Shown: one piece after another, positions 1-45,683 of the stretch
Layout of the letters: each line of letters starts with the position of its first letter
How positions within the stretch are numbered: position 1 is the stretch's first letter
NCBI GenBank assembly: GCA_038204425.1
Contig: JBBRCZ010000017.1
Location: 1 to 45,683 of the forward strand
DNA: 45,683 nt
Source of the DNA: Spirochaetia bacterium
Lineage (GTDB): Bacteria; Spirochaetota; Spirochaetia; DSM-27196; Salinispiraceae
Direction of reading: 5' to 3'
The notes under the pieces: generated by a model
The model's database searches: none
Told to the model about the DNA's origin: nothing
Seen by the model: the letters and a program-made list of their open reading frames with translations, nothing else
Program-made: the position numbers and the translations under genes

Positions 1-705
1 ATCTGGTAAGACTGAGACAGAATCATTAGCTGATTTATTATAAGTTGGAGTTGTTTCATAAAATACGTTAGATTTTTTCTTAAAAATTTTTATTGTCGAA
101 GCTGCAATTCCACTATCATCTTGGATGTACAAGTTGCTCAATATGTAACGCGAAATATGTTGAGTACGTGACTTAGGGAGGGTGTCGTCTGTACCTGGGT
201 TAAACAAATCAACCACAGGGCCTTGTTCGTCGGGGATCATCAACCAGCTTTTTTCCCCATTTTCGAACCCTCCGGTTGTTCCAAAAAGTCCAAGCCAGCC
301 AGCATTTATTCCTAAGTTGAAACTAGAAGTACCTACCTCGATATAATAAGCGTCCTCGTAGTTGGAATTGATTTCGCCGTCTGTTGATTTCGTTATTTCA
401 AAACGCCTACTGGTATTTCCATTTACAAATAGATCAATGTATGTCCAAGGAAAAGTCAATAAAACGGCTTCATATTTAGATACATACAATCTCAAATAGC
501 GCTTGCTTGCTGCGTCCACATAAGGCCTAAATCTGATGCCATTAGATTCTAGACTTTTATCAATCATCGTTACTTTAAACTTACTATACTCTAGTGCACT
601 TGAATCTTGAACAACGTCGAGCAGGATACGACCTTCGTCTTGAGCGTAAGCCGCAACAAAGCCGGCAAGCAAGAATAGACCTACTAGTACTATGCGTCTG
701 TTCAT
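1..705 (-). CDS. Secreted protein, 3'-truncated by the window edge (possible Ig-like repeat protein / candidate T2SS substrate)
   Basis: Not in the ORF track; read by hand. ATG at 705 overlaps the upstream stop (ATGA). Frame is open for 235 codons to base 1: MNRRIVLVGLFLLAGFVAAYA|QDEGRILL (Sec signal peptide); later IPDEQGPVV...IQDDSGI, which resembles bacterial Ig-like boundary motifs. Confidence 0.8.
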   Translation of the reverse strand, partial: MNRRIVLVGLFLLAGFVAAYAQDEGRILLDVVQDSSALEYSKFKVTMIDKSLESNGIRFRPYVDAASKRYLRLYVSKYEAVLLTFPWTYIDLFVNGNTSRRFEITKSTDGEINSNYEDAYYIEVGTSSFNLGINAGWLGLFGTTGGFENGEKSWLMIPDEQGPVVDLFNPGTDDTLPKSRTQHISRYILSNLYIQDDSGIAASTIKIFKKKSNVFYETTPTYNKSANDSVSVLPD

Positions 706-2120
706 CTTAGTGCTCCAATAAGCAAGTAGCTATCATCCAACACGTAAAAGACATTGTTGCTGGCAAATACCCGCAGCTGTTTGGTGCCTTTGATTAGCTC
801 ATCGAGCCTAATCAGGTGCTCATAAGCATACCGGTAGATATATTCAAAACTGAGATTGGCTATATTTGAAATCTTGAGTTCTGGATAGCTATACTCACCA
901 TACAAAACACGTCCCGGTAAGTGGACTGCAAAGCAGTACCGTCTTTCTATCCACTCTCTAGAACGTTCTATTGCAAAAAGATTAGTTGTTTTGGCAAGAA
1001 CTTGTTCGGTGCTTGTGGCAATATCGTACAAAATAAGACTGCCGTTCTTCTCAAGCAAGAGGTAATCGTTCAATAGGCGCCTTACAATCCGACCCTCAAA
1101 TGCTCGCGGCAGGTACAAGTCCGTGCCTTGCAGTCCCGGCGCATCTGAACGGTAGATCAATCCAAAATTATCTTTGTAAAGCGCCTCGTAGTAGACTTTT
1201 TCCAACATTGGTCTTTCTGGCGCACACACATAGGCATACAATGCACCGTCTTTGAGGCAGTTTATGGCAAGACCCTGACTGGTCCCATAAATGCTCGCCA
1301 CCTTGCCCGTCAACAAATAGTCAGCAACGCGGATCTCTGCAGTCTCAGATTCAAAGTCAGGATAGGCCTGTCTTAAGATCTGACCGCCGCCGCTTTCTGT
1401 ATACACGAGCGTTAGATAGGCCTTAAGTGAATCGTAGTGCCCAACAAACTGGATGTTTTGAGCGTTGTCCAAAGTGACTTTTAGTACCGGGTCATGATAG
1501 GCACTCAAAGCAAAGACATCCATGCTGTTGTCCCCCTGCTTCTGCATAGAAACAAACAATCGTTCTCTGTTTTTGCCATAAATATTTACTGATGCGGCCT
1601 CCAAACTCAAATTTTTGGCCACCCTTCTAAGCTTAAGTTCGGCCCCATTGCTGTCAAACCAATATAGATCCAAATGAGCCTTGCTATCTGCTTCGAGGGA
1701 TTGTGCCAGGACGGCAAGACCGGTCTGACCATTTAAAAAAACACTGCTTGCATCGGCTACAAGTTTGTCTACAATTAAAGGTTCATTATTTTCATTGCTT
1801 ACTAAATTCTTGTTAATCACCTGGCCTTTATCGTCCAATAGGACGTGCATAAACTCCAACCCTTGATCAGTCCTTACCAGCGCGATTAGTCTGAAATACG
1901 GATCGGCGGGCATGGGCCAAACTTTTACCAACGCTGCTTGCCCAAACAGCTGATCAAGCTGATGCGCCTGTATCCAGCTGCTTGCCTTCGACAGCGAAGT
2001 CAAAATCGCTTCGTTGTCACCCTCTTGAGTGCTCACTTGATCGTTCACTTGAGCCCGTATTTGAGTACTCAATAGTGAGGCCAGAACCAACACGGTAAAA
2101 ATAGCTGCAAATCGTTTCAT
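702..2120 (-). CDS. Secreted hypothetical protein, beta-rich (472 aa)
   Basis: Signal peptide MKRFAAIFTVLVLASLLSTQIRA; 4-bp overlaps with both neighbours; no recognised motif. Confidence 0.75.
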   Translation of the reverse strand: MKRFAAIFTVLVLASLLSTQIRAQVNDQVSTQEGDNEAILTSLSKASSWIQAHQLDQLFGQAALVKVWPMPADPYFRLIALVRTDQGLEFMHVLLDDKGQVINKNLVSNENNEPLIVDKLVADASSVFLNGQTGLAVLAQSLEADSKAHLDLYWFDSNGAELKLRRVAKNLSLEAASVNIYGKNRERLFVSMQKQGDNSMDVFALSAYHDPVLKVTLDNAQNIQFVGHYDSLKAYLTLVYTESGGGQILRQAYPDFESETAEIRVADYLLTGKVASIYGTSQGLAINCLKDGALYAYVCAPERPMLEKVYYEALYKDNFGLIYRSDAPGLQGTDLYLPRAFEGRIVRRLLNDYLLLEKNGSLILYDIATSTEQVLAKTTNLFAIERSREWIERRYCFAVHLPGRVLYGEYSYPELKISNIANLSFEYIYRYAYEHLIRLDELIKGTKQLRVFASNNVFYVLDDSYLLIGALR

Positions 2121-2602
2121 AGGGTACCTGCTTTATCAATGGGGTTAATCGTATCGAGTAATTTGAGTGTTTTTTGGAATAACTCGTTTGTTGTATCAAT
2201 AGCGGCTGCCCGCTGGAGCAAGTCGCGGGCTTTTTGAAACTGCTTCTTCTCTATTTTTTCCCAACTTTTTCGAAGAAGATCGCGTTGACTGTACATGCGC
2301 ACGTAGGCGGCAATGCTGCCATCGCGTAGTTCATTAGTATTGAATTGAATGGTGACGGTCTCAAAACCTTCTTTGCTGAGAGTCAGACTAAAGACCTGTT
2401 CTACCAGCAGTGGCACCGGCATAAAATAGCGTCCGCTTAAAGACGTTACGACCTTCGCCCCATAGTTGCTGCTTACCAAAACATCCTTTAACGGACGTCC
2501 CTGACTATCATAGACAGCCCCCGGTAGACCGTTATACGCTGTTGTAACGCAGGAAAATACCAAAAATGACATAACTCCGATCGCGAATGCTAATTTTTTC
2601 AT
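2117..2602 (-). CDS. Lipoprotein with a carboxypeptidase-regulatory-like beta-sandwich and a C-terminal TPR-like helix pair (possible pilotin/accessory)
   Basis: Lipobox-like LVFS|C; GAVYDSQGRPLKDVLV...TSLSGRY...LSKEGFE pattern; FQKARDLLQRAAAID TPR-like segment. Confidence 0.7.
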   Translation of the reverse strand: MKKLAFAIGVMSFLVFSCVTTAYNGLPGAVYDSQGRPLKDVLVSSNYGAKVVTSLSGRYFMPVPLLVEQVFSLTLSKEGFETVTIQFNTNELRDGSIAAYVRMYSQRDLLRKSWEKIEKKQFQKARDLLQRAAAIDTTNELFQKTLKLLDTINPIDKAGTL

Positions 2603-3423
2603 AGTTTAGTCCTTGTAATGCGGTAAACAGTGCTACCTTGGCTTATTTCAATCCAAGTAGCCTGTACTTCCTTGAGTGCCCAACCGGCAGTCCCTGGGAT
2701 AATTAATAGGCGACCATCTCGTTCGTCCATAATAAAATATCTTTTTGAGCCTTCTTTATCTATTTGACCGCGTAGCTTTAAAAAATCTGACTTTGCTAGA
2801 GCTGTTGCCACGACTGACTGAGCAGCTACGGTGCTGTTAGTTTTTTGAACTGGCTTATGCTTTTTAGGTGATAAGAGAAAGCTGCTTGACAACCTCACAG
2901 AGCGCGCCAGTTCAAGCGCTTTCTTATAATCAACATTAGCGCCAATAAGCGCTAAATTTTTTAGTTCTGGATGAGGTCCCCACAGCAGATTTAAGCGTGC
3001 GGTTCTTTTGTTGCTATCCTGTACCGCAAACTCGGCTTTTTGGAGATATAATCCTGCTATACTGCCCTCAATAGCTAGAGCGCATTGCAGTAGCGCGAAA
3101 TGACTAGCACTCAGAGAAACATCTATACGTCTTTCATCGAGTAACCTTAGGCTATCAATTTTAACAGAAAATGAAGCACACAAGCTGTTTATAAACTGCA
3201 TCTGACGTGACGTCGACATCTGCTGCGCCAGTCCAAAGTCGTTGGCAGATTGCTGATCGCCCGCTTTTGTTAAGGCAGCTATTTTGGCGGCTGGGCGAGG
3301 AATTGCTGGCAATGGCTGTGGGTCGATCACAGTATCCCACGCCATGCTAATGTTTAAAAAACTAATTGCCACGAGGCCGATCCATACCAATAGTATCAGT
3401 AGACGTTTCTCTCGTTTAGTCAT
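2599..3423 (-). CDS. T2SS/T4P assembly-platform protein: GspM/PilO-like N-terminus plus GspC/PilP-like C-terminal domain
   Basis: Start taken at 3423 (ATGA overlap with upstream stop). MTKREKRLLILL + TM helix is typical of GspM/PilO. C-terminal FLKLRGQI...YFIMD...GWALKEV...IEISQG is HR-domain-like. Operon position. Confidence 0.5.
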   Translation of the reverse strand: MTKREKRLLILLVWIGLVAISFLNISMAWDTVIDPQPLPAIPRPAAKIAALTKAGDQQSANDFGLAQQMSTSRQMQFINSLCASFSVKIDSLRLLDERRIDVSLSASHFALLQCALAIEGSIAGLYLQKAEFAVQDSNKRTARLNLLWGPHPELKNLALIGANVDYKKALELARSVRLSSSFLLSPKKHKPVQKTNSTVAAQSVVATALAKSDFLKLRGQIDKEGSKRYFIMDERDGRLLIIPGTAGWALKEVQATWIEISQGSTVYRITRTKL

Positions 3424-4439
3424 GGCAGCCTCAGTTTGCACTGCAATAAATCGCCCTTGTCAGTGCTGCGGATTGCTACAAGTTCAAATCTGTCATCAGT
3501 CTCGGTCAACCGATTCATTAAGGCCATTCCGTCTGAAGCTTCAAACTTTAGTTCAAACCCTGACTCGTTCAGTAACAAGAAGACAAGGCTTAAATTAGCA
3601 ATGTTAAGCTGATCCAATTTCTTAAATAACTGCCCTAATCTGTTTTGATCTTCTATAATTTTTTTGCTAGCGGCAGACTCAGAACTATTTTCATTTTGTC
3701 CATTTTTTTGCATATTCTGAGCCAAATAGTGTTTGCGAGCTTGGGCATAATTTGCAAGCTGCTGTTCTTTTTCGTTGGACGCTCTATTTGCTATAAATGC
3801 AAAAACTATGTTAGCAATCAGCACAAGCAAAATTGCCACTAAGCTTAGTTTGGCATGTCTATGATTGGTGCCAACCACGGGAGCCAAACCATTCAAGACA
3901 CATTTTTTCTCTAAGGCGCGCTGCTGTGTTCTGACTGCCATGCGCTTGAATGCAATTCCCTTGAGACTCAATTCTTTGAGCACGGCTGCCATGCCTTGGT
4001 AATCTGCAAGCCAATCTGGAATTTTTAAGTTGACGGCGTTTATTAAGTGCGACTCTATTTTTCGCGCAGTCTGGATAAGCGAAGTAGCGCTTTCAAAACG
4101 CTCGGCATTAAGTAAACGATTATTTTGGTACTCACATAAAATTATTAAACCCAACTCATCTCCCAGCAAATACATTCCATTTTTTTTGACTACACAGAAA
4201 AAACAGAGCTTTTTTAATAGTAAAGTGTTGATTTGATTAGGTCCGTCACCGTTATTTTGACCAGTGTTGATTACACAATATTGCCCTGTCGACTCGCCCG
4301 CTTGCCAGGCAGAATAGCTTTTACTACGCTTTGGATACGGAACTGCAGCCTTAATACTTTCGACAAGCACGCTTGTTTCAGTTTCCAGTATCAAGAGCGA
4401 ACTTTCGTCTACTGTCCAAGAGAAAACTTGTCTAGTCAT
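3420..4439 (-). CDS. GspL/PilM-PilN-like inner-membrane platform protein
   Basis: Cytoplasmic N-terminal domain, single TM (LSLVAILLVLIANIVFAFIA), coiled coil, small periplasmic domain; lies after the GspK-like gene. Confidence 0.5.
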   Translation of the reverse strand: MTRQVFSWTVDESSLLILETETSVLVESIKAAVPYPKRSKSYSAWQAGESTGQYCVINTGQNNGDGPNQINTLLLKKLCFFCVVKKNGMYLLGDELGLIILCEYQNNRLLNAERFESATSLIQTARKIESHLINAVNLKIPDWLADYQGMAAVLKELSLKGIAFKRMAVRTQQRALEKKCVLNGLAPVVGTNHRHAKLSLVAILLVLIANIVFAFIANRASNEKEQQLANYAQARKHYLAQNMQKNGQNENSSESAASKKIIEDQNRLGQLFKKLDQLNIANLSLVFLLLNESGFELKFEASDGMALMNRLTETDDRFELVAIRSTDKGDLLQCKLRLP

Positions 4440-5508
4440 TTTTGCCCCAGATCAAGCTTAGTAGCTGCCCATCGCCATCTAAGACAGCTGTCGCGACGAG
4501 ACTATTTTGTTGAACAATAAGTTCCCAGCGGTTTACCGGGCGGTCTAGCTGTGCTCCAAGCCAAGCAAAGACCGAATGCTCGGCGGGTTTACCTAACAAG
4601 GCAGGCAATTCTTCAGTCTTTATCCAACGGTTTTTACGAATAGAAAGTAGCGATTCTCTAAGCGAAGTAGCGTTTGCAATTTCAAAGGCTGGATATGATA
4701 GGACAGCCTCAAGAATCTTTGATTCAACAGTATTGACGTCAAAAGCAGCGTTTGCGGTTATTTTTTCTGCCAAAATATCGGCATAAGGAGCCAATAATTG
4801 CAGAAGATCTTCCTGTGTTACTTGCTTCTGAGCCGATAAATACGAGCGATATTTGCTGCGCAGATTAGCAGCAAAGGCTGCGTCTTTGGTGACAGAAAAA
4901 GCTATCCGTTCGAGAGCAAATTCGTCACAACAATTAATGGATAGTGGCGGCCAAACCGACATTAACTTTTGTATATCTTCTTTTTCAAAAAAGGCACTTA
5001 GATAGTCACTCCGGCCGTCATTAAGGTCGCCACTCAATGGCAGACTAAAGGATTGGTCTTCTAAATATTGTTGCAATTGATCAGCTGTACTGCCAGGCTT
5101 AAAAATGCCCGATAAGGACGATCGCTGCCAAAACTGTTTACGCAGCCAAAGCGGATTGAGTCTGCTGCCAAGCTCACGCAGACGGTAATCTGCACCAAAA
5201 CTAGTCCTAAAAGACTCAAAACCTGCAAACCCATTGTATTTTTTTTTAGCAAGTGCCTCTGAGATTTCTGCAATTTTGGTCAAAAGCTCTGCTTTTTTTT
5301 CTTTGACGGAGTTACTCTTGGCAAACGAAAACGAGAGACTTGACGTCATTGCTGCAATTGCCGAACACACCATTACCACAAAGAGCAGCATGGCAAAGGC
5401 ATTTAGACTGGCAGATCCTTCTTCACAAGATTCAGCGTGGAAACGCTGCCGGATAGAAACTCTCGCGCAAATCTCGCCAGGACAGTTGAAAACCATAAAT
5501 GGCGCCAT
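4432..5508 (-). CDS. gspK: GspK-like minor pseudopilin (start uncertain; frame open to 5661)
   Basis: EEGSAS + hydrophobic helix (GspK-type class III signal without E5); RELGSRLNP, LSINCCD and FDVNTVE resemble GspK xINxN repeats. Confidence 0.6.
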   Translation of the reverse strand: MAPFMVFNCPGEICARVSIRQRFHAESCEEGSASLNAFAMLLFVVMVCSAIAAMTSSLSFSFAKSNSVKEKKAELLTKIAEISEALAKKKYNGFAGFESFRTSFGADYRLRELGSRLNPLWLRKQFWQRSSLSGIFKPGSTADQLQQYLEDQSFSLPLSGDLNDGRSDYLSAFFEKEDIQKLMSVWPPLSINCCDEFALERIAFSVTKDAAFAANLRSKYRSYLSAQKQVTQEDLLQLLAPYADILAEKITANAAFDVNTVESKILEAVLSYPAFEIANATSLRESLLSIRKNRWIKTEELPALLGKPAEHSVFAWLGAQLDRPVNRWELIVQQNSLVATAVLDGDGQLLSLIWGKND

Positions 5509-5935
5509 AACTGTTAGATATGGGCTTAAGGGAAAGTCCAGCAATGTGGTAGACCAGCTTTGTGTCGCTGCATTGGAGCTTTGCCGTGCCATTAGTAACT
5601 TGCACGAGCAAGATCGAATCTTCTTTGCCGTTGTAGAAGGGAACTTGCAGTCTAAAATCATCCGAGTTCCGCTCTAGTTTCATACCCCAATCGCTCGGAT
5701 ACCACCATGGACAATAAACCTGGTTCATTTTTTGTGCCAGAACCGTTGTTAGGTGAACATACTCGGCACTTGACCGAGCATTGGCACTCTGGTGATCCAG
5801 ATTCTGAACTGCGGCAAAAATCAATGCTCCGGTCAAAACACTGGCTAAGGCAGTAATCATCGCCCCCACCATGGTATCTATCAGGGTCCAACCAGCTTGC
5901 ATCTGATTGGTAAAGTGTCTGTAGTCGCTGTTCAT
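5432..5935 (-). CDS. Minor pseudopilin (GspJ-like)
   Basis: QAG|WTLIDTMVGAMITALAS class III signal; start at 5935 preceded by AGGAAG. Confidence 0.6.
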   Translation of the reverse strand: MNSDYRHFTNQMQAGWTLIDTMVGAMITALASVLTGALIFAAVQNLDHQSANARSSAEYVHLTTVLAQKMNQVYCPWWYPSDWGMKLERNSDDFRLQVPFYNGKEDSILLVQVTNGTAKLQCSDTKLVYHIAGLSLKPISNSYGAIYGFQLSWRDLRESFYPAAFPR

Positions 5936-6068
5936 ATACTTCCTGTACTTTTTGAAACTGTTGTTCGGTTTTGCTGACACCTGTTGTTAGAGTCCAGATA
6001 AAGCTTCCCAATAGCACAGCAGTCAAACAACTTAGTATTACGGCAATTAAGGCTTCTATAGATCGCAT
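5658..6068 (-). CDS. Minor pseudopilin-like (GspI/H-like) ORF; 3' part overlaps the next gene
   Basis: MRSIEALIAVILSCLTAVLLG pilin-like helix starting 2 bp after the gspG stop; C-terminal ~90 codons overlap the GspJ-like gene and look non-coding. Confidence 0.45.
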   Translation of the reverse strand: MRSIEALIAVILSCLTAVLLGSFIWTLTTGVSKTEQQFQKVQEVYEQRLQTLYQSDASWLDPDRYHGGGDDYCLSQCFDRSIDFCRSSESGSPECQCSVKCRVCSPNNGSGTKNEPGLLSMVVSERLGYETRAELG

Positions 6069-6070
6069 GC

Positions 6071-6514
6071 TTATTCCCAACTGGCAATATCTTGAGCATT
6101 GCCTTCTCCACCCGGCAAACCATCGCTTCCCAAGGACCTAATGCCACTTATAGTTGATCCTGGCACTGGATTAACGTATTCGTATGGTCGTCCCCACGGA
6201 TCTTCTTTGACCGGCTTTGCTAGATAGGGACCATTCCAATTTTTGAGATCAGCGGGCTGCTTCCACAGCGCCTCTAGTCCTTCGGACTGACTTGGATTGC
6301 GTCCACAATCGAGGTACAGCGACTGCATGGCAAGTGAGAGAGTTTCTACCTGGCTTTTGGCCGTTGCAGACTTGGCACGTTCTAAGTAGCCAACTGCGAC
6401 AAAGCCAACACTGCCACTCAGAACCAAAATGATGCCGATAACGACTATCGTTTCGATAAAGGTCCAGCCAGCTTCAAAGCAATTTTGGCTCAATACACTA
6501 TGTTTTTGGTTCAT
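6071..6514 (-). CDS. gspG: Major pseudopilin GspG
   Basis: AG|WTFIETIVVIGII; LDCGRNPSQSEGLEAL, NWNGPYL, DPWGRPYEY, SLGSDGLPGGEG motifs. Confidence 0.92.
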   Translation of the reverse strand: MNQKHSVLSQNCFEAGWTFIETIVVIGIILVLSGSVGFVAVGYLERAKSATAKSQVETLSLAMQSLYLDCGRNPSQSEGLEALWKQPADLKNWNGPYLAKPVKEDPWGRPYEYVNPVPGSTISGIRSLGSDGLPGGEGNAQDIASWE

Positions 6515-7569
6515 ATCAATCCTCCATATAGGTCAAAAAGTGGAATTACAAAAAATACGACAAAAAATATCATCATCAGTCCCATGACAAGGGTTACAAC
6601 GGGTTCGGCCAGCTTACTGATCCGCGTCAAAAAACCCTCCAGCCACTGGCCGCTAAAATTTCTGAGTTGGGCAAAAACCTTTTGATGAGTTCCTGTTTTT
6701 TCGCCGATCGCTACCCACTGAATGTATTCAGGTAAAAAAACTGCATGTTCATGCAGCGCGAGAGACAAGACCCGCCCCGCTACAACATCATGGTGAGCTT
6801 TGAGCAATTGTTGTTTAAAATAGAAGTTGAAGCTGCCTTGGGCGCCTTGATAGATGGCTTTTGCCAAGGGAATACCCGATGATAGTAAAAGCTCAGTTGC
6901 AAAACAAAAGTCATGTATCGACTGGCGGATAAAGAAACTTCCTAGCAAAGGCACAGACAAGAAAAATCTATCAAACCACAATTTTGTAGTTGTTTGGCTG
7001 CGATAAAAAAACGTTGCAACAAGTACAGACAGAACCACAAGTAAAGCAAATATGCTGGCAAGGCCCAAAAATCCATCTAGCTTTTGACTCAGTTGCAATA
7101 GTCTATCTGCTATTGGGCCGCTGCTTGTTTGAGCAAAATCTCTCAAGGCTGGTAAGGCAAAAAAATTGAGACCCAAAAGCCCCAGTAGTGCAAAACCCAA
7201 TACCAAGAGTGGATACATCAATGCTGACTGAAGCTGTGAACGAAATGCCGCTTTTCGCGTTAAGTACTGGTCGAGGTGCTCAAAGACTTCAGTCAATTTG
7301 CCAGATTGTTCGGCAACCGCACACAAAGAGAGTCCCAGTGCAGGGATTCCCTTAATATGATTTTCTAATAGTTTTGAGAAACTTTTGCCGCTAGCAAGAC
7401 GGTGACCTATCACTAGAAATGCACTTTTAAGCTTTTTACTTGCAGCCATCTTTGCTGCAAAAACTATACTTTCGCGCAGGGTCAAACCGGCGCTCAGGAG
7501 TGGCGTCAAAAGCTTGAAGAAAGTGGAAGCCTCATTTTTATCAAGCCGCACTATTTCTGACGGATTCAC
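6511..7569 (-). CDS. gspF: T2SS inner-membrane platform protein GspF/PilC
   Basis: LLSAGLTL, AEQSGKL, SALMYP, LLSSGIPL, IGEKTG, LAEP motifs. Confidence 0.9.
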   Translation of the reverse strand: MNPSEIVRLDKNEASTFFKLLTPLLSAGLTLRESIVFAAKMAASKKLKSAFLVIGHRLASGKSFSKLLENHIKGIPALGLSLCAVAEQSGKLTEVFEHLDQYLTRKAAFRSQLQSALMYPLLVLGFALLGLLGLNFFALPALRDFAQTSSGPIADRLLQLSQKLDGFLGLASIFALLVVLSVLVATFFYRSQTTTKLWFDRFFLSVPLLGSFFIRQSIHDFCFATELLLSSGIPLAKAIYQGAQGSFNFYFKQQLLKAHHDVVAGRVLSLALHEHAVFLPEYIQWVAIGEKTGTHQKVFAQLRNFSGQWLEGFLTRISKLAEPVVTLVMGLMMIFFVVFFVIPLFDLYGGLI

Positions 7570-9188
7570 AAAGCCACCTCTCTTTGCAAATCAGCAAGCG
7601 TGCAAAAGCCAGCGCGCAGCAATGCGATCCCTTGTTGTTTTAAATCTGGCCAGGCTTCCTGTGTTCGCAATTCTTCAAGCAGGTGGCTATCGATCCCAGA
7701 GGCAATGGCAGCTTTGAGCTTTTTACTCAAGGGTAAAACTTCCCAGATTGCCCGTCGCCCATCAAATCCACTCTTGCAATGTGGGCAACTATTTGCTTGG
7801 GGCAGGAAATTACAGGCATAGGCCGCCTGCAAGAGCAATCGTTGCTCACTATCAGTCGCTTCTCGCTCAACATGGCACTTTTGGCAAAGACTGCGTACCA
7901 GTCTTTGCGCAGCACAGAGTGTCAATACGTTTGCCAAAACGCTGTTTTGAATACCAAGATCGCGCAGTCGCTCAATAGCGCCCAAAGCATCGTTAGTATG
8001 CAGAGTCGATATCACCAAGTGTCCGGTCATTGCAGCTCTGACGGCCAATTGAGCGGTGTCGCTGTCTCTGATTTCGCCAATCATTATTATATCAGGGTCA
8101 TGTCGCAAAACTCGTCGCAGAAGGGAGGCAAAGCTTAGACCTATCTCGTCCTGCACACTAAGCTGGCTGCAAAAATCAAGCTTACGTTCTACCGGATCCT
8201 CCAAAGCTACGATTTTTGCTTCCCGACCTGCAAGTAACGATAAAAGTGCATGCAAGGTTGTGGACTTGCCACTGCCGGTTGGCCCGGTCAGGAGAATAAG
8301 TCCTTGCGGCAAGGACAGAGCCTGCAAAAATGCTCGCTGCTGGTCTTGATCCATACCTAGTTCACCAAGCGACGGTATCGCTATACTCTTGGGCAGTAGC
8401 CTCAAAACTATCGACTCGCCGTGCGTTGATGGCAAGATGGAAACTCGAATGTCGAGTGCACTAGTTGTTGTTTCAAAACTAAGTCTTCCATCTTGAGGCA
8501 AACGGCGTTCCATAATGTTAAGGTTGGTCATTATCTTTATGCGACTCGAGATTCCCCAAAAAAGATTGAGGGGCAGCTCTCTCAATTCAATCAAAGCTCC
8601 GTTTATTCGCAATCTAACTCTGACTCGTTTAGATTCAGCCTCAATGTGCAGGTCGCTTGCACCGGCTGTTATTGCTTGCTCAAAAAGCTCATCAACCAAA
8701 CGAATAAGAGGTTCATCTCTTGCCATGCGATCGAGTGTTTCGCGGTCGAGGTCTTCGGCAAATGGATCAAAATAGGCCTGAGCATGGTCATTCCAGGCAT
8801 GCAGTTCTTCTTCAGAAAGCCTCGCTTCGTGTTCTTTGCTTGTTAGAAATTGATTGAACAATTGCTGCCATTCTTGCTCGTCTAGACTACGAAAAAAGAC
8901 GTCGCACTTGGCATACGCCGCAATTGTTTTGCACAAATAAGGATCTATCTGGCTGCCTCGCGGAATAAGACATTCAAGAATGCCATTGTTAAAACCATGG
9001 ACAAGAACGTTGTTTTGACGGCAGAATTCCGGACCAAAAGCATAGCTGTCAATGGCGGGCAAAAAAGAGTCAATCAACAAATCATGGGGTTTACCTAAAT
9101 TTGATTGCGGGACAATAATAGGGTTTGGATCCAAAATTTCTTCTTGTGGTTGCTTTAGTGTTTCGTCCTGGGCTTGCTTCACCATCAT
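7566..9188 (-). CDS. gspE: T2SS ATPase GspE/PilB
   Basis: ASDLHIE, ERRLPQDGR, Walker A GPTGSGKSTT, EDPVE, RHDPDIIMIGEIRD, TGHLVISTLH, CxxC...CxxC. Confidence 0.95.
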   Translation of the reverse strand: MMVKQAQDETLKQPQEEILDPNPIIVPQSNLGKPHDLLIDSFLPAIDSYAFGPEFCRQNNVLVHGFNNGILECLIPRGSQIDPYLCKTIAAYAKCDVFFRSLDEQEWQQLFNQFLTSKEHEARLSEEELHAWNDHAQAYFDPFAEDLDRETLDRMARDEPLIRLVDELFEQAITAGASDLHIEAESKRVRVRLRINGALIELRELPLNLFWGISSRIKIMTNLNIMERRLPQDGRLSFETTTSALDIRVSILPSTHGESIVLRLLPKSIAIPSLGELGMDQDQQRAFLQALSLPQGLILLTGPTGSGKSTTLHALLSLLAGREAKIVALEDPVERKLDFCSQLSVQDEIGLSFASLLRRVLRHDPDIIMIGEIRDSDTAQLAVRAAMTGHLVISTLHTNDALGAIERLRDLGIQNSVLANVLTLCAAQRLVRSLCQKCHVEREATDSEQRLLLQAAYACNFLPQANSCPHCKSGFDGRRAIWEVLPLSKKLKAAIASGIDSHLLEELRTQEAWPDLKQQGIALLRAGFCTLADLQREVAL

Positions 9189-9194
9189 TCCTCC

Positions 9195-11756
9195 CTATTC
9201 CTGCTTGGTCACTGGACTTAGGTCTAAAAAACGATTTTGAAACTCGGCCAAATCGCTTTCCAAAAGCTGTTCGTCGCTTAAACCGTACTCGACAAAAGGC
9301 AAGACATAAATGCATAGCTCGCTTACCGAGGTCTCGTAGCCATACGACAACAAGGCAAGATCTTGGCTCGAATTGCGCTGCAACAGGCCTCCGACACTGA
9401 GCGCTTGGCCAGATGGGGTTCGTACCCGTGTCGACAGAACGCGCTCGGACGTGCTCAGCTTCTCATCACCACCACCTGCGCCGCGCTTAGAAATGGTTGC
9501 CGAGAGGTTCATGGTAATCATGCCGTCACCTGACACCCAACCGTTGAGTGAAACGATTAGCCCACTCGTAATTTCGCGCGTAATGCCCGAGTTTTTTTCT
9601 TTGCCGGTGTCGGGATCAATTTCTGGTTCCAGGTAACGGTAGGTAGAGGTGTTTTGAAACTTGAGCTCTTGCCCCGATAGACCCTGCAAACTGGTGTCTG
9701 CCAAAACTCGTGCTTTGTTGTTACTCAATTTGCTCGAAAGGGCGCTCGTAAAGCTGGCACCCAGACCACTGAGCAGGTCAAAACCTATGTTGAGTGATGG
9801 GCCCAGAGCGCCAACTATAAAGTTGTGATCGCCTTCCACCGTTTCTCTCGTCGAGCTTGAGGCGTTTAAGGTTAGGCTTTCACCTTCCGAATATTCAACC
9901 AACAGAATCTGATAGCGCACTTGTGGTTGCGGTACATCAATGCGAGCTATGTCTTGTTTGATGTGTTCGAATCGTTGTAGCGGACCAGTGTAATACACCA
10001 AAGTATTGCCAGCAGCGACTAGCTCATCCTTGTTAATACTTGGCGGAAGCTGTGCCAATAGATCACTAGTCTGGATGTAGCGCAACCTTATTGGCTGGCT
10101 GTCGGCCTTTACATCTACGGCTTGGAGCCAAGCCAGAAGCCGATCTTGATTGCCGCTTGAGATCGTAAATTGCAGGCTGTTGTTTTCTAAAAAAACTTGC
10201 ACTTCAGATGCGTTAGCCCAAGCCGGAACTCGCGTTGCTACATCCTTAGCTCGTTGATTAAGGCACTGATAGACATACAGTTTTCTGCCGTAATTGGCTT
10301 TGTCTACTTGGGCGACAAAGGCCTTAAAGTAGCGAATTTCTTGTTCCAAACCATATAAAATGAGCGAGTTGTTATCTTTGTCGATGCGATAGAGCGCTGC
10401 TGACACTAGATCCGGCGCAAGCAAGGCACTTAAGTCGCCAACTGGTACATATTTGAGAACCAAGACCTCGCTACGCTTAAGATGTCTAAAAACATCTCGC
10501 TTGCTGCCTTCGATCACGTAACACAGCGAAGTGCTAAACACGAAGTCGAGATTGCTTAGTTCGCACAGAAGCCGCAATAATTCATCTCTTGTCTTAGCTT
10601 TGTAGGAGAGTTTTTCTAAGACCATGTCGGTACGAACAAGTACGCTTAGCTCAAATCCTGCTTGACTGGCCAAATTGCTTAAAACGTCACCCAGTCGAGC
10701 TTTGTCTAGCTCAAGTGACCACAAACCCTGGCCTGATGGTGCAAGCGTAAATGACCCATTGGATAGCTTATCTGCAGGATTCGTCTTTGATTTTTCAGCG
10801 GTAATGAACCAAGCGGCGGCCTTTTTTTCTATGATGAATCCCGGTAGCTGCGCCATAATTAGAGGAAAAAGCTCGTCAATTTTTCCGCGATAATACGAGA
10901 TGCTTATGTGCTTGCTTGGCAGTGACTCATAAACTATGCTGACGGCAAGTTTCTGGCTAATGCTCTGCAACAAATCCTGGGCGGCTACACCCGAGGTGTT
11001 GACGACAAGCGTGCCGTCAGCTTCCTTAAACAATTTGATGCGCGACACAAGCCAGGCATCGCCTTGCTTTTCTATAAAAAGCCCGTAGCGCTTTAAAAAA
11101 GCGTCCATTACGCCTGACAAAGTTCCTTTTGGAAAATACCAAGCACCCTGACCAGAAACTGTCTGGTCAGCTATGATAGCCACCGAAGTTACCAGAGAAA
11201 TTCCCTGAATTATGTCGGTAAGTGCTTGGGGCGTAAAATCTAGGGCTTCTATGGCAATTTCGGGCAAAACTGAGTTTTGTTGTCCCCAGTTTGTCATCGG
11301 AACAAAGAGCAATAGTCCTGCTAACATGGCTGGAGCCAAAGGCAAACGCAAACAGCGCTTAGAGTCCAAACTGCCCTTGCCCGCTAGGCCTGCTAAAAAA
11401 AAGACCAGCCCAGCGCTAATCATCGCAAGCAAGGCATGCATGCTGCCAGCCAACCAACCTGCAAAAAGCAGGCGTAAATCAGCAAAACCGATGATTAAAC
11501 GCTTACTTTCTGACATTGAACCAGTTGTTAGCAAAAACATGGCGCCAGAAAAAAACCATGTTAGCTCTGGAATGCTCAAGTTGGAGGGATACAATGACTT
11601 CTTGAGGATAAGAAGCAGAAGCAAGGCGCAACTAGCCAAATTGAGCGCCACTAGAGGCATAAACAGAGTTTGCGCATCAAACCAGGCGGCGTAGAGGAGA
11701 CAGAGCAAGGCGAGGAGTTTTAAAAATAGGGTGACTGCATAAATAAAGTCGTTCAT
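9195..11756 (-). CDS. gspD: Fusion of an A24 prepilin peptidase (aa ~1-150) and a GspD-like secretin
   Basis: N-terminal AAWFD, IGFADLRLL, LPLAPAML (A24 aspartic-peptidase motifs). C-terminal IDVPQPQV, ARVLADTSL..LSGQ, ERVLSTRVRTPSGQALSVGGLL, SELCIYVLP (secretin domain). Confidence 0.82.
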   Translation of the reverse strand: MNDFIYAVTLFLKLLALLCLLYAAWFDAQTLFMPLVALNLASCALLLLLILKKSLYPSNLSIPELTWFFSGAMFLLTTGSMSESKRLIIGFADLRLLFAGWLAGSMHALLAMISAGLVFFLAGLAGKGSLDSKRCLRLPLAPAMLAGLLLFVPMTNWGQQNSVLPEIAIEALDFTPQALTDIIQGISLVTSVAIIADQTVSGQGAWYFPKGTLSGVMDAFLKRYGLFIEKQGDAWLVSRIKLFKEADGTLVVNTSGVAAQDLLQSISQKLAVSIVYESLPSKHISISYYRGKIDELFPLIMAQLPGFIIEKKAAAWFITAEKSKTNPADKLSNGSFTLAPSGQGLWSLELDKARLGDVLSNLASQAGFELSVLVRTDMVLEKLSYKAKTRDELLRLLCELSNLDFVFSTSLCYVIEGSKRDVFRHLKRSEVLVLKYVPVGDLSALLAPDLVSAALYRIDKDNNSLILYGLEQEIRYFKAFVAQVDKANYGRKLYVYQCLNQRAKDVATRVPAWANASEVQVFLENNSLQFTISSGNQDRLLAWLQAVDVKADSQPIRLRYIQTSDLLAQLPPSINKDELVAAGNTLVYYTGPLQRFEHIKQDIARIDVPQPQVRYQILLVEYSEGESLTLNASSSTRETVEGDHNFIVGALGPSLNIGFDLLSGLGASFTSALSSKLSNNKARVLADTSLQGLSGQELKFQNTSTYRYLEPEIDPDTGKEKNSGITREITSGLIVSLNGWVSGDGMITMNLSATISKRGAGGGDEKLSTSERVLSTRVRTPSGQALSVGGLLQRNSSQDLALLSYGYETSVSELCIYVLPFVEYGLSDEQLLESDLAEFQNRFLDLSPVTKQE

Positions 11757-12234
11757 ACACCGCTATAACGGCTTGCTTTGGCTGTTTGATTTTATGATTG
11801 GAAGAAAAATTGCAGCAATCTAGGATATTTTGTGGACTCTTGATGGCCAGCTGAATAAGGTAAGATTAACCCGCTTTCTGGGTCGTCGGTTTGTTCTAAA
11901 GTTAGTGTCTGCAAATTGGTCTGTTCTGCGGCCAATTGGATCGGGCACTTGGTAGCAACAATGGGCTTCAATAGCCAAGCCTGTTGCGCTGACTTGCAGC
12001 CTGCCGCCAGAAAGAACCATCTCCAGCGCTTGGTCTGGTAGACTGTGGCGCGAGCGGATGACGCCCCCTTCATGGCTGATCCACTGCTTGAGGCAGCGAG
12101 GATACTGACTTTAACGTCAAAGCGACGATCATGGCCATGGCGGTTCTTATTGAATGGCTTGGGTCAAAAGATAGGTTCATGCCAGGTATACGCTCGTTAA
12201 TTGGCATTTGATTGTGCTTCTGGCACGGAACATT

Positions 12235-12292
12235 GGGGGGACATTTGGGGACAGAGCTTCGCAGGGGGGACATTTGGGGACAGAGCTTCGCA
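12235..12292 (+). repeat. Perfect 2 x 29-bp tandem repeat, each unit carrying GGGGACAGAGCT
   Basis: GGGGGGACATTTGGGGACAGAGCTTCGCA at 12235-12263 and 12264-12292. Confidence 0.95.
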
Positions 12293-12345
12293 GGGCCCGA
12301 TGACCCTGCGTTTGAATGTATAAACTTTGTATTATGGATTTGTTT

Positions 12346-12386
12346 CTTTGGCGACTGCTTTGGGAGACTGCTTTGGGGACAGAGCT
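12346..12386 (+). repeat. Degenerate triple tandem ending in an exact 12-mer copy
   Basis: CTTTGGCGACTG / CTTTGGGAGACTG / CTTTGGGGACAGAGCT. Confidence 0.75.
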
Positions 12387-12429
12387 AAACTTCAACGTTT
12401 CAATTAGTGTTTAGCAGCCTTCGGAGACT

Positions 12430-13104
12430 TCAAAGATCCGTGCGCTTGGCAACCACACGAGATATCAGTCCGTACTTTTTGGCTTCTTCAGCCGAAAGCC
12501 AATAGTCTCGATCAGTATCTTTAGATACTTGGTCGATTGACTTTCCAGTTTCGTCTGCAATCATCTTGTTTATGCGCTCTCGTGTCTTTTCGATCTCTTT
12601 GGCATGAATTTCGATATCCGTCGCAACACCGCGCATGCCCGAAAGTGGTTGATGAATAAGGTAGTGACTATTAGGCAAGCCGACCCGACGTTCAGCAGGT
12701 GCAGCCAAGAGAATAAGTGCTCCTGCAGACGCGACTAAGCCCATTCCGATGGTCCATACTGGACAGGCCACAAATCGTATCATATCAAAAATGGCGTAAC
12801 CTGCGTCAACGTCACCACCGGGGGAGTCGATGAAGATCCTGATGTCATCGTTGCTTGTCGCTTCGAGTACCAAAAGACTGCGCACCACCCGTTCTGCAAG
12901 ATTTTTATCGACCACACCAGACAAAAGAATCGACCTTGTCTTGAGCATGCGCGCCATCAGCGGATCCATACCCGACTGTATTTTTTCTTCTGATTCTTCG
13001 GCTTCTTCCTCTCCATCGAGGCGAGCCCTGCTTTGTATCAACGCAACCTTTTCACTTGGTGCGTTAGAGACAAGAAATTGATTATTGTTCTTCACATGAT
13101 TCAT
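12430..13104 (-). CDS. clpP: ATP-dependent Clp protease proteolytic subunit
   Basis: IDSPGG, GLVASAG (catalytic Ser), LIHQP (His), DTDRDYWLSAEEAKKYGLI. Confidence 0.96.
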   Translation of the reverse strand: MNHVKNNNQFLVSNAPSEKVALIQSRARLDGEEEAEESEEKIQSGMDPLMARMLKTRSILLSGVVDKNLAERVVRSLLVLEATSNDDIRIFIDSPGGDVDAGYAIFDMIRFVACPVWTIGMGLVASAGALILLAAPAERRVGLPNSHYLIHQPLSGMRGVATDIEIHAKEIEKTRERINKMIADETGKSIDQVSKDTDRDYWLSAEEAKKYGLISRVVAKRTDL

Positions 13105-13112
13105 AATTCAAC

Positions 13113-13141
13113 AATATACTGCAGGAATGGAGTATATGCAA
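13113..13141 (-). promoter_or_regulatory. Putative sigma70 promoter of clpP
   Basis: Minus strand TTGCAT-17 bp-TATATT, ending 8 nt before the ATG at 13104. Confidence 0.5.
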
Positions 13142-13146
13142 AGCTT

Positions 13147-14172
13147 ATGAGTAAATCTGCCTTCGTCGCTATAGTAGGCCGTCCATCCGCCGGTAAAAGC
13201 ACTTTAATTAACGCCCTCTGCGCGCACAAAGTGTCTATAGTTAGCCCAGTTCCGCAAACCACGCGAAATACTGTCCGTGGCATTGTAACCAAAAACGATG
13301 ATCAATTGGTCTTCGTTGATACTCCTGGTTATCATCAATCCGAAAAAAAAATCAACAACCGTTTGGGAGGTCTCGTTAAGGGCAGTCTCGATGATGCGGA
13401 TCTTACCCTCTACGTAATTGACTCACAACGACCAGCGGGCGAAGAAGAAGAGCTTTTGGCCAAGCAAGTTATTAAGGCAGCTAAGCCAGTTATTGTTGCC
13501 TACAACAAATGCGACGTCGGCAGTTCACGTGCCGCACGAGAGTTTGTCGCGCAAATTTTTGCCGAGTCAACAACTGTAATAGCTAGTTCAGAAGAGCAAG
13601 AAGTAGATGAAGAAAAGAATGGGGACAGAGCTAAAAAACTGACCACCCAAGTTCCCGTTGGTGAATTTGACATTAGTGCAATAAATGGTGATGGTGTAAC
13701 AGAACTATCCCAATTCCTGTTTGACCTAGCGCCAGAAGGGCATGCGTGGTATCCTAGTGAGTACTACACAGATCAAGACCCCGAGTTTCGCATCGCAGAA
13801 ATAATCCGTGAACAAGTTATGAACAAAACGCGCGAAGAAATTCCGCATGCCGCCTACGTTGACATCGAGGATCTTCAAGTGGTTCTACCAGATGGTAGTC
13901 CTGCGCCAGCCGACTATGATGCGAGCCAAGCCTGGGAGCTACCCGTTAGTAAACGTCCGCGACTGCTTATCACGGCCGATATAATAATTGAACGTGAAAG
14001 CCAAAAGGGTATAGTAATCGGCAAGGGTGGCAGTTTAATCAAGAAGATTAGGGAGGAAGCAGAAAAAGAAATACGCGAACTCTTTCCTTACTATATTGAC
14101 CTAACACTACGTATAAAAGTCGACCCCAAATGGCGTGGAGACGACAAAATTTTGAGTAGGTTACTTCACTAG
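13147..14172 (+). CDS. era: GTPase Era with two lineage-specific insertions
   Basis: Start re-set to ATG 13147 (MSKSAFVAIVGRPSAGKST). PQTTR, DTPG, NKCD, ISA; KH domain IAEIIRE...ESQKGIVIGKGG. Confidence 0.96.
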   Translation: MSKSAFVAIVGRPSAGKSTLINALCAHKVSIVSPVPQTTRNTVRGIVTKNDDQLVFVDTPGYHQSEKKINNRLGGLVKGSLDDADLTLYVIDSQRPAGEEEELLAKQVIKAAKPVIVAYNKCDVGSSRAAREFVAQIFAESTTVIASSEEQEVDEEKNGDRAKKLTTQVPVGEFDISAINGDGVTELSQFLFDLAPEGHAWYPSEYYTDQDPEFRIAEIIREQVMNKTREEIPHAAYVDIEDLQVVLPDGSPAPADYDASQAWELPVSKRPRLLITADIIIERESQKGIVIGKGGSLIKKIREEAEKEIRELFPYYIDLTLRIKVDPKWRGDDKILSRLLH

Positions 14173-14202
14173 GTCAAAATCACTGGCTCAGGTTTTTTTG
14201 AC

Positions 14203-14976
14203 TTACTTGAGACGCGATTCCACTCGACCATCTTGATAGCCGATGTAGACTTGAGCCACTGGACAGGTAAATATTCCAACTTCCAAGACTCCAGGTAGTG
14301 ATTTAAGAAACCTCTCCGTGCTGGTTGGATTGAGCTCTGTCCCCAAAGGCAGGCCTTTGGGAAATCGCGCATCGAGAATATGGAGGCCATTGTCAGTTAG
14401 CAATGGCCCGATCTTTCCTGATCCTTCTCGAAGTGTAGCAACAGCTCCAAGTGATTCAACAACCCTCCGCACAGACTCTCGCGCCATTGGCATTATTTCA
14501 ATCGGTACTGCAAACGTGGAACCAAGTAAGTCGACGAGCTTGGTCTCATCGACTACCACAACAAATCTTTTGGCTCGGTGTTCAATTAGCTTTTCTCGAG
14601 CGTGGGCCGCGCCACCACCTTTTATTAAAAAACCTTGTGGGCTTACTTCGTCTGCCCCATCAAAGGCGAGATCAATACCTTGTGCAAACACTGCGTCATT
14701 CAACTCTCCAACATTGAGCCCCAAGGCCCTTGCGATATCATGTGACTGGGAACTTGTAGCTACACACAATGGACTATAGGTCAGACCAGCGTCGACCCAT
14801 GGACCTTTTTTCTCTTCGTTGGCGGTTGTAACAATTTGAGCCAGATATCTGATGCCCCAAATGGCGGTAGTTCCAGTTCCCAAGCCAATTAGAGCGGCTC
14901 TGTCCCTCGGAAGAAAGGCCAGCTCTCGATGGACCATGGTTTCGGCTACTATTTTTTTCAGTTCATTTGTTATCAT
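14203..14976 (-). CDS. rpiA: Ribose-5-phosphate isomerase A
   Basis: IGLGTGTT, DLAFDGADEV, IKGGGAAHAREK, VDETKLV, TDNG, PGVLEVGIF. Confidence 0.95.
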   Translation of the reverse strand: MITNELKKIVAETMVHRELAFLPRDRAALIGLGTGTTAIWGIRYLAQIVTTANEEKKGPWVDAGLTYSPLCVATSSQSHDIARALGLNVGELNDAVFAQGIDLAFDGADEVSPQGFLIKGGGAAHAREKLIEHRAKRFVVVVDETKLVDLLGSTFAVPIEIMPMARESVRRVVESLGAVATLREGSGKIGPLLTDNGLHILDARFPKGLPLGTELNPTSTERFLKSLPGVLEVGIFTCPVAQVYIGYQDGRVESRLK

Positions 14977-14997
14977 TGTTTGCCTTTTACCACGAAT

Positions 14998-17862
14998 TCA
15001 TTGACTAATTCCAGCTCTGTCCCCAAATATAGTCTGCCCATAGATGCGCAGGCCAAAATAGAAGTCGTTAATACTTAGTGGTTTGTTGATTAGAACGTCG
15101 GGACGGAACCGAAATCCTACGTGAAATTCCAAAGGTAGCTCAGAATAGAAGTATCTAGCCATGGTCAAAAACGCCAGTTCGGTGTCAATATAACCAACCC
15201 ACTCAGCCTGCCAGTCAGCGAATCCAATGCCACTAGAAAGAGAAATATACGCCGCCGTTCTATCAAAAGGGATGGACAACAGTCTATCGTCGATCATCGC
15301 CCCTTTTCCCATAAACCGAAGTTCTGCTCTAACGAATCCTTCGTACTCGGAAGTCGCCCAGAGGTCATTGAGTGGCCTGAACCAAGAAGCGGCAATAGAA
15401 CTTGGCGACCAAGAAGCTCCCAAATTCAATCCAAGAATTGCACTTCCAAGGTCAGATGCTAGTCTAAAATCCAGTCCTGACACCATTACCGACGACAAAT
15501 CCGTTGCTAAGGTCGAACCGGACACTCCCACCTTAAGCACCAGTCCTTCAGAATCAAAGACATCAAGAATAGCCCTCGGTGCTTTGTGATTCAAAGTGAG
15601 TGCTGCATTCCAATCAAATGACGTCTCTGGCTGAATTTCCAAACCATCAACAAAGTTGAAGCTCTGTCCCCGTTTACCTGTCCAGTTAGATACCAAGAGA
15701 ATGTCACCTTGCAATTTAGTAAGCTGACCCGTCGAACTAGAATCTGTAATAATCGGAAAGTTTGCCGCAAGCGAAGCAAATCTACGGCTATTCCACGTAA
15801 GTTCCGGCTCTTCATTAGATTCAACTTGGAAACGCTGGCTTGGGTAGTAGCTCTGTCCAAAGTTTAGTACCAGTCTAAGTCCAACAAATGAAATTGCGAG
15901 GCCTCCATGGACCTCCAACTGATTATGCTCTGGCAAAAAAAGTGCGCCAAAAGTGCTTTGAGTATGTCCTATCGCTGAAGCACCTTGCGTCGCAAATCCT
16001 ATTCCAAATCCAGCATTTGTATAAGATGGCAAGGGATACCAAACACTTGGCCAAGGAACGTCTATCAATTCACGCACGCTGCTTTCGATCGGAAAGTCAT
16101 AGCCGGCCACTACTAACTCTCCACGTTCAAAATAGCTCTTCCATATAATTTCTTGTTTCGTCAGATAGGAGGGCTTGATCTTAGAAAAACCGGGTACGGA
16201 TTCCAGGTTTAAATCACTAAGTGCTACTTGCTTGAGCCTAAGTCCATCCGCGGTCCATGTTGAATAGATGACTGACTCATCCAAAAAAATTGGATTCCAA
16301 GCACCGACGGGATCCAGCAAAAATCGAACAATCCCTTTCTCAGTAAACATATAGATTGCAATTTCGTCTTCTCGGTCAGATGAAAAGTAGAAATTGCCAT
16401 TTTTATCAAAAATTGGAGCAAATTCAAATGCTTGGTCGTGAGTTATTTGCTTTAGTCGGCCACTAGTAAGATCAAAGAGTGCAATGTCTGAATTGCCCGC
16501 TTCATTTAGGACTAAGCCCAGGGTGCCACCATCTGGCGAAAATACAATCTTTGTTACCGAAGGAAGTCCATCCATTGGTGAAATTCCACCACTATTTAGA
16601 TCTATCTCCACCATGCCCCAGTTGTCCGATTTTCTCTGAACCGCGAAGGCTCTCTTTCCGTCGGGGGACAGAGCTGGATTCAATAGCCCTCTGGCCAAAC
16701 CCAATCTCTTCACATCAACTACTGTATTTTTCGAATTCAAGGTGTACAGCATCAAATCAGCCTTCTGATATTCGATTTCCAAGCCACTAACGGAGGGTTC
16801 CGTTCTGGAGATCAGTACTTTGGAGCCGGCCTGATCGACAGACCAGGCTTGAATTTGCCCCCCAATTCCTTCAATCTGCTCAACTACCCCGTCTTGATTC
16901 AGAAATGCAAATGTGGTCGCTTGGTCGAGTCTCGCCATTCGAAAGAATATTCCGCGATCAGTGGCTCTTGGTTCCAACCACTGTTCTTGCATACCACTAT
17001 CTCTGGTGCCCATTATGAGTGCATTGTTTGGCCGATATTTTTCAGAAAATCGTTCCCGCGCATGCTGAACTATCTGGGACCAAAGTAGTTCTGGATCAAT
17101 TTGAAACACCTGCCTAATGGCGTGATCTTCGTTCATCAGTGGATGTTCCACTTGATACTTCCATAGTCGAGAGAAGCTACCCAATCCAAACGTCGTTTCT
17201 ACGTAGTCAACAAATAGCATGTGGCTCAAGTAAGGTCTAATTGCAGCACTACCCTTTAAGTTTGCGTGGGCAGCTTCCGCCCAACTCCACATGCGGTCCT
17301 CAAGAATAGCAGCCTTGTAGTACATTTCATTCCAAACGGAAGAACGGTTTCCATCCAGATAACTGGTAGTACCTTCTAACGAGTGCAAGCCAAGGACAAG
17401 ATTTGCACTGCGCACGTCTTTGCCGAATACATTAGAAACATCATAAAATAGTCCCCAAGGAGCCGAAGCTTGTGTGTAGTGTAAAAACTCATGCAAAAAA
17501 ACGCCGCGTGGATCCCGTTGTAAAGCGACACTGATACTGATCCTCATCGGCATTGGCGAAAAGAAACCACCCCAAGGAGGCATATCCTTAGAGCCTTGCA
17601 CAACCACAACTGGTTCCTCAGGAGATATATAGCCAAAAAATCCCGCGGCCACCGTCCTGACCCACAGTGCATATGAAGCGAGCTTTTTGGCAAAAAACTC
17701 ATCTTCTGTCCTATAGATGAACCTAAATCCATTTGACCTTAACTCCATCCAAGTTGTTTCAATTTTGGGGACAGAGCTCAAAATCTGAACTAGGCCAACG
17801 GGGACAGAGCTCAAAAATAACAACAAAAGTGCGCGCTTCCACATTTGTTTACCGTCCTTCAC
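14998..17862 (-). CDS. Exported protein: HEXXH metallopeptidase-like domain + TolB/PD40 beta-propeller + probable C-terminal beta-barrel
   Basis: Signal peptide; VFLHEFLHY...EG; PALSPDGKR, FSPDGGTL, FYFSSDR repeats; alternating aromatic beta-strands in the C-terminal ~350 aa. Confidence 0.7.
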   Translation of the reverse strand: MKDGKQMWKRALLLLFLSSVPVGLVQILSSVPKIETTWMELRSNGFRFIYRTEDEFFAKKLASYALWVRTVAAGFFGYISPEEPVVVVQGSKDMPPWGGFFSPMPMRISISVALQRDPRGVFLHEFLHYTQASAPWGLFYDVSNVFGKDVRSANLVLGLHSLEGTTSYLDGNRSSVWNEMYYKAAILEDRMWSWAEAAHANLKGSAAIRPYLSHMLFVDYVETTFGLGSFSRLWKYQVEHPLMNEDHAIRQVFQIDPELLWSQIVQHARERFSEKYRPNNALIMGTRDSGMQEQWLEPRATDRGIFFRMARLDQATTFAFLNQDGVVEQIEGIGGQIQAWSVDQAGSKVLISRTEPSVSGLEIEYQKADLMLYTLNSKNTVVDVKRLGLARGLLNPALSPDGKRAFAVQRKSDNWGMVEIDLNSGGISPMDGLPSVTKIVFSPDGGTLGLVLNEAGNSDIALFDLTSGRLKQITHDQAFEFAPIFDKNGNFYFSSDREDEIAIYMFTEKGIVRFLLDPVGAWNPIFLDESVIYSTWTADGLRLKQVALSDLNLESVPGFSKIKPSYLTKQEIIWKSYFERGELVVAGYDFPIESSVRELIDVPWPSVWYPLPSYTNAGFGIGFATQGASAIGHTQSTFGALFLPEHNQLEVHGGLAISFVGLRLVLNFGQSYYPSQRFQVESNEEPELTWNSRRFASLAANFPIITDSSSTGQLTKLQGDILLVSNWTGKRGQSFNFVDGLEIQPETSFDWNAALTLNHKAPRAILDVFDSEGLVLKVGVSGSTLATDLSSVMVSGLDFRLASDLGSAILGLNLGASWSPSSIAASWFRPLNDLWATSEYEGFVRAELRFMGKGAMIDDRLLSIPFDRTAAYISLSSGIGFADWQAEWVGYIDTELAFLTMARYFYSELPLEFHVGFRFRPDVLINKPLSINDFYFGLRIYGQTIFGDRAGISQ
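17767..17811 (+). repeat. Two direct copies of GGGGACAGAGCTCAAAA, 33 bp apart, in the 5' end of the 954-aa gene
   Basis: Copies at 17767 and 17800; encode LSSVP twice on the minus strand. Confidence 0.9.
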
Positions 17863-18604
17863 AACGCAGAATCAAATACGAAAGTTCGCCTTTCTTCGTT
17901 AAATTGATGATATGATCGCGGTAGAAGTCAACTAAGACGATTGGGTCAACTAAGCGCCTGATTTTGGTGTTTACCTGGCTCTGAACCGAATCTATCTTGT
18001 TCTTTAGCCGCTCTAGTATTCGTGCTTCGACATCTTGACGAGTAAGGGCACCAAGAACCCCTTCATAATCTTTATCTTCAACTAGTTTTTGATAACGACT
18101 TGGATCGGCCCTAAACTTGGATTCACTTATGTACAATGCCCCAAAATGAACGCGCCGAGCGATCGCCTGTAAGCAAAAGACATCCTGCTCAACGCTTGAG
18201 CCGTAGTGCCCATCATCGCCGCTTGGACATAAATCTACTAACATCAGTCTATAAGATTGTAACAAGTCAAAATTCTGGTTGATCACATTGAAGTCGCCGA
18301 TTTTAAACGCACTTTCAGCTTTGGGGGGGGTACGTTCAGGGATAGGCAGGTCATCAGTAAACGGGCGTTCTTCGGGCACCAAGAATCTTCCAAAAACTGA
18401 ATCCATTTGTTCTTGCATTGCAAGACGAATCTGAAACAAGCTTTTGTCGCCTCTAGAGGGAAAGCCTCCTCCACCGAGTAGGTAGGCGGGTCTATTCTCA
18501 GCAAATTGAGCACGATCGAGAAGACGGAAGATGATGCTCTCTTCAAGACTCTCAAGTACTGCTGCAACTCGATTCAAGTCAAAGACATCAAAAGGATACA
18601 TCAT
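17849..18604 (-). CDS. Chorismate mutase, eukaryote-type (Aro7/AroQ-beta-like)
   Basis: LESLEESIIFRLLDRAQF, GRFLVPEERPF, YGSSVEQDVFCLQAIARRVHFG..ISESKF, INLTKKGELSYL parallel yeast Aro7 motifs (EDSIIFKFIER; LQSLSRRIHFGKFVAEAKF). Confidence 0.85.
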   Translation of the reverse strand: MMYPFDVFDLNRVAAVLESLEESIIFRLLDRAQFAENRPAYLLGGGGFPSRGDKSLFQIRLAMQEQMDSVFGRFLVPEERPFTDDLPIPERTPPKAESAFKIGDFNVINQNFDLLQSYRLMLVDLCPSGDDGHYGSSVEQDVFCLQAIARRVHFGALYISESKFRADPSRYQKLVEDKDYEGVLGALTRQDVEARILERLKNKIDSVQSQVNTKIRRLVDPIVLVDFYRDHIINLTKKGELSYLILRCEGR

Positions 18605-18764
18605 AGTCTATATTATTACCCAAGAAGAGGCAAAAGTTAAGTACAAAGATTCAAAATCTAAGTAACATTGGATTTTGCCCAGGAAAAAGAGAGAGTCTTG
18701 GGGACAGAGCTAAAAAAAGACAATTGATTCAATCAGCTTTCCCAATTCCTCTGTAGAGTTTGTC

Positions 18765-19283
18765 ATGAGAAGAACCCGAACTCTGGCAACTGATGCCACG
18801 TATCACGTTACGATGAGAACAAATGGAAAGAAGCACACGCTTTTGGACCCTAAAACCAAAGAATTATACTTGCAGACTCTCAATCGGGCTAAAAAAAAAT
18901 ACAACTTCACTATATATAATTTTTGCATAATGAATAACCACGTACACTTTTTACTGCATCCACATAGTGATTCGAATCTTTCACGGATAATGCAGTGGAT
19001 CTCAAGTGTTTTTGCTATGGCATATAACCGCCAAGCTGGTGAATGTGGGCATTTTTGGGGAGAAAGGTTCTTTTCAAAAATTGTCAAATCGATTGCGGAT
19101 TTCGTGGCATTGTTTCGTTACATTAACGATAACCCGCTAAAGGCCGGCTTAGTTGCTGATTCTATTGATTGGCCTTTTGGTGCCTTGGGTCACCATCGAA
19201 AGGGTCTTTTCAATATTTCAGATGCGCCTGAGCCATGGTTGTTAGTACAATTTCCAGAACATAAAATTGTGTTTGCAGATTAG
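18765..19283 (+). CDS. REP-associated tyrosine transposase (RAYT)-like HUH/Y1 nuclease, IS200/IS605 superfamily
   Basis: YHVTMRTN, CIMNNHVHFL (HUH), GHFWGERF, RYINDNPLKAGL (catalytic Tyr + NP). No tnpB adjacent. Flanked by inverted 12-mer copies at 18700 (+) and 19556 (-). Confidence 0.9.
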   Translation: MRRTRTLATDATYHVTMRTNGKKHTLLDPKTKELYLQTLNRAKKKYNFTIYNFCIMNNHVHFLLHPHSDSNLSRIMQWISSVFAMAYNRQAGECGHFWGERFFSKIVKSIADFVALFRYINDNPLKAGLVADSIDWPFGALGHHRKGLFNISDAPEPWLLVQFPEHKIVFAD

Positions 19284-19555
19284 AATTGCTTGTTGTCACT
19301 ATTGGATAGTACGTTCGTTTCACCAATCATTGCTCAGACTCAGTAGCCGTTCATAGTCGGCACTTTATAAGTGAAATGAGTTAGAATCACCGCAAAAGAA
19401 AGCTCTATAACGGTACTCTTGGATCGCGACGTTTATCGAAGTTCAAAATCAAACGCTCAAATAAGCTCTGTCAAGCAAAAGCGATTTGCGCCTTAGTTTG
19501 GTATCACAAACATTTCTAATCCAGCGTTATCTCGTTATCAGTTGATGATCTTTTT

Positions 19556-19597
19556 TGCTCTGTCCCCTATTGTTGTCCCCACCTATTGTTGTCCCCA
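19556..19597 (-). repeat. One-mismatch 12-mer copy followed by a perfect 2 x 16-bp tandem repeat, downstream of the RAYT-like gene
   Basis: TGCTCTGTCCCC at 19556-19567; CCTATTGTTGTCCCCA at 19566-19581 and 19582-19597 (TGTCCCC occurs three times). Confidence 0.85.
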
Positions 19598-19876
19598 ATT
19601 GTCGTTCACCCAAACGATGATCCCAGAAAGACTCATTTTTGGGGTTATATTTTTCTTGCCGTGCATTTTTGCTGACTATACGTTGGCAGCTGCCAAAGAT
19701 GCAAAACAGATCGCAAGACTATACCCTACAATTAATTAATCACTTTTTTAATGGGATCGGCTCCGCCCTAGAATTCTTTTGCGAATCAATCTTCTAAACA
19801 GTCTCAACGAAGTGACAGTTTTCTATTTAATGGCTTTGCTCGTCTGATTGTGATTGCGGCCAGTGTTTGTTTGGGG

Positions 19877-20482
19877 TCAGAGCTCATCGACAGTATTCAA
19901 CTCTGCCTTTCTAATACCCACCACCAAGCTACTGAACTCGGCAACTTTCCAGATACCTTGCGAGTTTTTCTTGAGGGTTAATGGTCTTGGCGAATCGGCT
20001 CCACTCGATCGTACGAACAAACGTATTGCACCATCATTTTGTTGACTGTAGTTGTTTCGACTAGTTTCTACTTCAACGGGAAAGCTTCCAATTTGATAGC
20101 CATTCGCCGGTGAAGTACCAGAAACATAAGAGTGCCCAACATGTGCGTTGTTATCTATTCTCTTGATCAAGTATTGTGCACTCGCACTTGGTTCAAACCC
20201 TTTATAGCCACCTTTGGAAGTCGGCCTTATTTGGGCGCTGTCATTCACTAGGATCACTGTAAAGAAATGCATACCCACAACGGGGTCTTGTCCATAGCGA
20301 ATCATAGCTACGACGAATAGCGCCGCCGCACCTTCTGGGGTCTGGCCTAAGCTTTCTCTAAGCTCTAGGTAATCTTCAATTGATTCAGGGATAGTATCAA
20401 TCTTGATCTTCAAAGCCTCTTGAGACCAGACTGCGGGAAAACACGACACCAATACGCAAATTATCGAGACTATTCTCTTCAT
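19877..20482 (-). CDS. Exported conserved hypothetical protein (DUF6935-like)
   Basis: Signal peptide; TPEGAAALFVVAM, SYVSGTSPANGY, SSGADSPRPLTL, WKVAEFSS; RBS AGGAG. Confidence 0.65.
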   Translation of the reverse strand: MKRIVSIICVLVSCFPAVWSQEALKIKIDTIPESIEDYLELRESLGQTPEGAAALFVVAMIRYGQDPVVGMHFFTVILVNDSAQIRPTSKGGYKGFEPSASAQYLIKRIDNNAHVGHSYVSGTSPANGYQIGSFPVEVETSRNNYSQQNDGAIRLFVRSSGADSPRPLTLKKNSQGIWKVAEFSSLVVGIRKAELNTVDEL

Positions 20483-20601
20483 AAAAAACTCCTTTATATA
20501 GGCGAAATTGCCTCAAAAACTAATTGTACGCGTATACTGATAACTTTACAAACTATTGAATTACTGTACATTATTGGTTTTGAACGATACCATCACAAGT
20601 C

Positions 20602-21171
20602 ATGGCTATCACTTCAAAAAACGCTTCTCAATTCGTGGTTCCTACTATTGCTGGTCTCTTTTTGGTCTTTCTACGAATTTCCTCGTTTACACTTGGAGGA
20701 GGTTACGCAATGGTTGGCGTAATGGAAAGCAATCTCAAAAACAAACAGTGGATGAACGGGCTTGATTTTCTTGAGCTCTTCACCATCGCCCAGTCATTTC
20801 CGGGTGTTTTGGCGATCAATACGGCAGTAATTGTAGGTTGGCGACTAAGGGGCTTTTGGGGAGCAACGGCTGGATTTTTTGGCGTAATCATACCCCCTGT
20901 GATCATCATCAGCTTTTTAAGTCTATTCTACGAAAGCATTACCGAGTCAGAATATGCCCAAGCCTTTTTGCTAGGTATTTACGGAGCCATGGTAGGAATC
21001 GTAGCATCGTTAATCTACAAGATCATAAAGTCAAAGCGCTGGAATATCTTTACTTTGTTGGCGAGTTTGATGGGGACAGTGCTCTTGTCAATTTGGGCTG
21101 AATTGGCTCTACCGATATTCATTGTTTTGGTTTCGCTCGTCTACATGGGTACAAAAAAATGGATGCCATGA
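20602..21171 (+). CDS. chrA: Short-chain chromate transporter (CHR) subunit 1
   Basis: FTLGGGYAM, AQSFPG..AIN, G....GFWGA, IIPP motifs. Confidence 0.88.
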   Translation: MAITSKNASQFVVPTIAGLFLVFLRISSFTLGGGYAMVGVMESNLKNKQWMNGLDFLELFTIAQSFPGVLAINTAVIVGWRLRGFWGATAGFFGVIIPPVIIISFLSLFYESITESEYAQAFLLGIYGAMVGIVASLIYKIIKSKRWNIFTLLASLMGTVLLSIWAELALPIFIVLVSLVYMGTKKWMP

Positions 21172-21689
21172 AATTGGGCCAGATGGCCGTGGTTTTTTTC
21201 TTTGTCGGAATGATGTCATTTGGCGGTGGATGGACAACAGTTGGTTTGTTGCAAACCCAGCTGGTAGGAAATGGCTGGATAAGTGCCCTTGGCTTTGGCA
21301 ACATTGTCGCTATCGCACAAATAACCCCCGGGCCCGTTTCTATAAACACTGCCACGCTGATTGGCATTCGTGAATATGGAATTGTAGGAGGAATCATTCT
21401 AACGCTGGCGGTGGTTGCATTCCCACTTTTAGCAATTGTGGCTGGTTTCCTCTTGTCCAAGCACCTTAAGCTGGATCGAGGTCGATTGATGATTGCCCTC
21501 GGGGTGGGAACACTATCAATGCTGGCTTTGACATTGTTGCATTTACTAGCGATTCCGGCCATTAATCTTTTAACCATCGCTATCGGTTTGTCATCCTTTT
21601 TCTTGGTCACATTTACCAAAATAAATAACTTAATTCCCATCTTTGCTGGAGGCGCAATCAGTTTGACATGGTACTTGCTTAACAAATGA
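21168..21689 (+). CDS. chrA: Short-chain chromate transporter (CHR) subunit 2
   Basis: SFGGGW, AQITPGPVSINTATLIG; ATGA overlap with subunit 1 (alternative start 21159). Confidence 0.88.
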   Translation: MKLGQMAVVFFFVGMMSFGGGWTTVGLLQTQLVGNGWISALGFGNIVAIAQITPGPVSINTATLIGIREYGIVGGIILTLAVVAFPLLAIVAGFLLSKHLKLDRGRLMIALGVGTLSMLALTLLHLLAIPAINLLTIAIGLSSFFLVTFTKINNLIPIFAGGAISLTWYLLNK

Positions 21690-21792
21690 GAGTTTTTTTG
21701 AGCTCTGTCCCCGTCGGCAGTTGTTTCCTCATCGACGGTGAAGTGCCCAGACTCTTCGTCATAGGCATTTTCCCGCCCCAAAGGACCTTCTA

Positions 21793-22272
21793 GTGACCAT
21801 AGTCCTTTTTCTGATCGGACTTTCACTCCTACTCTGTGCGATTGCTGGCTTTTTTATGCGAACTAAGATCGTTTCAATCATCGCAAATCCCAATTACTTT
21901 ACTAAAAATCAGCTTCGATTAAAAAGGCTGACTTTTGCCTTTGGGATTAGTTTTCTTGGCTTAATAGGTGCAGGTATCACTACACTTGGCCTTGTTTCCC
22001 GAAACAAAGCAGCTAGGTTTATCATTAAAATGAACGAATTTCGGCCCTATTGGCTAATGACGTTGGTTGGATTGATTGCCTTGTTCCTATTTTTGACCAC
22101 TCGCGCGCTGATTCGAAAGAAACCTGAAGTTTTCTTCTTTTCATACAAACACTTAAGGGCCAAGAATGGCCATATCGTTGCAAATACAATCTATGCGGTT
22201 TTTTTTATCATCGCCCCAGTTGTCATCGCAATTATCTTGGCCTTTTTTGCTATTCAATTCTGGACAAAGTAG
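21793..22272 (+). CDS. Hypothetical membrane protein (4 TM)
   Basis: Four hydrophobic segments; GTG start preceded by AAGGA. Confidence 0.65.
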   Translation: MTIVLFLIGLSLLLCAIAGFFMRTKIVSIIANPNYFTKNQLRLKRLTFAFGISFLGLIGAGITTLGLVSRNKAARFIIKMNEFRPYWLMTLVGLIALFLFLTTRALIRKKPEVFFFSYKHLRAKNGHIVANTIYAVFFIIAPVVIAIILAFFAIQFWTK

Positions 22273-24131
22273 CTAGGAATGGCCTCTCGCTCAGCTAGTT
22301 CGTCAGTAGTGGGCTCATCCTCTCCAAAAAGGGGACAGAGCTCAAAACTAAAGTGCTGCTCCAATCCACGCATTTCATCTGAGTCGAACCAATGATACTC
22401 ACCTTGCGGGGCAATTTCCAGCCAGTGCTTCTTTTTGTCGCTGACAAGACAAGCTGTCAAAGGACTTGCTTGCCTACGATCAGCGACGAGCAACTGCAGA
22501 CTAAGGCCTTGGTGGCCAAGCTCAGGCACGGTCCAAGCAAAAATCCATTTGGTTCCGGTAAAGAGTGCACCTTGTTGAACCGATCGCGGCCTAAGCATAG
22601 TCTCGCATTCTGCATCGAGATGTCGCCAGCGGACAGAAACTGGGCTATGATTGAGTGGTAACGCTATTCGCAATCGATAGGGCACAAAGGATTCAACAAA
22701 GCTTCTATGTCTAAAATGCGGGTACTTCAAGTGTAACTCAAAGAAAAGTTGCTCACAGCGATCGGTCAAAAAATAGTCGGCTGAAAGTCTACCAGCTTCT
22801 TCTATCTCATTATCTCTCATGTTCATGATGTGGCTAATACCACGACTGTGGTCAGTTTCAAACGAGACGGCACTCTCGGTATCCCAAGAATATTCTATGC
22901 CTTTGACCAAACAAGCGCCATTCTGACTGGTGTCAAGTTCAATCTCATGACTATTGGTCTTAAGCAGGCAGGGAAAGCCACCATTAAACCCAACTTGGTA
23001 GCTATTGCCTATCATGGTCGCTATTCCATGCATGCTTGCGTACAAGTTTCTGCTCCGGTTTTTTGGTTTCACTGGCTTGTGCGTTGTCCTAGTAAATTCC
23101 CCATAACGCAGTTGATCAAAGCTACTATTGATGCTTTTGGCGCTGCTGGGTGGCGGCAAATAATCAGGTCTGATTGCCAATAGCTGTGATCTTATACGTT
23201 CTGAGACAGAGGACCTTGTGGACCTGAGTTCACCACAAGCAAAAAGTCTTTGGCGCAGATGAGCCCCGTTTGGTGTCTGGCAACGCGCAAATGGGTTTAA
23301 GGCGGCTGGAGATGCGATAGCATTTCCATCAGGATATAGTTGACACGCCAGTCCTTGCGGACGATTGTCAAATAAATAGCCCTCTGCGAGAAGTTTGTTA
23401 AAAACTTCGCTCAAACCAAGCAAAACAGGTGCGTCATTTGTGTCAGTTTGCGCAAAATTGTGATAATCAAGCATGACCATCAGCGATGGAAACTCGGGAT
23501 TTTGATCCTTTGCGAAGCTTGCCAAAAGCTTATTGATCCATTTTTTAAGTTCCTTGATATCCTTGTTATTGAGAACCCTCAAACACGGAATTAGCTCGCT
23601 TTCAAGACCAGATGCCACCACCACAAACTCTCTTGCCTTTGCGTCCGTTCCAATGCCCAGACCACAGCGTCCGAAGCTTTCTAGAGCCGCCTGTGTGGCA
23701 CTCATGCGATGGGGGTCAGGCCAGAACGGTAGAATCAAAGAGTGAACACCACCAAATACGTCTCTAAAACCAGTTTTCCAAGGATTTGAAATCGCCCACT
23801 CCGCTTCATACTTGATTTCTTCTTGACTAAGCAGAGCGTGGACTGATCCAGCATACCCAGCCGGAATAATGTCAAGTTTGCCCTTTCCAGAAAGCTCAAT
23901 CATGCGATTGAGGGTCTCCGGACTGATGGCTGAGGCGCCTTCTGTTGGATCTAGTGTACCCAAACGAGCCTTAGCCCATGAGGCTGGCAAGTCCTTGTTT
24001 ACCATATGTAGTAGCACCACACTTGACTCTGGCAACTTGGCTGCTTCAAGTTCGTCCAGTAGCGCTTCAAGCTGCTTGCTTTGGTATACAGAGATAACAA
24101 TATGCAAACGGATTCTCTTGGCAGTTTTCAC
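22254..24131 (-). CDS. Hypothetical protein; N-terminus weakly resembles a GH57/GH38-type glycoside hydrolase/deacetylase barrel
   Basis: 625-aa ORF; GKLDIIPAGYAGSVHALLSQEEI resembles the GH57 'E..gg.y.hp.l.ll' region; beta-rich C-terminus. The functional call is weak. Confidence 0.55.
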   Translation of the reverse strand: MKTAKRIRLHIVISVYQSKQLEALLDELEAAKLPESSVVLLHMVNKDLPASWAKARLGTLDPTEGASAISPETLNRMIELSGKGKLDIIPAGYAGSVHALLSQEEIKYEAEWAISNPWKTGFRDVFGGVHSLILPFWPDPHRMSATQAALESFGRCGLGIGTDAKAREFVVVASGLESELIPCLRVLNNKDIKELKKWINKLLASFAKDQNPEFPSLMVMLDYHNFAQTDTNDAPVLLGLSEVFNKLLAEGYLFDNRPQGLACQLYPDGNAIASPAALNPFARCQTPNGAHLRQRLFACGELRSTRSSVSERIRSQLLAIRPDYLPPPSSAKSINSSFDQLRYGEFTRTTHKPVKPKNRSRNLYASMHGIATMIGNSYQVGFNGGFPCLLKTNSHEIELDTSQNGACLVKGIEYSWDTESAVSFETDHSRGISHIMNMRDNEIEEAGRLSADYFLTDRCEQLFFELHLKYPHFRHRSFVESFVPYRLRIALPLNHSPVSVRWRHLDAECETMLRPRSVQQGALFTGTKWIFAWTVPELGHQGLSLQLLVADRRQASPLTACLVSDKKKHWLEIAPQGEYHWFDSDEMRGLEQHFSFELCPLFGEDEPTTDELAEREAIPSYFVQN

Positions 24132-24252
24132 TTACCATAGTTTTAACACAGCCTTTGGTCCTTGAGTAGCCCAATTTTTAGAGTAATTGCACTCTGCTTC
24201 TCACATTCGCTAGGCTTGGCTCAAATCGAATTGCCGAGTGTTGCAAAAACCC

Positions 24253-24281
24253 TTGCCTTTTAGTCGCTGAATGAGTAGATT
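24253..24281 (+). promoter_or_regulatory. Putative sigma70 promoter of groEL
   Basis: TTGCCT-17 bp-TAGATT; RBS GAGAGG before ATG 24331. Confidence 0.45.
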
Positions 24282-24318
24282 AAGCGCGAACAAAAATTCG
24301 CAAAAGACTCACACATGA

Positions 24319-25983
<1,665 letters not shown>

Positions 25984-26008
25984 ACCAGACTTAGTACTTT
26001 GAGATTGC

Positions 26009-26044
26009 AACCGGCTTTGAATTACTTCAAAGCCGGTTTTTTTT
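26009..26044 (+). terminator. Rho-independent terminator of groEL
   Basis: 13-bp stem AACCGGCTTTGAA / TTCAAAGCCGGTT, 4-nt loop, T tract. Confidence 0.92.
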
Positions 26045-26049
26045 GCTAC

Positions 26050-26078
26050 TTGGAAACAAGAGGGTTTTGTAGTAGACT
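26050..26078 (+). promoter_or_regulatory. Putative sigma70 promoter giving a leaderless transcript
   Basis: TTGGAA-17 bp-TAGACT, ATG 6 nt later, no SD. Confidence 0.45.
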
Positions 26079-26084
26079 GGCAAT

Positions 26085-26378
26085 ATGACTAAGCAAGAGT
26101 TTGTATGGACCGTCGGCTTCAACGGCAACACGGCAATTATTAATCGACAAATGAAAGAACGAAACAAGGACCTCTCGCCTAAAAATTTGCTAGAACAAGG
26201 TTTAGTTAGACCGGCAGTTTGCAGTGCGCTTTGGGACAGTCAAACTAATGTTGGCGCTTTAGACGAATTCGCCAAACAGTTTAGCCAGAAGACGGCGATT
26301 GAGATTGATGCAGATGGTCTTAAACGACTAGTCGGTGTTTATACAATACCGCAAAACATTCGAACCCTCGCACTTTAG
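26085..26378 (+). CDS. Small hypothetical protein (97 aa)
   Basis: Fills the gap between the groEL terminator and a convergent gene; has its own promoter-like sequence. Confidence 0.7.
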   Translation: MTKQEFVWTVGFNGNTAIINRQMKERNKDLSPKNLLEQGLVRPAVCSALWDSQTNVGALDEFAKQFSQKTAIEIDADGLKRLVGVYTIPQNIRTLAL

Positions 26379-26393
26379 ATTATTTAACGACTA

Positions 26394-27263
26394 TCACGAA
26401 TGCTTCCAGTGCACATCGGCAAGAAATTCCTGTGGGTTCATTAGGTCAGGATGATAATAGAGAATCTGTTCATGCTGCCCTAGGAACCATTCTTTTTTTG
26501 GATCAAGTTGCCAAAAATCAGCTCCAATTGACAAGTCCATTTCTCGCCCCTGTGCATCACAGGCTTTGATCCCCAGCTTATGTGCCAATGGCCAAACAGC
26601 TGCCAAGTCCCAAAGTTTGACTCGAGAGTAGTAGCCACAAAAGGCCCTTCGCATTAAATGATAGAAAGAAAAAACGCAGCTTGCGGTGTTCATTAGGGTA
26701 TGGTGGCCTTTGTAAATGGCGTGTTTACAAACCGTTTGTGTTACCGCGACCATGCCAGGATAGCCACTAATGGTGGCGATCGTCGGTATTGGCTGCCACT
26801 CAAGGTCACTTAGCTTGGGCCGCCCATGGTCAACCATGGCTCTGAGCACTGTCCCTTTTTGGCTGCTAATAACAAAACCGTCGGCAGAATGCTCAGACAT
26901 CGGAAAGTAGACCAGTCCATTACTCAACTGGCCGTTCTCAAGCAAACCAACCGACACGCCCCAGCCGGGCATACCAAGCGTATAGAGCGCCGTACCATCG
27001 ATTGGATCTACCACATAGCAACGACCTTTGAGACTGAGTGCCTGTGGAGTGGTCTGGTCTGCCAAATCTTCTTCGCCCACAAAGCTTGCCTTCTTACCTA
27101 GCACTTCACGCAGCCGCTGTTCTACTTCTTGGTCTGCTGGCGTGACTAGTGTTCCATCTGATTTGCACCAAGCCAAGGCTGTGGTTTGAATGCTACGCGC
27201 GTGGGCTCCGGCCGTACGAATGGCCTGCCAATCTAGTTCATCGATAAAGTCAAATGTTTCCAT
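26394..27263 (-). CDS. Inositol monophosphatase family protein
   Basis: VTPADQEVE, GEE, VDPIDGT, KLWDLAA. Confidence 0.9.
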   Translation of the reverse strand: METFDFIDELDWQAIRTAGAHARSIQTTALAWCKSDGTLVTPADQEVEQRLREVLGKKASFVGEEDLADQTTPQALSLKGRCYVVDPIDGTALYTLGMPGWGVSVGLLENGQLSNGLVYFPMSEHSADGFVISSQKGTVLRAMVDHGRPKLSDLEWQPIPTIATISGYPGMVAVTQTVCKHAIYKGHHTLMNTASCVFSFYHLMRRAFCGYYSRVKLWDLAAVWPLAHKLGIKACDAQGREMDLSIGADFWQLDPKKEWFLGQHEQILYYHPDLMNPQEFLADVHWKHS

Positions 27264-27275
27264 AGTTCTTGGATC

Positions 27276-27848
27276 TTATACTATCCCGGCAAAGCCCATA
27301 AAGGCCAGTGCCAAAAGTCCGGCTGTTACCAAAGATATGGGCGCACCTTTCATGCTATCGGGGACATCCGAAAACTCGAGCCTTTCGCGCAGTCCGGCAA
27401 AGATCACCATCGCGAGAATGAATCCAGCCGAAGTAAACAACGAAAACAAGACCCCTTCTACAAGTCCAAAGCCAGACCTGACCACAAGCAGGGCAACTCC
27501 AAGGATCGCACAGTTGGTGGTAATTAACGGCAGATAGATACCCAAAGATTGGTACAAGGAAGGACTTATTTTTTTGAGTACGGTTTCAACGACCTGCACT
27601 AGTCCTGCAATTAACAAGATAAAGATTATAGTTTGTAGATATTCAAGACCAAATGGAATTAGCACACCAACTTGAATTAGGTAGGTTGCGATGGTCGACA
27701 ATATCATTACAAACATAACAGCAGCACCCATACCAAAAGCAGTATCGACTCGCTTGGACACCCCTAAAAATGGGCAGATTCCAAGGAATTGAACCAAAAC
27801 AATGTTGTTTACGAGCATTGCTCCTACGGTGAGCGACAAAACATCCAT
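27276..27848 (-). CDS. rnfA: Rnf complex subunit A
   Basis: NNIVLVQFLGICPFLGVS, LGIYLPLITTNCAILG. Confidence 0.95.
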   Translation of the reverse strand: MDVLSLTVGAMLVNNIVLVQFLGICPFLGVSKRVDTAFGMGAAVMFVMILSTIATYLIQVGVLIPFGLEYLQTIIFILLIAGLVQVVETVLKKISPSLYQSLGIYLPLITTNCAILGVALLVVRSGFGLVEGVLFSLFTSAGFILAMVIFAGLRERLEFSDVPDSMKGAPISLVTAGLLALAFMGFAGIV

Positions 27849-27851
27849 GGT

Positions 27852-28490
27852 CTATCTCCTTGCCCTGATGATTTTTTTTTGCAAATGGGAAACCAAAGCG
27901 ATCAAGAAACCAAGTGTTATAAAAGCTCCTGGTGGCAGAATAAAAATCAGGATGCCTGAGGCTTCTTCTTCAATAAACTTGTAGCCAAACAGAGAACCCT
28001 CACCAAGTATTTCTCTCACTGAGCCCAAGAGGGTTAGAGCGGCTGCAAAACCAAGACCCATAGACAAGCCATCTATCAGAGACGCAAAAGGTGTATTTTT
28101 GGCCGCAAACGCTTCGGCTCGTCCCAGAATTATACAATTGACCACTATCAGTGGTATAAATATGCCAAGTGACTCGTAAAGATCCGGCAAGAATGCTTTC
28201 ATAAGCATTTCCAATATGGTTACAAACGAAGCAATCAAAACGATGTAGGCAGGAATCCTTACCTGATCGGGTATTAGATTTTTTAGTAGCGATATCGTCA
28301 CATTTGACGCCATCAAGACTACCAATGCGCTTAGTCCCATGCCCAATCCATTCATTGCACTCGAGGTCACTGCAAGCGTAGGACACATGCCCAAAAGCAA
28401 AGTAAAGACAGGATTCTCGCGCAAAATTCCTTTGAGCAAATCTATGCTTGGCTTTTTCTTTGCAAGCCCGGGGGTCGTTAGTTCACTCAC
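27852..28490 (-). CDS. rnfE: Rnf complex subunit E
   Basis: ENP..LLGMCPTLAVT, FIPLIVVNCIILGRAE, LPPGAF. Confidence 0.95.
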   Translation of the reverse strand: MSELTTPGLAKKKPSIDLLKGILRENPVFTLLLGMCPTLAVTSSAMNGLGMGLSALVVLMASNVTISLLKNLIPDQVRIPAYIVLIASFVTILEMLMKAFLPDLYESLGIFIPLIVVNCIILGRAEAFAAKNTPFASLIDGLSMGLGFAAALTLLGSVREILGEGSLFGYKFIEEEASGILIFILPPGAFITLGFLIALVSHLQKKIIRARR

Positions 28491-29158
28491 TCGTGCACCT
28501 CGCTTTGCTGTCTAAGAGCTTCGACTTGCTCTGCTTTGATTCTTTTTAGACCATCGAGTGCGCGCTGGAGCGCATCACAAAAAGCTCGACTTGAGATGGT
28601 CGCTGCGGCAATAGCATCAACCTGGCCGCCATCCTGTTTAACTTTGACCACAAAATTCTCCGTTTCTTGGTTGATGAACTGTTTTTGGAAGCCTTTGCTG
28701 GAAATCTTACTGCCGAGTCCCGGAGTTTCTGCGTGCGAAAGTACTTTGACACCAGTCAAAGCGCCCTTGACATCAATGCCAACTATCATGGTAATTCGTT
28801 TCGCATAAGCTTGATCGCTGTAAGTTTGGACGGCAAAACCCAAAAGCGCCCCGTTTTGTTTCAAAGGAAAAACGATAAGGTCTGGATCTGCTGCAATAAA
28901 AATACGTTCTTCAAGAGCATCATTGTTAGCACCAGGCAAGACACTTGCGATTGCATCAATTTGCTTCTGCTTTTCTGTGCTATCAATTAAGTCTTTGGTA
29001 CCGACGTACGTGATGCTCAACAAAAGTGCCGATAGTGTACAAATAGTGCCCAATACAATTATCATGTTTTTTAAGCTCGAACGTAACGGCGCCTTGCCGA
29101 TGGGTTTTGCCTGGACCTGCTTGGGCTGGTCTTGTTTCTGAGCTGTTTTTTTACTCAT
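28487..29158 (-). CDS. rnfG: Rnf complex subunit G
   Basis: N-terminal TM, HAETPGLG, DAIAAATISS (FMN-Thr motif). Confidence 0.93.
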   Translation of the reverse strand: MSKKTAQKQDQPKQVQAKPIGKAPLRSSLKNMIIVLGTICTLSALLLSITYVGTKDLIDSTEKQKQIDAIASVLPGANNDALEERIFIAADPDLIVFPLKQNGALLGFAVQTYSDQAYAKRITMIVGIDVKGALTGVKVLSHAETPGLGSKISSKGFQKQFINQETENFVVKVKQDGGQVDAIAAATISSRAFCDALQRALDGLKRIKAEQVEALRQQSEVHE

Positions 29159-30228
29159 GCCTTAAGCTCCTTGCTTAATGGTTTTTTGAGTCTTCCAAAG
29201 CGACTTGGTTTTGAGTAGCGATCTATCAGTGGTACCAAGGCGTTCATTATCAATATGGCATAGCTAGCACCCTCAGGATAACTGCCAAATAGGCGTATTA
29301 AGGCAGTCAGCACTCCAGCCGAAAAAGCGAATATTATCTTGCCAACGAAGGACATTGGACTAGTTACCATATCGGTAATCATAAAAAAGGCCGCCAAAAC
29401 AGCTCCGCCCGACAGTAAATGATAGAGTGGGTTTATGTACTGGCTAGGATCAAGCATGAAGAACATTCCCGTCAGTCCCCCGAGTCCAAGCAAGAAGAAA
29501 AACGGCATTTCCCAGCTAATCACTTTGGTGGCCAAAAGAAACACACCACCTAGCAAAAGTGCCAAAGCACTGGCTTCGCCGATGCATCCACCTTCGTTTC
29601 CCAAAAATTGTTCAAAATAAGTGGGGGCGGCGCTCAAAATCTGCCCTAAATCAAGCCCCTGTTTGAGGCCTTCTTTTACTCCAGTCAATATGGTTGGAGC
29701 AGTGAGGCCATCCACCATTGCCTGCCAGTCATAGGGCCTTGCGAAGCTGGTCATGGTTACCGGAAAACTTGCCAACATAAAGGCACGCCCAGCCAAAGCC
29801 GGGTTAAAAGGATTGTGCCCCAGTCCACCAAAAGCCATTTTGGCAACAGCGATTGCAAAAACCCCACCAAGAGCGGCCTGCCAAAGCGGTATACCTACCG
29901 GCAAGTTGAGTGCCAAAAGCAACCCTGTCAATGCTGCGCTTCCGTCCACTATGGACCACTTCGACTGCTTGCTGTGCAGACCTCGCAGCACCAAAGCTGG
30001 TTTGGGCCTGCGTGAAAAAAACAGAACCTGAACCAAAAATTCGGTCAAAACCGCGCTAGCCAAGACCACAAGAACAACAACAAGTGCCTGCCATCCAAAG
30101 GTGTAGATGCCAACGCCCAGAGCAGGCAACAATGCCAGAACCACTGACCACATTATCCAACTGGTGTTTTGTTGACCTACAACATGAGGGGAGAGACTCA
30201 CCGTTAGGACCGCAGAATCGTTTACCAT
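29155..30228 (-). CDS. rnfD: Rnf complex subunit D
   Basis: SPH, FGGLGHNPFNPAL, DGLTAPT, GCIGE, TDMVTSP. Confidence 0.95.
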   Translation of the reverse strand: MVNDSAVLTVSLSPHVVGQQNTSWIMWSVVLALLPALGVGIYTFGWQALVVVLVVLASAVLTEFLVQVLFFSRRPKPALVLRGLHSKQSKWSIVDGSAALTGLLLALNLPVGIPLWQAALGGVFAIAVAKMAFGGLGHNPFNPALAGRAFMLASFPVTMTSFARPYDWQAMVDGLTAPTILTGVKEGLKQGLDLGQILSAAPTYFEQFLGNEGGCIGEASALALLLGGVFLLATKVISWEMPFFFLLGLGGLTGMFFMLDPSQYINPLYHLLSGGAVLAAFFMITDMVTSPMSFVGKIIFAFSAGVLTALIRLFGSYPEGASYAILIMNALVPLIDRYSKPSRFGRLKKPLSKELKA

Positions 30229-30242
30229 CAGTCTTACCTACC

Positions 30243-31646
30243 TTAGCTTCGTTTGACACGCATTAGCTGCGCTTTTCCAAGTCGTATATAGTCGAGTATG
30301 CCGCGTTTGGCTGGGCACACATAGCTGCAACTCCCACATTCTACACAATCTCTAATTGCGTGTTTCTCTGCCTCTTCTAGCCGTCCAAGACCTACTAATT
30401 TTTCTAGTAAATAAGGCTCGAGTCCCATTGGGCAGACCGAAACACAGCTGGCGCAGCGAATACATGCACCAACAGCCTGACGACTATGCTGCTCACCTTG
30501 CAAAACAAGAATTCCTGAACAGCCCTTAGTGACCGGTACGTCTAAGCTGGTTAACGTTTTTCCCATCATCGGACCACCAAGGATTACCTTAGTGTTGCTA
30601 CTTGGAACAAAGCCAAGTTCTTGCAAAACTTCGCGCACGAGCATCCCAATTCTAATTTTGTAGTTACCGGGCCTAGCTATACCATCGCCGGTTACCGTCA
30701 CTATGCGCTCAACCATTGGTTTGTGTTTTTGCACAATTTTGTAGGCCGAATGGGCTGTTGCAACGTTGTTTACAATTACGCCAACATCGAGTGGTAGCTT
30801 TCCGGAGGGCACCTCTCGACCAAGAATTGCCTCTATAAGCTGTTTTTCGGCGCCTTGTGGATATTTGACTTTGAGAGCAATAACGGCGATATAACCAGCC
30901 CGACTTGGATTGTCAGAGGGCCCGGCCTTGGCCTTCATGTGCGCCTGAAGAAAGCCTTTTGGGGGTGAAAGGCCCATGGCGTCTATCGTTTGCCGCAAAA
31001 TCTTGATAGCGTCTGCTTTGTTTTCTTCAACGCCAATGATGGCAAGCTTGACCCCCAAGGTAAAACGCAATAAGTTGGAACCAAGGACGACTTCCTCTGG
31101 GCGCTCCAGCATCAAACGGTGGTCGCTGGTTAGATAAGGTTCGCACTCAACGCCGTTTATAAGAAGTGTATCTACTGATCTTCCTGGTGGCACCAAATAC
31201 TTGACCCGGGTCGGAAACGTGGCGCCACCTTTACCGACCAGCCCCCCGTCGTTAATTTTGTCAGTAATCTGATCTGGGCTATAATCAATACTTTTGACCA
31301 AATCAAAATTGCGGACTATGCCTTCTTCCCAGTTGTCGCCATCTCTTTTGATTAGGACTGCCGGTTTTCTAAAGCCGCCAGCGTCAAGAACCGTGTCAAC
31401 TTTGATCACCGTGCCAGAAACCGAGGAATGAACAGGTGCTGAAATCATGCCCTGCCCTTTGGCAATCAAGGTACCAACCTTAACAAGATCGCCTTCCTTG
31501 ACCAAAACTTGGGCAGGGCTACCAATATGTTGAATAAGAGGAATCCAAACCGTTGCTGGCAGTATCATATTCTCAATTGGTCTGTCGGCAGTAAGCTTAT
31601 GATCATGGGGATGCATACCGCCTTTGGAAAAAGTCATGCTCTTCAT
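30243..31646 (-). CDS. rnfC: Rnf complex subunit C
   Basis: QHIG, GKGGATFPT, NGVECEPYLTSD, YPQGAEK, GGPMMG, two 4Fe-4S motifs. Confidence 0.95.
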   Translation of the reverse strand: MKSMTFSKGGMHPHDHKLTADRPIENMILPATVWIPLIQHIGSPAQVLVKEGDLVKVGTLIAKGQGMISAPVHSSVSGTVIKVDTVLDAGGFRKPAVLIKRDGDNWEEGIVRNFDLVKSIDYSPDQITDKINDGGLVGKGGATFPTRVKYLVPPGRSVDTLLINGVECEPYLTSDHRLMLERPEEVVLGSNLLRFTLGVKLAIIGVEENKADAIKILRQTIDAMGLSPPKGFLQAHMKAKAGPSDNPSRAGYIAVIALKVKYPQGAEKQLIEAILGREVPSGKLPLDVGVIVNNVATAHSAYKIVQKHKPMVERIVTVTGDGIARPGNYKIRIGMLVREVLQELGFVPSSNTKVILGGPMMGKTLTSLDVPVTKGCSGILVLQGEQHSRQAVGACIRCASCVSVCPMGLEPYLLEKLVGLGRLEEAEKHAIRDCVECGSCSYVCPAKRGILDYIRLGKAQLMRVKRS

Positions 31647-32524
31647 GCTTGCACCTCAGTTACTAAAGCATCAATACTGTTCAATTTAGATTTTACTAGT
31701 TCAAAACTTGTCATTATAGCCGCTGTGGGACAGACCGGAACGCACTTTCCACACGCTATGCATTTATCTGGATCTAATTGCGCCAAATTGTTGACCAAGC
31801 TAATTGCGCCAACGATGCCTTCGCAAACCTTGACGCATTTAGCGCAGCCAATGCAGGCTTTGTCGCAATTTTTGCGAGCGAGTGCACCTTTTTCGGTGCT
31901 GCTGCAGTTGATCCAAACCCGTCGTTCGCGCTTACCGAGCCCGCGCAAAAAGAAAAGTGTACGCGGACAAACCTTTAGACATGCACCACAACCCGTACAC
32001 TTTTGGGCATCAATTTCTGGCAGGCCAGTTTTTGCATTCATACTTAAAGCATCAAACTTGCATACATCAACACAATCACCTTGACCGAGGCAGCCAAAGC
32101 TACAGCCTCCTTCACCGGCAAACAAGCCATGACTGACCGTACAGCTGACTGGCCCTTGATAGTGGACTTTGGTACTTGAGGCCTGACAGCTTCCTCCGCA
32201 ACGCAAGACAGCTATCACTTTTTCAGCCGACGAGGTTTGTAGGCCAAAGTAGGCACCAATACCGTCCATCACAGGCTGGCCGCCTGGTGGGCATCTCAGA
32301 TCTGCTAGGTCGCCTTTGTCGGCAGCCTTTAGCAAGGCACTGGCAAAGCCACCGCAACCTGCAAAACCACAGGCACCGCAATTGATCCCTGGCAGCAATG
32401 CTTGGACGTCCACTTGCCGTTCATCACCGATGACGACAAATTTTTTGCTTACAAAAAAAAGGATAAGAGCAAGTAGAGCCGCAGTTGCGCCCAAACTAAG
32501 CATAGCAATCAGTACACTATTCAT
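31643..32524 (-). CDS. rnfB: Rnf complex subunit B
   Basis: LPGINCGACGFAGC, CPPGG, multiple CxxCxxCxxxC ferredoxin motifs. Confidence 0.95.
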   Translation of the reverse strand: MNSVLIAMLSLGATAALLALILFFVSKKFVVIGDERQVDVQALLPGINCGACGFAGCGGFASALLKAADKGDLADLRCPPGGQPVMDGIGAYFGLQTSSAEKVIAVLRCGGSCQASSTKVHYQGPVSCTVSHGLFAGEGGCSFGCLGQGDCVDVCKFDALSMNAKTGLPEIDAQKCTGCGACLKVCPRTLFFLRGLGKRERRVWINCSSTEKGALARKNCDKACIGCAKCVKVCEGIVGAISLVNNLAQLDPDKCIACGKCVPVCPTAAIMTSFELVKSKLNSIDALVTEVQA

Positions 32525-32538
32525 AACACAACCTCGTT

Positions 32539-33006
32539 TTAGCGACTCTGATTTTCAGACGAAGCAAGAATCACAAACTCAAAATGATGCGCAATTTTTT
32601 TGCGCAGGGGATAGAGCATAGAAAAGTAAACTACCAAAAGGCCAAGACTTATTAGCCCACCTATAAGCTCTGTCCCCAAAAAATAGTTGGCAATTAATAG
32701 CCCCGAGCAAAGCAAAACGATCGGTACGACAAAAACCAGAGCTAACGCCAGCGTTGTATGTTTACTTGCGCTTGCCAATGTAAGCTGTTCACCTATTGCA
32801 AATTGGGTTTTGGACTTCACTTCAATAATTGTGCCTTTGTTTTTATTGAGGCCGGCATGGCACCCGCTTTGTCGAGCATTGCAAGATCCACAGCTCGTTG
32901 GTACAGAAACCAAGATCTGAACTAAGCCAGAACCACACGACTGTACTACGCCTCGGTAGTAACTAGTATCATCTTTGGGGACAGAGCTCTCAGCAGTGCA
33001 TTCCAT
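32539..33006 (-). CDS. rseC: RseC/MucC family protein
   Basis: SCGSCNARQSGC Cys motif plus two C-terminal TMs, immediately upstream of rnfB. Confidence 0.8.
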   Translation of the reverse strand: MECTAESSVPKDDTSYYRGVVQSCGSGLVQILVSVPTSCGSCNARQSGCHAGLNKNKGTIIEVKSKTQFAIGEQLTLASASKHTTLALALVFVVPIVLLCSGLLIANYFLGTELIGGLISLGLLVVYFSMLYPLRKKIAHHFEFVILASSENQSR

Positions 33007-33149
33007 ATATACCTAACCGTTCGCATGGGGTAATTTTTCTGGGGTTACATGGTAAGTATAAACCTTGAACTGGATTTTCCACAATACAAATCTGGGAAAA
33101 TGTTTCATATGTTGGAACGTCGTTGCAGAAATGGTCGATTTGAGTGCGC

Positions 33150-33178
33150 TTGAGATGGCCATATCTTTGTTCTATACT
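33150..33178 (+). promoter_or_regulatory. Putative sigma70 promoter giving a leaderless SDR transcript
   Basis: TTGAGA-17 bp-TATACT, ATG 6 nt later at 33185. Confidence 0.55.
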
Positions 33179-33184
33179 GGTCTT

Positions 33185-33952
33185 ATGTCATTTATTATCG
33201 TAACTGGTGCCACATCTGGCATTGGCAGAGCTTACGCTCTCTTGCTTGCAAACAAGGGCTATGACCTTGTCCTATGTGGCCAACGAAGCACTCAATTGGA
33301 AGAACTTGCCCAAACCATACGCCAAAAATTTGGACGGCAAGTTGATACACAAATCGGTGACCTCGCTGATCCTCAATTCCAAAATGCAGTAATTGCTAAG
33401 GGACAGAGCTTGCCGCTCGGTGGTCTGATCAACAATGCAGGATTTGGGACATCAGACTTGTTTGTAACTGATGCTTTTGAAAAGCAATATAAAATGATGG
33501 AAGTTCATTGTCACGCCCCTATGAAGCTCTGTCACGCGCTCATCCCTCAGCTGCTCGGAAAAAAAGGTTTTGTGATCAATGTTGCAAGTATGGCAGCCGA
33601 CTTGCCGGTGCCCCGGGCCGCTATCTATGCCGCCAGCAAAGCAGCACTTCTAAGATTTAGCGAGGTTCTTGACCTGGAGCACATCCAAGATGATCTTATG
33701 GTCCAGTGTCTAATGCCAGGTTTCACCAAAAGCGACTTTCATGGTCGCCTTGACCATTTTGAACAAGCTACAAAGAGCAAGGGCCTAATTAGGTGGCTTA
33801 CGGCAGACCAAGTTGTTCAGAACTCTTGGAAGAGGCTAAAGAAAGGTCGCGTTCGGGTAATCACGGGCTTGGTTAATCGATTGGTGCTCTATCCGTTGAG
33901 AAGGCTGCCATGGTGCCTTTACCGGCTGATAGCCGGCTCACAAAAAATATAA
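33185..33952 (+). CDS. Short-chain dehydrogenase/reductase
   Basis: TGATSGIG, NNAGFG, YAASK; start re-set to ATG 33185. Confidence 0.92.
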   Translation: MSFIIVTGATSGIGRAYALLLANKGYDLVLCGQRSTQLEELAQTIRQKFGRQVDTQIGDLADPQFQNAVIAKGQSLPLGGLINNAGFGTSDLFVTDAFEKQYKMMEVHCHAPMKLCHALIPQLLGKKGFVINVASMAADLPVPRAAIYAASKAALLRFSEVLDLEHIQDDLMVQCLMPGFTKSDFHGRLDHFEQATKSKGLIRWLTADQVVQNSWKRLKKGRVRVITGLVNRLVLYPLRRLPWCLYRLIAGSQKI

Positions 33953-33955
33953 ATT

Positions 33956-35029
33956 TTAGCGACTGCTTGTTTGTTTGGCTCTACGTTTACGCACCGCTGC
34001 CGCCAAGTCTTCCAGCAGAGGCACGGTCTGATCCCATGAAAGACAGGCGTCGGTAATGCTTTGCCCGTAGACCAATGCAGCGCCAGGTTTCAATGTTTGG
34101 TTACCGGCAACAATGTTGCTTTCAATCATGACACCAAAGATCTGCTGACTTCCTTGTTCAAACTGCGCCACCACATCTTGCACAACCAAAGCTTGTTTGG
34201 TGTGATCCTTCTGACTGTTGCCATGGCTACAATCAACCATGAGCCGGGGACGTAGTTCGGCCTGAGCCAAGGCAGCGCTTGCCTTTTCCACGCTGACCAA
34301 ATCGTAGTTGGTCGCACCAGAAGAACCTCGCAAAATAATATGACAATAGTCATTGCCGCTAGTGGCAACAATTGCGGCCACCGATTGCTTAGTAACCGAC
34401 AAAAAATGATGAGGAATCTTGGCTGCATGAATAGCATCGATAGCAATCTTAACATTGCCGTCGGTGCCATTCTTAAACCCAACTGGCATAGATAATCCAG
34501 AAGCTAGTTCTCTATGGATTTGGCTTTCAGTAGTTCGAGCTCCAATGGCGCCCCAGGAAATTGTATCGGCCAAAAATTGTGGACTTATGGTGTCCAAAAA
34601 CTCACAGGCAGTTGGCAGACCAAGGCCAACAAGCTCAACCAACAAGCCTCTTGCGATATGCAGGCCCTTGTTAATCTGAAAACTGTCATCCAAAAAGGGA
34701 TCATTGATTAATCCCTTCCAACCGTTGCGCGTACGGGGTTTCTCAAAATAAACACGCATCACTATTTCCAGATCGGCGGATAGCTTATTGCGCACACTTG
34801 CCAAGCGCTGTGCATAGTCTAAAGCAGCTGTAACATCGTGTATTGAACACGGTCCGACAACTACCACCAGCCGGTCATCGGCACCGTCCATGATGGCTTC
34901 TATGGCTTGGCGGCTGTCAGAAACTAGTTGCTGACCCTGCTCGGTTAGAGGTAGTTCTTCCATCAAAATGGCGGGCGGAATAAGTGGTTTAATATCTCGT
35001 ATACGTAAATCGTCAATTCGTGAATGCAT
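33956..35029 (-). CDS. aroG: DAHP synthase, class I-alpha (AroF/G/H type)
   Basis: VGPCSIHD, RVYFEKPRT, GWKGLINDP, IGARTTESQ, DCSHGNS, YGQSITDAC; start re-set to 35029. Feedback specificity is not determinable. Confidence 0.93.
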   Translation of the reverse strand: MHSRIDDLRIRDIKPLIPPAILMEELPLTEQGQQLVSDSRQAIEAIMDGADDRLVVVVGPCSIHDVTAALDYAQRLASVRNKLSADLEIVMRVYFEKPRTRNGWKGLINDPFLDDSFQINKGLHIARGLLVELVGLGLPTACEFLDTISPQFLADTISWGAIGARTTESQIHRELASGLSMPVGFKNGTDGNVKIAIDAIHAAKIPHHFLSVTKQSVAAIVATSGNDYCHIILRGSSGATNYDLVSVEKASAALAQAELRPRLMVDCSHGNSQKDHTKQALVVQDVVAQFEQGSQQIFGVMIESNIVAGNQTLKPGAALVYGQSITDACLSWDQTVPLLEDLAAAVRKRRAKQTSSR

Positions 35030-35083
35030 GGCACTACCATTTACGATTGGACGCATGATTGTCAATATGCTACGTTCACAGAC

Positions 35084-36178
35084 ATGGACAGCATTGCTCA
35101 CTTCTCAAGCCACCTTGCACATTTTCCGTTGCCAAGCAGCCAAAATGGGCCGTTATTGTTCAGCGCACCCCTTGCCGGTCTCAGTCATGGCGCGATGCGC
35201 TGCTTATGGCAAGAACTTACAGGCCCTGATGTTTACTTCTCAGAAATGATTAGCGCTGACGCCCTTGAAGCTCGTTCTCCCTACACATCCGCCTATTTAG
35301 ATACCGCTCCCGACAGTTCCCGTCTTATCTATCAGCTGGTAGGAGCGAGTCAATCATCGATTATCACGGGCATAGATAGGCTAGTCGAACACACTATTGT
35401 GCTCAGGCAAAGTGAGGCAAATGCGATTCTCGGTATAGACCTAAATATGGGCTGCAGCGCACCAGACATTGTACGTAAGGGTTCAGGCATCGCTTGGATG
35501 GAAAAGCCCGCCGATGCTGCCGAGTTGGTAAAAAAAGCAGTTTCTCACCTCAAACTCGACAAATTTTGTCTATCAGTCAAACTACGACTGGGAAAGTCAG
35601 TTGATTCAGACTACCTCTTTAAGTTTTGCCATGCGATAGAGACTGCGGGGGCAAGTTTCATTACGCTCCATGCTCGGATCAAGGACGACCCATGGGCACG
35701 GCCTGCCAAATGGTCACAAATTGCTCCACTGGCACGTGCGCTCAATATACCCGTCGTCGTTAACGGTGATCTTCAGGACCAAACAAGTCTTGAGGCTTTT
35801 TATGCTGTTTGGGGACAGAGCTCAAATTGGGGACAGAGCTCAATTCAAAGCGCCAAAAATCCAGCAGGGTTAATGATGGGGCGCGGTGCCATTACTCGAC
35901 CCTGGATTTTTTCTCAAATTTCCAGGCAGTTTGTCAAACCAGTGCAAGCCTTGGATCGACTCGCTATCGCCAAGCGTTTCCATCAACTCTTGGAACTGCG
36001 ACAACCAAAAGATTTTTGGCTCAGCCGCGCCAAACGTTTTTATGCATACTATTGTTTATCGCTCAATTTTGGCAATCGACTTTCGGGCGCAATTGGCAAT
36101 CTGAAAGACTACCGAGAAATTGAAAACCTTGTCGAAGCTTATCTAGCTAAAAGTAAAGAGCGCTTTACTTTTAGCTAG
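35084..36178 (+). CDS. tRNA-dihydrouridine synthase family protein
   Basis: APLAG, SEM, IDLNMGC, SVKLRLG, TLHAR, NGD, MMGRGA..PWIF; start re-set to 35084. Confidence 0.9.
   Translation: MDSIAHFSSHLAHFPLPSSQNGPLLFSAPLAGLSHGAMRCLWQELTGPDVYFSEMISADALEARSPYTSAYLDTAPDSSRLIYQLVGASQSSIITGIDRLVEHTIVLRQSEANAILGIDLNMGCSAPDIVRKGSGIAWMEKPADAAELVKKAVSHLKLDKFCLSVKLRLGKSVDSDYLFKFCHAIETAGASFITLHARIKDDPWARPAKWSQIAPLARALNIPVVVNGDLQDQTSLEAFYAVWGQSSNWGQSSIQSAKNPAGLMMGRGAITRPWIFSQISRQFVKPVQALDRLAIAKRFHQLLELRQPKDFWLSRAKRFYAYYCLSLNFGNRLSGAIGNLKDYREIENLVEAYLAKSKERFTFS
35809..35844 (+). repeat. In-frame 2 x 18-bp tandem repeat of the 12-mer inside the Dus gene
   Basis: TTGGGGACAGAGCTCAAA TTGGGGACAGAGCTCAAT encoding WGQSSN-WGQSSI. 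Confidence 0.93.
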
Positions 36179-36189
36179 CATGTCTGCGC

Positions 36190-38034
36190 TTAAGCAATCC
36201 TGGTTCTAAGAAACTCGACAAATTCTAGCCGGGGCAGCGGGCGCGAGTAGTAAAACCCTTGCACAACATTGCAATCAGCGTCGTGCAGACACCGCAGTTG
36301 TCGTTCGTTGTCGACACCTTCAGCAATTATGGACAGTCCCATCTTTTCGGCCATACTACAAATAGCTTGAATCATAGCCTGATCCTGTTGGTTGTCGGGT
36401 AAATCAACCACAAAGCTGCGGTCTATTTTGACGGCGCTTACAGGCAGGCGTTTAAGATAGCTTAAGTTGGCATAGCCAGTACCAAAGTCGTCAATAGAAA
36501 GCTTAAAGCCGAGGTCGCTTAGACTTTTTAGTGTTTCCATCGTCATTTGGTTTTCTTCAAAAACCGAAGACTCTGTTATTTCTAAATGAAGTGACTCGGG
36601 ATGCAAACCGTATTTCTTAAGCCGCAGAAGCAAGCTGCGCTCGAGTCGCGGGTCCTTGAGCTGACGTGTGGACAGGTTTATAGCCAAGGGAATGTCAATG
36701 CCAAGACTCTTCCAATGAGCAAGTTCGGCACAGGCGTGTTCAATAACCCAGTCGCCAAGGGGTATTATCAGCCCAGCTTCTTCAGCAATTGGTATAAACT
36801 GTTGTGGTGGAACGCTGCCTAAGACAGCATTGTTCCAACGCAAGAGCGCTTCGGCGCCAACTGTGCTGCCATCTTTTTGGATTTGTGGTTGAAAATGCAG
36901 ACTCAGCTCTTCTCTGTCGATCGCTTGTCGCAGGTAGTTGATATAGTGCATTTTACTCAATCCACGTTCGACCAAATTACCAGTAAAAAACCGATAGGTG
37001 TTGCGGTCCAACTTGGCAAGTTCTAGTGAATGGTCAATTTGTTGCATAACTGTATCGACTGCCTGCGTAGCGTCGGCGATTTCTGGGTCTAAAAAGGTTA
37101 TGCCAATGCTTACCGTCAAGTAGATTTCGCTGTTTCGCACCAATATAGGTCTAGAAAAAGATGCAAGAATCTCTTCTGCCATGACCGCAGCATCAACATG
37201 TTCGGCAGCGCATTCGAGAAAGACGGCAAATTCATCCTCGCCAGTTCTAAATACTTGGCTAGAATCCCCACGCAAACTACGTAAATTATCAGCGATTGCT
37301 TTGAGAAGCAGGTCACCAGTCAAAAGCCCTAAACCATCGTTGATTTGGTGAAAGCGGTCAATGTCGAGATAGAGAACGGCCACAGAGGACTTGCTAATGG
37401 TTACTTCGTGGGCATATTGCGCGAGTTGAATCAAAAAAGCTTGCCGATTGCGCAGGCCAGTTAGGTCATCATAGACTGCTTTTCGTTGCAAGGCATGATC
37501 GGACTCTTGCATATGCAACTCCATAGAAGCAAGATAGTTAAGCTTACTAGTAATCAAAACCGCAACCGAAACTATGCCGCCAATTTCAAAAGCAAGAAAA
37601 CCTATAGTAAGCAAGGTCATAAAAGTTTGTTGATTGGTTTCAAGAAAAGACAGTGCACTAAAGGCAATTAACATAGCCATCAATTTAATGCCGAGGCTCA
37701 TTCTCAAAAAAACACGCAAGGTAGGTGGCAGGGCCTCCCTTTGCAAGTATGTTAAGGCAAAGAAAGCCCAAAGCATGCCCAAAAACGGCAGAAAGACTGA
37801 AACCGTTATAAAAAATAGCGATTGCGACTGAATAGCCGCAGATACTAGCAGAGCAATTGCCAGATTAAAGACAACCAGAGCCGAAAAAGTTAGCAGGCTA
37901 GCGGTATCCGTTTTCTGTTTCAGCCGTGATACAAACGGCGAGAAAAAAAGCATACCTGCTATCAAAAAACCACTCAGTATCTTTCCAAGTTCAGGAAGAA
38001 ACTCCAGGAGCAGGTCATTAGTAGATGAAAACAT
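36190..38034 (-). CDS. Membrane-anchored GGDEF-EAL protein (probable c-di-GMP phosphodiesterase)
   Basis: ~5 N-terminal TMs; DDLTGLRNR, GEDEF (degenerate), EALLRW, LEITES, DDFGTGY, KIDRSF, AEGV, QGF. Confidence 0.92.
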   Translation of the reverse strand: MFSSTNDLLLEFLPELGKILSGFLIAGMLFFSPFVSRLKQKTDTASLLTFSALVVFNLAIALLVSAAIQSQSLFFITVSVFLPFLGMLWAFFALTYLQREALPPTLRVFLRMSLGIKLMAMLIAFSALSFLETNQQTFMTLLTIGFLAFEIGGIVSVAVLITSKLNYLASMELHMQESDHALQRKAVYDDLTGLRNRQAFLIQLAQYAHEVTISKSSVAVLYLDIDRFHQINDGLGLLTGDLLLKAIADNLRSLRGDSSQVFRTGEDEFAVFLECAAEHVDAAVMAEEILASFSRPILVRNSEIYLTVSIGITFLDPEIADATQAVDTVMQQIDHSLELAKLDRNTYRFFTGNLVERGLSKMHYINYLRQAIDREELSLHFQPQIQKDGSTVGAEALLRWNNAVLGSVPPQQFIPIAEEAGLIIPLGDWVIEHACAELAHWKSLGIDIPLAINLSTRQLKDPRLERSLLLRLKKYGLHPESLHLEITESSVFEENQMTMETLKSLSDLGFKLSIDDFGTGYANLSYLKRLPVSAVKIDRSFVVDLPDNQQDQAMIQAICSMAEKMGLSIIAEGVDNERQLRCLHDADCNVVQGFYYSRPLPRLEFVEFLRTRIA

Positions 38035-38143
38035 TGTTGCGAGAAAACTCCACTTAATTACATAAATTTTTAAAATAGTTCATAGATTTCCGGGCGATTG
38101 TCTTGCATAAAGCGCATGGCTGTCAAGGTCAAACCATTGCAGG

Positions 38144-38947
38144 TCAAACCAGAGAGATTACATTCAAAACAGGGTGCACTAAGTTTGAAGCGTTGATAGC
38201 CAAAGAAAGCCAGGCTTCTCCACTTCGTTTGCGTCCCGTCAAGAGCGATACATCAAGTGTGCGGATACTATAGCTCTTGCCCAGATGCGAGCAAAAGTCA
38301 GGACTGGCGTTAGCTTCTAAGCTGTGACTAGCTATGCTCTGTCCCCAGGCTTTTACCAAGGCCTCTTTTCTTGTCCACATACGCATAAACGCAGAGCACC
38401 ACTCTTTTTGTTGGAGCTCATTGAATGCACCTTTGTCACTGAGCATCTCTTGTTCGTCTGGTGCAAAGAACTGTTTTACAACTTCCTTCTTCTTAAGGTT
38501 GTCTCTTTCCAAGTCGGCTTGGGACCGTTCAGGTACTAATTCGATATCTACGCCAATCTCGCTGGCCGCAAAGGCAAGAGCAGCATGCTTGCCATGGTGA
38601 CTCATGTTAAAAAAAACGCCCTGATTTTCCTCGAGGTAGGGTTTACCGTGCGGATTGCACTGTAAGGCAAATGCACCATCTTGATGAACATACCAGGCCA
38701 AGGCATGTCCCAGCGCCATGCGACCAGCTATAAATGCAGCTTTGTCGGCCAAGCGTAGTGCGCTTGCTATGCGTAGATCATCTTCCATGCCAAAGGCTAA
38801 GGGAAATCCTGAATCTGCGCGAATCTGCGATGCAGGCTTGCCTTCGCTCAGTTGTTTAAGAACTCGGTCTTGGACTAGCGAAAGATCATAGACCCACAGA
38901 TGAACTATGCCCTTCTTTAACTCTTCAATCTTAGTATCTGAGCTCAT
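38144..38947 (-). CDS. Sfp-type 4'-phosphopantetheinyl transferase
   Basis: HGKP, FNMSH, IGVDIE, WTRKEALVKA; start 38947 or 38962. Confidence 0.92.
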   Translation of the reverse strand: MSSDTKIEELKKGIVHLWVYDLSLVQDRVLKQLSEGKPASQIRADSGFPLAFGMEDDLRIASALRLADKAAFIAGRMALGHALAWYVHQDGAFALQCNPHGKPYLEENQGVFFNMSHHGKHAALAFAASEIGVDIELVPERSQADLERDNLKKKEVVKQFFAPDEQEMLSDKGAFNELQQKEWCSAFMRMWTRKEALVKAWGQSIASHSLEANASPDFCSHLGKSYSIRTLDVSLLTGRKRSGEAWLSLAINASNLVHPVLNVISLV

Positions 38948-39031
38948 AGCATGTGACTCCAATCCGATATTTGATTTTATAACCGAAATAGGCTATTGTA
39001 TGCAAATTAAAAGCAAGGAGCTATTACATTC

Positions 39032-40288
39032 ATGAGTCTCAATGAACGACGTGTTGTTATTACAGGCATGGGTGCCATTACCCCTATTGGCCTAGGTGTC
39101 AATAATTTTTGGGATGCTCTGGAGCAGGGTAAGTCTGGCGGTCGTAAACTTAAGAACGTTGACATGGGCGACTACCATGTGCAAATTGGCGCAGAAATTG
39201 ACTTACCAGAAAACTACAAAGACTACTTTATTCACAAAAAGATGGCAAAGCGACTTGACCGTTATGTTATACATAGTGCCATTGCCGGTTCGCAGGCCAT
39301 TGCCGACGCGGGGCTTGACATAGAAGCCAGTCCTGAACGCTATGGCTCGCTAATCGCTACCGGTGACGGTGGCCTTGACACCAACTACGAACAAATAACC
39401 CGCATGGCTACTAAGGGTCCCAATACCATTAGTCCGTTCTTTATCACCAGCACCATACCCAGCACTGCCGCAGCATTCTTGAGTCTAGAACACAATTTAC
39501 AGGGTGTCAGCTTTGGTGTTAGTAGCGCTTGCGCCTCGGCCAACCACGCCTTGGGTCTTGCAGTAATGTTTATAAAAATGGGCATGGCTGACGCTATTTT
39601 TGCAGGAGGTGCTGAAGCTGTCTGTAACCCTCCAAGCTTGGCGGCCTTTGGCAATATTGGTGCTCTTTCTACTCGCAACGACGATCCATTAACGGCTTCC
39701 CGACCCTTTGATCGCGACAGGGACGGCTTCGTAATGGGTGAAGGCGCTGGCATCTTGTGCCTCGAAGATTTCGAGCACGCTAAAAAACGTGGTGCTAAAA
39801 TTTACGCCGAGGTGAGTGGTTTTGGCTTTACGTCTGACGCACATGACCTAGTTGCCCCTCATCCAGAAGGCAAGGGAGCGGCTCGTGCAATTGTGGAATC
39901 ACTTAATTTGGCAAAGCTCAATGCCGCTGACATTGGTCTCATCAACTGTCATGGTACTTCGACACCGGCTGGCGACTATGGCGAATGTTTGGCGATTAAT
40001 CTAGCCTTTGGTAGTGACCTTGCCTCAACTATTCCGGTCCAATCAACCAAGTCGATGACAGGCCATTTAATTGGTGCTACCAGTGCTGTAGAAGCTATTG
40101 CGTCCATCATGACGTTTGAACGCGGCATCATACACAAAACCATCAACCAGTTTAACCAAGATCCCACCATCAACTTCAATGTAGCTAAAGAAAACCTTGA
40201 TGGCAAAAAAGTAGACCACGTCTTGTCAAACGCCTTTGGTTTTGGCGGCCACAACGCCTGCGTTATCCTATCAAGGTTTAAGGGCTAA
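39032..40288 (+). CDS. fabF: 3-oxoacyl-ACP synthase II
   Basis: RRVVITGMG, SSACAS (Cys intact), SRPFDRDRDGFVMGEG, HGTST, KSMTGH, NAFGFGGHN. Confidence 0.95.
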   Translation: MSLNERRVVITGMGAITPIGLGVNNFWDALEQGKSGGRKLKNVDMGDYHVQIGAEIDLPENYKDYFIHKKMAKRLDRYVIHSAIAGSQAIADAGLDIEASPERYGSLIATGDGGLDTNYEQITRMATKGPNTISPFFITSTIPSTAAAFLSLEHNLQGVSFGVSSACASANHALGLAVMFIKMGMADAIFAGGAEAVCNPPSLAAFGNIGALSTRNDDPLTASRPFDRDRDGFVMGEGAGILCLEDFEHAKKRGAKIYAEVSGFGFTSDAHDLVAPHPEGKGAARAIVESLNLAKLNAADIGLINCHGTSTPAGDYGECLAINLAFGSDLASTIPVQSTKSMTGHLIGATSAVEAIASIMTFERGIIHKTINQFNQDPTINFNVAKENLDGKKVDHVLSNAFGFGGHNACVILSRFKG

Positions 40289-40348
40289 ACTCGCCAAATC
40301 AGTCCAGCAAATAATATGGTTGCAATATTATTGCAGCACTATTGTAGC

Positions 40349-40384
40349 AGCTTTCTTGCAGAACTTTAATTCTGCAAGAAAGCT
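40349..40384. terminator. Perfect 15-bp inverted repeat between convergent fabF and fabZ-like genes (likely bidirectional terminator)
   Basis: AGCTTTCTTGCAGAA-ctttaa-TTCTGCAAGAAAGCT. Confidence 0.8.
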
Positions 40385-40396
40385 TTAGCCCACCTC

Positions 40397-40933
40397 TTAG
40401 TCTATAATCATTACTTCACCGCAGGTTACTACCGCAACTTTGCCCCTTACGATGGCTTGACCAATTACGGTTGCAAAATAGCCATCAAAAGACAGCCTCT
40501 TGGCAAGCAAAACGACTTCGTCCCCGGGCAGGATTGGTTCGATAAACAAAGCACCCATTATCCTTGTGGCACGCAGCTGAATTGGCTTTGCATCGTCAGC
40601 AATGTCGTTCCTATTGTTGGCAACAAAATAGTACATGCACAATCCAAGCTGACCTATCGATTCGACAGTAAAGTTGCCAGGATAGACGGCAAAATCTGGA
40701 AAATGTCCAAGAAAGACGGGGTCATCCTTGGCAATTAAGCGACGACCCGCCATTAGACCTTCGTTTGGATCATAAGTGTCAAGCTTATCAACGTAGAGTA
40801 GTGGTGAGCGATGGGGTATAATTTTTTTTATGTCTGCCTCGCCATAGTTTAAAGTAACTGGGAGTTGATCCTTGTCAAAAAGTGGTTTTTTTCGAAAGCT
40901 TTTGAGCAAAGCTTCAGTACTTGCTGCGTCCAT
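40397..40933 (-). CDS. fabZ: FabZ/FabA-family 3-hydroxyacyl-ACP dehydratase
   Basis: IPHRSPLLYVD, FLGHFP..VYPG..VESIGQ, PILPGD; RBS AGGAGG. Confidence 0.85.
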   Translation of the reverse strand: MDAASTEALLKSFRKKPLFDKDQLPVTLNYGEADIKKIIPHRSPLLYVDKLDTYDPNEGLMAGRRLIAKDDPVFLGHFPDFAVYPGNFTVESIGQLGLCMYYFVANNRNDIADDAKPIQLRATRIMGALFIEPILPGDEVVLLAKRLSFDGYFATVIGQAIVRGKVAVVTCGEVMIID

Positions 40934-40971
40934 TCCAATTCCTCCTTGGTGAACTTAAATACAATTTGCGT

Positions 40972-41000
40972 AAAAAAAGCCGCCCCAAGTGGACGGCTTC
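40972..41000 (-). terminator. Rho-independent terminator after the PLP-enzyme gene
   Basis: Minus strand GAAGCCGTCC-ACTT-GGGGCGGCTT followed by a T run. Confidence 0.7.
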
Positions 41001-41029
41001 GTTACGATAAAAAATCTTTTTATGGAGCC

Positions 41030-42325
41030 TCAGGGTTTGATCGACAACGTATCTACTCCAGCCTTCTTGAGGCCTTTAGCTATAACATTTTCTATAATAT
41101 CCAAAGCGTTGTCCATGTCCTCTTTTGAAATCTGGCTCGACATCGAAATACGATAGCGACGGGCATGCGACGGTACGGCAGGATAATCAACTGGTTGTAA
41201 GAAAAGTCCAGCCATTTGCATTTCACCGGCAAAGCGAAAAAGAAGCTCGCCAGAGCTGCCAATGATGATAGGAATTACTTGGCTCTCAGTGTGCCCAAGG
41301 TTGAGTCCCATTCCTTGCAGTCTTTGCTTAAAGTACTTGGTGTTTTCCCACAATTTGTCACGCAAACTAGAATCGCGGGTCGCAACTTCAAGTGCTTTGA
41401 TCAGGCCAGCTATAATAATTGGACTTGGTGCGCACGAGAAGTTCCAGCTAGAAGCGTAACCTCGCATGTAGCGCACCAAACTCGCATTGGCGCAAATAAA
41501 GCCCCCTACTGCGCCAAAGCTCTTAGACAGGGTACCGTAGGAGATGCCAATCTTGTCTTCCAGGCCAAAATGTTCCGCCACACCTCGACCACCGGGGCCA
41601 AACATCAGGCTAGAATGTGCTTCGTCAATATAGATCGGCGCACCAAACTTCTCACAAATCTCAACAACCTCAGGAAGTTTGACCAGGTCACCGTCCATCG
41701 AGTATACGCCTTCAACAATCACTAGGCAGCGCTTGCCCTTGTAGAGTTCTAACTTGGCAGCCAAGTCGTCCATGTCGTTATGAGCAAACATTACCAGCTT
41801 AGCTCCCGACAGCGTTACACCATCGATAATCGACTTGTGGCCTTTTTCGTCAAGGATAACCACATCGCCCTTACGCATCATGCCTTGTATAGCTCCAACG
41901 TTTCCACCGTAGCCGGAAGAAAAGAGCAAGCAGTCGTCTTTTTGTTTAAATTCTGCAAGTTGTTTGGCAAACTTAACATGTAGGTCAGTTGTGCCAGAAA
42001 CCAGCGGAGCACCTGAGGCAGAAAGCCCGTATTTATCAATACTATCTTTTACAGCTTGCAAAACTTCGGGGTGAGTTGCCAAGCCTAGGTAATTGTAGCT
42101 AGTGAGATTTATCACACGCCGACGCTGACCATCGAGAGTAGAAAGGATTTCGGTGTTAGATTTTGGAGCAGCCAAAAATTGTTGAAAAAAGAAGCCAAAC
42201 GCTTGTTTGACTGCTGGATCGTTCATCCAATCTTCAAAATCTTGTGGTGGCAGCAAAACATCCTTGCTATCGTTGTAATGAAAATCAGCAAGACTAAAAT
42301 TGGTGGCGTTGGAAAGTTGTGCCAT
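41030..42325 (-). CDS. PLP-dependent alpha-oxoamine synthase (serine palmitoyltransferase / BioF / KBL family)
   Basis: SYNYLGL, FSSGY, HKSIIDG, FAHND, EGVYSMDGD, DEAHS, GTLSKSFG (PLP Lys), YPAVP. Confidence 0.9.
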   Translation of the reverse strand: MAQLSNATNFSLADFHYNDSKDVLLPPQDFEDWMNDPAVKQAFGFFFQQFLAAPKSNTEILSTLDGQRRRVINLTSYNYLGLATHPEVLQAVKDSIDKYGLSASGAPLVSGTTDLHVKFAKQLAEFKQKDDCLLFSSGYGGNVGAIQGMMRKGDVVILDEKGHKSIIDGVTLSGAKLVMFAHNDMDDLAAKLELYKGKRCLVIVEGVYSMDGDLVKLPEVVEICEKFGAPIYIDEAHSSLMFGPGGRGVAEHFGLEDKIGISYGTLSKSFGAVGGFICANASLVRYMRGYASSWNFSCAPSPIIIAGLIKALEVATRDSSLRDKLWENTKYFKQRLQGMGLNLGHTESQVIPIIIGSSGELLFRFAGEMQMAGLFLQPVDYPAVPSHARRYRISMSSQISKEDMDNALDIIENVIAKGLKKAGVDTLSIKP

Positions 42326-42350
42326 GAGTTGTATCCTCTATAGAAAAGGG

Positions 42351-42394
42351 AAAAAATAAAACCGGCACCGTTGCTCTCCAGCTCTACGGTGCCG
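42351..42394 (-). terminator. Hairpin + U tract between the ACP and PLP-enzyme genes (internal terminator/stabiliser)
   Basis: CGGCACCGT (42363-42371) / ACGGTGCCG (42386-42394), followed on the minus strand by GTTTTATTTTTT. Confidence 0.65.
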
Positions 42395-42404
42395 CTTTGT
42401 TTAC

Positions 42405-42653
42405 TTACTTGCTGGCGACGTGTTCAATGAACTTGTCGGCGAGCTGATCAATGGTACCGATGTCGGCAAGTTCTGATCGTGGAATACGAATGTCAAGATC
42501 GCGCATAGAACAGGAAACTACTTCAATAATGTCTAGGCTGTTGGCACCGTAGTCCTTCATGCCCTTGGAAGGATCGATGTCCCCCACTTCAACGTCATCA
42601 AGGTTATCCACAATGTTTTTCTTGATTACGTCAATTACTTCTTGTTTGGTCAT
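42405..42653 (-). CDS. Acyl carrier protein, AcpK-like (beta-branching donor type)
   Basis: GANSLD phosphopantetheine site; LDIRIPRSEL..IGTIDQLA resembles B. subtilis AcpK (LKIPRIEL..KNIGELA). Confidence 0.88.
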   Translation of the reverse strand: MTKQEVIDVIKKNIVDNLDDVEVGDIDPSKGMKDYGANSLDIIEVVSCSMRDLDIRIPRSELADIGTIDQLADKFIEHVASK

Positions 42654-42703
42654 TGACCATCTCCTTAGAATAAAATCCCGACTGTAAAATAGCGGGTAAA
42701 TAA

Positions 42704-43534
42704 TCAGGTAGCTTGAATGCCCGCCTGTTGCTGAGCCTTCCAGCTCATATAGCGCATCATACTATTATCCAGAAACGGAAGGCCAAAGTCAACATTGATA
42801 ACCTGTCCATTGATCGCATCCATCAAACCTGAGCACAATGCAAAGACAGATTTACCACAATCGTCTGGTTTGAGAATCATGTCTTCGCTCGCTAAACCTT
42901 CTTTGACCAGAAAATCAAAAAATTCATCGCCAAAAATGGCGGTAAAGCTTTCGGTTTTTACGGTGCCAAAACGCATTACATTGACTCTGCTACCCTCTTT
43001 AAACAAATGAACCGAAAGGTAACGACCAAAGAATTCAAGCAGCGCCTTACTGGCGGCAACAAAGTCGTAACCAGTGTAGTAGTGATCTGGGCCATCGGAA
43101 GAGATACCGACCACTTTTTCTGGATAGGTGCCAAACTTCTTCTTGATTGCTTTGGTGTACTCGATCATAGGCCAGGTAGAATACTCCAATGTCTTAAACA
43201 ACGAGCGTTTTTTGTAGTCATCGAGTGTTTTCATAGTGGCTGCGTAGCCAACATTGCTTATAAATATGTCAATTTTGCGGCCAGTGGCTGCCACCGCGTC
43301 CATAACTTTGGCAGTATCTTCGTCAACCGAAACATCAGCTTGAACCAAAAGCGGCTCAGGCGCGCCGATATCAGTAAACTCTTTCTTGAGGGCGTCCATG
43401 TCGGCGCTACCCCATTTGTAGGTCAAGACAGTCAAAGCACCAGCTTTGGCGAACATCTTGGCCGAGGCAAGTCCAATGCCCTTGGTTCCTCCAGTAATCA
43501 ATACCGTTTTTTGGCTAAAATCTAGCGTAATCAT
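42704..43534 (-). CDS. SDR, enoyl-ACP reductase-like (FabL/FabI type)
   Basis: TGGTKGIG; YDFVAASK (Y-x6-K of enoyl reductases); NGQVINVD. Confidence 0.75.
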   Translation of the reverse strand: MITLDFSQKTVLITGGTKGIGLASAKMFAKAGALTVLTYKWGSADMDALKKEFTDIGAPEPLLVQADVSVDEDTAKVMDAVAATGRKIDIFISNVGYAATMKTLDDYKKRSLFKTLEYSTWPMIEYTKAIKKKFGTYPEKVVGISSDGPDHYYTGYDFVAASKALLEFFGRYLSVHLFKEGSRVNVMRFGTVKTESFTAIFGDEFFDFLVKEGLASEDMILKPDDCGKSVFALCSGLMDAINGQVINVDFGLPFLDNSMMRYMSWKAQQQAGIQAT

Positions 43535-43555
43535 TTGCTACTCCTATTGGCTCTA

Positions 43556-44308
43556 CTAGCGGCCAGCGTAAACATCATCAATTATGGCTCTGGTCTCCGG
43601 ATAGCCAAAACTTATATGGTGCATCATATCTTCTTGTAAGCGCGCATCGATCAAGAGTTTCTTCTTGGGTGCCGAAAGTGCATACTTGAGCAGGTAAACC
43701 GACTTGTGGTTCTTCTCAGCTATCTGGTTGGCAATGTCGCGAGCTTTGGCCATAACTTCCGCCTTGGGCAGAATGTAGTTGACTGCCGTGCCTTTTGATG
43801 CCAGTTCCTTGCCCCTAAAGCGCCTGCCGGTATACATCATCTCATTGGCAATATAGCTTCCAACCATGGACTGCAAAAGTGTGGTCGTGCCCATGCCAGG
43901 TGTAAAACCCATATTCATAAAAACAGCGCCATAACGGCTTTCGTTAGCCATAATGACGATGTCTGAACATAGGCCAATCACCAAGCCGCCGCCCATGGCA
44001 TGTCCTTCCATTGCACTAATTATTGGAAATCGAGCATTGATCAGGCGTTCCGATATCACAAGGTCGCGGACAACTAACTTGCCCAGGGCAAGCTCCATCA
44101 AACTCTCTTTGTCAGCGCCGCCCGAGAACGTTTCTGATAGTCCGGCGATGATACATACCGTGGGTTGGGCCTCTTCGATCTTGTCCAAAACCTTGAGAAA
44201 GGCATCAACAAAGGCGTGACTAAAGACGTTGTTGCGCTCAACATCTTGCATGGTGAGTGTTGCGACACGTTTAGCGTCTATTACGTAATCAATTATTGGT
44301 TTATTCAT
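43556..44308 (-). CDS. pksI: Crotonase-family ECH2 decarboxylase, PksI-like
   Basis: GHAMGGG, ESRYGAVFMNMGFTPGMG, MMYTG..FRGKEL, MHHISF. Confidence 0.85.
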   Translation of the reverse strand: MNKPIIDYVIDAKRVATLTMQDVERNNVFSHAFVDAFLKVLDKIEEAQPTVCIIAGLSETFSGGADKESLMELALGKLVVRDLVISERLINARFPIISAMEGHAMGGGLVIGLCSDIVIMANESRYGAVFMNMGFTPGMGTTTLLQSMVGSYIANEMMYTGRRFRGKELASKGTAVNYILPKAEVMAKARDIANQIAEKNHKSVYLLKYALSAPKKKLLIDARLQEDMMHHISFGYPETRAIIDDVYAGR

Positions 44309-45143
44309 CTAGTGGCTCCCCACAAAAAAGTGCTTCTTTAGTTTTAAGCTTAGCAAACCACGAGGGGCTATTGCCTTCAAAAAACGCTTGCAAAGCTGAT
44401 GTAAGCTGCGGTCGCTTCATCAGGCTTAGTAACTCGTTCTGAGCCAGCGTCAGTTTTTCTTGATCAGAAGCTTGATATAGCTTTAGTGAAAAGACTTTGC
44501 TGCGTTCCAAGGCGCCTGGTTCTGCGCGCAGCAAATTTCGCAGTAGCTTTTTGAGACCGCTTTCTGCTTCGGCCGGAGCGTAGACTTCGTCTGCCAGCCC
44601 GCAGCCCAGCAGTTCCTGACCTTCGACAAGTTTTGCACTCATTATCAAGTAGCGCGCCTTTTGCAGACTCATACGCCTGCCAATCAAAAAGGGCATTACG
44701 TTGGCAGGAATCAAGCCAAAAAGCACTTCTGACAACTCAAAGCTGGTTCGGTCGGTGGCAACAATCATGTCGCAGGCAGCAGCCAGACCCACGCCACCGG
44801 CCTTAACCGGTCCAGCAATGGCTGCCACAATTGGCTTGGAGCAGCTGCTTATCCGAGTTAGTAGCTCACCGTAGGCGATCACTGAATCCTGGCGAGCATC
44901 CTGGTCATTGTCACCAAGACTTGTACCAAGCCGGTCTAGATCCATACCCAAACACCAGCTTTTACCCCAGGCGCCTGCACGTAAGACGATTACTCGTACT
45001 TCTTCGTCCTGCAAGGCGGTTTCTAAGGCTTGGCGTAGGGCATCAAGTCGTTCGGCATTGAGTCGATTCCCCGCCTGGTCGGCCATGGTGATCAAACCAA
45101 GACCTTCCAAACTGCGATAGTCGAGATTGAGAGCGTCCTTCAT
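44301..45143 (-). CDS. pksH: Crotonase-family ECH1 dehydratase, PksH-like
   Basis: CLGMD, GPVKAGGVG, FELSEVLFGLIPA.VMPFL.RR..QKARYL. Confidence 0.83.
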   Translation of the reverse strand: MKDALNLDYRSLEGLGLITMADQAGNRLNAERLDALRQALETALQDEEVRVIVLRAGAWGKSWCLGMDLDRLGTSLGDNDQDARQDSVIAYGELLTRISSCSKPIVAAIAGPVKAGGVGLAAACDMIVATDRTSFELSEVLFGLIPANVMPFLIGRRMSLQKARYLIMSAKLVEGQELLGCGLADEVYAPAEAESGLKKLLRNLLRAEPGALERSKVFSLKLYQASDQEKLTLAQNELLSLMKRPQLTSALQAFFEGNSPSWFAKLKTKEALFCGEPLDE

Positions 45144-45683
45144 TAGGCTCGCTCGTAATTGCGATAATAGTCTTTGACATCCTTGAGAACCAGCAAACCA
45201 CTACCCTTGTAATGCTTGTCGTACCAGTTATCCAAAATGCTAAAGTCAGGAACCCAGTCACCGTTTTCGATGTTCTTGTCGCGCAATTTTTCTACAGCTT
45301 CATATTCGGCAACGGTCACCTTACGGCGTGCGTCAAGGTGTTCGTCAATCTTCATGGCTTTAACAACATCAAAGGCACCCTTGCAAATCGTAGCTGAGTA
45401 AAACTCACCTATTGCACCGGAGCCGTAGGCAAAAAAGCCCAGTCTATCGCCTTCTTTGAGGCTAGGGTCGCCGATAATAACCGAAGCAAGCCCAGCAAAA
45501 TTGGAACCCGCGTAGCACGAACCTACACGACGAGCATAACGCAGGGCTGGAAAAACTCGTTTGTCAAAGTCGTCTTGCAATTCGGGCTTCTTCTTGGGCG
45601 CAAAGTTGCGCGTCAAGGTGCGGTGGGCCTGAAAGGTGATACCAGCGAATGGCGTGTGATAAATGATGTACTTAAAATACTTG
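45143..45683 (-). CDS. pksG: HMG-CoA synthase-like beta-branching enzyme, PksG-like (5'-truncated by the window edge)
   Basis: Frame open to the edge: KYFKYIIYHTPFAGITFQAHR, VGSCY, FAYGSGAIGEFYS, YYRNY. Confidence 0.85.
   Translation of the reverse strand, partial: KYFKYIIYHTPFAGITFQAHRTLTRNFAPKKKPELQDDFDKRVFPALRYARRVGSCYAGSNFAGLASVIIGDPSLKEGDRLGFFAYGSGAIGEFYSATICKGAFDVVKAMKIDEHLDARRKVTVAEYEAVEKLRDKNIENGDWVPDFSILDNWYDKHYKGSGLLVLKDVKDYYRNYERA

Follow-up and report, generated by a model that had tools for sequence, protein, structure and literature searches.

A short word and a RAYT-like gene as one system

The window, the whole stretch of 45,683 nucleotides analysed here from a Spirochaetia bacterium, carries a RAYT-like gene among copies of the 12-nt word GGGGACAGAGCT. 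Across genomes the word occurs together with the gene, it piles up near the gene, and its intragenic copies persist only at loci that have the gene. The RAYT gene and the word are almost certainly one system. The initial annotation had linked the word to a RAYT-like HUH nuclease, and this link now stands on shared presence, local pile-up and word variants that follow the enzyme tree. It also proposed a new repeat/nuclease system, which holds in part: RAYT-like genes paired with GGGGWSAS repeats were already known, TIRYT/TIRtron having been named in 2013, whereas a distance-decaying halo was not found in the published literature and appears new. On balance, if narrowly, the sequence comparisons favour a cis-acting ssDNA nuclease that would nick and copy its own site over partly matching sites nearby, so that the enzyme would write the halo.

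Copies in the window, the genome and the reads

The main features are listed in Table 1. The recount agreed with the numbers first reported, namely 17 exact copies (12 plus, 5 minus; 12247-35840) and five one-mismatch copies, and each of 100 shuffled windows contained 0 exact copies. The 22 copies with at most one mismatch compare with 0.12 expected; for the exact word, an order-5 Markov model predicts 0.002 copies per window and 0.12 for the whole genome. The genome (2.84 Mb) holds 22 exact copies, 20 on one scaffold and two on contig C8, which was not placed, as a search for a partner of the window's left end found none. The window makes up 1.6% of the genome yet contains 17/22 exact copies (binomial P 8e-27). 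Clustering near the gene was reproduced (13 of 17 exact copies in 12.2-22.3 kb), and so was the intragenic position: 12 of 17 lie in ORFs (era, rpiA, the 625-aa ORF, five in the PD40/TolB-like gene, two each in rseC and dus), three of them (17767, 17800 and 32977) in N-terminal stretches with predicted start codons. Exact and one-mismatch copies occupy five of the six frame/strand phases. The TTT/CAA flank bias is present in the source genome but is no family-wide feature. Family copies read on the coding strand in 239 cases and on the template strand in 134 (two-mismatch controls, 1584 vs 1108), a small excess.

Table 1. Positions of the gene, the word and its variants in the window
Feature	Position	Strand	Evidence or remark
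Short class-2 Y1/HUH tyrosine transposase (RAYT/TIRYT-like), 172 aa	18765..19283	+	Profile matches, predicted fold
Exact copy, 54 bp 5' of RAYT start	18700..18711	+	Exact-word count
One-mismatch copy 3' of RAYT	19556..19567	-	Inverted relative to 18700 (TIRtron-like bracket)
Two partial GGGGACA units ahead of the 19556..19567 copy		-	
Two exact copies (12247, 12276) in intergenic 29-bp tandem unit	12247..12287	+	One unit missing in run X2
Exact copy, intergenic, after clpP	12375..12386	+	
Exact copy in era (GDRA)	13621..13632	+	Within ~28-30 aa segment missing from 6/6 family orthologues
Exact copy in rpiA (LGTEL), variable loop	14333..14344	-	Length equals 5/7 orthologues; 2 have two extra residues
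Five exact copies in 954-aa PD40/TolB-like gene	15013, 15660, 16664, 17767, 17800 (15013..17811)	-, -, +, +, +	Four different phases
Variant GGGGTCAGAGCT overlapping stop of DUF6935 gene	19873..19884	+	
Variant GGGGACAGTGCT in chromate transporter gene	21072..21083	+	
Exact copy, intergenic	21701..21712	-	
Exact copy close to C-terminus of 625-aa ORF	22331..22342	+	
Two exact copies in rseC (32666, 32977)	32666..32988	-, +	32666 copy aligns gap-free to 5/5 orthologues
Variant AGGGACAGAGCT in SDR gene	33399..33410	+	
Two exact copies in dus, 18 bp apart	35811..35840	+	Within 16-aa segment missing from 2/2 orthologues
Variant GGGGACAGAGCA in ACPS gene	38335..38346	-	

Logan contigs of three runs from two studies (one of which may be the window's source) cover 12000-31900, with four exact copies lying beyond 31.9 kb. 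They support the copies, showing zero substitutions at motif sites in that interval; the sole indel is one missing 29-bp motif-bearing tandem unit in run X2. The draft state of the genome and the concentration of copies on one contig might suggest an assembly or binning artefact, such as a foreign contig from a word-rich genome. This explanation is refuted, and its probability is practically nil: the contig carries the genome's only era, groEL and rpiA, its tetranucleotide composition is ordinary, it overlaps contig C20 exactly, the three runs reproduce the stretch, and closed genomes have the same halo.

A DNA uptake signal, offered earlier as the alternative, would agree with a short, non-palindromic, intragenic word occurring in many frames and conserved at silent sites. 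The DUS and USS are short intragenic words in several frames, with conserved silent sites and no known adjacent cognate transposase, and they number hundreds to thousands of copies genome-wide. The present word is local, with 22 copies per genome, and an uptake signal is therefore excluded. Moreover, 20 of the 24 contigs contain no exact copy, each of 40 relatives has 0-2, and no polarity is seen (the strands are mixed here and in the complete genomes G050 and G229). Genome counts likewise rule out Chi- or KOPS-like signals, and this whole group of genome-wide explanations is highly improbable.

The word is not a hairpin, as the initial annotation had stated: no stable fold was found in 10/10 folded stretches (best z -2.2), and no flank complementarity per copy in five registers for five word types. 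GTAG is absent from the motif profile. A structured RNA was also considered and rejected, with no Rfam match.

The Y1/HUH transposase

The 18765-19283 protein matches Pfam Y1_Tnp (PF01797), with no other domain shown by Pfam, and NCBIfam REP_Tyr_transpos (99 bits; cut-off 80). It is the only PF01797 gene in the genome. The residues H59-x-H61 and Y119 are intact, and H59, H61 and Y119 are invariant across 109/109 related proteins. The structure model (pLDDT 94.7) has its best fold match in 4ER8 (TnpA-REP), with TM about 0.73-0.76 to REP transposases. The NNHVH and YINDNP motifs equal the subclass 2.1 signatures NHVH / NH[YF]H and YxxxNP (compared with Table 1 of PMC6006769), whereas the 172-aa protein has WG at the W motif in place of W[EQ]/FQ and lacks both the SS motif and the C-terminal HTH tail of that subclass (median 238 aa). 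Of 138 relatives, as translated in this analysis, 90% are 161-182 aa long. The best plasmid match to the protein is 39% and the best viral match 32%. An IS200/IS605 identity was rejected, since the protein has YxxxNP instead of YxxxQ, a transpos_IS200 score of 34.8 bits (below the cut-off of 55) and a single copy.

A copy lies at most 400 bp upstream of the gene in 72 of 78 related loci; two have none and four are too short. There is no sigma-70-like site at the upstream copy that would point to a promoter role (two in 18550-19950 vs 2.9 expected). Residue G99/Y as a strict specificity switch was also rejected: three CAGAG loci within the CGGAG clade carry Y, H or I, and the residue is confounded with one clade.

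Distance-decaying halo

Exact copies were counted along the scaffold C17-C20-C13-C11, whose contigs are joined by 141-bp overlaps with ORFs spanning both junctions checked. With growing distance from the RAYT gene to 250 kb, the density per 10 kb is 8, 10, 4, 2.1, 0.5, 0.25, 0.12 and 0. Other genomes with a single RAYT show the same crowding: 32/40 words lie within 100 kb of the gene in the complete genome G050, 25/39 within 20 kb in the complete genome G229 (exact-word search; word or A-start variant), 17/24 within 20 kb in G427, and 12/15 within 23 kb in G017. The pooled word density starts at 12.5 per 10 kb and drops to 0.05. This decay is best described by a shifted power law (AIC 2400 vs 2407 for an exponential plus background and 2454 for a pure exponential), and rearrangements alone could give the long tail. 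By the genome-wide counts and distance profiles, the word is a local halo around the RAYT gene and not the tag 'across the chromosome' that had been proposed. The halo is thin around some RAYTs (three words in 20 kb on contig C7 of G382), which counts against writing by the enzyme.

Gene and word across genomes

The gene and the word were tallied by hand in 57 genomes of the order, 19 with and 38 without RAYT. Equal abundance in genomes lacking the gene, named at the outset as evidence against the link, was not found: at least 25 GGGGWCRGAGS words occur in 18/19 RAYT-positive vs 5/38 RAYT-negative genomes. The word list was derived from the very loci counted, and reversed words, used as control, reach at most 0.05 per kb. 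Eight syntenic regions without the gene hold 0-1 word per 16-40 kb; five with it hold 12-39. In G055, which carries two such RAYTs at other loci, the genome-wide total is 104 words, but the syntenic 39.6 kb contains only 3. These counts point to a requirement for the gene in cis. G248 has three RAYTs, and near each of them, up to 10 kb away, its own word predominates (17/0/0, 8/0/0 and 8/1/0). Some observations count against the enzyme as writer: G248 also has orphan word clusters without a RAYT remnant, its two other words are largely genome-wide (89 matches), and no Y1 gene was found in the draft genomes G043 (90 words) and G049 (87 words). The word variants track the enzyme tree, in which all 29 CGGAG loci fall within a single 32-row clade (SH-aLRT 97; quick tree). 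The same words are shared by hosts of about 37-68% GC.

Intragenic copies and their orthologues

Compared with RAYT-less orthologues, 60/75 site pairs are gap-free, 0/60 are within one base of the word, and fourfold-site identity is 0.34 inside the word and 0.35 beside it. Where the partner has the gene at the locus, 83/95 are within one base and fourfold-site identity is 0.96 inside vs 0.68 beside; these partners are more closely related, at 84% vs 68% nucleotide identity, the pairs are not independent, and with one pair per site the values are still 0.82 vs 0.47 (160 sites). Empty sites, a class defined by at least two differences, differ from the word at 4.0 of 10 bases. Identity inside the word at these sites is about 0.6, little less than the 0.6-0.79 of the local flanks, which limits the case for a multi-base conversion in one step. 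Gapped partners only were found for 33/119 site groups, and the era and dus copies of the window lie within insertions, which counts against overwriting.

Such insertions agree with local hopping of tiny non-autonomous TIR elements, in which the enzyme would insert short stretches bearing the motif and the apparently length-neutral sites would be later trimmed or old insertions. Close relatives also differ by insertions of 10-22 bp that have an end at the word or close to it, and TIR families were called REP-like by Di Nocera (available text of PMC3733652). However, most pairs with RAYT-less orthologues are gap-free, several copies leave a conserved peptide unchanged by synonymous recoding (GSVP, ASVP, GTEV and RGRR), and distant copies have just the core in common, with no donor flank. 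Hopping is thus judged quite improbable.

The copies were also inspected for traces of their origin. Close pairs are mostly direct (198/239; 41/239 inverted), and none of the junction signatures tested was significant. No clear depletion of near-matching sites was seen in halos (8 vs 17 at two mismatches in G050; others at or above control). Truncated copies give a hint of a cleavage point, GGGACA prefixes numbering 15 vs 8.1 expected, in one of 18 comparisons and absent for the other two words.

Proposed mechanism

The writing of the halo by the enzyme, the favoured reading, may proceed as follows. The gene product would be a cis-acting TIRYT-type HUH nuclease, catalytically intact as judged by sequence, with the 12-mer (family consensus RGGGWCRGWSSH) as its putative recognition site. 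Produced beside its own gene, the enzyme would bind the word in transient single-stranded DNA, and a nick via 5'-phosphotyrosine would leave a free 3'-OH. Strand transfer or priming from this end could copy the core onto partly matching, spatially close sites, which would be replaced at constant length or would gain short in-frame insertions and tandem duplications. Repeated correction might hold the copies exact at silent positions, and purifying selection would discard harmful events, leaving survivors in loops, termini and synonymous-compatible codons. As far as the available texts describe, TnpA-REP cleaves between C and T and uses the 3'-OH (PMC8266576), and bacterial transposases act in cis (PMC6182136).

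Silent-site conservation fits selection equally well. A domesticated enzyme might bind the word while the host gains from many near-gene sites, through local chromosome organisation, fork or R-loop processing or autoregulation, with point mutation supplying the sites, as argued for HIP1. The conserved fourfold sites where the gene is present, the excess limited to 0-2 mismatches, the nearly invariant position of the upstream copy and the vertical inheritance at fixed loci are consistent with this explanation; the same signature in HIP1 was taken as selection (available text of PMC5861425). It is the main alternative, but nevertheless unlikely. The halo accompanies the gene into unrelated gene contexts and is rebuilt with a different word at each paralogue; the peptide is altered in 43/53 empty-versus-filled comparisons; tandem duplications and indels cluster at copies; the catalytic residues are invariant; and 38/57 genomes of the order have no such gene.

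Comparison with known systems

Di Nocera et al. (2013, PMC3733652) gave the name TIRYT/TIRtron to RAYT-like genes with GGGGWSAS repeats on their flanks, and these are taken as equivalent to TnpA-Y1 subclass 2.1, or RAYT group 1 (Quentin et al. 2018, PMC6006769). The present locus is similar in its RAYT-like Y1 HUH gene with non-REP repeats on both sides, its NHVH and YxxxNP signatures and its lack of a REP hairpin; moreover, GGGGACAG (18700 and 19556-19567) fits GGGGWSAS exactly. It differs in that the inverted bracket is limited to 11 of 12 core bases, in contrast to long TIRs, the inverted +/- layout occurs in 18/35 related loci having both neighbours, and the protein, at 172 aa, has neither the SS motif nor the HTH tail. 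The available text of these two papers describes neither a distance-decaying halo, nor intragenic length-neutral copies, nor a cis requirement.

REP/REPIN systems with RAYT (PDB 4ER8; PMC8266576 and PMC5581495, available text) share the single-copy, vertically kept HUH transposase, the cognate dispersed repeat and the fold. Here, however, in contrast to REP/RAYT groups 2 and 3, there is no hairpin or GTAG foot, close pairs are direct instead of inverted, copies are not excluded from genes (105/157 in ORFs at 71% ORF cover), and they number tens locally, whereas REPs number hundreds genome-wide. HIP1 of cyanobacteria (PMC5861425, as far as available) is also a short word in genes, in several frames and with conserved silent sites; it is genome-wide and without an adjacent cognate transposase, whereas the word here is confined to a halo round the enzyme gene. 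Ssn/NTS-SRM (Chenal et al. 2025, PMC11893778, available text) likewise combines a small nuclease gene with its own repeat, and sequence-specific ssDNA cutting would be the analogue; however, Ssn is an unrelated enzyme of GIY-YIG fold and its repeat occurs in hundreds of copies.

Significance

The present system bears on the question of how RAYT-type enzymes spread their repeats; for the large REP-less group TIRYT/subclass 2.1 no mechanism was found described in the literature, as far as its text was available. With a minimal linear site of 12 nt, variants of specificity that occur naturally and a footprint in space that can be measured, it makes this question testable with oligonucleotides and a reporter. 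More generally, and tentatively, domesticated HUH transposases could be cis-limited sequence writers, which without moving elements convert nearby partly matching sites, core-gene codons included, to a private 11-13-nt word; their reach would follow chromosome contact frequency, and specificity would be partly set by the strand reading GTAG in TnpA-REP. The halo of intragenic, often length-neutral copies round the gene suggests an enzyme rewriting the DNA around its own gene. If the enzyme does overwrite near-matching sites, this would be a mutational drive, local and directed by the enzyme, under which neighbouring proteins are recoded; it might also provide a small sequence-specific ssDNA nicking or writing tool.

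The word and its halo in the source genome

The observation that copies of the 12-mer word GGGGACAGAGCT accompany the Y1/HUH transposase (RAYT) gene is real. The excess reported in the initial annotation was reproduced, with 17 exact and 5 one-mismatch copies in the window, far above the shuffles and the Markov expectation; 12 of the 17 exact copies were indeed inside ORFs, where both strands and several phases are represented. The copies did not prove to be an assembly artefact, as the motif sites were unaltered in Logan contigs of three runs over 12000-31900, except that one run lacks a single 29-bp tandem unit. The genome has no other era, groEL or rpiA than those on this contig, and the contig's composition is ordinary; it is thus a genuine part of the genome.

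The source genome is 95.6% complete, with 2.84 Mb in 24 contigs, and contains 22 exact copies: 17 in the window (contig C17), one on C20, two on C13 and two on C8. The word is local, and the proposed tag across the chromosome was not upheld. Contigs C17, C20, C13 and C11 join end to end via 141-base overlaps, and ORFs span both junctions checked. On this scaffold, where the two C8 copies have no position, the exact-copy density is 8-10 per 10 kb at less than 5 kb from the RAYT gene, 0.12 per 10 kb at 80-160 kb, and then 0. This halo is patchy, since copies are absent both from the secretion-like operon in the first 12 kb, though it lies 7-19 kb from the RAYT gene, and from the groEL-rnf block (22.4-32.6 kb). 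The first ORF of the operon had no match in seven genomes of the same family. At the other end of the window, the Pfam families suggest a cluster for polyketide beta-branching or for an unusual lipid. The top 16-mers of genome G000 come from a CRISPR-like repeat, presumably type I-C-like, with 10 copies at the right end of its contig C14 and the left end of C21.

Locations of the features discussed
Feature	Location	Remarks
Type II secretion-like operon (secretin, E, F, G), then several ORFs without Pfam family	window:1-11756 (-)	
era, acidic insertion of ~28-30 aa in the GTPase domain, one word copy inside	window:13147-14172	six family orthologues without insertion
Chorismate mutase, adjoining the RAYT gene	window:17849-18604 (-)	
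RAYT gene, 172 aa	window:18765-19283 (+)	
ACPS, ketosynthase, FabA-like, aminotransferase, enoyl reductase, two enoyl-CoA hydratases, HMG-CoA synthase-like	window:38144-45683	continuing into C20
Tandem duplication of a RAYT gene, locus L192	G432:C2 584-585.5 kb	
Two further RAYTs of genome G248, L219 and L220	G248:C1 2,102-2,122 kb and 3,446-3,466 kb	words GGTGACWGTCACC, GGTGCCWGGCACC

The RAYT gene and its association with the word

The RAYT gene is the sole PF01797 gene of the source genome. Its protein scores above the NCBIfam REP tyrosine transposase cut-off, and the fold predicted by a structure model resembles E. coli TnpA-REP. The named relatives are Treponema and other Spirochaetota proteins (43-51% identity), by which the host is probably a spirochaete, and the catalytic residues are intact, with H59, H61 and Y119 unchanged in 109/109 aligned relatives. 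The gene was not found in any of the seven searched genomes of the same family, and no close relative turned up on the plasmids and viral contigs searched. In the tree, the source RAYT falls outside the clade with most RAYTs of its order, on a long branch of unsure placement. The L192 duplication has a 1,059-bp period and motif copies at its bounds; one of its RAYT copies is disrupted by a stop and a frame change. The best model for the adjoining chorismate mutase was the plant/yeast-type TIGR01802 (156.7 bits, under the 170.9 cut-off).

Gene and word co-occur. Of 57 genomes in the order, 19 have the gene, and 18 of these contain at least 25 GGGGWCRGAGS words, as do 5 of the 38 without it (medians 79 vs 15); the tally was made by hand, and kin are not independent. 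The abundance comparison suggested initially thus favours the link. Around 78 non-redundant related loci, the word density is close to 1 per kb up to a distance of 7.5 kb, with a maximum of 7.5 per kb directly upstream, and the matched part of the gene is free of words; reversed words gave at most 0.05 per kb. Across the family, the profile reads RGGGWCRGWSSH, and the flanks do not pair. Moreover, word variants follow the enzyme tree: among the 109 of 138 proteins with a dominant word, all 29 CGGAG loci fell in one clade of 32. The RAYT gene and the word almost certainly constitute one system.

Halos in other genomes

The halo was seen again in G050, G229, G427 and G017. When G050, G229, G427 (minus two copies on another contig) and the source scaffold (minus the two C8 copies) were pooled, the density fell ~250-fold over 320 kb, and was best fitted by a power law with a 5-kb plateau, 7 AIC units ahead of an exponential plus background. 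The halo also depends on the gene at the locus. Five syntenic regions with the gene hold 12-39 words, vs 0-1 word per 16-40 kb in the gene-less regions of eight genomes; the region of G055 without the gene has 3 words, though two such enzymes are encoded elsewhere in that genome. The halo is a general feature with a cis effect; cis action is established for bacterial transposases (PMC6182136).

In G248, three RAYTs are present, and a different word surrounds each of them. Some observations count against a strict cis rule. Two of the G248 words, GGTGACWGTCACC and GGTGCCWGGCACC, are densest at their RAYT genes, yet widely scattered over the genome, which also has orphan word clusters; in two draft genomes many words were present, yet no Y1 gene was found. 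Both of these G248 words are 13-nt quasi-palindromes, which suggests that the source word comes from a family of quasi-palindromes and is one of its asymmetric forms.

Copies inside genes and their possible origin

Codon alignments with orthologues (70-97.5% identical in nucleotides) yielded 119 site groups, a few of them duplicates or low-complexity misalignments: 53 with a gap-free empty orthologue, 33 with gapped partners only, 27 conserved only, and 6 conserved or gapped. The peptide was unaltered in 10 of the 53. Length-neutral and insertional copies both occur; for example, those in rpiA and rseC of the window are length-neutral, and those in dus lie inside an insertion. Word copies far apart have only the core in common; most close pairs are in direct orientation. 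Of the 75 pairs with syntenic partners lacking the gene, 60 are gap-free, and none of these comes within one base of the word; with partners that have the gene, 83 of 95 gap-free pairs do. Trimmed micro-insertions, an improbable source of the halo, would suit the insertional copies. Silent sites at word positions are held in partners with the gene and neutral in syntenic partners without it, a pattern that would suit selection on binding sites equally well, a doubtful though less remote reading.

Relatives of the enzyme are reported to nick ssDNA by the HUH mechanism, in which the enzyme becomes linked through a phosphotyrosine and a 3'-OH is left that can be used again (PMC8266576). The RAYT enzyme would bind the linear word and nick at it, and the word would then be copied onto near-matching sites within spatial reach. 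Such enzyme-driven conversion is, by a modest preference, the probable source of the halo, and the data do not separate it from selection or micro-insertion.

Relationship to known families and word specificity

The nearest family described is TIRYT/TIRtron (PMC3733652), treated by Quentin et al. as the same as subclass 2.1 (PMC6006769); the strings Treponema and Spirochaet- were absent from the two supplements of the latter paper. The catalytic signatures of subclass 2.1 are present in the RAYT protein, but the 2.1 tail is missing, and therefore its sequence marks it as TIRYT-like in presumed working and outside the canonical subclass. Group 1 RAYTs are described as adjoined by only mildly repeated 16-mers (PMC5581495). 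The pairing of a TIRYT-type enzyme with a GGGGWSAS-type repeat is already known; a cis-limited, intragenic, length-neutral halo could not be found described in the literature, with subscription journals thinly covered, and is apparently new.

Residues 99 and 103 best separate the two word types (G in 77/80, Y in 28/29), a split confounded with clade. Residue 99 aligns to Q95 of TnpA-REP, in a region linked to the reading of GTAG (PMC6006769). Two variants occur together at four metagenome loci (L069, L075, L079, L089), where GGGACAGAGC prevails directly upstream of the gene and GGGACAGACC in the halo. The more distant RAYT relatives at L180, L182, L198, L199 and L203 have other words (GGGGACAGGGC, GGTGTCAGA, ACACAGAGGA, TGGCACAGAGCT), which are useful natural specificity variants.

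Follow-up and report, generated by a model that had tools for sequence, protein, structure and literature searches.

A 12-nucleotide word clustered around a single-copy Y1 HUH transposase gene in a spirochaete, and its possible writing into neighbouring genes

The window examined here (the whole stretch of DNA analysed, 45,683 nucleotides) comes from an uncultured spirochaete. Between positions 18765 and 19283 of its + strand lies a Y1 HUH (RAYT/TIRYT-like) transposase gene encoding 172 aa (PF01797, E 1.5e-17). In alignment, the HVH motif and the catalytic Y---NP motif (YINDNP) are intact, and there is no C-terminal HTH extension. The protein scores 99 bits against NF047646 (cut-off 80) and 34.8 against the IS200 model, below the cut-off of 55, and it matches the TnpA-REP structure 4er8 with E 1.4e-6. 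The family has one match in the whole genome (95.6% complete), with no IS-like duplicates. With a Y1_Tnp domain containing HUH and Y---NP in a single-copy gene, the protein thus belongs with RAYT/TnpA-REP (class 2 TnpA-Y1). The gene is flanked by an upstream “master” copy of the word discussed below, which is also the left inverted repeat (18700..18728, + strand, with the start codon 65 nt further), and by a downstream inverted copy with 1 mismatch, the right inverted repeat (19536..19567, − strand). Two partial GGGGACA units adjoin the latter towards 19600. The repeats at 18700(+) and 19556(−) share about 25 matched bases, and their fit to GGGGWSAS is GGGGACAG, so that the locus has the terminal inverted repeats which define a TIRtron/TIRYT. 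It departs from the long proteins with a C-terminal HTH of TnpA-Y1 subclass 2.1, as Y1_Tnp is the only domain found in 172 aa. Its relatives are mostly of similar length in alignment, and none longer was found at E 1e-20, which is weak evidence. Nor is it a REPtron: the flanks, as read and not folded, carry a non-palindromic word and not genome-wide GTAG-footed palindromes. No sigma-70 promoter was found over the master copy. In 11 of the 22 loci examined, a master copy on the same strand lies between −65 and −74.

The word itself, GGGGACAGAGCT, occurs 17 times exactly in the window, where a Markov model expects about 0.002 copies. It is the commonest 12-mer of the 2.84-Mb genome (22 copies), and it is local to this contig, which holds 17 of them, and not genome-wide. 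Three of the five off-contig copies are on contigs joined by end overlaps, with the Y1 gene about 31, 63, and 120 kb away, and two are on an unplaced contig (C8). The halo of exact copies centres on the Y1 gene, the genome's only one of the Y1/RAYT-type HUH class. The sequence-only reading linked the word neither to this gene nor to distance. The word is non-palindromic, being self-complementary only at AGCT. By eye, only some of the copies in the window show a hairpin flanked by T-rich and A-rich tracts, and pooled flanks are close to background. Three sequencing runs of the same organism, from two studies, hold the region almost unchanged, and among them no multi-base polymorphism was found at coding copies.

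Five copies are intergenic, at 12247, 12276, 12375, 18700, and 21701. The first two belong to a 29-bp tandem duplication (12235..12292, +), one unit of which is missing in run X2; the third and last occupy 12375..12386 (+) and 21701..21712 (−). The other 12 are coding and spread over all six frames, and each peptide listed by the sequence-only reading was recovered in place. In era (13621..13632, +; sense frame 0, GDRA), the copy falls within a segment that exceeds its counterpart in five family orthologues by about 25-29 aa. The rpiA copy (14333..14344, −; sense frame 2, LGTEL) falls in a variable loop whose length is equal in 5/7 same-family orthologues. A 954-aa protein contains five: at its C-terminus (15013..15024, −; sense frame 0, GDRA), at 15660..15671 (−; sense frame 1, RGQSF), at 16664..16675 (+; antisense frame 2, ALSP), and twice at its N-terminus (17767 and 17800, spanning 17767..17811, +; antisense frame 0, SSVP twice). 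The last two are 33 bp apart and share 17 nt beginning at the motif's first base. The copy at 16664 had been taken to overwrite a conserved PALSPDG. At the protein level nothing changed: PALSPD is present there in 6/8 aligned homologues, and the ancestral peptide was recoded silently, by its codons alone. Further out are copies in a 625-aa ORF (22331..22342, +; antisense frame 1, ELCPL), in rseC (32666..32677, −; sense frame 2, LGTEL), at the rseC N-terminus (32977..32988, +; antisense frame 0, SSVP), and in the + strand gene dus, where two copies 18 bp apart (35811 and 35829, spanning 35811..35840, +; sense frame 1, GQS) sit in an insertion of 15-16 aa that 7/7 homologues lack. One-mismatch copies start at 19873, 21072 (chromate transporter), 33399 (SDR), and 38335 (Sfp-like), within 19873..38346. 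Because no rseC orthologue was recovered and the 625-aa protein has only one weak partial match, 3/12 coding copies have no comparison. Alignments of the 954-aa protein are mostly at 21-27% identity, and window genes are too distant for nucleotide-level orthologues.

Halos of this kind occur in related spirochaetes too, at loci unrelated to one another, each in its own element's variant of the word and each fading over about 30 kb. Pooled cluster density at 17 loci falls from 13.2 to 0.6 per 10 kb across 0-40 kb, and the complete genome G256 has 26 of its 39 copies no more than 20 kb from its single RAYT. When genomes were chosen by motif clusters alone, a test set beforehand, a RAYT was found in or beside the cluster in 3/3. 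Core variants match their own master at 0.94 versus 0.76 when shuffled, and positions 11-14 at 0.50 versus 0.37 (p 0.0002; 19 loci, of which related ones are not independent). In one genome with two loci, the halo words of the two differ. The Y1 gene is patchy, being found in 0/7 family members, and nearly all other genomes listed have 0-3 copies of the word. Halos do not always accompany the gene: four elements whose HUH and Tyr are intact (G011:C33, G111:C6, G111:C11, and G405:C14) have gene-proximal copies only. Four named plasmid loci with distant relatives gave one longer-repeat cluster and no recognisable coding halo, and a long TIRYT on a Sporomusa plasmid has terminal pairs only. Conversely, in G275 there are clusters 90 kb to 2.5 Mb away from the element they match, and no RAYT remnant accompanies them. 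These are saturated (23/28) and not decayed, which requires either recent rearrangement or some action in trans.

Within the contig's called ORFs, all 13 silently compatible sites carry the word (12 plus one in a spurious ORF), where 0.043 would be expected; elsewhere in the genome only 3/72 do so. This bears out the earlier proposal of a constraint at the DNA level. The accompanying exclusion of a shared protein motif also holds, as six frames are used and a synonymous null falls far below the observed number. The absence of stop codons from the core in all six frames is correct as well, and unremarkable, since 63% of motif shuffles and 32% of random 12-mers are stop-free too. Over ten halos, 159/173 silently compatible sites are realised (expected 1.9). 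In G014, a genome syntenic to G022 in which no element was found, only 1/13 are realised in the region corresponding to the halo. Comparing the two shows that 18/19 coding copies of G022 are same-length substitutions, which are the main route in constrained coding DNA. In G017 the share without indels is lower than in G022, with gaps near 2/4 and 3/6 coding sites relative to genus mates. Substitution and insertion thus both produce copies, as the sequence-only reading had supposed, with era and dus as examples within insertions or duplications; its “conversion” is, as a molecular route, something we infer. Amino acids change at about half of the sites, and motif-containing duplications sit in loops and spacers.

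The mismatch spectrum of 14 regions has 255 perfect sites (expected <1), 72 with one mismatch (about 13), and 226 with two (about 200). Since the two-mismatch class is near background, there is little shoulder. Silent sites at two to three mismatches are depleted in one motif set (2 vs 7.3, p 0.02) and not significantly in two others, which is compatible with writing and equally with a long ratchet. In a toy simulation on G014 coding DNA, crude in that constraint was set uniform, protection alone yielded 1-3 sites, last-step capture 3-8, unlimited last-step selection 6-16, and capture at two to three mismatches 7-41, against 19-20 observed. Long tracts templated by the master or terminal repeat were not found, the match rising above background only from −1 to +13. 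No mutagenesis, co-conversion, or extra divergence was found beside shared sites, nor any consistent replication-strand bias relative to GC skew at 14 loci. As for duplication polarity, the 60 close pairs yielded 15 long shared tracts, nine of them right-dominant and six left-dominant.

What is observed is a halo that centres on the Y1 gene, thins out with distance, has a word specific to its locus, and keeps its sites between sister genomes. The halo around the Y1 gene, the use of six frames, and the same arrangement in relatives suggest that the enzyme rewrites near-matching DNA close by. We therefore lean, with some reserve and from sequence comparison, towards a reading in which the Y1 enzyme converts near-matches close to its own gene into its recognition word, while purifying selection filters the outcome. 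The word would be the enzyme's binding or guide site, and the enzyme would act in cis, either because it is produced next to the master copy 65 nt upstream or because it is tethered there. After nicking, templated repair or strand transfer spanning about 11-13 nt could fix up to two to three mismatches per step, and the same process may re-correct decayed copies. Harmful edits would be lost to purifying selection, silent and tolerant-loop changes would stay, and no host benefit would be required. Enzymes of the TnpA-REP family are described as cleaving single-stranded DNA and transferring strands, also away from the bound site (PMC3333891, PMC8266576). Whether the short HUH Y1 class as a whole is a cis-limited DNA writer, overwriting near-matching 11-13-mers several bases at once and without indels, keeping them corrected, and reshaping proteins within about 30 kb, is a broader proposition to which we give not quite even chances. 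Against writing by the enzyme stand the four halo-free intact elements, the distant clusters of G275, and the lack of long master-copied tracts, of co-conversion, of a decisive duplication polarity, of a consistent strand bias, and of multi-base polymorphism at coding copies among the three runs.

It is rather unlikely, though worth serious consideration, that Y1-bound sites near the gene are instead favoured by selection (for autoregulation, as an antenna, or for local DNA structuring) and built by point mutations, as argued for HIP1. The fourfold-degenerate positions within the word are held identical between sister genomes at 28/29 (background 0.76), 33/38 (0.59), and 15/18 (0.65), as such selection would predict, and writing equally. 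The graded footprint of 11-14 nt resembles a protein site, an upstream master copy stands at a fixed distance, and the three lineage-specific differences of L041/L068 are single-base. Against selection, saturation is nearly complete to 20 kb even though it changes amino acids at about half of the sites, the host loci are unrelated, with several words per genome, the two-mismatch class is at background, and even unlimited last-step selection falls short of the observed yield in the simulation. Somewhat less probable is a transfer drive like that of uptake sequences, whereby an enzyme nicking at the word mobilises the region between cells, recombination spreads the linked alleles that bear the motif, and linkage produces the decay with distance. 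The coding signature is like that of DUS/USS, with peptide enrichment and permissive sites as described for those words (PMC2817400, PMC2397512), the Y1 gene is patchy, and synonymous identity increases away from the element in 2/6 pairs (rho 0.67 and 0.43). However, the gradient is not significant in the other four, one of which is negative; no transfer product was seen, tandem arrays headed by the motif are not predicted, and new sites would still need the point mutations that fall short in the simulation. We consider it improbable that nicking induces local hypermutation while bound perfect sites are protected, so that the word accumulates passively. Codon adaptation is low (z −1.4 to −2.0) in the four genes of >200 aa nearest the element, and synonymous identity is lower near it in G022/G014 and G011/G034, but divergence rises modestly, equally low values are seen in window genes far away from it, and protection alone gives too few sites. 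That the word is independent of the Y1 gene (a host protein site, a peptide motif, an assembly artefact, or chance), as the orphan clusters of G275 might suggest, is very improbable and largely refuted by the RAYT found at all three motif-picked clusters, in addition to the six frames, the runs from two studies, the RAYT-centred halos of many genomes, the co-variation of word and element, and the 0-3 copies in nearly all other listed genomes.

If the enzyme does write the word, it would be a natural break-free multi-base editor and the first activity for REP-less RAYTs. It would also be a directed mutational force, with housekeeping proteins shaped by their chromosomal position, and the published “terminal inverted repeats” of such elements would be only the innermost members of a halo. 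If selection is responsible instead, the halo would be a local, switchable counterpart of HIP1 and DUS. Sister genomes that lack the element, the presence of several words in a genome, and the gradient with distance make the question of repair versus selection directly testable.

In a search of mainly non-subscription papers, no description of a local coding halo around such an element was found. TIRtrons/TIRYTs with GGGGWSAS terminal repeats are already published (Di Nocera et al., 2013, PMC3733652), and TIRYTs are described as mostly TnpA-Y1 subclass 2.1 (Quentin et al., 2018, 10.1101/279083), equivalent to RAYT Group 1 (Bertels et al., 2017, 10.1101/119735). The present locus resembles them in its single-copy Y1 HUH gene between GGGGWSAS-type inverted repeats, with no REP hairpin. 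It differs in its length of 172 aa, which lacks the C-terminal HTH that subclass 2.1 typically has, and in a bare 11-13-mer that is dispersed, for the most part through same-length substitution, over the coding DNA nearby and becomes sparser with distance; the portions of the TIRtron papers drawn on here present terminal repeats and genome-level TIR families, with no local coding halo. REPtrons share the NF047646 enzyme family, a cognate repeat adjoining the gene, and tandem repeat amplification (PDB 4er8; PMC3333891, PMC8266576). However, REPs are described there as GTAG-footed hairpins that occur genome-wide, chiefly between genes, and spread through insertion (BIMEs and REPINs belong to the same systems), whereas the word here is not palindromic, stays local, lies mostly in coding DNA, and has mostly been substituted in place. 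DUS and USS, as characterised in PMC2817400 and PMC2397512, are likewise short non-palindromic coding words in several frames, with strong conservation, but they are genome-wide and species-specific, while this one is element-specific and does not reach beyond about 30 kb. Finally, cyanobacterial HIP1 is also a frame-independent word kept at orthologous sites, and is the subject of the same dispute between enzyme-directed repair and selection (PMC4390886, PMC5861425). HIP1 is described as palindromic, genome-wide, and linked to methyltransferases, whereas the partner here is an adjacent HUH nuclease gene, and lineages with and without it provide built-in controls.

The 12-mer GGGGACAGAGCT is the commonest word of that length in both the window and the genome (17 and 22 exact copies, respectively, by k-mer count), while Markov models predict about 0.002 copies in the window. 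The pattern is real and strongly non-random. Since the word-bearing region is nearly identical in three public sequencing runs from two studies (one run being possibly the source of the assembly), it is not an assembly artefact. The 29-bp unit at 12235 is absent from run X2, and motif-containing duplications therefore still vary. Of the five copies outside the window, three were placed on the contigs next to it, some 31, 63, and 120 kb away from the Y1 gene described below. Within it, five copies are intergenic and 12 coding, and all 12 lie in the frames listed by the sequence-only reading, whose claim of six-frame use in coding DNA is thus upheld. The same reading noted that the core is stop-free; this is a common property, shared by 63% of motif shuffles. 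Partial GGGGACA units stand 3–9 nt ahead of full copies at 12235–12258 and 19568–19600, and similar ones occur upstream of related elements in other genomes (G011:C33, G009, and G111:C1).

This local cloud of copies, or halo, almost certainly belongs to an element built around a Y1_Tnp gene at 18765–19283, the sole such gene in the genome. The HVH and Y---NP motifs are intact, and NF047646 matches above its cut-off. An exact word copy lies 65 nt upstream of the gene, and an inverted one about 270 nt downstream. The gene has the layout of a TIRtron, with repeats fitting GGGGWSAS, as described by Di Nocera (2013; PMC3733652). The HTH tail of TnpA-Y1 subclass 2.1 is missing from the protein, and the element is therefore classed as TIRtron-like rather than 2.1. 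The gene was found in 0/7 family members (completeness 57–99%). Directly adjoining it is a chorismate mutase (17849–18604), whose sole NCBIfam match is the plant/yeast-type TIGR01802, at 156.7 bits, below the 170.9 cut-off.

The rest of the window includes a type II secretion-like run at 702–11756 (a secretin, a T2SSG match, ATPase- and GspF-like ORFs, and several unnamed ORFs), and a 625-aa ORF (22254–24131) with one weak partial homologue and no Pfam or NCBIfam family. The genes at 38144–45683, three named from NCBIfam matches and the remainder from reading the proteins, presumably encode an Sfp-like transferase, FabF-like, FabZ-like, and BioF/serine-palmitoyltransferase-like proteins, an ACP, an SDR reductase, two enoyl-CoA hydratase-like proteins, and a cut HMG-CoA-synthase-like protein. 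This cluster resembles a beta-branching or unusual-lipid cassette. A repeat of about 10 copies among the top 14–24-mers of genome G000 has a CRISPR-repeat-like appearance.

The proposal that the constraint acts on DNA was borne out by synonymous choice. In the called ORFs of this contig, the word is present at 13/13 silently compatible positions, of which 12 belong to real genes and the other to a spurious ORF; chance would give 0.043. Elsewhere in the genome, 3/72 such positions have it. The density of compatible peptides is 308 per Mb in the contig and 28 per Mb outside it, an 11-fold difference, and four shuffled control words gave 1–3 sites for 1.1–1.9 expected. The amino-acid sequence has therefore also moved toward the word. 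Across ten halos, the word is realised at 159/173 silently compatible sites (control 1/13), a sum that omits two outer windows of the complete genome G256 (3/5 and 0/0) and the orphan clusters of the complete genome G275 (23/28).

Relatives of the Y1 protein occur in 12/40 genomes of an order sample and 18/400 of a phylum sample. Where there is enough flank, most loci carry a halo with a word of its own (GGGGACGGAGG, GGGGTCGGAGG, GGGGACGGAGC, GGGGACAGAGG, GGGACAGACC, or again GGGGACAGAGCT); as counter-evidence, four intact elements have none. In G256, 26/39 copies are no more than 20 kb away from the Y1 gene. Pooled over loci, density declines steadily over 40 kb, starting at 13.2 and ending at 0.6 per 10 kb. 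When genomes were picked by motif clusters alone, a RAYT lay inside or next to the cluster in 3/3 cases. Halo words fit their own upstream copy better than those of other loci, and this holds also for two loci within one genome, although the loci compared are phylogenetically non-independent. Also contrary to the general pattern, G275 has undecayed word clusters far from the matching element (C1, 676–698, 964–976, 3250–3255, and 3473–3476 kb, with no matching RAYT nearby), which may be displaced halo pieces or former element sites. Two further RAYT genes near 2112 and 3457 kb of this contig (L121–L124) each have a locally enriched word, a GTGACAGTCACC-like palindrome and ACCGCCTGCT, neither matching GGGGWSAS. 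Around a distant relative in Acetoanaerobium noterae (L158), 40 kb hold 14 longer GGGACGGTT-core repeats, two of them just upstream of the gene.

The suggestion that copies arise by substitution as well as insertion stands in outline. The element region of genome G022 was compared with the syntenic region of the complete genome G014, where a Y1 protein query found no element. No gap lies within 6 nt of 18/19 coding copies; at these 18 sites G014 has the word once and 1–4 mismatches at 15, the differences being both silent and amino-acid-changing. Gaps are commoner in comparisons with genome G017 (2/4 and 3/6 coding sites). Insertion is seen in the window, where the era and dus copies lie within lineage-specific insertions (an 18-bp repeat in dus); the rpiA copy occupies a variable loop of length typical of the family. 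The supposed overwriting of PALSPDG did not hold up at the protein level, as PALSPD is ancestral. Other halos, too, often contain tandem repeats that include the motif. Also in rpiA, a two-mismatch copy (14896–14907) sits inside a 5-aa insertion missing from 14/14 homologues. Between element-sharing sister genomes, sites are mostly common (14/17, 13/14, and 5/8 ungapped), and fourfold-degenerate positions inside the word are conserved far above background, with no such rise in the flanks of shared sites.

How the sites arose is suggested by their mismatch spectrum. In halos, perfect copies are enriched several-hundredfold and one-mismatch sites about five-fold, often with a systematic change at position 7, 9, or 11, while two-mismatch sites are at background level. 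In a toy simulation, the observed 19–20 sites were reached only with direct capture of sites two to three mismatches away; protection alone gave 1–3, and unlimited last-step selection 6–16. Related enzymes cut single-stranded DNA and join strands, even distant from the bound site, according to PMC3333891 and PMC8266576. Because of this spectrum, the site saturation, the simulation, and this chemistry, we lean toward a process in which the enzyme would start conversion in cis over a short tract, and purifying selection would then filter the converted sites. Selection for binding sites we consider unlikely, and transfer drive more doubtful still. Both nevertheless keep some weight, since they also accord with the conservation and the saturation, and since tests in halos for a nick position, for long tracts, and for a strand bias established none of the three.

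Published work already covers the enzyme family, the TIRtron layout, and the consensus. Our literature search found no account of a local coding halo, although relevant material may exist in supplements and paywalled papers. The coding behaviour of the word is like that of DUS/USS and of HIP1, but the halo differs from both in being local and element-specific. The element itself is of a known kind, and its behaviour, which is undescribed, can be tested.
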